From Moniliella sp. 'wahieum' (taxonomy: Eukaryota): a stretch of 64,000 nucleotides of DNA. Numbering within the stretch: position 1 is the first letter of the stretch; every line of letters begins with the position of its first letter. Shown here in pieces: positions 1-64,000 of the stretch. A program made the position numbers and the translations under genes. The DNA lies in assembly GCA_003971905.1 (NCBI GenBank), contig RSEE01000022.1:682001-746000 (forward strand), given 5' to 3'. The notes beneath the pieces are model-generated. The model was not told the DNA's origin. It saw nothing but the letters and a program-made list of their open reading frames with translations, and ran no database searches.

Positions 1-538
1 GTGGGCTAGCTGCTCAGGGTTCTCGTGCCTCGGTCGCAGCAGAACGGGCCGTGGTGTGTCCCCCCTGCCAACTGCCTTGTCGCGTGACGAGGTGAACCAA
101 TTTATCGAGGTCGCCCTGCCGTCGACCGCGGCGGGCGGGATGAGCGGCCTTGATCTCGCACAGGACAATACCTTGTACCCCGTCGTGCGGTTCGTGAATG
201 GCAAGGAATATCTAGTGGTGCATGTGGAGCATCGGGTGGAAGACCATCTTGGGCGGGAAGAAGGTGCACGAGCACAGGTGCCACTCATGTTAGCGTGGTC
301 CATGTCGATCCACAAGGCACAAGGAATGACGCTGGATAAAGTGTCTATCGATTTGTCGCGCGCGTTTGAAAAGGGACAAGCGTACGTAGCGCTTTCGCGT
401 GCGACCGACCTCAATCTTCTTCAGGTCCGTGGGTTTTCCGTGGACCGCGTGCGTGCCGATCCGCTCGTCGTCGCGTGGGAACAACAAGTCCTTCAAGCTC
501 AAACTCTTTCTTCGTCAACGCGCTCACAGGAAACGTAA
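1..538 (+). CDS. PIF1: Pif1-family DNA helicase, 3' end (runs in from outside the window)
   Basis: QVPLMLAWSMSIHKAQGMTLD and FEKGQAYVALSRA match the SF1B/Pif1 C-terminal helicase motifs; stop at 536-538. Confidence 0.9.
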   Translation, partial: WASCSGFSCLGRSRTGRGVSPLPTALSRDEVNQFIEVALPSTAAGGMSGLDLAQDNTLYPVVRFVNGKEYLVVHVEHRVEDHLGREEGARAQVPLMLAWSMSIHKAQGMTLDKVSIDLSRAFEKGQAYVALSRATDLNLLQVRGFSVDRVRADPLVVAWEQQVLQAQTLSSSTRSQET

Positions 539-949
539 ACAACAAGCCCTCGCCGCTCAGCAGCAGAGTACCCGTGGCGATGCACTGCGCTTGACGTTCA
601 AAGACAACACGACCCATGCCTCGGCACATTCCCTCCTTGCCAACCACAAGTCTTCTGCTCCCGCAAGAAGCGTCGTATATATGATTGAGAGGGATACGGC
701 TAGTCAGGCTGTCCTATCATCATTACCAACCTCATCCCGTGGCGGGAGCTGAAAGGAAAGAGGAATTGCCATCAACGTCTATAGTTTATACATCCCTTGC
801 AAACAAAAACCGTCGTCGCCTCACATAGAGCCATAGGTACCTCGAGTGTACAATGTTCGATGATCATTATGGTCTTCTACTGTTACCAAACGTTCCCTTT
901 CATAAGGATTGCCATGCAATGATTAGTGCGTAAAGCCTGTTTGACCGAG

Positions 950-3167
950 TCACGCTTTGGGCGCTGCCCCTGGAGCACCTTTTTCCGTCACGTCACGCAA
1001 GAGGTGGAGCGCCTTGACGACGTTTGGACAAACGCTGATGTCGACGCAGTGGAGCGCTTGGCCTCAATCCCAAACTTGAGCAGCTTCGAACCAGCAAGGT
1101 AGTTGCACCCGTACCCATCTGGATAGCCCGCGCCAAAGCCCGTACCGGCAATGCGGTCTCCCGCACTCAAGCCCGAAGTGGACAAGGTCCAGGTCTGACT
1201 CGCCCCCAACGCTTCGTCCGCCAAGAGCGCTGGGACGGGACCGTCGCGCGTCGGATCAAACACCAGTCGTAACCCCGTAATGTGACGGTCAATTCCCTTG
1301 CCAAAGCTCGCGTTGCGGGTCTGGACCGTGTGCGCCGTGCAGGCCTTGACCAGGCGCTCGTACAACTTGGCAGGATCTGTCCCGTCGCCCCGGACGAGGT
1401 CACGGACAAACTCGTAGCTCTCAATCGAAAACGACCGAATCACATCCGTCCGTCCGTTCTTGAAGAATCGCGTAGAGGCCGTCTCGTAAGTCGGCGTCTG
1501 GCTGCCATAGTCAAGGCCATAGCTACTTGAAGCACCGTTTGAAGGTAGGCGTCGGGGCTGACCTTGGCCACCTTCTTGATCCACTCTGCGCCGTACTCGT
1601 CAAACCAAAGCACCCGCGCATCACTTTCGACCGCCATGGCCAGCGCCTTGCGTGTCGATTGGTCAATCGCCTGGGTTAGGCTGGCGTCCAGATCAAAGTC
1701 TCTCCGTACAAACGTAGCCGAGGCGAGCGACATGTCTTCCTTGGTTGTCAACGGCGACTCAGGGAAAGGCTGGTCGGGCGGTGTAGCAGGAATGGCTGAA
1801 GCATAGTCCGACATGATGCCTGGGATCAGAGCGTCCACCGGCGAGTGTTCCCCCATGATCCCGGCCCGTCCGTTGGGCTCCACAATAGAGTCAAAGATTT
1901 ATCAAACCATCGGTTGTGGCCACCGCGACCCGTGCCATTCTCGTTGCGCGCATGCGCATCAATCCATCTCGGCGAGCTGCTACCCCTTGCCCAGTTCCCT
2001 CGGGAGAAGGCAAGATCGATGTATCAATAGCCAGGGCAAATAGCGAACGTTGATCGACTGAACCGATTCCACGTTCTGCTCCGACACACGTAACAGTTCC
2101 TCCCGCTTTACCGCCATGTGTCCCGTTCGTCGCTGCTCAGCACCCCTACCCCGGACCATCGGGACGCGTCTTGGCGTCGGCCACTAGCGCTTTGAGCCCC
2201 TCCTCAATCGCCCCGGGGGTCAGGATCTTGCCTGTGGCAGGGTCGATGACTTGCAGCTCGTAGTAATTGTTGCGGATGGACACGGTGATAAAGTAGGCAG
2301 GAGGGTCAGATGCGACCGCTTGAGCCGCAGGCACAGTAGGTGGGGCAGGACGTGTGTTCCAATCGTGCGGCAGCGCCGGGATGCGCGTCACACCATACAC
2401 ATTGGCGTATTGGTGCATGCAGAACGGCCCGGCGCGCGTTACATCCGGAGCAAGCGTTTCCGCATCTAGGCGCAGCTTGAACTCGACGTAACGCCATGTC
2501 AGCCAAGCTGCCCGTCGCAGTCCCACGTCCAACTGGTCCCAGTTGGCTGGGCCGAGGAGCGCACTCGTGTCAATGGGCGTCTCCGCCGACGTTGTGGCTA
2601 GATCAGCGAGCGAGACAGAGGGATCACCGGCATGTGCGATATCAGCCTGACTGCAGGTTGGAATCGGGCGCGAACATGAACCACCAGTTGGAATTGATCA
2701 GGAGCGGGACCCGCCACTCGATACGCCTTTTGGAGCCAACCGGTCGTCCAACCAGTTATTGGGGGTCGAAGCATCAACATCGTGCAAACGTAGCTGAAGG
2801 GTATGCGCAATGCTCTTGTCGGACAAGAACTCTTCGGCCCAAGCCTTACGTTTGGCCAGTTCCGAAGCGGCGGTCGCCCCGGGAGGCAACTTGCCCAGTT
2901 CCTCCTGTTGGGCAAAAATGGGCTCGAGAGACTTGAGATACTTTGTCACCGTCTGCTCGAGCGGTGGGATGGGGAGGCGAGGCAGACCGCGTTGGTACTG
3001 GAATGTGCTGGCTGCCGTCTTGTCATCGGGACGGACGCGCGTGGGGAAACGCAGACGGGCAACATGCGCCTGGTGAAAGAGGCGGGTGGGGCGGGAGCAA
3101 AGGAGCGAAGGACGTTCGGCCGGGCTGCCAGGCCAGAGGATGAGGTGGCTGCAACGACCGACAACAT
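950..3167 (-). CDS. Carnitine O-acyltransferase (choline/carnitine acyltransferase family) with probable mitochondrial presequence; several frameshifts
   Basis: LPRLPIPPLEQT, NNWLDD, NHRLW, GEHSPVDA (catalytic His), SPDAYLQ, TYETASTRFFKNGRTD, GKGIDRH, LSTS, PDGYG spread across frames; Arg/Ser-rich N-terminus MLSVVAATSSSGLAAR; ends APKA-stop. Confidence 0.88.
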
Positions 3168-3523
3168 GGCGACGGGCGAGGGCGGAGGTGGTGGTGGCAG
3201 TGGTGGGGGGGGGCGTGGATGACGGGGTTCCCTGTGAGCCAGCAGGGAGGAGCAGGTGAGCGCCGGTGAGCACAGGCAGCAAAAGCGACCACCACTCGGC
3301 CCGACCGGTCCGGCGCGGTCGTTAGTGGGGCTAAAGGGCGCACAACGCAGTGTGAAAGTCGCCCGTGTACGTAATCGGCAGCACGTGCCGCGCACCCCCG
3401 CCTATGGCTCTGATTTCTGATTCCTGTGCTCCACACCTCCACGCCCAGGCGAGCTCTTCCAGCTCCACCCACGTGCACGCGGAGATCGCCGAGCGCGAGG
3501 TGGCGGCCAACGCGCATGTTTGT

Positions 3524-4665
3524 CTATTCAGCTCCTGCTTCCCCCTTGTTCCGATCGTTTGCATGAAGGAAGAGCCATACCACTTCAACAGTGCCACTAC
3601 AGTTCCATCTCAACGTCGTCCTCCGCCGGAGCAGTCGCGGCGGGGCCGCTGGCGCCGACACCTCGACCGGATCCGCCCCCGCTCCCGAGGTCGCAGCCTG
3701 TGCCCCAGAGGCCTCCGTCTGCGCCCCAGAAGTCGTCGTCTCCGTCTCATTCGCTTGCGGCTCACGCCCCACAGGCGGAGCATTCATGAATGCATCCAGC
3801 TCCGCATCCAGGTCATCCTTGGTAGTGGGTGACGCCGCTCCCGATTGCTACGGGGAGCACGGGCTCCCGCACGGCCCCCCTTGGCCGCACGGCCGCCGCG
3901 ACCTCCATCTCACCACGTGCATCACGGCGTCCGCGGCGGCCACGGCCGTCCTTCCCTCCTCTTCGTGAAAGCGGTCACGCAGGCCCCGCCGGTCTTCCTC
4001 CCGCGTTGCGAGGCGGGTGTTTAGATCGGGTCCGGCCAAGCGGGAGTCCAGCCCATCCCACGGCCATTGTTGAAGCGGCCATTTGGTGAGCGGGAGCGGG
4101 AACGGCCATGGCCACGACCATACGACCTTGTCGTCTGTTCTGATCAAAGGCGACATGGATCGTCTGTCCCTTGGCCTTGGCGCCGTTAAACTCCGAAACA
4201 GCCCGTTCCGCATCAGACAGTTGGACCATAGTTACAGTCGCCTTTCCTGTCGACCGGCCTGAGCGGTCAAACTAGGAACAAAATTAGCTAGGGGGTTCGC
4301 AAAAACGGAACTATTCCCAAAAGGCACGTACTTCGATCTGTGGTCCCGCTTCGACAGGACCAATTCCCTGGAATAAGCCCTTGAGCTCAGACTCGGTCAC
4401 CTCGTAGTGCAAGTTGGTGATGCTCAGGTGCCGCGAAGCTCTGGGACGCGCGGGTCGTGTAGGTCATGGCTCCACGTGCCGTCAGAGCGCCCAACTCGTT
4501 GCTTCGGGGACACCGGGCGGATCAGTACTAGCGCAGGAGCAGCAGCAGAACAGACGAACCGATTCAGGATCGTTGTAGGGGTTTCGGTATTGGCGAGGGG
4601 CCGCGACTGCGACCGCCAACAAGACTGCCAACCGAGCGGGAATACTTTTCGTTGTGGTCCCCCAT
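3524..4665 (-). CDS. Single-RRM RNA-binding protein, Yra1/ALYREF(THOC4)-like; intron 4272-4331
   Basis: LSITNLHYEVTESELKGLF...FDRSGRSTGKATV...AERAVSEFNG resembles the ALY/REF RRM; RG-rich tail; GTACGT...CCTAG intron; 3' end approximate. Confidence 0.7.
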
Positions 4666-6089
4666 GATTCTGCACAGCGAAGGCAAGACGATAGACGGGA
4701 TGCGGGAGGGGGTGGATGAGGGAGAAGGAGATGGTCGCCTGTCCAGTCCGCCAGGTTGTCCCATTCCAGCTGACTGCGTCCTTCGGGGCCAAGAAAGCGA
4801 TGCCGTAATCACTGTCACGTGCCGGTAATGTTGCGGGGGCTGGTAATTTGACGTCGTGGACTGGACGTCGTTATATACTGGAGGATGGAAGGGGATCAGG
4901 CGCCGCCGTCTTAGGATGCGCCTCCGTGGCCCTCGAACGTCGTTAATGCATCCCTAACTACCATCCACTCTCCCTCTCTCAAGCAGCGTGCGATTGTTCA
5001 TTATGCGTCACGTAGTAAGCCAGCCAAATTACGGCCGCTTTCGTGTCCGCTCCCGCATTTGTTGCGTTTTCTGTCTCCCGTCCTTTTCCTTTTTTGCAAC
5101 AGGCCCTGTGACCGCCTTGCCCTCGCTTGGTTCAGTCTCAGCTTGAAGAGTGGTAGGTATCACGTACAGGTGCTGGTCTGTGAGTGTCATGAGAGAACAG
5201 GGACCTTCCCGCTTTCTGAGCTTGGTTTATTCATTGTTCTTGTGGTGTCCAAAAATCCAGTGTAGCCCTGCTATATTGGATCTTCCTTTACCTCCAGTTC
5301 CACCGCGGCTAGTTGGACTACGGACTTGGCAACACTCCCGCCATTTTTTCAACAAGGACAATACGAGCTCCATGAATTCGAAGGGTCGGCCAATTCTCTC
5401 ATCCCCTCCTGTACTACCCCAACCAAGCAGGCTGCAAAGGAGCCACTGAACGCAATGGGATTGAGCACAGTAGTGCCCTCACCTGCATCTGGTTCTCTTC
5501 TACGCCAACATTCATTGAAACTATTTTAAGCCCCTTAAAACGATGCTGGTCCACTGGAAAGAACGAGCTAGAAAAACAATTTGGAGATGAGCGTTCCCTT
5601 CCATGTTGTCTATGCCCCCATCCGTATCCACTCACGCACCATTCTGCCCGTCGAGTTCGGGAACGAAAGGTGACATCCATGCCTAAGTCTCCATGTCGGC
5701 ATAACGCGTTGGGGAAGCGAGGGTGGAGGCTACAAAAGAGACACGGGACGATGATCGATCAGGGGCATCGACTATTGACATGCACGCATGTCACGTGGAC
5801 CAGCCTGGCGTGACGATTGAAATGTGAACTCGAGAAGCAAGAACAAGACGCGGGATCATCGATCAGATCGATCAGATCGATCATCGCTCAGTACTCAGTA
5901 GGGTTGGGTGGTCGATCCCCAGAGAGCAGGGCGCCACTGTGTCAATTATTGCGCCATGCAAATACGGCGGGCAAGCGACGATGTGCCTCGCCGTCCGACG
6001 CTCTAATCCAGGCCAAGCTCCGGGAGAAGCCAGTCGACTCGGCTTGCGTCCTGCCCTCTGTCTGCGCTACCACCGACCGATCCACCACA

Positions 6090-6682
6090 ATGATCATCCC
6101 CAAGGACAACCGCAAGAAGATCTACTCGGAGCTCATCCAGGAAGGTGTCTCGTCGCCCCCAAGGACTTCGAGATCACCCACCCTTACTCGAGCTGCCCAA
6201 CTTGCAAGTGGTCAAGGCCGCCAGTCGCTCACTCGCGCGGCTACCTCAAGACCCAGTTCAGCTGGCAGTGGTACTACTACACCCTCACCCCTGAGGTACG
6301 TACCTCCTTCTTCCTCTCCTTGATCATTTTCCCCCCTTCCCCCCTTGCGCGCCTACGTATTCGTGGTGGGATATCTTCCCTAGTGCCTCCTAGTGCATCA
6401 TCCTTTCGTTCTTCTGACACGCACACTTTCACCCTCTAGGGCTTGGACTACCTCCGTGAGTACCTCCACTTGCCGGCGGAGATTGTGCCTGCGACGCACA
6501 AGCGTCCGCGCCCGGCCCGCGCTGGTCCCCCGACCGGTGCCCCCGGTGCGTACCGTGCCCCGCGCCCGGACCGCGGCGAGTACCGCCGCAAGGAGGAAGG
6601 TGCGCCGGGTGACTACCGCCCCCGCTTCTCGGGCGCTCGCCCCCTCGCGAGTAAACGCTTGTCCTACCCGGTAACCCTGTAG
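6090..6682 (+). CDS. RPS10: 40S ribosomal protein S10 (eS10); intron 6296-6439
   Basis: MIIPKDNRKKIY..GVLVAPKDF, RGYLKTQFSWQWYYYTLTPE|GLDYLREYLHLPAEIVPATH; four 1-bp deletions in exon 1; true stop may be ~6654. Confidence 0.95.
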
Positions 6683-7925
6683 GTTGGGCGCCAGACCCTC
6701 CCCTCCCCTCTGGGGACGCTCGTAGCCCTCGGGCGCCTGACTTGTTTCCTCGTTGTGGTTGCGGTTGCCTTGGTGGGCTGGCGGTGGGCGGTTGCTTGCC
6801 GCCCGGGTTCGAAAAGATCGCGGGTAGCGCACCATGTTCGGTCGTGGTTTAGACCTGGCGCTGCCATCGGCCCCAAAACGCATGTCTGTATCGACCATGC
6901 CATTTTTCTTCTGGCGGATTTTTGATGAGTAGGGCGATAGAGGCTTGGGTAGAGATCATCGATACTTGATAACATCCGACCACCGCGTTTCGGGCCACTC
7001 CTTCATGGTGCTGGGTGCTGCCTCTGTACGGTTGAGCGCCCGTGCAGGGTTTCGCCTTGGTCCTTTGGTGATGTACAGGCGTGGCCTTGTCCCTGGAGGT
7101 ACACCAGGTGGGGGTACACCAGGTGCTAGTGGGTCAGAAGCAGATGGGTGGCAGCTAGGGGCCGCGTTTGCCTATTCCAGATCCGTCATCTCTGCTTCCG
7201 ATGAATATTCAGTACCTTCCCCCGGCCGTCGTGAACGAAAGAGGCGTTAACTGAGGTGTTAACAACGATGGGCTGGATCTGTGCCCAACTGCGCTGGAGG
7301 GGTTATGCGAGTTACGGTAACCGGTAACACCCGAACCCGCTCGTTTTGGCCAGATACAGGATGCTCTTACCTACTAAGTGCCCGTCCGTCCGTTTATCGT
7401 CAGTCATTCTTCCCCCTCTCATTTCAACACCCAGCCATCCAGCCAACCACTGGGCCAACCAATCAACCTGCTAACCCTCTTCCACTCGTCAATCGCAACG
7501 TCGATACAAATTACACATCGTATCGGCTGGACAGAGCAGCCACAAGAGAGAGAAACAGAGAAACAGAGAAATGGAGAGATGGAGAGATGAAAGAGAATGA
7601 GAGATGGAAGAGAAATGAGAGATGATGAGAGATGGAGTGATGGAGAGATGGAGCGAGTCAGACAAACAGAGACAAACCGACGGGAAAAGCTAAGAGTGAG
7701 CGATGAAGAGATGAAGCTTGAGCTTGAAGAGGCTCGAGATGCCAAGCACAGGAAGCCAACAAGGCAGCGAGCAAAAAAGGGAAACGAAAGCGTGCGGGCA
7801 ACCGAGACAGGCACGCTTATTTTTTTGGTAAGCAAACGACGAGATGGCACATGATGCATGAGCCACGAGTCATGAGCCACGAATGACGAGGCAAGAGAGA
7901 GACGGGGATCCGCACTCGACAAGAG

Positions 7926-7987
7926 ATGGGGTGGGATGGGATCGAATGGGATGGGATGGGATGGGATGGGATGGAATCGGATCGGAT
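7926..7987 (+). repeat. (GGGAT)n pentanucleotide microsatellite downstream of the SFP1-like gene
   Basis: gggatgggatgggatgggatgggatgg seen directly. Confidence 0.8.
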
Positions 7988-7993
7988 GCAAGG

Positions 7994-10341
7994 TTACAAA
8001 TCGGTGTCCATCGCATCTAGGGCCATCTCATGATCCTGCTCCTGTTCCCGTTCCCGGTCTCGGTTGCGGTCCCGGTCCCGATCCAGGTCGGGATCGTGAC
8101 CAAACTGTGGCGCGGTATCGGCATCAACGATGGCCTGCATTTCCTGGGTTTGTTTATGGTTGTGGCCGGGACCTCCGCCGGCCAAAGCGTGGGCTTGGAT
8201 CATCTCGACGGTGCGAGGGGTGACATGCGCTTTGTGAGCTTGCATCTCTGCTGCCAAACGAGCTGCACGAGCCACTTCTTCCGGCTCCATCGTTGCCGTC
8301 GACACGACCGCTTTGCCATCCTTGCCCATCTTGGCTGAACTCCCTCCCCCATACGCATGCAGCACTTGTAACCCCAACAAACCATGCGACCCAGAGTGAA
8401 GGTAATGGTACCGCAACCCATTCAAGTTCTTGTACGTCTTGCCACACGTACCCACTTGACATACATATAGCATCCGTGCGTCTTCTGTCCCCATCGCGCT
8501 TCCCACAGCGGAGGAGGTACCTGCCCCTGCCCCTGCCACGGGTGCTGAGAACACCAACGAGGGCTGCACACCCACTGTGTTCAAAGACACCGTTGCTCCA
8601 CTGTTTGAACCCCCAGGTCCTACCGCCGCAACGCCCGGAACAACCTTGGATCCTGGAGAGGAGGCAGCTGGCCCTGTCCCGCCTCCACTTGGCAGCCCAG
8701 CCAGCCGACTGGGACCGCCCGTGTGGACACGGACGCCTACGGGGGCCGAACCAACGGAACCCAAAGCACTGGGATGCGTAAGGCCAGGCGACGTGTGCGG
8801 GGTAGAACCTGGCGGGGTCGCACCGGCACCGGCTGGCACAAGTAAATTTTGGTTGCAATGACCATGGACCCGATGGTACTTGAGTCCGTTCATTTGCTTG
8901 TACGCCTTGTCGCACCCGACTGACGGACACTTGTACGGTTTGTCCACTTTGCCAGGCGCAACAAGCAGCGCGTGCGGATCCACCTCGCCTAGGTCCACAG
9001 CGCTCCGTTCGTCCCGATTCCGGTTCCGGGTCCGGTTCGGTGCGCCCCACCAGCGGCAGCAGCGTGCGCAGAGCTAAGCGGAAGCATGCTCAGTTTACTC
9101 GTACTGGTACTGGTGTTGGTATTGGTATGGGTATGGGCACTGTTCGCGTGCGGGGTGGCTGAAGCAGAGGAGCCAAAGGGGAAGGCTACGCTCCCAGTCG
9201 CAGTCCCAAACGTACCGGTCGTCGCAGCTGCAGGCTGGCCAGACGCGGCCCCAGTCCCAGGAAAGAATAAGTTGGGTGGCGCACAAGAAGGAAGAGCATG
9301 TTGTTCTTCCTGGGCGGGCGAGCGCAACGAAAAGCCTCCGGCCCCTAGGAATCCTGAGGTGGCACTGTGTGTGCCAAGCAAGGCGCCGGGGCCAGTTGCT
9401 TCTCTGCGGCCAGTGCTAAATGGCGAAGCCGAAGCAGTACGACGCGACGCCGACAGGTGCTTCAACGAAGTGGGCAGCCCACTGTGCAAAGTGCTGGACG
9501 GGGTGGGGTTGTGGAACGTGCCAAGTGCACGTTTGCGCTGGTTGACAGCGGCGAGAGCAGCTGCGTTGGCGGACAAGGGCCGGGTACCGTTCGAGTGGCA
9601 TGGCGCTTGGGGTGTCGCGGTAGAGGTAGCTGCGGCTGCGGCTACAGCAGCTGCGGGACTGGACGGGTTGGACGAGTGGGAAGAGGAAGGCTCGGAACTT
9701 GTGTCGTCCTGTACCATCCCAGGTGGCGGTGTGTCGTCGGGATCGTCCAGACGCACATGGTGCTCCTCGTAGTGCTGCAGCAGGTCGTGCAGGTCAAGCA
9801 GGTCCAACCCACAACAGGTAAAGTTGCGGCAAAACGTAGATTCGAGTTGGTTGATCGCCCGGAGTGAGTCAGGAGCCCAGCCAGCCTGGTCCGAACCGAT
9901 CGACGTGCCAAACTTGGCCATCTGAGGGTCGTGCGGCCTGGAAGACGAGGAGGAGGTAAGGGTTAGGTGGACAGCGGACGGTGAACGGGCGGGAGGGACA
10001 AAAAACAAGAAAAAGAGACATACTCGATCATCATGCTGTCGCGGCCGTAGGACATGCCTGGACCGCCAAAGCCAGTGCCGCCGCGCCAAGACGAGGCAGA
10101 GGTGCCAGCAGCGTAGAAGCGGAAAGACTGGCCACCCATAAAGGGGGAGCGGCCGTAGGAGTTGGTCAAGGACATGGGCGCAACCGAGCCGCTGAGAGAG
10201 CCGGCGCCAAAGCTCATGGGGGTGGCAAGCGAGGACCCCAACAACGAGCCACGCCGGCCGGGAGGCAGGCTGGGGTGGGCCTCGTCGGGGGCGTGTGCCC
10301 CAGGTGGAGGAGCTGGCGTGGATGGGGATGGGCGTCGGCAT
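7994..10341 (-). CDS. SFP1: Sfp1-like split C2H2 zinc-finger transcription factor; intron 9938-10023
   Basis: LESTFCRNFTCCGLDLLDLHDLLQHYEEHH N-terminal finger; KPYKCPSVGCDKAYKQMNGLKYHRVHGHC and YVCQVGTCGKTYKNLNGLRYH fingers typical of Sfp1. Confidence 0.85.
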
Positions 10342-10875
10342 CCTCCGGGACGCGGGACGGGAGGGTGGGGGTGGTGGTGGCGGTGGGTTGGTGGGTTGGG
10401 GGTGCGCGCTGGACGGTCGGAGAGAACAGAGGGAGACGGCCGGGTGGGTATTCGGCGGCGGCTATGCAATCCAACCAAGCACCGCACCAGAGCGCTGTGC
10501 CGCACTGTGCCCGCGCCCTTGCAGGCCGGAGCGCACTGGCCTCGTCTACTCGACTTGTCCACTCGCCTGCGTTGCACTTTGCCCTCGGGCCTAGTTGCCT
10601 AGTAGCCTAGTTGCTAGTTGCCCCCGCCGCATTTCCAAAAAAAAGTCGCGCCCAGCCGGCACGCCCATCATGCATCAGCATCACCATTCCCACCCCATCA
10701 CCATCACCGTCTCCATCACCATCACCACTCCGTCTGAGGACGTGCGTACACTCGCTCTCCGCCCCTCCGCCACCGGCCACCAGCTGTCGTCACCCATTCG
10801 CCCGTACCCGCCTGGCGGCAGTGTCAGTGCCACATGTCATCGATCGTCCGTCGCGGCAGTCACCCACTGGCACAG

Positions 10876-11699
10876 TCACATGTCACATGTCACATGTCCC
10901 ACGCCGACGCTCTGCCAGCGTCGCTGGTCGCATGGCTGCGCCGTGCCTGGCTGCCTGGCCTGTGCTGTGTCGCCCACGTACCGACTCCAGTGCACCACGG
11001 CAGGACGGATGAGCGCATGGGCCTCCTCGACCTCAGTCACTAGTCACTAGTCATCCAATCCATCAACCCTCGCAGGCCAGAGGGAGAACATCAAACGTCG
11101 AGGGGCGAACGGCGAACGCCGACGTCTGGACCCAAGATGCCGAAGACACGTGATCGTGTGACATGTGACATGTGGCATGGGATCGATGATCAAGCAATCG
11201 ATGATGCTGGGGAGACAGCGCGCATGGGCGGGATCTGCGATCGGAGGATCTGAGATCGCAGTCTGAGATCGGACAGTAGAGCTGGCACAAGCATCCAGAA
11301 GGGGGGCTGTGTGTAGTTGGTGCATGATCACCATGCATCATGCATGATGCAGCCGCGTGGGTACGTAGCGCTCAGGCAAAGCACACAATTGATTTGGGGC
11401 TGGAAGACTGCTGCAGTGGGAGCGTCCCGCGACTAGTGAGCTAGTGCCACTGAGGGTCCTGAGGCCTGAGTGTGACATGCGGAAACAGTGGCCTGGTGGC
11501 TGGTACAGTGACCTGTGACTTGATGCGGTCGAGACCCCCCAGACCCTCCCACTGGCCCACCACTCTATGTCCCACGTCTACGTCCATGTCCACGTCCATG
11601 TCCATGTCCATGTCCAGTGTATTGACCAGCATCTTTTGAGCAGAATTATTAATTAGTCAGAATCCTTGGTCCTAGCGGACTTTCAACGTTCAACGTTGG
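10876..11699. promoter_or_regulatory. Cluster of 7-bp-period TSA-palindrome arrays upstream of the SFP1-like gene
   Basis: (TCACATG)3 10876; (TCACTAG)2TCA 11037; (TGACATG)2 11159; CCA-TGCA-TCA-TGCA-TGA-TGCA 11331; TGAGGCCTGA 11460; (TCAACGT)2 11683; regulatory role is inferred from position only. Confidence 0.5.
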
Positions 11700-14194
11700 C
11701 GCAGGTTTGCGTTCGCTTTCGGCTTCTCGGAACTGCAATTCGGCGCAGCGTGTAAGCGTAAGCCGTAGGTACTAGGTGCGAACGCTGTGAGAAAACTGTA
11801 CGGCACCAGGGCACCAGGGCATCGGGGTTTCTCCTTCCTTCTTTGTGCTTGTACGTTAGTGTGTCGTGGTTAGCGTCCGAGTACAACAATCGATCCAAGA
11901 GCGTTTTGGTATTGAAGTTTGAAGCTTGAAGTACAACCGTTAATGTGGCACATACGTCCTCCTCAAAAACGTCCTTTTCAGTTCGACGAAGCTTGAAGCA
12001 ACTCGCAAAGCAACCTCCCCTCAGATCGAGCTCGGGGATACAATGGGGTGGCAAGAGCAGGAAAGGGACCTGAACGTACTGAACGTGTAATGAGCGGGAG
12101 CGGTGGACGCCTGCACTTTGAAAGCCTAGTTTCGGAACAACTAAGGAACATAGCGAACATTCATATCCAACGTCCAACGTCCAACGTTGAACCTTGAAAC
12201 TTGAAGTTCCAGCCACATGTCGCGGTTATGTTGCCATCGATCGGGAGGTGGCACACCGTGGGAGCAGAATGCGGATGGATGTCGCATCGGGGTGGTGCGT
12301 CGCCAGCAGCCAGCCAGACCAGCCCAGTCATTAATTCGGACCCGCCATATGTTGATTCTACTCCCGGACCCAACAAGTACGCAAGAAGGAAGCAGCTTCC
12401 CGCTGTTCCTCAGTACTCTTATTCTCTGCGCAGCAAACCATTACAGAGTACAAGAGAGTACATTGGTCATGGGCATTATGCGTATTCCGGGGAAGAGTGA
12501 CGAATAAGTGGTAGCCAGGAGGTGTTGACATTTTGGGGGTTCAAGTTGAACGTTGGACGTTTTTTTGAATGTGTTGGACGTTGGCATGTTGACAAAGCCA
12601 GAATCTGACCCTGTGTGGGAATTGGGTTACATGGTGATGTGTGTGGATGTGGTAGAGGGAGGGGAGCGAGGGGAGTGTGTATGGAGTTAGGTCCCAGAGA
12701 CTTAACCTCCGCAATCCCAACACTAACTCTTGTAACACACCCGGAAGCTAACTGAAGAAGTCCTACTAAGTAGCCAACAACGCGGCAACACATTACGTGT
12801 GCATGTTACATTTTGGATCCATTTTAAGAACAAAACCCCCAACCCAAATCCTTTTTCTCTCCCTTTTCTTCTGCGCAGGTACACAAAGGGCCCAAGCGAA
12901 GAGTGCAACTCCGGGACCGAATCACTGTGGTATAAACAATTCCAAGTTGGCAGTGGTCATGCCGGTCATGTGTCTCCCTCCAAAGGGAGAAAGAAAAGGA
13001 TGTCCAAGAAGAATTTTTGGTCATTTTCCGTCTTCTCACATCTCATAGCTCATCCTGGCACACATCCCGCACCTTCCAACTACCTGTGCGGATCCAAACG
13101 GGCAGGGGAAATAGACTGGATGGGGGATGTATAGGTTCAACACATTCAAGTCGAACGTTCGTTGAACCGTGAGGCCTTGAGGCCGGAGGAGGCACAACAC
13201 AGTGACTTGTGGACACCCCTTCCGCACCTGTGTAGTTGACTAACAACTGGGAGAGAATTTATACCGGCACGTGTGGGAGGCGTTTGACTGCTGCGGCTAG
13301 TTTTATACCTCTGCTGCTAGACGTTCAGAGGCTAACGGAGATACCCCCATAACACCCACATCGATTCGTGTTCATATGCGCACGAGAAGCGCAAGCTGTA
13401 GCTATAACCAAGCCATACAATCATCATGCTGGAAGGCGGAAAAGGCAGTTGGGCGGGGAGAGAAAGGTGAGGAGAGGACAGTTAGGAGAGAGGACAGTTA
13501 CACTTAATGAGTCTCATCCCTCTTTTTGAGCCATTTATGCCAAAGGAGGAGGAGAATGGAGGGTGTGGTTCTGAGGAGAGATACTGGAGGCTACGAGAAG
13601 CTGGCAGGACCTTATATAGCCGAGGGTACCGGGGAACAGAGGGAACCTCCGGGTCGATAAGAGGGGTGATGTCTATATCATGCAGACTGGTGTGACGGGG
13701 GCATCCACCCAACACCTATACGTCCTTTTTATACCCACACGTATACACCCCCATCCCACACCTGCATGAAGGCCACCTTCATATACCTTTTGCACACTTC
13801 TGCAGCCCAAACCACAGAAGGAAGGGACCAACACGATTTGGTTGGGGCCATTCGTTAGCCGTTTCTTGGCTGAGTGGAAGATGGATGTAAACTGAATACG
13901 TGGGAAATGGCACCTGACATTATCTCGCGGTCGGAGGATTAAAAATAAAAGCCCTCTGGACGGTCTCTGTGTCTCCCTGTCTATTCGTTCCCTAGCTGGT
14001 TGGTACTATCGAGAGGTGCAAAGAACACAGAGACCAAAGGGCTTATACGGGCGTGTGCATCTTTAGAGTGATGTGTGGGCAGATTTCTGAAAAGCGGCTG
14101 TGCCAACGAAAGAAACAAAAAAGTGGCTCAAAGAGGGGTTCAAAGAGCATGATCATTCCCATATGTATATTGGCCTACAGATCTCGAGTCCACA

Positions 14195-14295
14195 CTGCTC
14201 GTATGAAAAAAAGGCTTTGCATGGCTTTCTGCTCGTATGAAAAAAAGGCTTTGCATGGCTTTCTGCTCGTATGAAAAAAAGGCTTGCATGGCTTT
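14195..14295 (+). repeat. 34-bp minisatellite, 3 copies
   Basis: CTGCTCGTATGAAAAAAAGGCTTTGCATGGCTTT at 14195, 14229 and 14263 (third copy lacks one T); no spacers. Confidence 0.9.
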
Positions 14296-15103
14296 TTTTT
14301 CCAAAGTCAACTCAGTAACATCCGGTATGAAGGGGATTAATCCGGTCGTGACATGTCCCCAATTGAAGAAGTCAGTCGCAATTGAGCTAGAATAGGACAG
14401 AGAGATGGGAATGCGAAAGGTCTGTTGTGGCTTGAAGGGGATTGCTAGCTTGCCTAAGTATTGTTGCTTGTCTCGTTGCCAAGGCCACATCTTTTCTCCA
14501 AATCCGTAACGTCGTTCCGCTCTTTGCTATTTCCGGAATCACCTTACACACCTTGGAGACTGTACTAAGTATGCTCATCGAAGAACGTGTGCTCTTCTGT
14601 GGCATCCACGGCGCAACAACCAGCATAATGAGAGTCCTCGACAACATTGCCTTACTATTAGGGTCTGTGGTTACTGACAGGCACAGGTGGCCGCCGTTAG
14701 ACGTTCCTACGGCGGATGCAGGCAAAGGCAAGAGAGAGACCATGGCAAGGACCGTGGCAATTGGCCAACGCGAATGCGACCGAAGATGGCAGAAGAACCG
14801 GGTGGTGCCATTTGCCCCACACGGTCTGGGCTGCCCCCAGCCGCAGCGCGGCAGCACGACGCAGCGACAGTGTCTCACGAAGACGCAGGCACGGGGGCAG
14901 TATGACGTCAGGTTGGGAGCCATTCTTCTGGCACGGCCCCTCCAGCTCCCACGGCGGCAGTGTCCCGTAGCCGGAAGGTGGCGTGGCCTGGCCACGTCCG
15001 GGGGGGTACTTGAACCGCACCCGGCTTCTTCCTCAAGCGGCGCCTTCCCCCCACCACCATCTATCCCCACCAGGACGACCAGCGAACTGCTACTTTCCGC
15101 CCA

Positions 15104-16461
15104 ATGTCTGCTCCCCATCTCTCCTCTACCGACATCTACCGCCTTGAGGCCGAATATGGCGCTCACAAGTACGTTCGCCCTCTTGCGCTAACCCTGACCT
15201 TCCGACACGCTAACGTGATGGACCCGCACCAGCTACCATCCGCTTCCCGTGGTCTTTGAGCATGCGAAGGGCGCACGGGTGTGGGACCCTGAAGGCAAAG
15301 AGTACCTCGACTTTTGTCCGCATACAGTGCCGTCAACCAGGGTCACTGCCACCCGCGCATCGTTGGCGCGTTGACGGAGCAAGCGCAAAAGCTTACGCTG
15401 TCCAGCCGCGCATTCTACAACTCGACCTTTGCTCCCTTTGCGGAGAAGGTGACCAAGCTATTTGGGTACGATATGATGCTCCGATGAACACGGGTGCCGA
15501 GGCGGTCGAGACGGCATTGAAGTTGGCCCGCAAGTGGGCGTACGAGAAGAAGGGTGTGCCCGCAGACAAGGCCAAGATCTTCTCGGTCGACGGCAACTTC
15601 CATGGTCGCACTCTTGGTGTCATCTCGATGAGCACGGACCCTGAGAGCCGCGGGGATTTGGCCCTTTCCTTGAAGGTGTGGGACCTGTTGTGGACAACCA
15701 CTTGATTCGCTTTGGGCATGCGGAGGACCTGGAGCGCGCCCTGGACAAGTACGGCAAGGAGACGGCCGCCTTCCTTGTGGAACCAATCCAAGGCGAGGCC
15801 GGGATCGTCGTCCCTCCTGAGGGATACCTCCGTCGCGTACAGGAGCTGTGCAAGAAGCACAATTTTGCTCATTTGCGACGAAATCCAGACCGGCCTGGCG
15901 CGGACGGGCAAGATGCTCGCTTGCGACTGGGACGGCATCCGGCCCGACATGATTACTCTGGGCAAGGCCTTGAGCGGGGGCGTGTACCCCGTCAGCGCTG
16001 TCCTGGCCGACAAGGAGGTGATGCTGTGCATCAAGCCGGGCGAGCACGGCAGTACGTATGGTGGCAACCCCCTTGGCTCGGCGGCGGCAATTGCTGCGTT
16101 GGACGTGCTAGTGGACGAGAAGTTGGCGGACCGGGCTCAGGAGCTGGGCGAGTTTTTCCGTGCCGAGCTGGAGAAGCTCAAGCCCCAGTTCCCGGCCTTG
16201 ACCACCGTTCGTGGCCGTGGACTGTTGAACGCGATTGTGATTGACAAGACGCAGTCCAAGAAGGGCCGCTCGGCATGGCAGCTGTGCTTGCTGTTGAAGG
16301 AACATGGCTTGCTCGCCAAGCCCACCCACGAAAACATCATTCGTCTTGCCCCGCCGCTTGTCATCTCGCGCGAAGAGTTGGCCCAGGGAGTGAAGGCTAT
16401 CGCAGCTGCTCTGACCGATTTTGACACGGTCGAAACCATTCCGGGCGATGAGGCGCACTAA
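15104..16461 (+). CDS. CAR2: Ornithine aminotransferase (class III PLP enzyme); intron 15169-15232
   Basis: [67 protein letters not shown] (PLP Lys), [21 protein letters not shown]. Confidence 0.95.
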
Positions 16462-18527
16462 GGTACTCTACTACCGTCATGTCGCTTATCCCTCCCCTCG
16501 TTTTCTATCTCAACGCCTACGATCTATGATCGCTGGTGCTCCGTTGGCCCTCGTGACCAAGGTCCCCGGCCTCTTGTCGCACCTGTCACGCGAAACGACT
16601 TGCTCCTTCGGGTGCTGTATTTGTACGCTTCTCCCGCACGGGTCCACGGCCTCTTGCCGCACCCGCCTCATGACACTCTTCCTTTGACCTTGCCGCATCA
16701 TCGTCATTCACCATCGTCGCATCGGTCCACGGCCACTTGCCGCACCTTGCCTTGCCTCCTTGGGGTTCTCTCAACCCCCCCCCCGCCCCAAAGCATTGGG
16801 TCCAATCCACCTCCCTTCCCACCCCCACCTACCCTTTTGGCCGTTCTTCCTTCCCGGCCACCCGTACGCATACACTTACCCGTCCTGTCCTTCTGTACGC
16901 CCCAGCCCACGGCCTCTTGCCGCGCTGGTCATATGCATCACCGATTATTGTTGGCAACCACTGCATGCACTGGTGTGCGTGTCATGTTGGCGAATCTGAT
17001 CATAGTTTTTGTCTGTTTGTTTGTTTTCGTTTTCTCGTCCCGGGCAAGATGGATAGCATGGCACTGAAGCGCGCAAGAAGAGTAGGTGCACAGAGAAATT
17101 GGCATCGTCGGTGAGACCGGTGAGAGTGAGAGTCTCCGTCAGGCTGCAAAATGGTACCGGCTTATTGGATCGATGGGCACACAATGAGAGAAGGGAGGAC
17201 TCAACTGGGTATTAACTGCATGCCTATAAAAGTACAAATGCAGAGGGGGAAGATGTTCATGCGCGTGCTCAAATACTTGATACGCCGTCAGCGTGTCTCT
17301 TGTATGCGGTGGGAAAACTCTCTTTGTGGTATGGCAAAAGAGGCCGCGTGTCGTGGAGCATGATGCATGAAGAGCATCGTAGAAGACCCGCATCAGAAGG
17401 GAAACACATAGTCAATCAGTGACTTCGTCAGAGGCGACTATAGCACCTTCCAGTTGGTTCACTCTCACTGCCTCCCCCTCTTCTCTGTCTATACCTTTCT
17501 CACTTTCTTCCATGCGACTCGGCTCGCATGTTGACCTTTTTCTTTCTCCGAGAGGAACATATACCCCGCCTCTTTCCACTCGATGAATACGACTCATTGT
17601 GAGAGAAGAAGAGAGGACGATAACAGAGGGTAATTCTCTTTTAAGAAAGGAGCCTGCTGTTGGCAGATATCGAGTTGGTGATTGTTTTGCTGTTGATTAT
17701 AGCGACTAGCTAAGCGGCGGAGTCTACGTAGGCAAGGAAAAAATGGTGGTTGTGGTAAAGAATAACATTGTACCCGCGATGGGCCGCCCTACTTTTATAT
17801 ATGTGACGTAGGGAAGAGAAGAGACGGAGACAACCCAAACAAAAGAAGCTAGTCACTATTATAGAGTTACTGCCTTGGCCAAGCTCGTTCTATCTGCCCC
17901 GCATTCGAACCGGAAACTGATACATCGGTTCACGGCCCTGCCTCCCGCCCTTTGTCCCAAAAGTTGGTACTAGAATCGATTCGTTCGGGACTTGGGGGCC
18001 AGTCCCACACGGGTCATACTTCTCCGTGGTGTATCGAGGTGGGGAAAGAGAATGGCATTGGGGCTTATTAGTATATGAGAGCTAGTTCTTTGTGTATAAG
18101 GAGCTCTCCGCCTACAGTACACACTCTATGTTGGTGTAACTACTATAGTTCAAGCTGTTCAAGCCCATATTCCTTCTCAATGTCTTTTTCATCATCGACA
18201 TCATGATGTGCATCTCCTCTCTTCAGGGGCCGTGACTACCACCTCCCGCGTTTCTCTCTAACCCTACCTTCTCTCCTGATCCACAAGTGTTCTGGCTTAT
18301 AGCTCACATAGTACCATTTAGCAAAAATAGAGAGAAACCAACAGTCTCCTCCCCATTCGTGGCCCGCCGCCGCCGCTGGACCAACATAGCCGGAACACTG
18401 ATCATAAATCAATTCCATCCCCATCCAACGTCGACGTTCAACGCGTCAATATCCAATGGAGAGTAACTAACGACTAGTAATGCAGTGGTGCAGCGATGCT
18501 TCCAGATCAGACCTCAGACCTCAGACC

Positions 18528-19817
<1,290 letters not shown>

Positions 19818-20575
19818 GAGAGCAGAAGAAGGAGAGGGTGTGGTGGGGCGCAGGACAGAGACGCGGACGAGCAATGGCGATGGCGGGCGGGGCCGAGCGG
19901 GCGCGGGGGCTTCCCAGTGCAAATGTTCAACTGAAGACAACGACCACGTAAGCGTCGGCTTACGTACCCCGAGGCTAGAGTTTGCTAGGCCAGTCATCCA
20001 TCGCCGGATCATCCATCCATCGCGTCATCTATCCATTGGGGATGCTGCGCTCCTGCCTCCGTCGGCCGTTTCCTCTCCCCCCACTCCCGTATTCTCACCC
20101 CCCACCACTGCCCCGCGTCGCCCCCGCTTGGCGAGCAGGCATTCCCTGTCCGCTGTGTCCGCTTAGTAGTGTTGTGGGGTGGTGTAGTGTACTTCGTACT
20201 TATGGGCTGAAAAGTTAAATTACGCGCTCGCCTCGCTCACGGGGGCCAGGCGGAACGCGCGCCCTCATTCCGCCCTGCAAGGGGCCGCTCAGTGATGTCA
20301 TCTGTGATGCCATCGTCACACGGAAGCCGCCGCCACACTGCCCCGGTGCGGGAGCGTGCCAGTGGGGTGACAGCCGCGCTGGCTCGCGCCACACCCACGC
20401 GTGACGCGTGACGTTCCCCGGCTTCAGTCCTGGCGTCGCGTCTGGCCGCCGCGTTTTTTTTTGCCTCTGCTCCACCACCACCACCACCACCACCCTCAGC
20501 ACCACCACCGCCACCGCCAGCCCACGCCGACGTGCCCTGCTTGCTGCGCCACGCTCCCCCTCGACGCTGTCCAGA

Positions 20576-23025
20576 ATGAGCCATCACCACCCCCCTGCCT
20601 GCGCCACTCCCTCCCGCTTCGGATCCAGCCGCCGCACCCGCGGTAGCACCCGCTGTCGCCGACCCGGAGATGCGGCCCTCTCCACCAATACCATCACCGC
20701 CACCCATCCCACCACTGCCTCTGATGTACAACCCCACCCACCCCAGTCGCCTCCGCCACTTACTTTCCCCAACCCAACCGAGCCTGCCCCCGCGTCCGCC
20801 CCCGCGTCCGCCCCTGCGGCCGTCCCGCGCCCGCTTCGGCTTCCGAGCCCGCTCCCGCATCCGCATCCGCACCTGCGTCCGCACCTGCATCTGTGTCTGC
20901 ACCTGCGTCTGCACTTGCATCCAGCCCCATTACGGCTCCTGCCCCCGCCTCCGTACCCTCTCCATCTTCAAACTCTCAACCCCCACCTCCCCCAGGAGCA
21001 CCCACTGCTGCCGTCCACTCCCCACCTAAAAAAGAGGTGCCCCCATGGGACCCGAGCCTCATAATTGGCGGATTGGCGCCCCGACCGATCAAGATCACCG
21101 GTGCGCAGGTCAAGTTTCTGCAAAATGTCGTCAAGGCATCAAGGGCCGCGCCGAGGCTCGCGCCTTTCTCTCCCCGTTGACCCCATCGCATCGGGCGTGC
21201 CCCATTACCCTACCATTGTTACCCATCCCATGGACCTTGGTACGATAGACATTAAGCTCGCTCTTACTGCCGCGGCCATCAAGGGAGGTACCAAGCCTAC
21301 GGAAAAAGTCAAGGCCGCGCCCAGCTGGGGGCTCGACGTGCGGAAAGACGTGTACTTAACCCCGCTCCAGTTTGAAAATGATGCGTCTCGTCTTTTCCAA
21401 CACGCGTTTGTTCAATGGGCCCACCCACCTCATCTCGCTCCATGCCGACGTACTTGAGTCGGTGTTTGACAAGCACTTTGCCAATCTTCCCTCGGCCACT
21501 TCGACGCTCCCTGCCGCCGCAGCATCGTCTCGCGCTCCCTCCACCTTTGATCTCACCCGACCTAAACGGGACGTTCATCCACCTCCGTCAAAAGATGTTT
21601 TGTACGACAATGCTTCCAATGGGCAGGTGCGGCGCAAGTCCCGTATGGTGGAGGCAGCTCAATCGGAGGCCGAGGCTGCGCATTGGGATAAAGTGGCTGC
21701 CAATGAGCTCAAGTTTTGCGGCAAGGTACTGGAGGAATTGTTTAAGCCTTCCCACTCGGATGTGGCGTGGGTATTTTATGAACTGCCTGACCGGTCGTTG
21801 GATTATGCTCCGGCATATTATGCCATGATTCAACATCCCTCCGCTTACAGAGGTGCAGGACAAGTTGCGCCATGGCCGCTACGCTGACGCGGATGAATTT
21901 GATGCGGATCTCCAACTTCTCTTTCGCAACTGCTTTACTTTCAACCCGCCTGGATCGGACGTATTTGTCATGGGCCAGCGAGTGAAGGAGGTGTACGATC
22001 GAGCTTGGGCCAAGCGACCCCAGCCTAAGCCTTTCCTGCCTCACCCTCTGGAACCGTCATCACCACACCACCACCACAATCCGTTCCGGAATCCATCCTG
22101 TTGGCACAAGCTCTGCGCCAACAAGCTGATCTCCTTCTTCGTCAAGCTGAGGAGGTTGATGTGGCAAACCTTCCCCACGCGCCTTGGCCCATGCAAGGTC
22201 AACCTTGTCCTTGCTCGGCGCCTTGCCCGAAGGCGCCCTATCTTCCCCTAGCGGCTATGGTGCCGGTGGCACCGGAGGTGGCAGCTTGCCTAGTGGCACC
22301 AAGCGCCGCAAATCCGTCGCGACGAGCGAGGGTAGCGTGAAGCGGCCGCCTGCTAAGCGACCCAAGAAGAGTGCTGGTGCAGCGCCTAGGACGACGGGAC
22401 CTTCTGGCCGTCGGTCGAGCACGCCGGGTGAGAAAGTATTGGGGAGATGACGCGGCAGCTGGCTCGGTTGCTGTGGCACCCAAGCGTCCTACCAAGAAGT
22501 CTACTGCTCCGCGTGCTCGGAAGTCTCAGGCGGGTGCATCGAACGCGTCGGATGATGAGGATGTACGATTGGTCACGTACGAACAAAAAGAGGAACTGGC
22601 CAACAAGATTACCACTCTCCCTGAAGATCGACTGGAGGGGGCGCTCAAGATCATTGGAAGACAAGCCTGGTTCCACCGTCGAGGAGGAAGAAATTGAGTT
22701 GGACATTGACGATTTGAGTCCACGGACGCTCTACCGACTGTACCGCTATGTGGTCCGGCCCAAGGACAAGAAGACAACGCATAGCAAACCAGTCAAGAAC
22801 GCTAATGATGGACGCAAACGTGGCACGGGCGGGTTGAAGGGAAAGACGCTCGATGAGTCGGAGGAAACGGCACGGATTGAGCGGCTGCAGGCTCAGTTGC
22901 AACAGTTTGAAGGTATCGGCGAGGAAGTAGGAGCGGGAAGGGCTCTCCCGCTCCCAGGTCATGATGATCTGGTCAATTCGGAAAGCTCCGATTCCGAAAG
23001 TGATTTGTCGGGCGAAGACTTTTAA
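20576..23025 (+). CDS. BDF1: BET-family double-bromodomain + ET protein
   Basis: BD1 (PVDPIASGVPHYPTIVTHPMDLGTI...LFNG), BD2 (ELKFCGKVLEELF...NCFTFNPPG), ET (VTYEQKEELANKITTL...EIELDIDDL), acidic Ser-rich C-terminus; frameshifted. Confidence 0.92.
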
Positions 23026-23718
23026 CTTTTGGACCCTCCCCCCCCCCCTTCTCTTCGCTGTTCTGACAGCTTTGGTCCCCTTTGGGTTCGGTGCGTTCTG
23101 TGAATCGTGACGCACAGGTCTCTAGCCTCCCCTCCCTATGCGTCCGCGTCCTGAAACACGTGCCTATGCGCCCCCCCCGTCTCTCCATGTGTTGCATGTC
23201 GTTCGGTCGCCTATGCGAATAGAAACTATTTGGCGTACTTAGTTGCGTAGCTTCCGCTCGCGGTTGCGGATGTTGGTCCAGCCGACGCACATGGCATGTT
23301 TTGAGAAGGCCAGCGAGCCAGCGCAGGATGCAGGGCGAGTAGAAGGCGGGCTTGGACCAAAACCAACCACGAGGCCAACCAACGTGCCGGCAGCAGGGCG
23401 GTGGTGGTGGTCATCATATAGCACGCATCGATCTAGGCTGGGCCACGAGTGTAGCACGCACCATCCTGCATCTTTCAGTTTTCATTTCCTCCCGTGCGAG
23501 GGATTCAAACCTCAGACTTCGAAGCCTGGACCGGAGGGTGGGTGGCCGGGTGGCCGGTGATCCCGGTGATCGTCGCAGCCGGTCAGCCGGTCAGACTTGA
23601 GTTAGACAAGAGTTGGTTGGCCGCTGGTGGCCGGTAACCTTCACCTAAGGATCCACCAGATCCGCCTCGTTTTGTGTTTCTCTCCCAGCCCTCCCTTGCC
23701 CTGCTTGTTCCCGCCGCG

Positions 23719-25280
23719 ATGGGTCCCCCGCTTCACACCTTCACCACCGCCAATTTCTTCGCCGCCTCCGAGCTCAACCGTCTGTCGTGGCTGCGGGACG
23801 ATGACGCGTTCCTCAACCGCGCTCTCCAGGCCCCTAGCACCCGTTTCCTCCTCTTTGCCCACGGCTGTCCTCTGATCCACGACACAGACGACCAGAAAGG
23901 CCGGCTCGCTACCCTGCCCTGGACCCACGTGGCTCGTGCGCTCGACCCACAACACCACGGCGCCGTCTTTGGCGCCCAGCCAAATGGACACGAGCAAAGC
24001 AAGCAACAGAAGGGTTGGTGCCCCATGGCTTGGCCCTCGTCCTGCTCGGGATCAAGGAACATCCCACTACCACCACGGGCTCTCTCACATCCCTCGCTCT
24101 CGGGAGCCACAAGGCACAGTTTACTTTGCCCTGTCCCTCTCCTATGCCCCTCCCGACGAGCAGGTTCCTAAAGAGATCGAGCGTCTGTGTGCGGAGCTCG
24201 AGGACGATGCCCAATACACATTTGGTGATGCACGTGCGATTGCCTCGCTCGGTACTTGGCCTAGCTTGGACGCTGCATTGGTCGCCCAAGCTATGAGTTT
24301 GCTCGATTGGAACAAGCGCAATAAGGTATGTTCAATCTATTCTCCCCCATCCCATTTTGTTTGGGGGCAGGAGAAAGAGAGAGAGGGGGGGAGGCGGCGG
24401 TCTGCCAGCCCAGTCCAAAAAAAAAAGGAAATACTGACGCAGCATATGTACTCGTTCGTCAACGATGTCGATGATGATGGAATTGGCACAGTTTTGTCCA
24501 GCCTGCGGACGGACGCAGTACAGTCAATGGGCAGGGTACAAGCGCAGTTGTTCCTCAGGGTTGGATCGGACACTTGATCCACTGGATGCGTCCCTGGCTT
24601 GTCCTTCGTCCCAAGCAGTGCACAACTACTCCTATCCACGCACCGACCCGGTGACCATCATGGCTGCCCTCAGTCCTGATGGCGAAAGCATCCTCCTAGG
24701 CAGGAAGAAGAATTGGCCACCCGGCTTCTACTCCTGTACGTTCTTCCCCCTCGCGGGATACACGTCGTAAAGATAAAATTAGTGGCGCGGAGTGGTGTAC
24801 TGACCTACCATGCTTTTGCTCGGACGTTGAATACCAGGCCTGGCCGGGTTTGTGGAGCCAGGGGAATCGTTGGAAGATGCGGTGCGAAGGGAGGTGCAGG
24901 AAGAAGCGGGTGTCAAAGTGGGGGATGTGATCTACCACTCTTCCCAGCCTTGGCCCTTCCCAGCTAACTTGATGATCGGCGCATTTGCCCAGGTCTTGCC
25001 GGGACACGATACCATCCGACTCGATCTCGACAACGAGCTGGAAGATGCCCGCTTTGTCCCAAGAGCAGAAGTGCTGGCTGTCCTGGCTCGGCAGACGCGG
25101 GGCACTAAGCACTCTCCCAGTTCGGCCCCAAACCCAGCTGCGACACCTCCGATGCAGTTCCAGTCGTTGCCGACTGATGTCAAAGTCCGCTTCCCAGGTC
25201 CTACGGCGATTGCTCATACACTCTTGGCTGCGTGGGCAAACAAGCAGGCTCTCATGCCCCCTGCTCGGGCCAAGATCTGA
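23719..25280 (+). CDS. NPY1: NADH pyrophosphatase (NudC family) with PTS1-like C-terminus AKI; introns 24326-24491 and 24736-24837
   Basis: [21 protein letters not shown], Nudix box [40 protein letters not shown]. Confidence 0.93.
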
Positions 25281-26439
25281 AAGACCCGGTCGCGATTCTA
25301 GCTGCGCCAACCGCGGGCTGATCAATGAAGGCTGGAACGATTATAGTATTGCTTCTCAGGTCAGAACGCTTGCGTTTTGGTACTGCCACATATTATTGGA
25401 TCGAGCACCACGATGCACCATGGGGAAAATGGCGAAGCTGAATGGCGAATTAATCAATGTCCAACGTCAAGGGACTGCGTTGGTTGAGAACAAGCTGGCA
25501 CAGCCTAGTGCATAATGCATAAGAACTAATAGCTATGTTGGCTCAAGCTTCAAGGATAGTAGACCTCATCGACTGATCGATCGCCTTGGACAAGGCTCGA
25601 GACGCTCGTCCGCGCGAAGGTGTCGTGAAGCTTGTTGGCTTGAAATTGACATACTGATGGGCTCGATTGGCGATCATTAATCATTAATTAGTCGATCATT
25701 AATCGCAATTAATCCAGTCGATCACCAAGCGCGAATATCCAACACGCGTCGCACGCACGGATCGCCTCAAACAGCCCCTTGATAAGTCCCTCTTCTCAGG
25801 GGCTTCTGGCTCACATGTCACACTTGTCGAAAAAGCAAAACAAGGAATCGCGAAAACATACCAATGATCAATAGATCATGCACTGCGCACTTAAGCACTT
25901 GCCCCTCCTGCACTGACGCTGAAGCGTCAGGGGCTTATCGACATCGTGGTCCAGACAATCGTTGCACCGATGGTGGTAAAACCCACAGATTGGGCTAGAG
26001 AGAGAAGGTTGGGCCAGAAAAACATAGAGAGAGGTAAGGCCTAAGGCCGGTAATCGCAGCAGTGGCAGGAGCAGCAGACATCCCGCAAACCCACAGCCTA
26101 CAGTTGGAGCGCAGTCGCCTCTACTCCTTTCGGCCTATTGGCCCCTTGCAGCTGGCTTCACACACACACGGACGTTGCTCAGGGCGGTCGATCGCAGCTT
26201 TTACAAAAAAAAGAGATAGAGAGAGATCGAGGGGTACGCTTCCACCACCAGCACTTCCCTCTCCCTCTCAGCTTCCACTTCTCGCCACCACCTCACCATT
26301 TTCCCTTCCATTCGTTTCATCCACGCTCCCAGTCTACCTCTTCATCCCGCTTCATCTCTGTCTTCGATATACCCTCTGCATCCCCCCTCCCAGTCGTCCG
26401 TGCGCCCGCTACACCACGGCATTTCATCCATTTGCCTTC

Positions 26440-27301
26440 ATGACCGTCGCTCTACCTCATCCGGTTATGCCCTCTCGTCCCTCTGCAATGGCCAATTCTC
26501 CCCTCATCACCCGTGTTCTCGTGCTGCGCGACTTTCACGTCGAGCTCAAAACTCACGACATCGTCGCTATCTTCCATCCCTGGGAAGATGACCATGGCGG
26601 CTTCAAGATCAAATGGTTCGACGATTCCTGCGTCTACGTTATCTTTGCTGACCCTGCAACCAGTACGTTTGCTTAACCCTCCCCTCCCTCCCTTCCCCTT
26701 CCCTCCCTTCCCTCCCCTCCTCCCCTCTTCCTCACCACCCCCATCCCATATTCATACTGCATAATGCTCACGCTGTCCTCACGCGGTACTAGCCAAGCGG
26801 GATATCTTACCCGTCTCCTCCACCCGCACCCAGGATTCAAGAATGCTCCCGGAAAGAAGGCCCTGATACGGCCTTATTATGGTGCCAATCTGGACGCCAT
26901 CCTCGCAGCGGTCCAAAACCGATCGCCGAGCCGGATGCGGGGCGTGCATGTTCGCAAGAGCAGCTCGGCCAACTCCTTGACATCTATCCCTGAACACCCT
27001 GAGCTTGTTGCACCGGGGCTTCTACCGAAAGGTTTGCACAACCACATTGTCTCTCCGAGCGTCGTTGCGTCGACAAGGTCGCCTGTGTTGCCCAACTCCG
27101 TCGCTCCGACATCCCAAGGTGGCCGGATGACAGGCCTGCCCGCCAAACCTTCCCATTCTACCATACCGGCGGGCACTCCGGTTCCCAGCAACAACTCTCA
27201 CCGATCCAGGCACAGTGTCGCCTCGGCTGCAAGTCGCAATGTGCCCCTGTCCCGCTGGGCACAGACGCGCAGGACTCGGACAAGAAGACGATGGTGACTA
27301 G
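26440..27301 (+). CDS. Protein with Thc1/R3HCC1-like RRM domain and disordered Ser/Pro tail; intron from 26663
   Basis: VLVLRDFHVELKTHDI...GFKIKWFDDSCVYVIFADP resembles the KIKWxDD-type RRM; GTACGT donor. Confidence 0.65.
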
Positions 27302-27753
27302 CCCGCCTGCGTTGTCGGCGTCTTGATGGCTGTCGTTGATTGTTGGCCATTGTTCTACCCATTTTGTACACACTCCCCACCCACTCTAGGCCCATTGCGA
27401 TTGCGGTAGTAGCAGTAGATAGGAACATCTGGGAAAGCCACGTTCCCCCCAGCTAGCATGGCAGATGGGGCATACGAGGGCTGCTTGGCTTGTCCATCTC
27501 CTCAGGCTTGACTTGGGTTTGATGGCCGAGCATCGTATGTTTTGTGCGCAGCTAATAAAAGCTAGGCCGGTGTCACACGCCAGACAGCGGAATGGGCGGA
27601 ACGGGGCCGAGAAGAACACGCTGGATTTTTCAAAGTGCCCGTCAGAACAACTTTTCTTTTTTTTCCTTCACCCAGCCTCCTTGGACTCGTCTTCCTGCTA
27701 CTCCTTTTTGTGCACCTCCTTCTCCTCCTCTTCGTCCCCTTCTTTTCGTAAGC

Positions 27754-29627
27754 ATGGCCGACTCTGAGATGCACAACCAGGCGTTTGCTGCCGCGCGCCA
27801 GGCGACCTGCCTGCTCTTCATGCTGCGCTCGCCGCGTCCAACGCTCCTGCGCTCACCACCACCGACCAGGGCCAGACGCTGCTTCAGGCTGCCTCCAGCG
27901 CCGGCCAGGCCGACATCGTGCGCGATCTCTTGGCTCGTGGTATGTTGCCAACGTCTTGTTTCGGCTGCCGCCCCCGTCTCTCTTCCACTGACACAGCCCA
28001 TTTCGTCAGGTGCCGATCCGGCGCAGGTTGACCTCGAGCAGGTCCGTGCTCACCCGGCTGTTGCGGCTGTGCTCACCCACTTTTCCGCCGAGCCTGAGAA
28101 CCCGCCCCCACCTGCTCTTCCCGTTCCCCTGCACCTCATATGGTGGTTCCTGGGCCTGGATACTTCTACCCCCCTCCTCCGGGCCAAGTTCCGCCCGAGT
28201 TCCCGCCCGCGTTTGTTGGGCCGGACGGCATGATGTTGCCTCCTCCGCCGATGATGCCGCATGCCATGCGGCCTCCACCTGCTGGTGCGCCGCCGGAATG
28301 GGTTCGCTTCCTCCTCCGAGGTGGCACGGACTATCCCCTGCCGCTTCTTCCCGCAATGCCGGTATGGCGATCAGTGCTATTCTTCCACCGCCCACCATGG
28401 CCAACGTCCCACCGCCCGAGGGAGAAGAAGGTGTGCCAATGTTCTACCCGCTCCCGGCTTTGCGTATCCCTTCCCGCCCGCTCCGGGCCAGATGTACATG
28501 CCACCTGTGATGGGGTACGGGGCACCGCCGCCGCCGCCGCCACCCCACGCACCGGGCCCGCAAGTGGCTGTGCCCGCTGCCCACCCAGGCTGCGCCCGTC
28601 ATGCACTCTGTGCCGTTCCTCCTCGCCCCTCCGACAGGGGAGAGTGCTGCCGTACCAGAGCCTTTGGCCCCTGGCACCCTGCCTCAGGCACTGACGCAGC
28701 CCCGGCTGTGCCACAAGCCGCCGCTGCGGCCCCGACAGCGGTCAAGCGGATGCAGCGCCGTTTGAGCCTTCGCTGCCGCGAATGGGTGCGCCGATGCACC
28801 TGCCTCTCGAGGGCCGTCCCTACCGGAAACTTCGTGGCACGGGCCGTCCTACGAAGCGCTCCGGACCCATGCCTCCCTGCCGCTACTTCCCTCATGGCAT
28901 CTGCAACAAGGGCGACGATTGCGCCTTCCCTCACATCCTGCCCGATGGAACGGATGTATCGGGCCGCTCGGGTGCTGGTCCGCACGGCGGCCCACCCAGC
29001 GCATCCGCGCAGGAAGGGCGATCGGCGTCTGACGCGCCCAAGACGGACGACGAACCCCGTTCGACTCGCCCGGCCTCCGGCACCGTACTCGCAAGCCCGC
29101 GAAATTGGCTCCTCAACCTTCCCTCTCTTCCGCTGACTTCCCTGCCCTCGCCGGTGCATGAACCCCTGCCACCCCGCCCGCGGAAGAGAGACGAAGGAGC
29201 CCAAGAAGAATTTCTCTGACATTGTCTCTGCTTCTGCCGAAAAGGCCGAGGCTGAGAAGCCCGAGCCCAAGGAGCCCAAGGAATCTCAGGAGCCAAGAAG
29301 CCCCAGCTTGATGCCAAGACGGAGACTAAATCTGAAACCAAGACCCCGAAGGAGTCTCAGCCCGAGCAGACAAACAAGACGGGCCTCCCGCTCGGCGCCA
29401 GTGAGTCCCAGACACCGACCACTGCCCAACCCTCGAAACGGGAGCAGCAGCAGTCTCAGCCTGCCTCTGCTGATACGCCTGCCCCGACGACCAAGGTGGA
29501 GACCGAGGATGAGTTCACCTTGGTCAAGGCGCGTAACACCAAGCGGGGATCCTATGGCTCGTGGGGACGTTCCCGCCCCGGCCGCACGTTCCAGAAAAAC
29601 GGCAAACCGGCTGCAATGGCTGCTTGA
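27754..29627 (+). CDS. Ankyrin-like repeat plus two CCCH-type zinc fingers, Pro-rich; intron 27940-28009
   Basis: LQAASSAGQADIVRDLLARG(ADP) ankyrin-like; PCRFFPQCRYGDQC and CRYFPHGICNKGDDCAFPH fingers; many frameshifts. Confidence 0.7.
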
Positions 29628-30356
29628 ACGGTGTCACCCCATCAGCCCTACCCATTCCACGACCCTTTCCTCAGCTTTGGCCCTTTGCTCTTTGGGACAG
29701 CTTTTGGGTTTTAGCTCTTGACTCTTTGAGGTATGCCGTTTGGATCTTGATTCAAGGCTCGTGGTTTACTCCCTTCCCCGCCTTTTCGGCCCTTCAGCGG
29801 TGTGTGTTGAGAGGCGCGAAACCTTGGGTTTCTTCTATGCCTGCACCCCTCTTGCCATGAGCTGGAGGTGGCCTCTATGGTTTCCCCGTTGCCTGCGCAG
29901 GTCTTGCGAACCTCGTATCTGCCCCCTCTCCCCCCACCTCCACCATCTTATCTCGAGCTGGCTCAGCGACGCGAGTGGGACTGGCTCGCTCTATGCTTTG
30001 CTCATTTCGTTTGCCCACTCTCCCCCCGCCTCTCCCTCGCGTCTATGTCTTTGTGCAATGTAATCTTGCCTCCTCCCCGTTCCCTATGCCGCTATCCCTT
30101 TCCCCTCCCCTTACCCCCCCCCCCCCCCCCCCGCCCCCCTTTTCCTTTTCCCTTTGCCTTTTCCCCTTGCCCTTTCCCGTACCCCTCCTGCCCCCATCCA
30201 GCATCGCCCCATTTATCTGCTCCCCACCCTGCATGTGGGCTGCCTAAAATGATGCTCATCTGCAGTGCGCATTTCCTCATCAAAATTGCCCATCATCTTA
30301 TGATGGCCGGTAGAATATATCTTTGCTTCAGGATTCGCGATTAAGCTTTAAGGTAT

Positions 30357-30830
30357 ACCCACGTCCGCAACGAACCTGCTGGAGGAAGAGGGATGGGTCA
30401 AGACGCGGGCGGAACGCGCGCTGCGCACCGACTACCGCGTGATGGGGCCTGGAGCAATCGGAGGATCAGGAATGGAGGTGGACCACACATGCTGTTGCGC
30501 GACACGGGATCACAAGAGGCGCAGAGCGCGTACCGGAGAGTGGTGCATGAGAGCACCGCGACGCCTTTGGAACGCCGCCGGGAGAAGGAGCTGCATCGGC
30601 TGCTGGAACAAGCAGAATGCGACAAGAACGCCAAATGTCAGAGACACACTCAAGAGCAGTTTTCCCCCTTGGTTTTGACGACACGAGGATACTACGGCAC
30701 CAAGACAGCGGGCAAGATGTTTGCGCATTGGAAGGAGTTGGCTACTCTCAATGGAAATGGTTCCTCGCTCGGATGTCTACCACGTTCATCCGTGTCCACA
30801 CGCGCTACCTTGGGTACGGACCGGATGGCG
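30357..30830 (+). mobile_element. Degenerate 3' fragment of a non-LTR retrotransposon ORF (restriction-like endonuclease type, CRE/R2-like)
   Basis: ...AECDKNAKC...FSPLVLTTRGYYG..A..MF..W resembles the EK..KY...F.PLV...G pattern at the C-terminus of RLE-LINE ORFs; recognised by eye only. Confidence 0.45.
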
Positions 30831-30989
30831 ATAGCGCCAGAGGGTCCTGATATCCTGGCGATCCCCCCCTGGTTCCTTAACATTGGTGGTGCTACCAAGT
30901 AACTCACGCAAAATGAATGGTTCGGTTTATAGGCGTAGCGTTTCCCTGTCCCAGCCTTAAGCTCTGTCAATGGTATGGATGAAGAATAG

Positions 30990-31714
30990 AGGCGGCTGCA
31001 GGTGTGGCAAGGCTGCACATGTACCAGCTTGGGCGGTAGTAAAACGCGCCTGAACCCTTCTCGGGGTTCAGGGACGGGAAGTGGCACAGCGGAGGACAAA
31101 CAGTGCCCGAGTTGGAGCTGTAGGCTGAAACTGGAGTTTGCTTATGGGGATCCACGCGGAGGGACTAAACTTGGTTTCGGCCTGGCATGAGGAGGGCAAA
31201 GCGATTTGGTTGGCTGAGAAGCTGAGAGCGGGATACGGGAGCTGGAGGGCGAGGTCGAAGAGAGGGGGGAGCAACTAAGATGAAGAGAAGCTGTACCTGT
31301 ACTGGGCTGATCACACAATTGGCGAGGACCGGAGAGGAAGACCCCAAAATGGACCGTGGGGGAACCCTACCAACCATGACTTTTACAGACAGGGACTAAA
31401 ATGGAAGCAAAGCAATAGACGAAGAACGGGAGGCAGGGAAGAAGAGGGTGAGAAGGTTGCCAGGAGGACAGCCTAGAAAGAGTGAAAGTAAACAGGCACG
31501 CGAGGCGACTATAATTTGGCAACTATACTGACACAGTTCGTCAGATGATACCATTGTGGCCACCAACGGTTCTGCTTGGGCAACACAGGGCACCTATATT
31601 GTCACGCCGATCCGTAGAACTGGCGGTCGTGTTGGTGTTTGCGCTGACCACCGCGAGCTCGGATCAGGTCCGATCTGACCCATGACCAACCTGGGAACTG
31701 GGTTAGAAAGGTGA
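30990..31714. repeat. Degenerate dispersed repeat (LTR-like), abutted by the element starting at 31715
   Basis: 30991-31110 similar to 31862-31980 (GGC(G/A)GCTGCAGGTGTGGCAAGGCTGC...GGGACGGGAAG); 31340-31712 similar to 36700-37097 (AATGGACCGTGG, GACAGGGACTAAAA, CTATATTGTC, GGGTTAG(A/G)AAGG). Confidence 0.65.
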
Positions 31715-32618
31715 TGTCACGGGCCGGGCCCCGCCAGGGGACACGCCCGGGGTTTGGGGGTTCGATCCCTTAGGCGACGGTAGGTCGACTCACGGCAGTT
31801 TCGGGCTTGGGCTGGTTGGTGAATCCGAGCGGAGCTAGGGACGAGGTGAGGTCTTTGGTGAGGCAGCTGCAGGTGTGGCAAGGCTGCGTCTGCACCGGCT
31901 TGGGCCGTAGTAACATGACTGAAGCTTCCGGGACTTAGGGACGGGAAGAAGCAGAGGTGGACAAACATTGCCTCAACTGACACTGGATAGAGGCTAGAAA
32001 TCGACGCGGCCGAATGAGGGCTGGCGCGACGGTGGACTGACGGATTGCTGGAGGACGAGAGGTTGGAGGAGGAGTCGCGACCTAACAAGGAGGAGACTGT
32101 CTGTACTGGATCAATTGGCTAGAAAACGGGCAGGAGTCGGACAGGATAGACGGGAAAGGACGAGGGGGATGACGAGAGGATGGCGAGAGGATGACGAAAG
32201 AATGACGATAATGGCAGGTGGGGAAAAGGATCCCCATGAACCACAGGTGTACAGGCAAGATCAAAAGGGAGACGGATGCAAGAGGGCGTGCAGAAAGGAA
32301 GACACGTCAAAAGCGGGGTTGATCCCCGCAGGCGCGACCGAGAAAGGAAAAGGAAACGGCAACGGGGCGACAGACGTCGCAACGGCACTGGAAGCTCGGC
32401 GGCCTTTTATTTAGGCCACCCCACTTAGTTGGACTTGGGCGGGGAGCGACTGTTGTTGCGCGGATGCACGCGGCCCTTCGGACCACGGTATCTAATTTAA
32501 CCAACCATCATCACACATGGTTGTTGGCCTGGGGAACATGCTCTACTGGACATGTGCGGAGCAGGCGGGCCTTAGCTTGGATCGGACGGCATCTCGGGTT
32601 CTCAGCAGCCCGTGACCA
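31715..32618. mobile_element. Probable LTR (~900 bp) with inverted termini
   Basis: Begins TGTCACGGGC, ends GCCCGTGAC(C)A; last ~130 bp homologous to the end of the solo LTR at 44071-44506; no TSD visible. Confidence 0.6.
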
Positions 32619-35600
32619 AGCCAGGGTGACTCTGATGCCCCCGCCATTCGTCTAAAGCATGAGAGCAAAGAAAATCATACCCAAAATCCTTTCCTTGAAG
32701 TTTCTGCCTGCGCTCGAATATCCTCTTGACAATCATAGTGGCACTGGACCCACTCATTGTTATGACCATTGAGGGAAAAAATGTCTTCCTGCTAAGTGCT
32801 CTGTGGCACTTGTCGTTCATTTGTCGTCATTCAGTAAACCGATGGCACTCCTTCTCCCAGAATTCCACAAACTTGTAGCTATCCATTTGTTTATCACCTC
32901 TGGAATGCAGTCCTGACTTCCTTCGTCACCGAGTCCTAAATGTGGTCTACCTCCTTGCTCTCACCATCTGCCATTGCTCCTATGGTCCAAAACCTACTAC
33001 TACTGACCGATGCTGGGCGAGCCTGTGAACGCGTATCGATATACCCTCATTAATCCCCCAGACCCGCGCGGCATACGCTGGGTACGTTGGCCGGCGATCA
33101 GGAGAGCCGGGTTCTCTTTCAAGGCCCTCAAAGGTGAGCATTTGCAATGGTTGGCGGGCCAACAGAGAGCCTCCTAATTTGTTTCCGTTTCCTAATAGCC
33201 TTAGTCTGAACAACAGCAACCGCTGTGCAGTGACATTTTCAGTGCCATCACTGTCTCTTTTTCCGATCATAAGTACGTCGCTACCCCGTTGTCGCCCAGC
33301 AGGTCATCTGACTTTTTTCACTCATCGCCCCGCAAGCTATCTAATGGGTTGGACGAGTGGATGAGAGAATTTCTAGGGCATTGCGGACACGCATCTTCCG
33401 TAAGATAACCCTGAAATTTGTACCGCCTGGCGTGCGACCCGTGCACAACTCACCCACATCTCCGTCAATCGTAGTAACCTGGGAAAATAACAGACGAGGA
33501 GGATGCACGGGACAACGAAGGCACTGCAGTCAACCTCTTTGACACAGCGGGCACAGATGGCGAGGACGACGACCGCACAGACGACACTTGAGACTAAAGA
33601 GTGATTTGGCGCCTACACATTCCAAAGACCTCTCAATGGCAAGCCCCAAGTTCATTTGACCCATCGCAATGCAAAAAGTACCCTCGAAGACGATTGCACT
33701 GCATTCGATGGTGCTAGAATGAGTAGTAGTATAAAATGTAATACCAATAGTAACCCAGGGAGAGCGAGCATAGGAGGATCAGATTCGTCAGATACGTCGC
33801 CCAGGGGCACATCATAACGTTTCTGACGTTCAAGGGGGTGACGTCGGCGACATAACTGACCTGCAGGGGATGACATCGAGGACATCTCTGACGTTCAGGG
33901 TGGTGACATAGACGACGTCACTGACCTGCAGCGGCTCACAGAATTGCCTCACCCACGGCAAATTACTCCTCTGACATTTTGAAGGTATTTTATATGAAAA
34001 ACATAAATGATGTCTTTGGTGATCCGCTGTGTTTATCATGGAGTGGGGAAAATGTACGCCCATGGATAAGCCGTACACTAGTTTACTATACATCCCCCGG
34101 TTGGTATGGCGGGAACTTTGGCATGATTGAAGAGGATGTATATGCCTTGCGAAGAGGAGCATGATTGCTCGGACGAAGGCGGGCCGGGGAACTTGATTTA
34201 GTGTAACGCTCTGTTCGCTTCCGCTTTTCTCTCTCAGCTCTAGAATGTTATCAGCCGCTAAGGTTTTTGGCGTTGCTTGCTAAAGCGAAACTGTGGAGCT
34301 TTCAGTCAAAAAGTCTTCAGTTCCAGCGGGAAAAGGCGAACAGGCCAGGGGCGTTTGTCATCGCAGGAGGGATACGTATGGAAAGCAATTATACCCGGCG
34401 AGTATGGGACCATAACAATACTTCCCGAGGTCATTGGAGTGTGCGCCTTTGGGATTGCAAGAAACAATATTACTAACAACCGGGCGGTTCAGCGCGGATT
34501 CGATCGGGCGGGAAATATTTTCTCTTCTTGGATGATGTGCCGTTTATCTTTTCGCCTGCCAGTTCGATTCACTCGGCTGAGGCTCACGGAGCCATATCTC
34601 TGCTTACCTTCCCTATTGACGTTGGCTTAGCCGATCGCTGCCAATCCCCCGGATACGTCACGCGCACTGCCAGTGCGGCCAATTTCTTGATCCCGACGAT
34701 AGCTCAACTTTGCAATGAGGGTATCATTGTTTCTCCTCTAACCTTGCATGAAGGGACCAAAAGGGAGCCCGCCCTACGCTCCGCGGTTACGCTGGTTGCA
34801 TGCGCCCAGTGGTACTTCTGCAGCGATGATCTGGTTCTTCTTCTTCTTCTGCTGAAGAGGGAGTATTACCCTTAGGATGTATGCAACGCAAGTTTCACTC
34901 AGCTGCACTATTCTGATTGGATGGCCACTAGGCCAGAAGGATATGCTCCGGTGCGAAGAGAACGTGCTCGCAAACAGTCGCCGCTTGTTGGGTTCTGCAG
35001 AGACTTGTTTGGAAAGACAAACGCTCCAATGTAGTGTTCGTACACAGCAATTCACACAACTGAATGTCGACATGGCATATGAGGTTACTTAATAGAAGCT
35101 CAAATATTGCGACAAGCTAGTACCTGTGCAACAGAATAGCGTCAGTTTCAGCAGAGCACACCCTTGCCGCAGGCTCTGCATACAACGGCATGTATGTACA
35201 AGCATATACAATTGCCTCGCGTCTTTACTTGACGAGGCCGTTATGCATAGGTTAATTGGGCTTTGCAACAAATTAACCCGTAAGCCTGGTTAAGTTACTC
35301 GCGAAACACACCATCATCCTAACTGCTCACTTGCTCGTTTCGAACCCTCTATCATACACTCAGTTGCCCTTCCCTTCATTGCCTTGCGCATCTCATACTT
35401 CTAGTTCTACGTTTGCAGCCATCAAGTGATTTTGATGTTTTTAAATCACGTAACGACCCCCGGGTCAACTGCTTGACTTGCATTCCATGCCCCATGGCTC
35501 CCATGTCGTAACGTGCTATTATGCCAGAATTGAAATATACCGTCCTGTCCCGTTTTGCTATTTAGCACCCGGAATGAGCTGCTTGGATTGGTTAAACAGG

Positions 35601-36574
35601 CTGAACCGGACAAATTGCCAAGTGTCAGGCCGAACTCCAGTTCTTTTTTCCCTTTGGTTATTACAACTTGAGGATGTCGTCCCAACAAGACAATAATATT
35701 TTTGTTTGGGCACTTAAAAAAAGTAACCAACTCAATGGAGATTCTTCACCATTGATACTTTTCCGGTTTCCCACTTGGTACCTTCAGTTCAGAGATGGAT
35801 GGCGGTCGTCAGAGGGTTCTGAACTGCCAACAATCCACCTATTTTCCTACCGGGGAGTGGCCGAGTCAAGCAGCATGGGTCAGTGTAGGCGCCGCGTCTG
35901 TTTTGGTCCCAGCCTTGCTCTGTATATGTGATGTGACTACACTATAAGGATGTGGAGGCAAGTGTTTGCTGTTTGCTACTCGCACTGATACTAACTCTCA
36001 GTGATATGAGCACGTTGAGTTCAAGGATTGTTTCTCTTGTGGCAGAATATTACATTATCAAAGCCTCTGTATCTTCTTCAGTCATTCACTGCGAAATGGT
36101 TCATTTCGTTGTATATACCGGTATTTGATTGTATTCAAGCAGCATCGAATGACTTGGGCCATCAGTTCTTTTTTTCTCTACCCTCTTTGTTCTTCTGCGC
36201 GACATCTATATTTGGAGCCCTTTCCATCGTATTTGCTCCCGGCTATGTAAACCATCGCTTGGGCGGCGGTAGCGTGTCTGAAGCTTTCTTGCTCAGGGAC
36301 GGGAAGGAGCAGCGGAGGGCCTATGCTGTTGGACTGAGGGTGGATTGGGAATGGGGGCGGCGGGGCTGTACGCAGGATCGCACCCGGTTGAACTGGGCTG
36401 GACTTGGGCTGGAAGCTGAGAAACTGTGAGCTGAATGTTGCGCGGATGAATTGCGTGCTACACTGGTGGCATGAGGCCAGTGGTACTGCAGCAGTAGTGT
36501 TCTTATTTTATTCTTCTTCTTCTTCCTTCCTGCGAATGGAAGCATAGCTCTCTTGGGAGTTAGTATGCAGTGAA

Positions 36575-37153
36575 TGTTATGACTTTGCCACCACCATCCC
36601 CGCAGTTAGCTGCACAATACTGACGACGGGTGCTGGAGGAGCAACCATGAGGAGTTGCCTGTAGTGGGTTGATCAATTGGCATGGAGAACAGGGGGAGAC
36701 GCCAATGGACCGTGGTGGAAAGCCACGAACCATTGCTGACAGGGACTAAAAGGAAAACAAGGCAACAGAGAAAGAACGGGGAACAGGGGAAAATAGGCAG
36801 ACAGCTGCCGCACGGGGGCAACCTAGAAAGGTAAGGTAAACAGGCGTGGGGCGACTAGTGTCGCAACGACAATGGAGACAGGAGGAACCATGAAACTGGG
36901 GTTCCCAATTCACTGCGACTATATTGTCGCTCGGATACGTAGACTGGTAATCACCCCAGTGGCGGTCGAGCCAGCCGCGATGGAACTGAATTGAATCTGA
37001 GGGCGCGCACTATTATTGTGGAGGGACGGCCCTCAGTTGAGATCGGATCAGTTAGAATCTGACTCAATGACCACAATCTAAGACGGGGTTAGGAAGGCGA
37101 AGGGCACACGTAGGCTCTGTCGGGCTTTTGCAAGCCCGTCTTCGCCCGTGACA
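36575..37153. mobile_element. LTR-like element related to 30990-31714
   Basis: Shares blocks with 31340-31712 and ends GCCCGTGACA (37144-37153); left end (TGTTATG) tentative. Confidence 0.5.
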
Positions 37154-39037
37154 ATCGAGAATACGCCAGAGGCCATGCATCAGCCAGCCACAGGCTCTTC
37201 ATGAGATTGGAGCACTCACTGTAGGACATTGAAGGACGACCAGGTCAGGATGCTTGGAGACGACGATGTGGTCAATGTACCCTCCACGGTCTGTCCACTC
37301 TGGCGGGTGCAGAAATGGCACAATAGGCGTGTCCGTGGGAGAGCGCGTGGAGTCCGCGGGTAGATCGGGGGGGGGGGGGGGGGGGGCAGCTCGCCCAGTC
37401 CGCCACACCTCGGCAATGACCTCTTTGGTGTCGTACCGAATCCGTCAAGAATTGAATCAAATCTTTGACGTGAACCGGGCAGTGAATTTAGGTAGCGGCA
37501 TCCGCGAAGGGGAGGCCTTTCGTTCGCATGAGGCACACCGCTGTGAAAGCAAACTCTATAGTGCCTCCTTGTTGGCCGCAACGTCGACGAATAAAAGCGC
37601 ACGTGAGTTCTGAAGCAGAGCGTTCGTCAACTGCGTGGACCTGGTGCGCGAGTGCAGTCGTGGGCGTGCCCTCCGGGGCAAGCTGATGGGAAACAGCACC
37701 TGGGTGGATAACTTCGGGTACAGGGTGACCCTGCAGGGCGACCCTGTTGAGCGGGCGCAGCATTGGCGGCATCCATTAGAGACACGGCTTCGGTTCGCGC
37801 GTTAGGACAGGTTGCCGAAGGGTGGAGGCTAGGTTATATCGAAACCAGAGGACTCCACCTCTCTATCTACGAGTTGAGCCCGCGAACAATCATTAAGGCG
37901 GCCCCCGCAGCAGCTCTTGGACCCCCTTCAACGGATCCTCATGAACCATACTTACGCATTTACCACTACGCTATCGAGCCGCGATAGGAGCAGCTGTAGG
38001 ATCACAGAGTCTCCGCTGCGAAAGCACAAACCAAAAGGGTAGAAGGCGAACAAGGCAGACATCTCCTCCACTATTACTATAGGTTGCATGCTGGACTAGT
38101 ATATCAACGCCTCTGGCGTTCCAGTGCTCGACTATATACCCAACAGAGAGAGTTTTGTCCTCGTCGCTGGTGGTTCATACACCTGCTTCACAGTTTGATG
38201 CGGCATTCCTATTGAGACTCTTCATCCTCGTTGGTAGCGTCCAAAACAGATGCGTGGGACGGGCGAATGGTCCGCGTAATGGGCCTATGCCGTCTCGCGC
38301 CCTCCCAGCGGTATGCTGACGGGGCAGCACCCACAGCAGCCCGGCGGTGTTAAGCTATCACTTGAGCCAGTGTGTCGGCTTAGAGCTGCTCTGTGCTCGC
38401 TTGTCCCAGGCGCAATAAATCGAGGTTTCCGTGGCCCTTTGGAGGGATTTTCAATGCGTACTTCACCAGGACATGCTTGAGATGCGCAACGTGCCGAATA
38501 GTACCGATTCAAACCAAGATTTGGTGGTTGATGCTGATGGCTTTTGAAGGTAACATATCCTGTCAGGCAATGCATGCGCGGCTAGCCACGAGCAACCATT
38601 GAATCGCCAAATGCTTTGCGGAGGGGGCGTACTGGGCGTTCTTTTGGCCCGGATATCAGCCAAGTATTGGGCGATCAGATTCGGCGCACCGGGGGGGCGA
38701 GGGAATTGCACCCTCTTGTTTCCTTGCCATTGAGGTAAGGCGAAACCAGAAGTCAAGCAGTGTTGGATTACTTCTTTGCGCAAAAGGACGTGTGAATAAT
38801 GTCACGGCTGGTGGGGTTGTGTCTGTTTAACACGATTTTGGAAACGGGAGACTCTCTCCAAGACATCAATAGTGATGCCCTGGTATCAAGCTGGTCCCTC
38901 ATCTGTTGTGTCTTGGCCCTTGCGTGCCCGGTGGATTCTTGAGGTGACTGATGTAGATGGGACCCAAGCGTAGCGGGGGGGCTCTTTGGACAGCACACAC
39001 ATCGATGATACCTGGGAGTCCGGATGGCGCTTGAGGG

Positions 39038-39245
39038 TGATGCAATCGCACTGGTGGTGGTGGTGGTGGTGGTCTCATCCAACCAGAGCAACACCTCCAG
39101 AGGAACAGCAAGCAGCGAGTCGCCACCGGGGGCTCAGCTGCGGAACAAGGAAAAACAGGAGAGAAAACAACAGAACTCCCAGGCCTGAGGAGGAACTGAA
39201 GGGACACATTAGCCAAAGCACGAGCCACCCGATGGCTCAACATGA
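39038..39245 (+). repeat. ~200-bp dispersed repeat, copy 1 (inverted copy at 58008-58205)
   Basis: TCGCACTGGTGGTGG...GCGAGTCGCCACC...TGCGGAACAAGGAAAAACAGGAGAG...CCAAAGCACGAGCCACCCGA matches the reverse complement of 58008-58205. Confidence 0.85.
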
Positions 39246-39559
39246 ACTGTCTGTCCGTTTACCTATTTCTCCCCATGCCAGGCAGTATGCGGGTCTTGTT
39301 TTGCAGGGCTGTGCGCTCGCTGAGCGTCCACCCGGAGCCCGAAGGCTGAGATTACCGTACGGTTACCAGTGACCGGTGAACAGTTAACGTTAAACGTACT
39401 TTAACATGCTTCGTGCGAGCGACCCTGCCTCGCACGGGCTTCAGCCGCCTCGCGTCGCAGGGCAGCACAGCATGCTCTCCAGCACCATGCTTCTGTTTTG
39501 GGGGTGATGCAGGATGCAGGATGATCGATGATCGCTGAAACAGCGGCCCCAGGCCTCAA

Positions 39560-41247
39560 TTTGATGTGTACAGTCAATTCACGCTCCACAAATCTCAGCT
39601 CGATCGATCCCTGGGAATCCGACCCCTGGTGGAGAAGCGACCACACAGCTGCATCCCTTTTAGGCGAACTGCATGCCCCCGCCCACCACCTTTCCTGCCA
39701 TCATCTTTCTCTTGAACCAGTACTGCCACTCTACAATGCCTCCCTCCCGCACCGTCAGGACGTCCCAGGCATCTCGCACCAACAACACCGCTCGCCGCCG
39801 AGGGGCACACGACGTATCAACCCTGAGCCGGAGCCCGTGGTGGAGACTGTCGAAGGCGACGAACCGTCCCCTGAAGAACCACCTGGTGGCACCAGTGGGC
39901 TCAACAGCGATTCCGACGGCGACTCCGACGGCGGAGAGGGAAAAGAGGATACGGACCGAGAGTTACGTTGTAGTCCCCCCCCCCTGGTTCCCGTGTTGGT
40001 TCGTGAAATGATTATGCGGGGTCAATTAAACCAGCAGACGACGACGATGTGAACAACGAAGAAGTTGCGCTGGATCTTGACGCTGACACCTTGTTCCCCC
40101 GCACAATGGACGCTGACGAAGAGAACTCCGTTAACCAGGACGAATTTGCTAGCATTCCCTCTCCGATCTGGCCCTTTCGCCGGGGAATTGGATCCATAGT
40201 TCATCGATCCGCTCGTTACAAGGGCAACATGGATCACTCAGCGAGGGAATTCTATGCGATATATCAAGACTCTTCGGGTGCTCTTTTTTGTCAAACAATG
40301 CGAAGCAGGAATCGTTGGCTAGGGGCTTTACCATGTCTCCAACCCACACGCCGGTATTTCGAACGCTTGCTGGAGCACAAAAAGGTCAGGACCATCACAG
40401 CTCTCGCCGCACACTCCAGGATTACTTTGTGCTATACTGACTCGCCACTGACAGAAATGGTACAAATGGCTCGCGGTATGGGTTTGTCTGCATCCCTAGA
40501 GCAGGATCGGCAACAATAAGGATTTAGGCTTGGTTTTCCGTCCGCGAGCGGCTTGTTCCCCGCGAGGCCTGGAAGAGTTCACTTTTGACGGACAACTCCT
40601 GGCCCATATCGGTGGTGTGACAAAAAGTTTGTCCAAATTCTGTTGACGGTGTTCCTGAAGCCGACTTGCATGGTCGACCCTGCGTCGTCGCAATTTCGAT
40701 TTGGCGGTACGTTTTATGTGCTTACACTGGTCATGACCTTGCTACCCCCTAACCTAACCCATTGCTTTGGAGAAGGTGGTCACAGGAGAGATGGTGGATG
40801 TGGGGTCCTGGGTGCTGAGGGGGCATCAAGTTTGAAGCGCAACGTTTAAGGCAGCGATGGCGGAAGTTGATGTGTGGCCGCAGGCCAGCCAATGGACACC
40901 CTAACCCACCCCAAAATGCATTTGATCGAACTTAGGATTAAACAAGTGCGAATTGCTTGGATATATACCCTTGGCGCAAACACGAGGTTAAGCTAAGTAC
41001 TTCTATTATAGCGAGATTTGGATACTGGCCAAACGAGGTACAGATTATGGCCGTGCTTTTAAACCATTTTTTCCGGGAACTTGGTTTATCCCATACCCAC
41101 CCCGCAGCCGTGATTGAAACGGCAACCCAGCAAGACCACACCTTGGTCGTAATATATGGAAGGAAGCTGTCCAAACGAAAGCGGAAGAACCGGCCAAGCA
41201 GAAAAGGAATTGATAACCTCAGTCCCTGCGCTCCAGGCTCAAGCTAG
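39560..41247 (+). other. Possible orphan, frameshifted or intron-containing gene (acidic disordered N-terminal part, then ORFs 40049-40519 and 40957-41247)
   Basis: Chain of same-strand, protein-like ORFs; no recognisable family. Confidence 0.3.
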
Positions 41248-41720
41248 CGCCACTCTTTTTGTGGAGCAGTGGCGTGTATAAAGCCTGGGTGGCGAGAGCG
41301 AGAGACGGACGCCGATTTGCCAAGACAACAAAACGTGGGGCCGCGTGTGGTTGAGACAACGTCGATCATGCGGCAACGCACGGCGGCAGCCATCGCTGCT
41401 TTCTCCATTTCATTTCCGCTGGCTGTGCGGGGCACTGCCTGGGGCGGCTGAAATGTTGCAAGCCCCGCAGGGGGCCACTGTCTCCGTCGCCGGGTGGCCC
41501 GCGGACGATTCCACATGCCACGCCCGGTGGCCAACCCTAACCGCCGCTCCCCGAGCGCTGAGCTAAGCGCAGCCGGAGCTGAGCAGCGCAGCCACCCCGC
41601 CCGGCTGCCGCGGCCACCACCACCTGTGCCGAACTGCTTCCCCTGCGCGCCTCGGCGACGATGTCCGCCACCCGTCGCGTGTCGTCGCGCTGGGCGCACC
41701 TAGTGCGCTCCGCTTCATGC

Positions 41721-43874
41721 ATGCCAGCCCTGCTCTCCTTCGCCCTTGTTCTCGCTGCCGCGCCCGCACCCGCCGCCGCCGCCCCTGTCCCGATGGTTGA
41801 AGACCCCGGCGAGACGCTGATCATTGTGCTCCCGTTGCTGATCCTGCTGGCAACGATGATGTGTGTATTGGTGCTCTTTGCGATCCTAGTCCTTATATTG
41901 CGTCGCAACGCCCGCATTGCCCTTTCGGATCTTCGCATGCCTGCCGACATTTTGCGCGATGAGGACGAGGCCGGTCCGCGCGCACTGCAGGAGAGGCAAG
42001 AGGCTTATCTTTCCTCCCTCGACGACGCTTCGCGCCGTGGCTTCTTGCGTAGCCAAGCCTGGGCTCGCACTCATCCGATTGGCAGCGTTCCTACCGACAT
42101 TACGCTCGGCCAGCTGCTGAGCATCCAAGAAAAGGGCGTAGCCGCCTGGTCTTTTGAGCCCGACTACGAGGCCAACCCACCTCTGTACGTCGAGGGTCGT
42201 ACAGAAATCACATTTCTATCCGATGGAGATGGTCTTGCTCCTCAAGAAGGCGGTGCCGTGTGTGTACAGAGCAACCTGCCAATCCCGAAGCTCAACGAAG
42301 TGTACTACTTTGAGGTCAAGATGTTCAACAAGCCCGATTCAACCAACGTTGCCATTGGGCTGACGACCAAGCCGTACCCGAGCTTCCGTTTGCCTGGTAA
42401 GCGACCTACTCTCCTTCGCAACAGTAAAGACACTAACTTGACTTTTGTATGCAAAGGCCTGCTCAAGTACTCGATTGGCTACTATAGTCTAGATGGCACC
42501 AAGTGTCACAACCAGCCTTGGTCTGAGGAGCCATACAGTGTTCCTTACCGACAGGGGGATGTAATCGGTCTTGGCTATCGTCCTCGGCTGGGAGTGTCTT
42601 TTTTACCCGCAACGGCAAGCGTTTGAAGATGCGTTTGTGGGACTTAATCGACACAACTTCTTCCCCACTGTCGCCGCTGATGGGCCAGCTGAGGTGCATG
42701 TCAATCTGGGACAAGCCGGGTTCGTCTTTATCGAAGCAAATGTGAAAAAGTGGGGTTTGGCTCCCATGGTGGGTAACTTGCCTCCTCCTCCGGCCTACGG
42801 CGTGGACGGAGGTAGTGTCCTCATCCAAACCGCCGATGATGCTGAGGCTAGCAGAACAGCTGGACCGGCAGATGCGGAACTGCTACAGTCTCTCCCGCCT
42901 CCTCCCCCCATTTCACCTTTACTTGGCGCTGTGGAGGCGCTTCATGCCCCGTTGGAGGGAACCGCCCACCTTTTGCGCCCAGGAGTTAGCCAGGCTGGAC
43001 CCAGTCGGGTTCCGATGCTGGACGAGGCGGAAGGGGGTGACGACAGTATGTCTATCTCCTCGGATCCGTCTTACTATGCTTTACCCACGCCACGGGAACA
43101 TGGCATGGACATTTCTCTCCACTCGCTTTTGCCTCCCTCGGGCCCAAGTGACGGAGAGCAACGTACTCCACCCCCACCACCGCATGGTGTTACAAGTCAT
43201 ACCACCACCCATGCCGCGCCGAGAGATTACTTCTCCCGTCCAACTTCACCGCCACCCTATTCTCCTTTTGCCAATGACCGCCGTCCTCCGTCTGGATGGG
43301 GCTCTCTCTTGAGTTGGATACGTCCAAGGACCGGAGGAAGCGAGGAGGCACCTTTAACTGGGGCTGGTTCCCTCCGCTTCCCTGCTGATCGTGCACAAAT
43401 TATGCATCCTTCTGGGTCCGACACTAGCGGCGCGGGCCAAGTCAGCACTGCGTCTCGGGTGCCCCCACGGTCGCACACCTTGGCTGCGGCCTTGGTCAAC
43501 TCACTCGAGCAGAGCGGACTATTTGTCCCCCTCCACCAGGCTCCGCACCTACAGCCCATCGCCCTCGCGTTGAGCCCCCACCACTGTGCCCCACGGGTAC
43601 CCGCCCACCTGGTCCCAGCCCAGCCACTCGACGACCTTCATCCATTGCGGTGTCCTCTCCTGCTTCGGTAACCTCACCTCACCCACCCCCGCTTGAAGAA
43701 AGGGCCGAATCCAATCATGGTCTAGGGTCTGATTCGGACTCGAGCAACCTTCTCGCACAGCAGGAGGAGGGGACGCAATCATCTCACATGGACCCACCAC
43801 CTTCCTCTTCCAGCGACCTCACACCTACAATCTTGGTTCATGCGCCGTCGTCCGGGCCGTTGGGCTCGCCCTAG
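41721..43874 (+). CDS. SSH4: Ssh4/Ear1-like SPRY-domain single-pass membrane protein (Rsp5 adaptor); intron 42397-42456
   Basis: Signal-like N-terminus and TM segment IIVLPLLILL..., TDITLGQLLSIQEKGVAAWSFEPD, VQSNLPIPKLNEVYYFEVKMF, TKPYPSFRLPG, VNLGQAGFVFIEANVKKWGLAP, PPPAY and PPPY motifs. Confidence 0.92.
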
Positions 43875-44070
43875 CAACCCCATCTGGTCTGATCGAACTT
43901 TCTTTCGTACTTTGCCCTGTCCCGTTTTCCTTGGTTGTGTTGCATGCACGGACTTCTCTATTGGTTTACGTGGTTGTGACGTAGCTCTGAAAGTTCTGTG
44001 GCTCACTCGTGACAGTCATGGGTCATGCACGAATCGATGTAGTTGATTCAAGTTGGAGACGACTAACAGG

Positions 44071-44506
44071 TGTTGTGAATAAGTGTGTATAGAGTACTAC
44101 TAGTAGGATCTCAATCGTTAAAGGTTGAGGGTTTCTCAGAAGTCCGCACTTAGGTTCGATGTCGGTAGCAAAAATCTGCTGTTTCGTTCATAGCCTGAGC
44201 ATCACCGTAAGTTTCCGATCGACTCTGCAAGTGGCCTGGCGAACTGATGGATCCTCAAAAAAGGACACAAGAAGGCATCAGGCAGAGAACAGAAGCAAAG
44301 GGAAGGGAGAGCGAGAGACACAGGATGCAGAATTGGAAATTGGAGCGAGCTTAGTCATTCGGTGACACCACACCTACTAATTTAACTAACCGTCATCACG
44401 CTTGGTTGGCCTGCAGAGCACAGCACAGTTCTACTGTTCGCCATGTGCAGAGCAGGCGGGCCTTCGCTTGGATCGGACCATCTCGTGTCCACCGCAGCCC
44501 GTAACA
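44071..44506. mobile_element. Solo LTR, 436 bp, with 4-bp TSD CAGG
   Basis: TGTTG...GTAACA termini; CAGG at 44067-44070 and 44507-44510; end homologous to 32490-32618. Confidence 0.75.
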
Positions 44507-45505
44507 CAGGGAGGACGGGCAAGTAAACATACGAGGCAAACGAAGGCCAGGGTGTGAAGAACTCTCTGCGTGCGTGCGAGGCTCTGTCGCTGAATCGAGG
44601 GCAATGACGGGAAGAATGAAGTCGGTATAAGTGACCAGTGGAGAGACTGCATCGCCACCACACGTCTGGTACCAGCATTGACAGTATTAGTACCCTGGCC
44701 GAAAAACAAATGGAAGCCCGGCTAAGCCTTCTCCGGCCTCAATGGTTGGATCGTCTGTGGGCTACCTCATCGATGCATATGCCGATTTATCGTAGTGAAT
44801 GAGAAGTGGCGGAAGCCTGGGCAAAGCCAGCACCCACACCTTTCGATATTGAGAGGGATGCGTTGAGTGGGCCAAAACTGGTCCCAATTGCAAGAAGTGC
44901 TGCATTTGGGAGGTCATTGTCAAGTCAAGTGGGAAGCGGATGGTTGGTGGTAGCAGTATAGTCGTTTCCACCTGCAATTCAAAAACAGGGGCTCTGCGAG
45001 GTGCGAATATATAGCCGAGCCAGAGAAGAGGCGCCCGCTGACCCTCTCACAGCACAGGCGGAGTGGGGATATATAAATATCCATTCCGAGGATGCCCAGC
45101 TGCGGCGCAAGACCAGTGGTGCAGCTGGAAAGTTGCCTGTCTCAGGCTCAGCGCTAAGGGACGATCGGTAGGGCAGGTAATGTGCAGACCCATGAAGTGC
45201 ATGAAGCGAAGCTCGACCGTCGCGGGTTTTGTTGTCCCGGACGTGAATATATGAATCTCTTCTCGATTAGTCTTGAGAGAGGCCTGGGAGTTTTTGCCGA
45301 CTTCCCATCCGTATACTCCTCGGTCACATCTCAATCACTCCCTGCTCCCATAGTACCTATGTCAACCAACCTCTCTAAGCCAAGCTTTCACTGCGATACA
45401 CGCAATCGACTGTGATTTCGCCGCCATTCAACGGTGTCATTTATTGGCGGGAACGTATATAGATTGGTTGTAACCGTAAATTTAGAGCCTTCAGGTGTTG
45501 TGACA

Positions 45506-45605
45506 GTTCGGGTTAGCTCAGATGGGAGAGCGTGAGATTGAAGTCTTCTTCATAACAGATCCTTCGGATTCCTCAAGGTCCCCGGTTCGATCCCGGGACA
45601 CGACA
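45506..45605 (+). tRNA. tRNA-Phe(GAA) with ~25-nt intron
   Basis: A box TAGCTCAGATGGGAGAGC, anticodon GAA at 45540-45542, B box GGTTCGATCC, T-run terminator right after; acceptor and anticodon stems slightly imperfect. Confidence 0.8.
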
Positions 45606-45797
45606 CTTTTTTTCACTTTTTGCCATTCCCAACGCAAATGACCAAAAATCGCCTTTCAATCTTTTTCAAGTCTTCAATGGAAACGGCAGGTGGGTGAGAA
45701 GCTCAACAAACAAAGCATTTATCGTGTCGCTGGTAATGTTGGCGGATGATTTTACAAATGCAATGGGTCCACAAACACAGGTTAGTTGGGAAAAAAA

Positions 45798-45887
45798 TGC
45801 TTCCAAGGGGAATCGAACCCTGTCACATCGACGTCGTTTAGGCACGGGGCCAGTCTGGCAACGTGTATACCACTAACCCATGAAAGC
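45798..45887 (-). tRNA. tRNA-Gly(GCC) with ~23-nt intron
   Basis: GCTTTCA/TGGAAGC acceptor stem, TAGTGGTA D-loop, CGTTGCCA anticodon loop, GGTTCGATTCCC T-arm, oligo-T terminator; a few bases appear missing from the D/anticodon stems. Confidence 0.75.
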
Positions 45888-46254
45888 GCTGTATCGTTCG
45901 CTGCGGAGTTGTTTAATTTAACCCTAGAGGTGGTGGTTGTCTTGTTTCTTCGTATGTGAAAGCTAAACTATGGCCTGTATTGGAATAGCGAACAGGAAAC
46001 ATTAGGAAGAGGTCTAGAGTGATTGTTGGGTACAAGAAGCCATCCTGACACAACCACGTCCGCCGTGCCACTCTTTCATCGACGTTCACCTGGTTCTCTA
46101 TCGTGCCGAGGGCCAGAGAATGGACATTTACCCCACCTGCAATTATGGCCAAAAGGGTTGCACCGATTGCCCGAGCTTCTGTGGCAATTCTTTTCGCAAG
46201 CTCGTCGAAGCTCTCAGCCTCGGCCACGCCAACGACCAGCCCAGCGCCGCCCGG

Positions 46255-48597
46255 ATGATGCGGATCGTGAGTGCCCGCGCACTTGCGCTGCCCCTCGCGT
46301 GTCCCTCTGCGCGCCAGCGAGTGCCCGAAGACTCCATGTGTACCCTGCATGTCTGAACCGGCGATGCGCCCTAGGCCCATGGGCAACGCCTGCCGCGGAA
46401 AGCCAGCTCGACCTCGGTACCGTCGCCGCTACTGTGGTGGCCTCCCTCGCACGGGAAGACTGACTGTTGCGTCTGCCGTTCCTTCTGATGCGATACCCTC
46501 ACACGATGGGTTTCGGTGCCTACCCATCGACAGGGGCCTCGTCGAGAACCTGGTTCGGCAACTTACTGCCCGCAATGCCCTTCGTCTCGATACCAACAAT
46601 AGCACTGAACCGTTGAAGCCCTCCTCCGTGCAGCGTGCTGCCTACCGACACTTTTTTACCGAGCGTGAATCGTTCAGGCATCGCAAGAGCCTTCCTTGGG
46701 CGTCTCTGTTCCGCCGCGAACCTGGCTTTCTCTCCCCATGCTCCGGGCACGTCGACCCTGATTGGGGGCGAAAACCGGCGGGGGCAAAACACTTGCGTAT
46801 TTGCTTCCCTTGCTGCAACGATTGTTGGCAACGCCGATTGATTCTGAGAAGAGTACGGAGGTGCTCCAAACGGGCGATCGGGGGATGGAGATGGAGAGGA
46901 AGAGGAAGGTGAAGAGGAATGGACCGAGGAAGAAATGGCCTCGTTTGACCCTACGTCCGGCGAAGAGGACATGGGGATCTTGTCGGGTGGTCGGATGAGG
47001 AAGTGGAAGACTTGGAAGCGTTTATGAAGGCCAAGGCCAAGGCCCAGTTCATTCCCAAAGCCAGCGATGTCAGGGGGGGATTCGAATCCGATTCGGAGGC
47101 TGCGATGCGCGAACGAGAGGCGGTCGCATTGAAAGAGGAGTTAAATGCGTGGAATCCCAAGACCAAGAAAGAGCCTGACTTTGTTGTTTTGCCGCGGAGC
47201 GTCATCCTTGCCCCGACGCATGAACTGGCGCGGCAAATCGAGGCCAACGTCAAATCCTTAGCACGGAAGGTGCCGCTCCGTACTCTCTGTACCAGCCGAG
47301 CCAAGTGGATCGAAACGCTGAGGAAGGACGTGCGAAAGATGAAGGAGGGAAATGGGGCGAGGTGCGGCCAGTGGATGTGCTGGTCAGCACCCCGGCCGGC
47401 TACTGGACTTGGTCACTTCGCCAACCGAGAGCCGAGAAGTTCAAGGCACTCCATGAAAAGCATACCCGCTCCCTCGATGTGCTGGCAGCCGAGCAACTTG
47501 AGAAGCAGTACGAAAAGGCACGAAAGAATCAACTTATCTCCCTTGATGGAGTAAAGGCATTTGTGTGTGATGAGGCGGACACGTTGTGGGACGTGTACCA
47601 CTACGAGAGCACACGTCAACTTGTCCGGATGGTGTACGATGACCGTATTCAAGCCTGGCGAGAAGGGGGGGACTTTCTACCCCTCGCTCCGGCCGATGTC
47701 ATTCATGTTACGGCATCGGTCACACCGCCTTTAAGAAACAGCTGACCAACCGGTTCCCAGCGACGGTCAATGTGTTGTCCAACTTCCTTCACCAGCTGCC
47801 CTCCACGGTGCGGGTTAAGTATGTTCCTACCCTACCCACCTTCAACGATGCGTTTGTCAACCAAGTGGCGGAGGCACTCGATTCCGATCCTACTGGCCGG
47901 TCCAAAGTCCTGGTCGTAACAGAAAAACGCGAGTCGGTCCAGTGGGCGGCCAAAGTGCTCGACCGGGTCAAGATTCCGTATGTAACCTAAATTGCCCTTG
48001 GTGTGATTCGAGCCAAACTAACGTTCGAGTGCAGGAACTGTTCTTTGGTGAGCGAGTCGCGCGAATACAGTATCACCAGCAACGAGGATATGGCCGGGTT
48101 TGTTCTCGATCCGCGGCGGATGACGCTGGATGGCGAAACAGGTTCCGACGCGGGTGCTATGAAACGGAAATCTTCTCCCCTGCTCCCAAAAGAAGAAGAA
48201 GGAAGAACCTCGTGTTCTCATCACCACTTCTCACCTAACTCGAGGCATTGACTTTTCGCCTTTGGTGACCCACGTGATTGTGCCCGACTCGAAGCCCAAG
48301 GCATTGGCCAAAATTGTGCCGACCATGTCGGAGCGACATGTGACGGACACGATGGAGCTCTTGCACCGTGCTGGCCGGGTGGGACGGGCGGGTGAGGGCC
48401 ACATTGGTGTTGCTGGACAAGGTGGATGTTGAGACTGGCCAACCGTTGATCAGCAAGCAAGATCGCGCCCGTGGTACCTCCTCGGTCCGGTTCCAGAAAG
48501 GTACGTACTATCCGGCCGACCAAGCTGAGCGATTGGGAGAAAAAGGTGCACCGGCCTCAAAAAGACTGGACAAGCTACAAGAGACGAAAGTGATGTG
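46255..48597 (+). CDS. DEAD-box RNA helicase, MRH4-like (probably mitochondrial); heavily frameshifted
   Basis: TGGGKTLAYLLP (motif I), ILAPTHELARQI (Ia), DVLVSTP (Ib), VCDEAD (II), RGIDF (V), LHR.GRVGRAG (VI); start approximate. Confidence 0.8.
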
Positions 48598-48799
48598 AAC
48601 GCATTGCATCGGGTTGGTTCTTCCCTCCGTACTTGCTTGCATACACACGCACACACACTTGTTATGTACACTACTTCAACACCACATTGGACCATCTATA
48701 TCTTGTTTTGGCAGGCTCCACGGAGCCCATGCTGGTGTTAGAGTAGAAGGAGGGAAAGTATAAACAGTATGGGTACACTATAATAAAACAAGAGTCCGT

Positions 48800-49332
48800 A
48801 GTCCTTACAGTAAGAGGTTGTAAGTCTTGGTCCGAGAAGTCGGGAGCTAGGACCTTGGAGGGGGGGTGGATCAGGATGATCAGTTACTGCATGGGGGCTC
48901 GAAACCCCGAGCCGACAGGGGAGGGAGGAGGCAACGTGCGTCCAGATGCGGAGGCTTCCATTCGCTGGGTGCATCTGGCCACCATGGGTCCAGCCAGGCG
49001 GAAATTGAGTCGGCCAGCCCGGCCATTGGCTGCCCACCCGAGGAGGGCGTGTGATGGACTTGATTGCGGGCGAGTGCGGGGGGTGGAGAGGAGAGGATGC
49101 GTTTCTTGAGGGGGGAGACGCGGACGCGGAGCCGGTGCGCTGTGAAAGGAGCCGACGGAGGAGGCAGAAGAGACTGTTGTAGTGGGAGAGGAGGCCGATG
49201 AGGCCTCGGAAGCAGAGGGAGTGGGGGGGGGTCGCAAGCCATCGGTGGAAGGTGGACGAGACGCGGCGGACTCAGAGCCCGAAAGGCAGCAGGCGGCTGG
49301 GGCGGTTTGCGGCTGAGCTCAGTCCAGCCCAT
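48800..49332 (-). CDS. Hypothetical small Pro/Ser-rich protein
   Basis: MGWTELSRKPP...SSASSPTTTVSS...GLADSISAWLDPWWPD across frames; long motif-rich region upstream; no family recognised. Confidence 0.3.
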
Positions 49333-52300
49333 TGCAGGGGGGGAGGAGAGGTGATGTTCGTGCTGGGTGCCACTGCACAGAAAGCCACGGCGCTCGCAGG
49401 AAAAGCAGCGGTAGGTGGTGGATGCGCCTCGGCTGGAGTACACTGGATGGGCCCGAGGTGGGTTATTGTCGACCGTGGGGGCGAGGGGCAGGTCGCAGGG
49501 GGCGTGTTGGCGCAGCAAGGAGGCGGTCTGGTGTGTGCGCTGCATGATGCCAGCGCTCGGGCGGTGGTGGTTGGGAGGCAGAAGTGGCTAGGGGCCTACG
49601 AGCAGTACAGATGAATGGCGGACGGAAGCGGGGATGAGAGGGCCCAAGGGCGCGGCAGCGAGAGGTGCGATATGGTCTGGATAACCCACAGCTGACAGAT
49701 CACGGTGATCGGACGGGTGAGGGTGTGGCGGTCGCTTCGGCTTCGTGGGCGCTGCGCAGCACGGGGAGCAGTGTACGCTCGGAAAGGCGCGATGGGGAAC
49801 CGGCAATGGCCAGTGGCCAGCTGAGTGTGGCGGGGGCGGGGGCGTGCAACCGGCACGCGGTGACTACGGGACTTGCGGGCAAGTGTCGCTCTTGGCCGGA
49901 CGGAGGTGTCGAGGCCGGAGAGGGGCAGGGGTGCGCTGCGGATGGATGACTGGCTCATCGATCATCGATCATGTGTATTGCCGACGGGCGGGCCAGCGCT
50001 AAAAGGAAATCTTCCGGAGCTGGGTTTTGGTGGTTCAGCTTCGGCGCTGAGCCGCCCAGGTGAGCGCTGAGAAGTTCAACGCATTCAGCAGGCTGCGTTC
50101 GCTCTCGCTCTACTCCGCTGCCAGCCCGGTGAATTCACCGGTGCCCCGTGGTTCGGAGCAGCGGGGAGCGCGGGAGAGCAGGGGAGAGCGGCCCCTCCGA
50201 CTCGGTGGAATCTGGGATGTGACGCTGACGCCCAGGCCAAGATTACGATTCTGGCCACTGGCCAGCCACTTGGAGCTTGGCTAGCCACTAGCAGCTGGCT
50301 TTTTATGCACCGACAACGGCTCAACGGGTCGTCAATCGCCGATGCCCGAATTAATGACCGATGACGGTCATCGTCATCCGACATCCAGTCATCGAGTCAT
50401 CAGGCTTCAAGCAACAAGCTTCAAGTCTTCGGTTTTCAGCAAGCAATCTGTCACGATTGCACGGTAATCGAGAACCGATCTAGGCCTAATCATTCATCAA
50501 CGACCCTTGATTGCATCAGTCAGCTACCCAGCACCGAGCGACCAACAGCAACCGGCCTCCCCCACAGGTGTGTGTTCCAATTTCGGTCGCCATCCCCTCC
50601 GACATGGCACGCGGAGCCCCGTGGCGCGTGGCGGGGCCTGGCTGGCCCCAGTTTGGCCGTCTGCGTGACCTTGTGTGGCCAGGCCTTGCGCACGGCCCAG
50701 GCACACACACACGGCTCAGGAGGGTAACCGGTAAGCTGTAAGAAAGCTTTGATATGCCAGGTGTCAGATGTCAGAAACCAGCCTGAGGCCTGGGCCTGAT
50801 GGTTCCCTTTGGGGCCGCGCACACGACGCTCAAAACGCCAAGCGCTCTCAGGGTATAGTCAGTACAGTCACTAGTCACTAGTCAGTACTCAGTACGCTCA
50901 CTGCTCCAGTCTGCTCCAGTACTTCTCTGGTGGTGTGGGGGAACTCCGTGGACTTGCTTCGAGTTGCTACGTGCTCTTTTACTTCCCTACAAACAACGGG
51001 ATGCAATGGTGCCCCAGATCTGAGCGATGATCGTTGATCGATGATTCATTATCTCTATGCTCGATGGTCAACAAAATCTCAGTGTCAGCTGCATCTCGCG
51101 TATCATAATGATAACTCAGTCCTCAGGCGCCTCATCAGCCTGCCTCACAAGCCCCCAGACCCCAGGCCTCAGGGGGGACTCCAGGGGTACTCAGGCTTGA
51201 GGACGGACTCAGTTATAAAGCTTTGACAAGTCGTTGTGTCACATGTAATAGCTAGCAACCCGCGCCGGTGATCGGGACAACAGGTCACTTCGGCCCGCTT
51301 GCGGCCTCCCGCTTCCGTATCGATATCTTCCGGGTTGTATAATAAGAAGTAACATGTAAGCCAACTGACCTGCCCACCCCCGGCAGTCCCATCAGAGATC
51401 CCACCCTTCTCAGATCCCCCCCTTCTCAGACTCATATCTCACCGGTCACCGCGCTAAGCCCGTCGGGCCATTTCACCTTCGCTAGCTCAGAAGGGGGCCA
51501 GACCTTATTAGACCTTAGACCTTAGGATGGCCACGTGTAACTCATCAGTATATGCTTCAGTACAGTAAAGTATGCCAGGAAACCCCTATCACATATCACA
51601 TGGGACGCCGTTTTCTATACTGAGTTTTGGTCGCTACTATACTGCGCATCGTACCATGCATACCGCGTAACACACAACGGGCTGTTAGTTGGTGGGCATT
51701 TTGGTGACGGACCCATACAGCGCAAGAATGCGGCACAGCTGAGCGCTGGTATGTGCATGAGCACCCTCCAGACCGTCGCTACGCGTTACGTGTTACGCGT
51801 TACGTCCGTCGCCACAAAAGATGGGAACAGAGCGGGTCTGGAGTACGCGTTCTCCGTCTGTGGTCCGCAAGTATTTTGATTACCGGTATAGTGTTCCCGG
51901 GACACACCCGCACTGCCCTGCCCCTCCTTCTGTCATGCATCATGGGCGGGCGGCGACCTGGAACCCCATCCCGGGTGTAGGGGTACTTTCCCCTGAAGGA
52001 GAGGGTCCCCCTCACGGTTTACCGAGCTTGAAGCTTGAATGCTATTGGCGGATCCGAACGAACAGAGCCTAGAGACGAGAGGTGACCGGTGAGGCGTCAC
52101 GATTGGGGCGTCGGCTGGGGTGGCAAGGCAAAGTAAGGCTGTACGTGTTAAGGAGGGAGAGAAGAAGATGGAGACGATAACAGAGTGGGTACGTGGGCTG
52201 GCCAAGTGACCATATGGTCTGTACGAGATCACCATAATCAGACAGTGTATATGCACCGGAACGAGCAGGGCTATAGCCCGCATGTAGACGCAGAATCTTG

Positions 52301-53814
52301 AACGGTTTTGGCTAGGAGGTCGGCCCATACCAAGACTGAAGGTGGGATAGGCCCTGTCCTGTCCCCGAACAACTCAACTATTGTAGGATGGTAGCGAGAT
52401 CCGTACAGAGGAGATCGTAAACTAGACGGAGATCGACGATACTAGTAAGGATGCCGAGACGAAAGGATTCAGGAAGATTCAGAGGTGGTTGCGGAAGCAG
52501 GTCGGTGGGACTGCGGGTGAACTGGGTAGTAACGCGGGTATTGCCTGGTGGGTCAAAAGGATGTATAGTATTCGCAAGGAGTTGTTGGTACAAAATGACC
52601 CGCTCTAGGGGGAAGAATATAGAACAAAAGGCGTACAGTATACCGATATGGGACCGTTAAGGCACCCAGATACAATGTTGAAGGAAGAGGAAGGAACAAA
52701 GGCGAATGATTAATGACTGTCAACAAGAGCACAAACCAAATAGGGAAAGGTCTGGGAAATTAAAGATCCCCACGTTCAGAGTTGGGACAGCAACTTACTA
52801 GTAAAACACGAAAAAGGCCCAAAATATAATGGGCAGGTTCTCCGCCCCTTCCCGCAGCAGCAACGTCAAAAGCACCAGGGGAGAACCTCACAAAATGAGA
52901 ACGAGACACTCGGATCAGGTCGATCAAGAAACAGACATAATACACTGACATCTCGATTCGGCAGCTCAACGTTGAGCTGATTTGCTTTGAAGACCAAAGA
53001 CGAAATACTTGAAGTAGGATAAAATCACAGTTGAGTTGTTGGGACTTGAAGCCCAACACTCGCATAGACCTCCTCAGCCGTACGGAAGGGCCTCGATCTT
53101 GGTCGCACAGATCATAGGAAACATGCTCCAATTAGGCTCAACGGAGTAGATGAGTCGTTTAAATAGAGGCGAGCCACAGACTGTAGTGACCCATACTACC
53201 TTCCCTCCTCTCCTTCTTGGCTGTTCCTGCTACTATTTATATAGTATAGTTGGTGTGTGGGCGATTTGGCCACAAGCCAGCAAGCAAGCGGCAGCGCCCG
53301 AGGCAGAGAGAAAGAAGGATATAGGGTGTAGTACGAATCACTGATGTGACGATCCGTGTTCATCTGTCGCCATTTACACGTGTGCGCCAATACATCAACT
53401 TCATCAACACAGGCGAATGGAAGAACAATCACATCGGGCACCCTTCTGATTCAGACGTACTACTACTAAATATACTGCTACCACTGATGTATAATCCCAC
53501 GTTGATCCAATTTGTGCAACAACGGCCGCGCCTAGACCGAAGCCACCGGCATGTCCCCAATTACATCAGAGGCAGGGGGCGAAACAGACACGGTTGAGGA
53601 CTGTGGGACTCAGGTACCAACTGGCTATATACGGACTGGATGAAGAGTGGATAGATAGAATGCATGGAGAGTGCAAGATGGTTGCTGGCATATGGCTGTA
53701 GATTGGATCAATACCCAGGATACTCGATGGGCCACGATGCACGCGGCTCGACGATGAATAGATCAATCGTCATCGCGTCATCTCAGCCGTCCTTCAACTC
53801 CTTTTTCTTCAAGT

Positions 53815-54212
53815 TCTTCTCTTCTGCTTCTGCTTCTGCTTCTGCTTCTGCTTCTGCTTCTGCTTCTGCTGCTTCTGCTTCTGCTTCTGCTTCTGCTTCT
53901 GCTTCTGCTTCTGCTTCTGCTTCTGCTTCTGCTTCTGCTTCTGCTTCTGCTTCTGCTTCTGCTTCTGCTTCTGCTTCTGCTTCTGCTTGCTTCTGCTTCT
54001 TCTGCTTCTGCTTCTGCTTCTGCTTCTGCTTCTGCTTCTGCTTCTGCTTCTGCTTCTGCTTCTGCTTCTGCTTTGCTTCTGCTTTGCTTCTGCTTCTGCT
54101 TCTGCTTCTGCTTCTGCTTCTGCTTCTGCTTCTGCTTCTGCTTCTGCTTTGCTTCTGCTTCTGCTTCTGCTTCTGCTTCTGCTTCTGCTTCTGCTTCTGC
54201 TTCTGCTTCTGC
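53815..54212 (+). repeat. ~400-bp (GCTTCT)n hexanucleotide microsatellite
   Basis: Near-perfect ttctgc array of roughly 65 units with a few slips. Confidence 0.98.
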
Positions 54213-54403
54213 TTTTTCTCGTCTCGCATGGTACCTTGTTTCGCATGGTACCTTGCACCCTTAACCCGTAAAGTACTTCTACTGTGACAGTTCCGTGACT
54301 TGCCAGTGACTAGTGTGGTTCTCCTCCACACTCACGTCCACACCAATCTCTACCACCTTGTCCTCACCTACTTCCCTCCTCACCTCCTCACCTCCTCACC
54401 TCC

Positions 54404-56896
54404 TCACCTCCTTCCCTCCTCACCTGCACCCGCCATCGGACCAAAATAGGAGCCCAACAAGCCCAACCCCACCTCGATCCCTGACGAGGACAACCACGGA
54501 GCCCACTCGGCCCAACTGTCGCCTACGCCTACCGCTACCCCATCCGGGGAAGCCAAAGTAGACGTGGCAGAAGCAGAAGTGGAAGCATCCCAACCCGTTG
54601 GTGGAGCCAGCATGTCCAACGGGAACAGGAGCGGGGCCAGTCCTGCCTCGTCCGGTCCCTCCTCTGGCCCTTCGTCCGGCACGGCCGAGAACAAGTTGGC
54701 GGGGTCCAACGCTGCCTCGTCCGACCCGGACCACAAGCGGTCCAGCTCCAACAGTGGGTCAGGCAAGCCGATCGGTATCCCACTGGCGGCGGTAGTACTG
54801 CCGGCAGTAGTACTGGCCACGGTACTTGCGTCGGTGGGAGTCGGGATTGTCGACCTGGCGGTCCGCGTGGTGGGATGGTGGTCGTCATGGCTCCCGCTCG
54901 AAGGAGTCTCGACGGTCCAATTCAACGTCCCATTCAACGTCGAACCCAGAGCCGGGAGGATGGGACTGAGAGGAGGGGGCGCCTGTGTTGCGTCCCCCCG
55001 CCCGGGGGTGGGACGAACGAGAGGGAAGGAAGAGGTGGGGCTGGTGGGGTAGGTGGGATATGTGCGGTAGGGTGAGAAGCGGAAGCGGACGCGCGTTGGG
55101 CCCGGCGGACGAGGGAGCGCAGCGCGTCCACCAATCCATCCTTCGATCCTGGCGGCCGGGAGAATGTGAAGCGCATGAATCAAGGTGGAAGCAATGGTGG
55201 GTAAGTGAACAACGGTAGAGGAGGAGGGGGGTTCCGTCGTGTGTTCCCTCTCCACGGGCGGACGGAGCATGGCACGGACAAAGTGACTCGAATGGTCTTG
55301 CAACGACGTCATCTCCTTTCCACGCCTGCCGTCGTAGTGCCCATGGGCGCTTCGGTACGTTCAAGAGCCATCATTCGCACCACATACAGGACGAACGCAG
55401 CCATAATGCGTACAAATGGGGGTACATATCGGGGTCGGTTTTGGGGCTTGATCAGGACTTGGGCAAGGTGGGCCATGCGTTGCGCGCTCAGTTGAACCTC
55501 GGCATCCACTTTGGCCAACGCCACCGACCCTTGAGAAGCGGGGTAGCATGAAACGTGACCCACAGCAGCAAAACGATCCATTGGCACTCGACCAGAAAAT
55601 TGATCTTTTCGTCCAAGCGCAGCACTAGGTCATCCGTCATGGCCAGACCCGCCGGGTCGGGTGGTGGAGCAGAATGTTCGTCGCCTCCTTCCGGTCCAGG
55701 CGCGCGACCAAGTCGAGATCAACCTCCATCTTGATCGGAAGGGCACGTGCTTCGTCCACGAGGGCCAGTGCGGTGGTCACATCCAACTTACCCCCTCGCG
55801 CCGCTGGCGACAAGGCCTGCGACAAATCGACCGACCATCTCCCCCAGCATGAGCCACGGTCGACTTCGTTCGCCCAAATTAGCCCAGCCAACGACCATCC
55901 CACCTGTTCGTCCGCTATGCGAAACATGACGCCCGTCGATGCGCTCCGCAGCGCATCAAACACCCACAACGTCCAAAACAACACCGCCCGTCGTTCCGTC
56001 TCGAGGGGCGAGAAGGACTTGTGAGGCAAGCTAGGCTCATTGAGGTGATGGTACAGAGCGAATTCGACAGGGAAGCACTTATCCCGAGGATGGAGGTGGA
56101 GGGGCGAGCGAACATAGTGGGCATACGCTCCCTTGCCATGCTGCTTCCTCCGCCCACGCACGATCCAGGATGAAAATAGCTTCGACCGCATCCGTCTCCC
56201 TCCTCGAGCACAGTGGAGTCGGTCGCCAGGGCATGCGCACGCTATGTAAGCGTTCGGACCAGGGTTTGAGGTGGGGCGAGACAGAGGCCCTGGGCGGCGA
56301 CTGCAAGAATCAAGATTGGCTGTAGGGGCGCCGGATCGACCGGATCGACGCTGTCTCGCTCCGGAGGGGAGGGGGGCGGAGGGCGCATGGCAAGGTGGTA
56401 GCGTGCATAAAGTACGATTGGGGCATGCTCAGGGGTACACACGTGCCACCGCGCCAAAGTACTGGTCAATGCACGCGTCGAGCACGGGACGTGTCAGGCC
56501 CGGCACGCCGCACAGGCTGGCACAACCTGGAGAGGAAGGGGGGAGCTGTGGTTCCTCGGACGGAGTAGGATCAGCGAGGGGGAGGGCGTGACGAGTTCTT
56601 GCTGGAGCAGGGCCATGATGCGTTTGCCGCGCTTGTGGCGCCCTTGGGCAGCGGCGGGCAGGGTGGCACGGGGCGGGGGGGAGGAGGCGGAGGCGGAGGG
56701 GGTATGGGCGGCGGCTGGCGGGGCGCGGACGGGTGGGGAGGGCGGCGGCGGCGGCGGGGCTGGCGCTGGGGGACGGCAGGGGATGCCGAGCGAGTGGCAG
56801 AACTGGCAGCTGGGCGGGGGCGGTGGGGGTGGTGCTGCTGGCGGGCAGGCACGCACTTGACTTTGCGTCGCGGCAGGCAACACAGACGGTGCGCAT
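54404..56896 (-). CDS. Zn(II)2Cys6 transcription factor with fungal-specific TF domain; frameshifted
   Basis: MRTVCVACRDAKVKC...SCQFCHSLGIPC; CIDQYFGAVARVYP; ETERRAVLFWTLWVFD; 3' end approximate. Confidence 0.8.
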
Positions 56897-58007
56897 GGCG
56901 GAGCACGCGCAGGGCAACGCGAGAGCCAGCGAGGATGGTCGATGGGGGCGCAGCCGAACAGCGTGGTGGCGGGCCGCATCCAAGCGCGCTGCAATCGAGC
57001 GCGCGCACCAGCCGCCCGCGGGGTAGGCCTTAGGCTTATGGTGCCCGCAGCAATGCGTGGCGCGGGGTGCGCCGCAGCTCCGACGGCCTGACAGCTGCGG
57101 CGCACCCCGCCCACGGCGCCCCCCCGGCACAGCGCCACCCTCGCTCGTTCGCGGCGTTTCGTTCAAATTTCATGCCCCCAGGGCCACAGGGGCAACCCTA
57201 GCACCCCCACACATCGCCGCCAGCCAGCGCCCCAAGCAAAAAAACTATATAACACAGCCCTTGCAGCACGCGCACCGGTAAGGCTACCCCAGTCCGAGCA
57301 CGCTCCTGTTGGGACGAGCCGTCAATGACGTTCCTTTCTCTTGGCCAAGCCTTCTACGCGCTCACCTCGCCTTCCTCCCCCCGCCCCCAGGTTGGTCTAA
57401 CCGACAACGCCGCCTCCTTCTGGGAGTAGATGAGCTGCCTGCTGCCCAACAAGGCGTGAGCATTGGGTCAGCCAAATTAAATCCGACAGTTCTGGTGGAC
57501 AGCCCAAACACCAGAGAGCGATCCCCAGTCCTACGTGTCTGTGCGCCAATCGTCGCCTCTTGCCCAGGTGAATCGGTTGCCACCGCGTGGTCTCACCCAA
57601 TTGTCAATATTTCCTTTGCGACGATAGATATAGTCGTCCCGTGCTGGGGTTTATCTTTCCTTTCTATGGTTGCCCGTGCGGCAACGCCCTGTTCTCCCTG
57701 CATGTCCCATCAGTTCTTCCTCTATTGTGTTGTTTCCCTATCTATAAGCAATGGTTCGTAGTTTTCCTCCACGGTCCATTGGCGTCCTCCTCTCTGTTCT
57801 CGCCAATTGATCAACCCAGTACATAGATGACTTCTCTCTCTTATCAGGTTTTGCTCCTCCGCTCCTCGACCTCGCCTCCAGCATGGTATCCCGCTTTTAG
57901 CTTCTCAGCCAGCCAAGTCGCATGTGCCCCCCTCGCGCCACGTCGAAACCAATGTTACCTGATGGTTATGAGCCAGAAGTGGTCGTAGTCTGTGGGCATT
58001 CGATAAC

Positions 58008-58205
58008 ATGCTCTTGTTGAGCCTCGGGTGGCTCGTGCTTTGGCCAATGTCCCTTCAGCTCCTCCCAGGCCTGAGTTCCGTGTTTTCGCTCTCCTGTTTT
58101 TTCCTTGTTCCGCATCTTACCCCCTGGTGGCGACTCGCTCCTTGATTCCTCTGTAGGCGTTGCTGGTTGGCTTAGACCACCACCACCACCAGTGCGATGC
58201 ATCAT
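58008..58205 (-). repeat. ~200-bp dispersed repeat, copy 2 (inverted relative to 39038-39245)
   Basis: Direct sequence comparison with copy 1. Confidence 0.85.
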
Positions 58206-58442
58206 GCATCAGTCTCATCAGCTCCCCTGCCCAGCGTTTCCCTAGACTTAGTAACTGCCACCATTTACTCTGAACTATTAGCCCGACTGTTGATGAATAG
58301 CTCGCCAATCGAGCTCAAGCAAGAGCTTCAAGCTTCGCTTGAAGAGTCACTCTTCCGTGCGCTATACCAGGCTATACCCATGCCCCTGCCATAGCAGGCT
58401 ATATAGCGTGCGAGCCGAATAGGGACTGTAGCCAAGCTCAAG

Positions 58443-59795
58443 TGACTAGTGACTAGCTAGTGACTAGTGACTAGTGACTGTGACTCTTTAATGACTAGTT
58501 GACTAGTGACAAGGTGGCAAGCTAGTGACATGCTAGTGACACACACGCACGTGCCATCATGCGTTCCAGTCACGGTCACATATGCGGGGGTGAAATTGAA
58601 TATTGAATATTGACGATCGATGTAGAAGACACGGATGACACCAATGAACATTGGCTGACTATGCACGAAAGGGCTTCTTCCGTGTATAACGAGGGCGAAC
58701 GCCGTGAAAGGAGAGGGAAAATGATGGATGACGCTCAGTTGAGCGATGAGCCTCATCGCTGAGCCTCGATGCTCGCATGCCACACATGCATGTCACATGC
58801 CACACCAACGCCAAGGCGTGGCGCTGTCTTTCTTTTTCTCTCTTTTGCGAATGGTAAGAACGAAGTAGTGGTGCAGTGACCAGGTGAACCCCAATGTTGA
58901 GTTCAACTTGAACGCTCACCTACTCAACAAGGCAACTGCCTGCGAATGCGGTACAGTAGTAACTAGTAACAACTTTTTGAGGCAACAGCTCCGTACGACA
59001 AGGGCCATGTGACTAGTGCCAGGTGCCACCACGCGCCACGGGCCCACTTCGACGTTCGACGATCAAGTTGATCGAGGATCGAGGATCGATATCGAGGATC
59101 CCCGCATGCCGCGGCCGAGCCACACTTGCTTGTGCCTCCCGGCCCGCATCGGGTAAATGCAAGGAATTGCGCTGAAAACAGGAAGCTGGGCGAGGCAAGA
59201 CACCGCCGACATCCGACCCCGCTCGGTTGTTGCAACATCATGCATCATGCATCATTGATCGACCATCTGCATCAGTACATGAGTATACTGAGACTCAGTT
59301 GAGTACCCTGCTCGTTCGATTCCATCCTTCACTGCCTTCATCCACTTCATCGACGTGAACGTTGAACGTTGAACTTCAACCTGGGCTCTCTGCCCGTCCA
59401 TCTGGGAAGAGAGAAGACAGGGCAGATTGGTCGCATCATGCATCATGCGTCACGCGTCATGCGAATGCCCTGTGCATGTGATTTCGAACCCCTCTCTCCT
59501 CCATCGCCCCTTCCCCCCACTGCCACCGGCCACACGCCTGTGCAGCTGTGCCATCGCTACTGTTTCCGATTATCGAGTACCCGCAGAAGCACCACCGCCA
59601 CCCCTGCCCCTCCCCCCCGCACATGCCAGCCCGCGTTTCACTTTTGCAACCGCCTGTGTGTGCTCGCGGGGACTAGCTCTACTAGGGCAATGCGAACGAC
59701 TAGTTGCTACAGAACAAGTCACTAGTGGTGCGACTAGATGACTAGTGACCAGTGACTAGTGACTAGCTTGACTAGTAGTGATGGTGACTAGTGAC
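58443..59795. promoter_or_regulatory. Dense cluster of 7-bp-period TSA-palindrome arrays in the divergent Zn2Cys6/Ecl1 intergenic region
   Basis: (TGACTAG)n 58443-58478 and 59719-59795; (TGAATAT)2TGA 58597; (TCATGCA)2TCA 59238; (TGAACGT)2TGA 59356; function inferred from position. Confidence 0.5.
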
Positions 59796-60126
59796 GAGGA
59801 AGTGACGCGGTGACGCGGCACGTGCCTGCGTGCCCAGCACACGCCGATCGCTGTTTCCTTGGTTTTTTTCTTCGTTGGTTCAGACCTTTTCAACGCTGAA
59901 GGGCTAGAGGCCTGCGGGGCTGAGGGGATGAAAGGGCTGAGGCGCTGAGGAGTTGACGATCGTTCCGGCTGAACTGAGTATTGAGTTCAATACTCATACT
60001 CACTAGTATAGTACTGTGTGGACGGAGGACACAGTGCAGCACTTGAACCCCCCACCTCGCACCTTGCACCTCGCACCCTTTCTTCCGACTACCATCTTGC
60101 TTTGCACGAGCCACCAACTCGCTGCC

Positions 60127-61142
60127 ATGACGGCCGTCGCAGCTCCATCTGGTCGAACACTTCTACCACACCAGCCGCCAACCGCCACAACCACAACACA
60201 ACACAACCACAACCACACCACAACCACAACACACACAACCACACCCAACCACCCACAACCACAACCACAACCACACCAACCACAACCGCAGACACCCCCC
60301 TCGAACCGCGCCGCCGCCCCCTCTCCTGCACCCAGCAAGCCCGTTCCCAAGGCGCACCTCCCCCCCTCCCTCGCCCTCTGCTTTACAAGGTGGAGGAAAG
60401 GCCTCTTGTCGCTCCTGGCCAACGGATACGACGAACCAAGCGATCTAGCACCCAAGTTCATGCTGCGCTGATGAAAGCCCAAGCGGATACCGATTGGTTG
60501 GCGCACGTGTGCACGGTGTGTGCGCAACCAGTGTCTGCAACGCGAGAATTGTACTGTTCGACGGAATGTCGAGGTGCGGATGCAGGAAGTTTACAGGTGC
60601 CTCCTTCGGTGTGCAATTTCCTGTTTGCGCGTCGGAGTTCGGGCTCGGTTCGGTCCAGCTCGGCACGGTCTTTCTTCGCGTGCTCTACTGGCGACCGGCG
60701 CAATTCTGCTTGGACCGAACGCACGGACGAGTGGGAGGACCGCGCTACGCCGTCCACTGTTCCCGTTCCCGTTGCCGTCGTTCCAACAGGAGTACGGTGG
60801 ATGCCTGCCAGCCTCCATCTACCTGCGGCGCTGATGGATCGTCGCTCCCCGCGTGCTATGGGGCCGTTCAAGGCACCCTCCCACCTCCTGTCATCATGGA
60901 CCAGACGGCGTTGCCTACCTTTATCCACCGCTTCCCGTCGTATTGCAGACCAACAGGAGGGATGGACGCCCCGAGTACAGGGGAAGGACACTCTGCGCTT
61001 CCTTTTGCTTTGTTGCCATTTTGCACGACGGCCGTACTGCAACAACCTACCTTCGGAACCTCTGGTCCTGAAGCTCAGCACGACCCGCCTTCCTACCCCC
61101 ACGTTCGTAGCGTGCCATGCTCCAGTCACAGCTCCTTCGTAG
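60127..61142 (+). CDS. Ecl1-like (extender of chronological lifespan) zinc-binding protein with His/Thr/Gln-Pro repeat N-terminus
   Basis: CTVCAQPVSATRELYCSTECRGAD fits CxxC...LYCSxxCRxxD; (ACAACC)n repeat at 60183-60290; frameshift probably near the poly-C at ~60360. Confidence 0.6.
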
Positions 61143-63199
61143 GTGGTGCGATAACGCATGTACTACCACTGTCGGACGGGAACCGTCGGGTACTTTTTTG
61201 TTTTTTCTTCTTTTTTTTTGCCTCTCGTCGTCGTACCATTCATTGAACATCACTCTTTCCTTCCTTTCTACTGCCCTTCCTCTCGCTTTCGTTCCTGCAT
61301 CCACGCTCTGCTCTGGCAGCCGCAACCCATTTTCGTTCGCATCGTCGCATCGTCACATCGTCTGTCGTATCATCGCATTTCCCCTTCCCCCTCTCGCCTT
61401 TCCTATGTCCTATGTCCTCTTTTCCTTTTCCCCTTCCCTTATCCCTCGACACCATCGATTCTCTTGCAAACTACTCTCCTACCTTCTTTAACCATGGCCG
61501 TACTACGCGGTCACACAACCAACCAACCCAAAATCCTGGCACATTGCTCTGCGAGCTAGCGTGTGCACCCTACGTCGCCCTGCCCTCTATCTTCCGATTC
61601 CCTTCTTTCTTGTCCTCTCTCCAATCGCATGAGTACTGGTGAAGCACAGCCTACTAGTAAATCCCACTGGAAGAAAGTCACTGTTCCAATTCTAATTACA
61701 CCTCCTCGGATTGCCTCGAACGGTCGATCCAACATCCAGTTTGCCGGCTGTCCCACTGCATGATTGGCCCCACCACACAAAAAGAATTGACTCCATATAG
61801 GGACTAGAGTGAGCGAGTGATGTGCACGATGCACGTTGCAGGATCCAAATGACTCTGATGCTAGACCGCACAAGCCACCTGCCACCTGGATCGGGGTCCG
61901 TGAAGGTTCTTCACTCCATTACTCATCAATCATTGACAGACCATGGACGGATGCCCCCCCACGCACACTGATTATCAATAGTCAATCCAATCTCTGATAG
62001 TGTCCTTCGTTCGTCGCAGCCAAGCTGTCCCATTGCACGCTAACATGCAAAAAGATCAAAGACTCACACAGTCAAGGGGAGACGCGCGTTCGTTTCTCAC
62101 TTCGGGCGACAACGTGACACGGGCAATTGAAGGTGGGCTACAACGAGAACGCTAACTAAGGAAACTAAGGATCTCTCAGGCTCCACTGGCATGCCTACTG
62201 TCTTCCCTGGGTGCCAAGGGTCTACGTCAAGGCCGCAGTCTGCCACTCGATTGGTACGTGACCTCGGGGACTGACCACCAAGACCTGATCATGCTGGCAC
62301 AGAACGCGGTCCCCAATCCCCAATCGGACGTGCTATTCTCTCTCCACGCCTGCAAGCTGCAGCGGTCGAGCAGGGGAAGCCCAGTCTTCATTGTTCGTCC
62401 CGCGGCAAGGATATCTATATCACTGATATCTATATGTTATGCTGTTCCCACCAGTTCTGAGTCTGCAATATAATGATGCTGTTGCAACTTGGTCGATCCT
62501 ATTTACCCAAGAGGGCTTCATGAATCTCTTGCTCCCCTACCCGATGAGATAACCTGAACACGCATCACTGCATCATATGCATCAGGTATGCTGGTTCCCT
62601 GAGGAATGCAGACATTCATACTATGCGCCAATTTGTTTATGCAATGCCATGACATTATTCACATCCGGCTGGAACGAAAGCCGCAGGCAGTTATACTAGA
62701 GTAGCACGTAGCAGAAAGTAGCGAAGTAGTAAGAAGTAAAGAAAACCGTTCTTGCCAAACACGCACAGCCCGTCCGCACCGGACGGGCCCAGTGAGATCG
62801 ATGAGAATGCCCTCCGAGCCCAACCAGTCCCAGAAGGATGGGGGTGGGGGTGGGGCGGTAGAACTGTGGTCAGAGAGCCAGCTAGCGGAGAGACGAGGTC
62901 GTTGATGTTTTTTGCCTCCCCCCGTGCTTCAATTGGCTGGCTGCAAGAAACAAGAAAAAGGAATCCAAAGTATTTGATTTGTGGATTTGTGCTGTGCCTC
63001 CCTGGACCAGGTCCTGAACAGAGACCAGCATGCAAGGCAAGCGCTTCAAGCTTCAAAGGTTGAGTACTGATTACTGACGTTAACCGATGGACGATGGTCC
63101 GGCGGTAGGATCTTACGGCGCTTCGTCCGCCTTCTCACCCAAGGACGGGACCGGTTGGGCCGGGGTGGTCGCAGTTGCCTTAGGCTGCGACGGGCGAGG

Positions 63200-64000
63200 T
63201 AGCTGCGGCCGACGAACGCCGTCTTCCCACGCCCAACGCACCCAACACCGTATCCTGCACCACGTCGCCTGTCCAACGCATGGACTAGGCCATCGTGACG
63301 TACCGGCCCCGAAGCAGGGGGAGGTGGGGAGGTAGTAGATTTGTGCGAAAAGCACCGTGTCAAACGTCCCAGTGGGAAGGACCCGAGTCACTGCCTTCGC
63401 CATCAGAAGGAGACGTGGGGCTTGGTTGTCATGCTCATGCTTCGAATGGGATACGAAACCAGGAGCAACGGGGCAGCATGCTGCAGCGACGCTTGTCCTT
63501 CTTCCGGTGGTTGGAGGATGCGTGGGAGTGGTGAGCAAAGCCCAAGCCGGCGGCTGTGATGGTAGCTGACCGATGAGGTCGTTCGGCTCTTTCCTGTTGC
63601 TCGACTTCTTTCTTGAGCTGCTTAGTCTCGCGTTCGAGTTCTTTTTCGTGGAGCTTGGTTTGGCGCTCCTGTTCCAGGCGCGCAGCCTTGGCTCGGTCCT
63701 CTTCCCGTTCGAGGGCTAAGGCTTCGTGGGCATGCGTGTCGGCCACCTCGGTGTGCTTTCGCTCCAACCCGGCTTGGTCGCGCACCAAGGTGCCGTTTCA
63801 GATGCACGGCGCGGATGACGCAAGCGCGCCGCCGCCTTGAGCACATGATCTTGTACAAAGTCCCCCGTGTCCAGGAGGGTGACGCTGCGTTGCGGGTGAT
63901 GCGGTTCTTTGGACGTGGGACTTTCGACGCGGTACAGGGGGTTGGCCTGGTAGGTGGATTTGCTGCGCGGGAGCGCATCGGGATTGCCATTGGGGGAGTG
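63200..64000 (-). CDS. 3' part of a gene entering from beyond the window; charged coiled-coil then a C-terminal motif like that of fungal DUF676-type alpha/beta hydrolases
   Basis: EREEDRAKAARLEQERQTKLHEKELERE coil; KKDKRRCSMLP..WFRIPFE...RIRCWV resembles the RKFCMLP...WVRV...RI..WV tail (from memory); end uncertain. Confidence 0.4.

Follow-up and report, generated by a model that had tools for sequence, protein, structure and literature searches.

Heptamer repeats with palindromic cores in a Moniliella genome as probable excision footprints of a DNA transposon duplicating seven bases

The intergenic DNA of Moniliella sp. 'wahieum' is strewn with units in which a T-N-A trimer alternates with a self-complementary tetramer at a period of 7 bp. 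We consider these units to be, most probably, footprints that a cut-and-paste DNA transposon duplicating seven bases would leave upon excision, with repeated hits building the arrays. The likely agent is a TIR family with CT-CACTGAG ends and an EnSpm/Tnp2-like remnant, or relatives of this family. The initial annotation of the window (the whole stretch analysed, 64,000 nt) had offered a hairpin process that builds this DNA as one of its readings; that reading is supported here and can be sharpened to transposon excision footprints.

In the window, a T-N-A frame with the same N twice, any 4-bp palindromic core and period 7 occurs 60 times, against 2.2 in shuffled sequence. These units form 47 clusters, none of which lies within the 3,229 bases matched by Pfam, where a uniform density would predict 2.4 clusters. 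On other contigs, 570 kb contained 507 T-N-A units versus 19.9 after shuffling, and their presence in 56 of 57 ten-kb pieces shows that the feature is genome-wide. One genome-wide pattern count, for TSACTAGTSACTAGTSA, returned 660 matches and its reversed control 2. Based on the 570 kb sample and three such pattern counts, the total is extrapolated to about 59,000 units (~0.9 per kb). A literature search retrieved no description of this heptamer/palindromic-core pattern, and nothing that bears out the TCACGAA/TCACGAT-type heptamer arrays ascribed initially to Ustilago.

The motif had been described as a palindromic core between TSA trimers, and both the core and the spacing stand: 55 of the 131 TSA-N4-TSA occurrences in the window are palindromic (chance, 1/16), and the palindrome excess is absent at spacings of 2 (12/50) and 6 (2/75). 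The frame, in contrast, is T-N-A and not TSA only. Same-trimer counts in the window are 51 for TCA/TGA (1.9 shuffled) and 9 for TAA/TTA (0.3 shuffled), an equally strong enrichment that rules out a fixed TSA spacer. For the remaining self-complementary frames, ANT, CNG and GNC, enrichment does not exceed 2.3-fold in the window or 2.1-fold elsewhere. The middle bases of the two trimers are identical, not complementary (same 60, different 9; shuffled 2.2 and 7.1). A unit is present at every position listed initially except 11331, which begins with the trimer CCA; there the window scan scores a unit from 11338. Of the cores AATT, TATA and GATC, all reported missing, AATT occurs at 57163 in the window, and all 16 cores are found in the 570 kb from other contigs. 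The sites in the window are listed below, none with an assigned strand; "other copy" denotes the second of the two genome copies in the assembly.

5854..5867: footprint GA TCA + TC + GA TCA GA, left-side palindromic filler, target GA-TCA-GA; single target in the other copy
7318..7861: single units TAA/CCGG (7318), TGA/AGCT (7712) and TGA/TGCA (7852), between gene 3' ends
10876..10892: TCA/CATG array
11037..11053: TCA/CTAG array; the other copy lacks this form
11157..11170: palindromic target TG-TGA-CA doubled; once in the other copy, a 7-bp gain
11331..11347: imperfect TGCA array with trimers CCA, TCA, TGA
11460..11469: TGA/GGCC unit common to both copies
11644..11657: footprint AA TTA + TT + AA TTA GT, an example of the TWA frame and not a simple duplication; AA-TTA-GT once in the other copy
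11683..11692: TCA/ACGT unit common to both copies
11764..11777: footprint-type junction at an off-consensus TAG-centred target, read by eye; 7-bp gain relative to the other copy
11918..11931: footprint TT TGA AG + CT + TGA AG, right-side filler; single target in the other copy
17361..20411: single units at 17361 (TGA/TGCA) and 20402 (TGA/CGCG)
25513..26044: units at 25513, 25543, 25674, 25811 and 26035, upstream of a minus-strand NUDIX-like gene
32506..32525: empty MITE site, CA-TCA-TC once, then 13 nt that in part repeat the left flank in inverted form
39370..39531: units TGA/CCGG (39370) and TGA/TCGA (39522)
49955..52716: dense field of 12 clusters at 49955, 50061, 50725, 50868, 51035, 51350, 51439, 51793, 51933, 52029, 52083 and 52707
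50762..50775: TG-TCA-GA duplicated perfectly (7 bp) with no filler; single in the other copy
50866..50893: mixed-core array AG TCA CTAG TCA CTAG TCA GTAC TCA GT
57163..57172: TCA/AATT unit, overlooked initially
58202..59794: field of 10 clusters at 58202, 58443, 58500, 58597, 58960, 59238, 59356, 59436, 59739 and 59785, upstream of an Ecl1-like frame
63046..63070: units TCA/AGCT and TGA/GTAC

Another regularity concerns the origin of the core. In 634 kb, it consists of a flanking dinucleotide and its own reverse complement in 325 cases (2.8 shuffled), while control rules using the reverse, the complement or a copy of the dinucleotide gave 5, 0 and 4 cases. The added bases are thus the reverse complement of the adjacent flank, a hallmark of hairpin-type transposon excision footprints. 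Intact 7-bp duplication junctions with 0, 1 or 2 palindromic bases number 37, 52 and 30, versus 1.4, 0.8 and 0.6 expected. Among mixed-core arrays both outer-flank rules are satisfied in 14 of 20, with a chance of about 1 in 256 for each; two-core arrays (52 homogeneous, 13 mixed) fit the 3:1 ratio expected from re-insertion alone (p 0.39).

A five-step course would generate these junctions. An element would insert into a target ab-TNA-cd, mostly centred on TSA, and duplicate its seven bases, so that abTNAcd stands on both sides, as is seen at surviving copies. At excision each flank would be sealed as a flush hairpin (the hairpins made by RAG are flush). A host nuclease may then open the hairpin 2 nt 3' of its tip, leaving a 4-nt self-complementary overhang; such opening 2 nt 3' of the apex is described for Pso2 and Artemis in the available text of PMC3299998. 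If one overhang is kept, the other lost and the ends joined, the result would be abTNA-cdd'c'-TNAcd or abTNA-b'a'ab-TNAcd, the products found here, each with a net gain of 7 bp. On this course the core varies since its letters are taken from the sequence beside each target. Renewed hits there would add units, and hits repaired on opposite sides would give mixed cores: in the array at 50866..50893 both cores derive from the single target AG-TCA-GT, left fillers yielding CTAG and a right filler GTAC.

Slippage, or template switching during replication, could act at short palindromes with no dedicated enzyme, but is in our view a very unlikely source of the units as a class. A fold-back of 2-3 bases yields identical letters, and homogeneous arrays can expand by slippage. 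However, strong enrichment is limited to period 7 with a T-N-A frame; among all central trimers the four of TNA type come out on top (135, 120, 38 and 32; next 29), and unit length and centre match the duplication of an element. Slippage does not produce one-sided 12-nt runs or mixed-core arrays. Among the 364 single units in the 570 kb, 233 are periodic on one side only, with a mode of exactly 2 extra bases, which counts against slippage since a slippage copy needs at least 4 in total; at least 4 periodic flank bases are present at 112 of the 364, so slippage may contribute there.

Comparison of the two genome copies yielded 18 clean 7-bp indels, 7 further ones being left out of the count because their flanks were not clean. 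Nine match the footprint junction exactly, of which four are not explicable as duplication and five are also simple duplications, as slippage would produce; two are perfect duplications of an nnTNAnn 7-mer, and seven fit neither class exactly. Among 53 aligned units, none had exchanged its core while being conserved in other respects, and the two larger insertions in the other copy that adjoin units (window 25507-25559 and 58964) showed neither a TIR nor a duplication.

The same comparison bears on the other initial proposal, a selected cis-code with exchangeable palindromic cores, either read by a dimeric factor that binds TGA/TCA half-sites or acting as a structural element. In favour of such a promoter code are the strong enrichment, the lack of units where Pfam matches lie and the dense fields upstream of two genes, one of C2H2 type and one Ecl1-like. 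Nevertheless we regard it as extremely improbable: the core is set by the neighbouring dinucleotide, TWA frames are as enriched as TCA/TGA, some units were gained in one copy only, and units are no better kept between the copies than their surroundings (identical in 23/53, 43%, versus 700/1,382, 51%). The 5'-of-gene bias suggested earlier holds insofar as most clusters lie upstream of genes on a rough Pfam gene map, but on the same map units also occur between gene 3' ends (7318, 7712, 7852 and probably 17361), the gap at 7318..7861 being flanked convergently by an S10-domain gene on the plus and a C2H2 gene on the minus strand. The absence from exons is sufficiently explained by the 7-bp gain alone, which shifts the reading frame. 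Some arrays may have been co-opted later as promoter elements.

The genome contains a TIR family with termini CTCAC..GTGAG. Its members are a MITE of 378 bp and five decayed copies of 4.9 kb in which an EnSpm/Tnp2-like remnant persists. Five of six two-ended elements are bordered by matching 7-bp duplications whose positions 3-5 are TSA; at element L095 the 7-mers of the two ends are unlike. Genome-wide, 18 of 27 TIR matches are preceded by TNAnn, all with TSA (1.7 expected; about 13 independent sites). The duplication remnant in the footprints thus matches an element of the same genome. The target of surviving elements is mostly S-W-TSA-W-S, narrower than that of the footprints, and further families are therefore needed. 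The MITE lies at G000:C20:546811-547188 in the other copy with the 7-mer CA-TCA-TC on both sides; its loss from the window copy at 32506..32525 is equivocal, as the junction of this lone empty site is atypical. No clean pair of full site and footprint was found, and a single element flank searched for a second copy gave none. De novo TIR hunts in the sampled DNA recovered this family as the sole 7-bp TNA-centred element. A further element they returned, 441 bp long and with a duplication of 5 bp, is unrelated.

A Tnp2-like frame from this genome lies on C34, downstream of a PF02992 match. Frameshift-aware alignment of the five 4.9-kb copies to it gave scores of 64-84; for the two copies compared with shuffled sequence, 100 of 100 shuffles scored lower (maximum 53-55). 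Ordinary pairwise alignment of single pieces to that frame was not significant (best 11/300 shuffles), 46 frames gave no Pfam match, and phmmer and word-index searches found no homologue, as did a homologue search with the C17 frame. Atlas leads for the remnant were weak (DUF4218 11%, DUF6830 17%, low recognition). PF05699 (hAT dimerisation) and PF13960 had no match in the genome, a weak negative given that controls were silent too.

Surviving ends number about 20, all decayed, versus the extrapolated 59,000 units. This disparity would be accounted for if a transposase or a domesticated hairpin-forming nuclease cut nnTNAnn with a 7-nt stagger and the break underwent hairpin repair, no element ever being inserted; the products would be identical, and Tnp2-like genes around which we found no TIRs exist on C17 and C34. 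A relative is also located on C62. We nevertheless consider such donor-free scarring unlikely: there are real elements whose duplication length and target match, the literature searched yielded no enzyme activity of this kind, and a target duplication is made during strand transfer and gap fill, a course that requires an inserted end. Excision of inserted elements thus remains our preferred reading. In its widest form, to which we give slightly less than an even chance, an undescribed CMCT-clade lineage with a 7-bp TNA-centred duplication wrote ~60,000 hairpin-repair scars into one fungal lineage. Excision rather than slippage would then be the main source of the 7-bp intergenic repeats, and these would preserve V(D)J-like coding joints across the genome as a fossil record; dense arrays upstream of regulatory genes might in some cases be co-opted as promoter elements, or cutting might now be performed by a tamed donor-free enzyme.

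Excision footprints have usually been studied per reporter locus, whereas here they appear as a countable genome-wide class at about 0.9 per kb, whose junction spectrum reports the geometry of hairpin formation and opening. The genome thereby offers a testing ground for fungal Pso2/Artemis-type repair and for the amount of non-coding DNA that transposons now vanished can write. It also calls for caution, as a strong, promoter-enriched palindromic motif grammar may be a mutational scar and no code.

The CMCT clade comprises EnSpm/CACTA, Plavaka, ESTA and Transib, with a stated target duplication of 2-5 bp; EnSpm/CACTA termini are mostly 5'-CA..TG-3', and C(2)C and H(3-4)H motifs lie after the second D and before the last E (PMC12730594). 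The candidate resembles this clade as a TIR element whose remnant aligns to a Tnp2-like frame, and in its subterminal short repeats, with CACTG two bases inside the terminus. Inspection by eye suggests a C(2)C motif in the remnant, placed between what may be its second D and its last E, and a later H-rich motif, the two read in different frames. In contrast, its duplication is TNA-centred and 7 bp long, which would widen the range of the clade from 2-5 to 7 bp, and its termini are CT..AG. Among hAT elements, Ac/Ds leaves palindromic P-nucleotide additions at the repaired donor site (PMC5873905), and hAT7 of rust fungi shares the 7-bp target duplication seen here (PMC12730594). However, Ac palindromes have an odd centre, formed by the complement of the base that adjoins the element; here the unambiguous form of that class is not enriched (2 versus 4.6 shuffled), other offset classes (44 and 14) overlap the flush classes, and the remnant is Tnp2-like. 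RAG and Transib form hairpins on the flanking DNA, according to the available part of PMC1131882. The junctions described here resemble V(D)J coding joints in that the palindromic additions are even-centred and 1-2 bases long, which is what opening 2 nt past the tip should yield (PMC3299998, available text). They differ in that the duplication is 5 bp in Transib/RAG and 7 bp here, and in that tens of thousands of scars have become fixed in the genome here, with one junction dominant.

In the window, 55 of the 131 occurrences of TSA-N4-TSA (TSA being TCA or TGA) contain a palindromic core. The arrays that the initial annotation had placed there lie where it put them, except that at 11331, which starts with CCA, and the AATT core, which it had considered absent, was found at 57163. 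The spacer itself turned out to be broader than TSA. Against dinucleotide shuffles in 500-bp blocks, units in the TCA/TGA frame numbered 51 versus 1.9 in the window and 71 versus 4.0 in 120 kb of other contigs, those in the TAA/TTA frame numbered 9 versus 0.3 and 17 versus 0.7, respectively, and the remaining self-complementary frames reached at most 2.3-fold. The excess lies in the T-N-A frame, with an identical middle base in both trimers (60 versus 2.2 in the window); true 10-bp palindromes show hardly any enrichment there (9 versus 7.1) and a modest one elsewhere (103 versus 44.7). Sampling contigs C1 to C16 at fixed offsets, in 57 pieces of 10 kb each, gave 507 units versus 19.9 in shuffles, with all 16 cores present and at least one unit in 56 pieces. 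Extrapolation from large contigs to the assembly yields about 59,000 overlapping units across both genome copies. TNA pairs at period 9 (606 versus 374) and period 12 (551 versus 386) also exceed, in these pieces plus the window (634 kb), what the modelled junctions account for.

If the target is written ab-TNA-cd, with primes denoting complementary bases, the dominant unit is abTNA-b'a'ab-TNAcd or abTNA-cdd'c'-TNAcd. At non-palindromic targets this junction occurs 325 times in 634 kb versus 2.8 times in shuffles, and control fillers representing the plain reverse, the complement or a copy of the flank were found 5, 0 and 4 times. The core is copied from the adjoining flank. Related junction classes, which overlap in part, comprise an intact 7-bp duplication plus 0, 1 or 2 palindromic bases (37, 52 and 30 versus 1.4, 0.8 and 0.6) and the duplication junction one base short (125 versus 10.4). 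The same junction occurs in low counts at CAT, CCA, GAT and GGT centres in the 634 kb.

The assembly (69.5 Mb, 223 contigs) carries a second copy of this region of contig C22 (G000:C22:682001-746000) on contig C20 (G000:C20:483011-558000), with about 88-94% identity and partly inverted: window 1-12132 is collinear, and 21063-64000 is inverted relative to C20. Further paired copies are found on C4/C16 and C8/C23. Because it carries two copies this similar, the assembly is a hybrid or unphased diploid, and single events can therefore be read by comparison. The genes of the window are intron-split and eukaryotic according to Pfam; for the ornithine aminotransferase exon the best named fungal matches come from Malassezia (72-75%) and further basidiomycetes, and none of its matches is a close relative with a name. 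Further features of the window are:

14195-14295: a 34-bp unit in three near-perfect copies, upstream of the aminotransferase gene
25507-25559 and 58964: about 300 and 257 extra bases in the other copy, each next to a window unit; no terminal inverted repeats (TIRs) were found in these stretches
31100-39300: an AT-richer, poorly conserved stretch without units, parts of which match several places in the other copy; this DNA is probably younger and derived from repeats
33823-33931: a 33-bp tandem repeat inside that stretch
53816-54214: 67 tandem copies of CTTCTG, an array that exceeds its counterpart in the other genome copy by about 300 bases

The window/C20 and C4/C16 alignments contain 25 gaps of 7 bp, 7 of which had unclean flanks and were left out. 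Among the 18 clean indels, unpolarised for gain or loss by an outgroup, 9 match a footprint exactly, and 4 of these (window 5854, 11644, 11919 and one on C16) are not duplications of adjacent bases. Two are perfect duplications of the nnTNAnn 7-mer, and seven fit neither class, including window 11766, where the footprint geometry recurs around a TAG centre.

An array of three TNA copies and two different cores requires two or more events at a single site, and in 14 of 20 mixed-core arrays (for example 50866-50893) both outer flanks are as predicted from a single original target. We reason that three in four second events at a footprint should leave the array homogeneous; the two-core arrays observed, 52 homogeneous and 13 mixed, agree with this (p 0.39), and re-insertion therefore suffices for arrays. 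Slippage may contribute as well, as 112 of 364 single units have at least four periodic flank bases, the minimum that a 7-base slippage copy must leave; however, the period extends on one side only in 233 of the 364, and its mode is exactly two bases, below that minimum.

The interpretation of the units as a promoter cis-code found no support in their conservation. Of the 53 units that aligned, only 23 are unchanged in the other copy, with 22 altered by an indel and 8 by substitution (a further 7 are unaligned); among neighbouring 10-mers, 700 of 1,382 are unchanged. The two samples overlap and are not independent of each other. Units also sit between gene 3' ends. Dense fields do occupy the upstream regions of a C2H2 gene and an Ecl1-like frame, and these suit insertion targeted to open chromatin as well as function.

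The pattern is real and genome-wide, and transposon excision scars are its best and, in our judgement, very probable explanation. From the products we infer that on excision both flanks would be sealed as flush hairpins, which an enzyme would open 2 nt 3' of the tip, leaving the 4-nt overhangs cdd'c' and b'a'ab, with the recessed strand of each end starting at TNA. Ligation of one strand and replacement of the other overhang would give exactly the dominant product.

A candidate for the responsible transposon was found at window 32506-32512, where C20 holds a 378-bp MITE with TIRs and the 7-mer CA-TCA-TC on both sides. It has five relatives of 4.85-4.98 kb, 96-98% alike. Of the six copies with both ends, five are flanked by matching 7-bp duplications in which TSA occupies positions 3-5. 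In the sixth, a full-length copy on C11 (G000:C11:228241-233089), the two 7-mers differ and both fit nnTSAnn, which suggests rearrangement between two copies. TNAnn, always with TSA, precedes 18 of 27 genome-wide matches to the 13-base terminus (1.7 expected; about 13 independent sites); several of the other nine may be chance, because the reversed terminus gives 11 matches. Footprints likewise favour S as middle base (404 versus 103 W) and W-S flanking dinucleotides (TG, TC, AG, AC), as in the element duplications, with a broader target range. This match points to the TIR family as the putative author. Scars outnumber surviving element ends by a factor in the thousands, no clean donor-and-footprint pair was found, and at the empty MITE site of the window the junction is of a different type, 13 nt long and partly inverted; identical marks would be left by a cutter that needs no donor. 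A one-ended copy occupies corresponding positions on C23 and C8 (L098:604 and L105:395); in the C8 version, two additional bases (CT) separate the target from the terminus. A 441-bp element elsewhere in the genome (L059:4484-4924), with long TIRs and the 5-bp duplication CTAGG, represents another MITE family, unrelated to the first.

Frameshifts interrupt the long copies, and Pfam, phmmer and word-index searches with their protein remnant were blank. With frameshifts allowed, all five could be aligned to the 330 residues downstream of a PF02992 match on C34, scoring 64-84 and ending at the same residue; a null was computed for two copies, and none of its 100 shuffles did as well (maximum 53-55). 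The opposite strand gave 42. We read the protein as an EnSpm/Tnp2-like remnant of unsettled membership. The C34 locus (L107:3262-5900, minus strand) is a nearly intact Tnp2-like gene with the PF02992 match and a 543-codon frame, near which no TIR was found. Another lies on C17 and a related one on C62; these are candidate tamed or end-less transposases.

In the literature searched, a collection with few subscription journals, we found no account of footprint arrays on a genome-wide scale, nor of an EnSpm-like family with 7-bp duplications. The CMCT clade has 2-5 bp duplications and mostly CA..TG termini, and hAT7 of rusts a 7 bp duplication (available text of PMC12730594). Our element shares the latter length but shows no hAT protein, and it departs from CMCT, as far as that text describes it, in both duplication length and termini; we therefore assign it to neither. 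The family terminus carries CACTG, set two bases in from the end. In Ac/Ds, the centre of the footprint is the complement of the base adjoining the element (PMC5873905, in the part available), whereas footprints of that class, in their unambiguous form, are not enriched here (2 versus 4.6 shuffled). Cutting of hairpins 2 nt 3' of the tip is reported for Pso2 and Artemis (accessible portion of PMC3299998), and V(D)J recombination and Hermes are described as forming hairpins on the DNA that flanks the cut, as Transib is presumed to do (PMC1131882, likewise in part). At the flank, our element would work like Transib/RAG.
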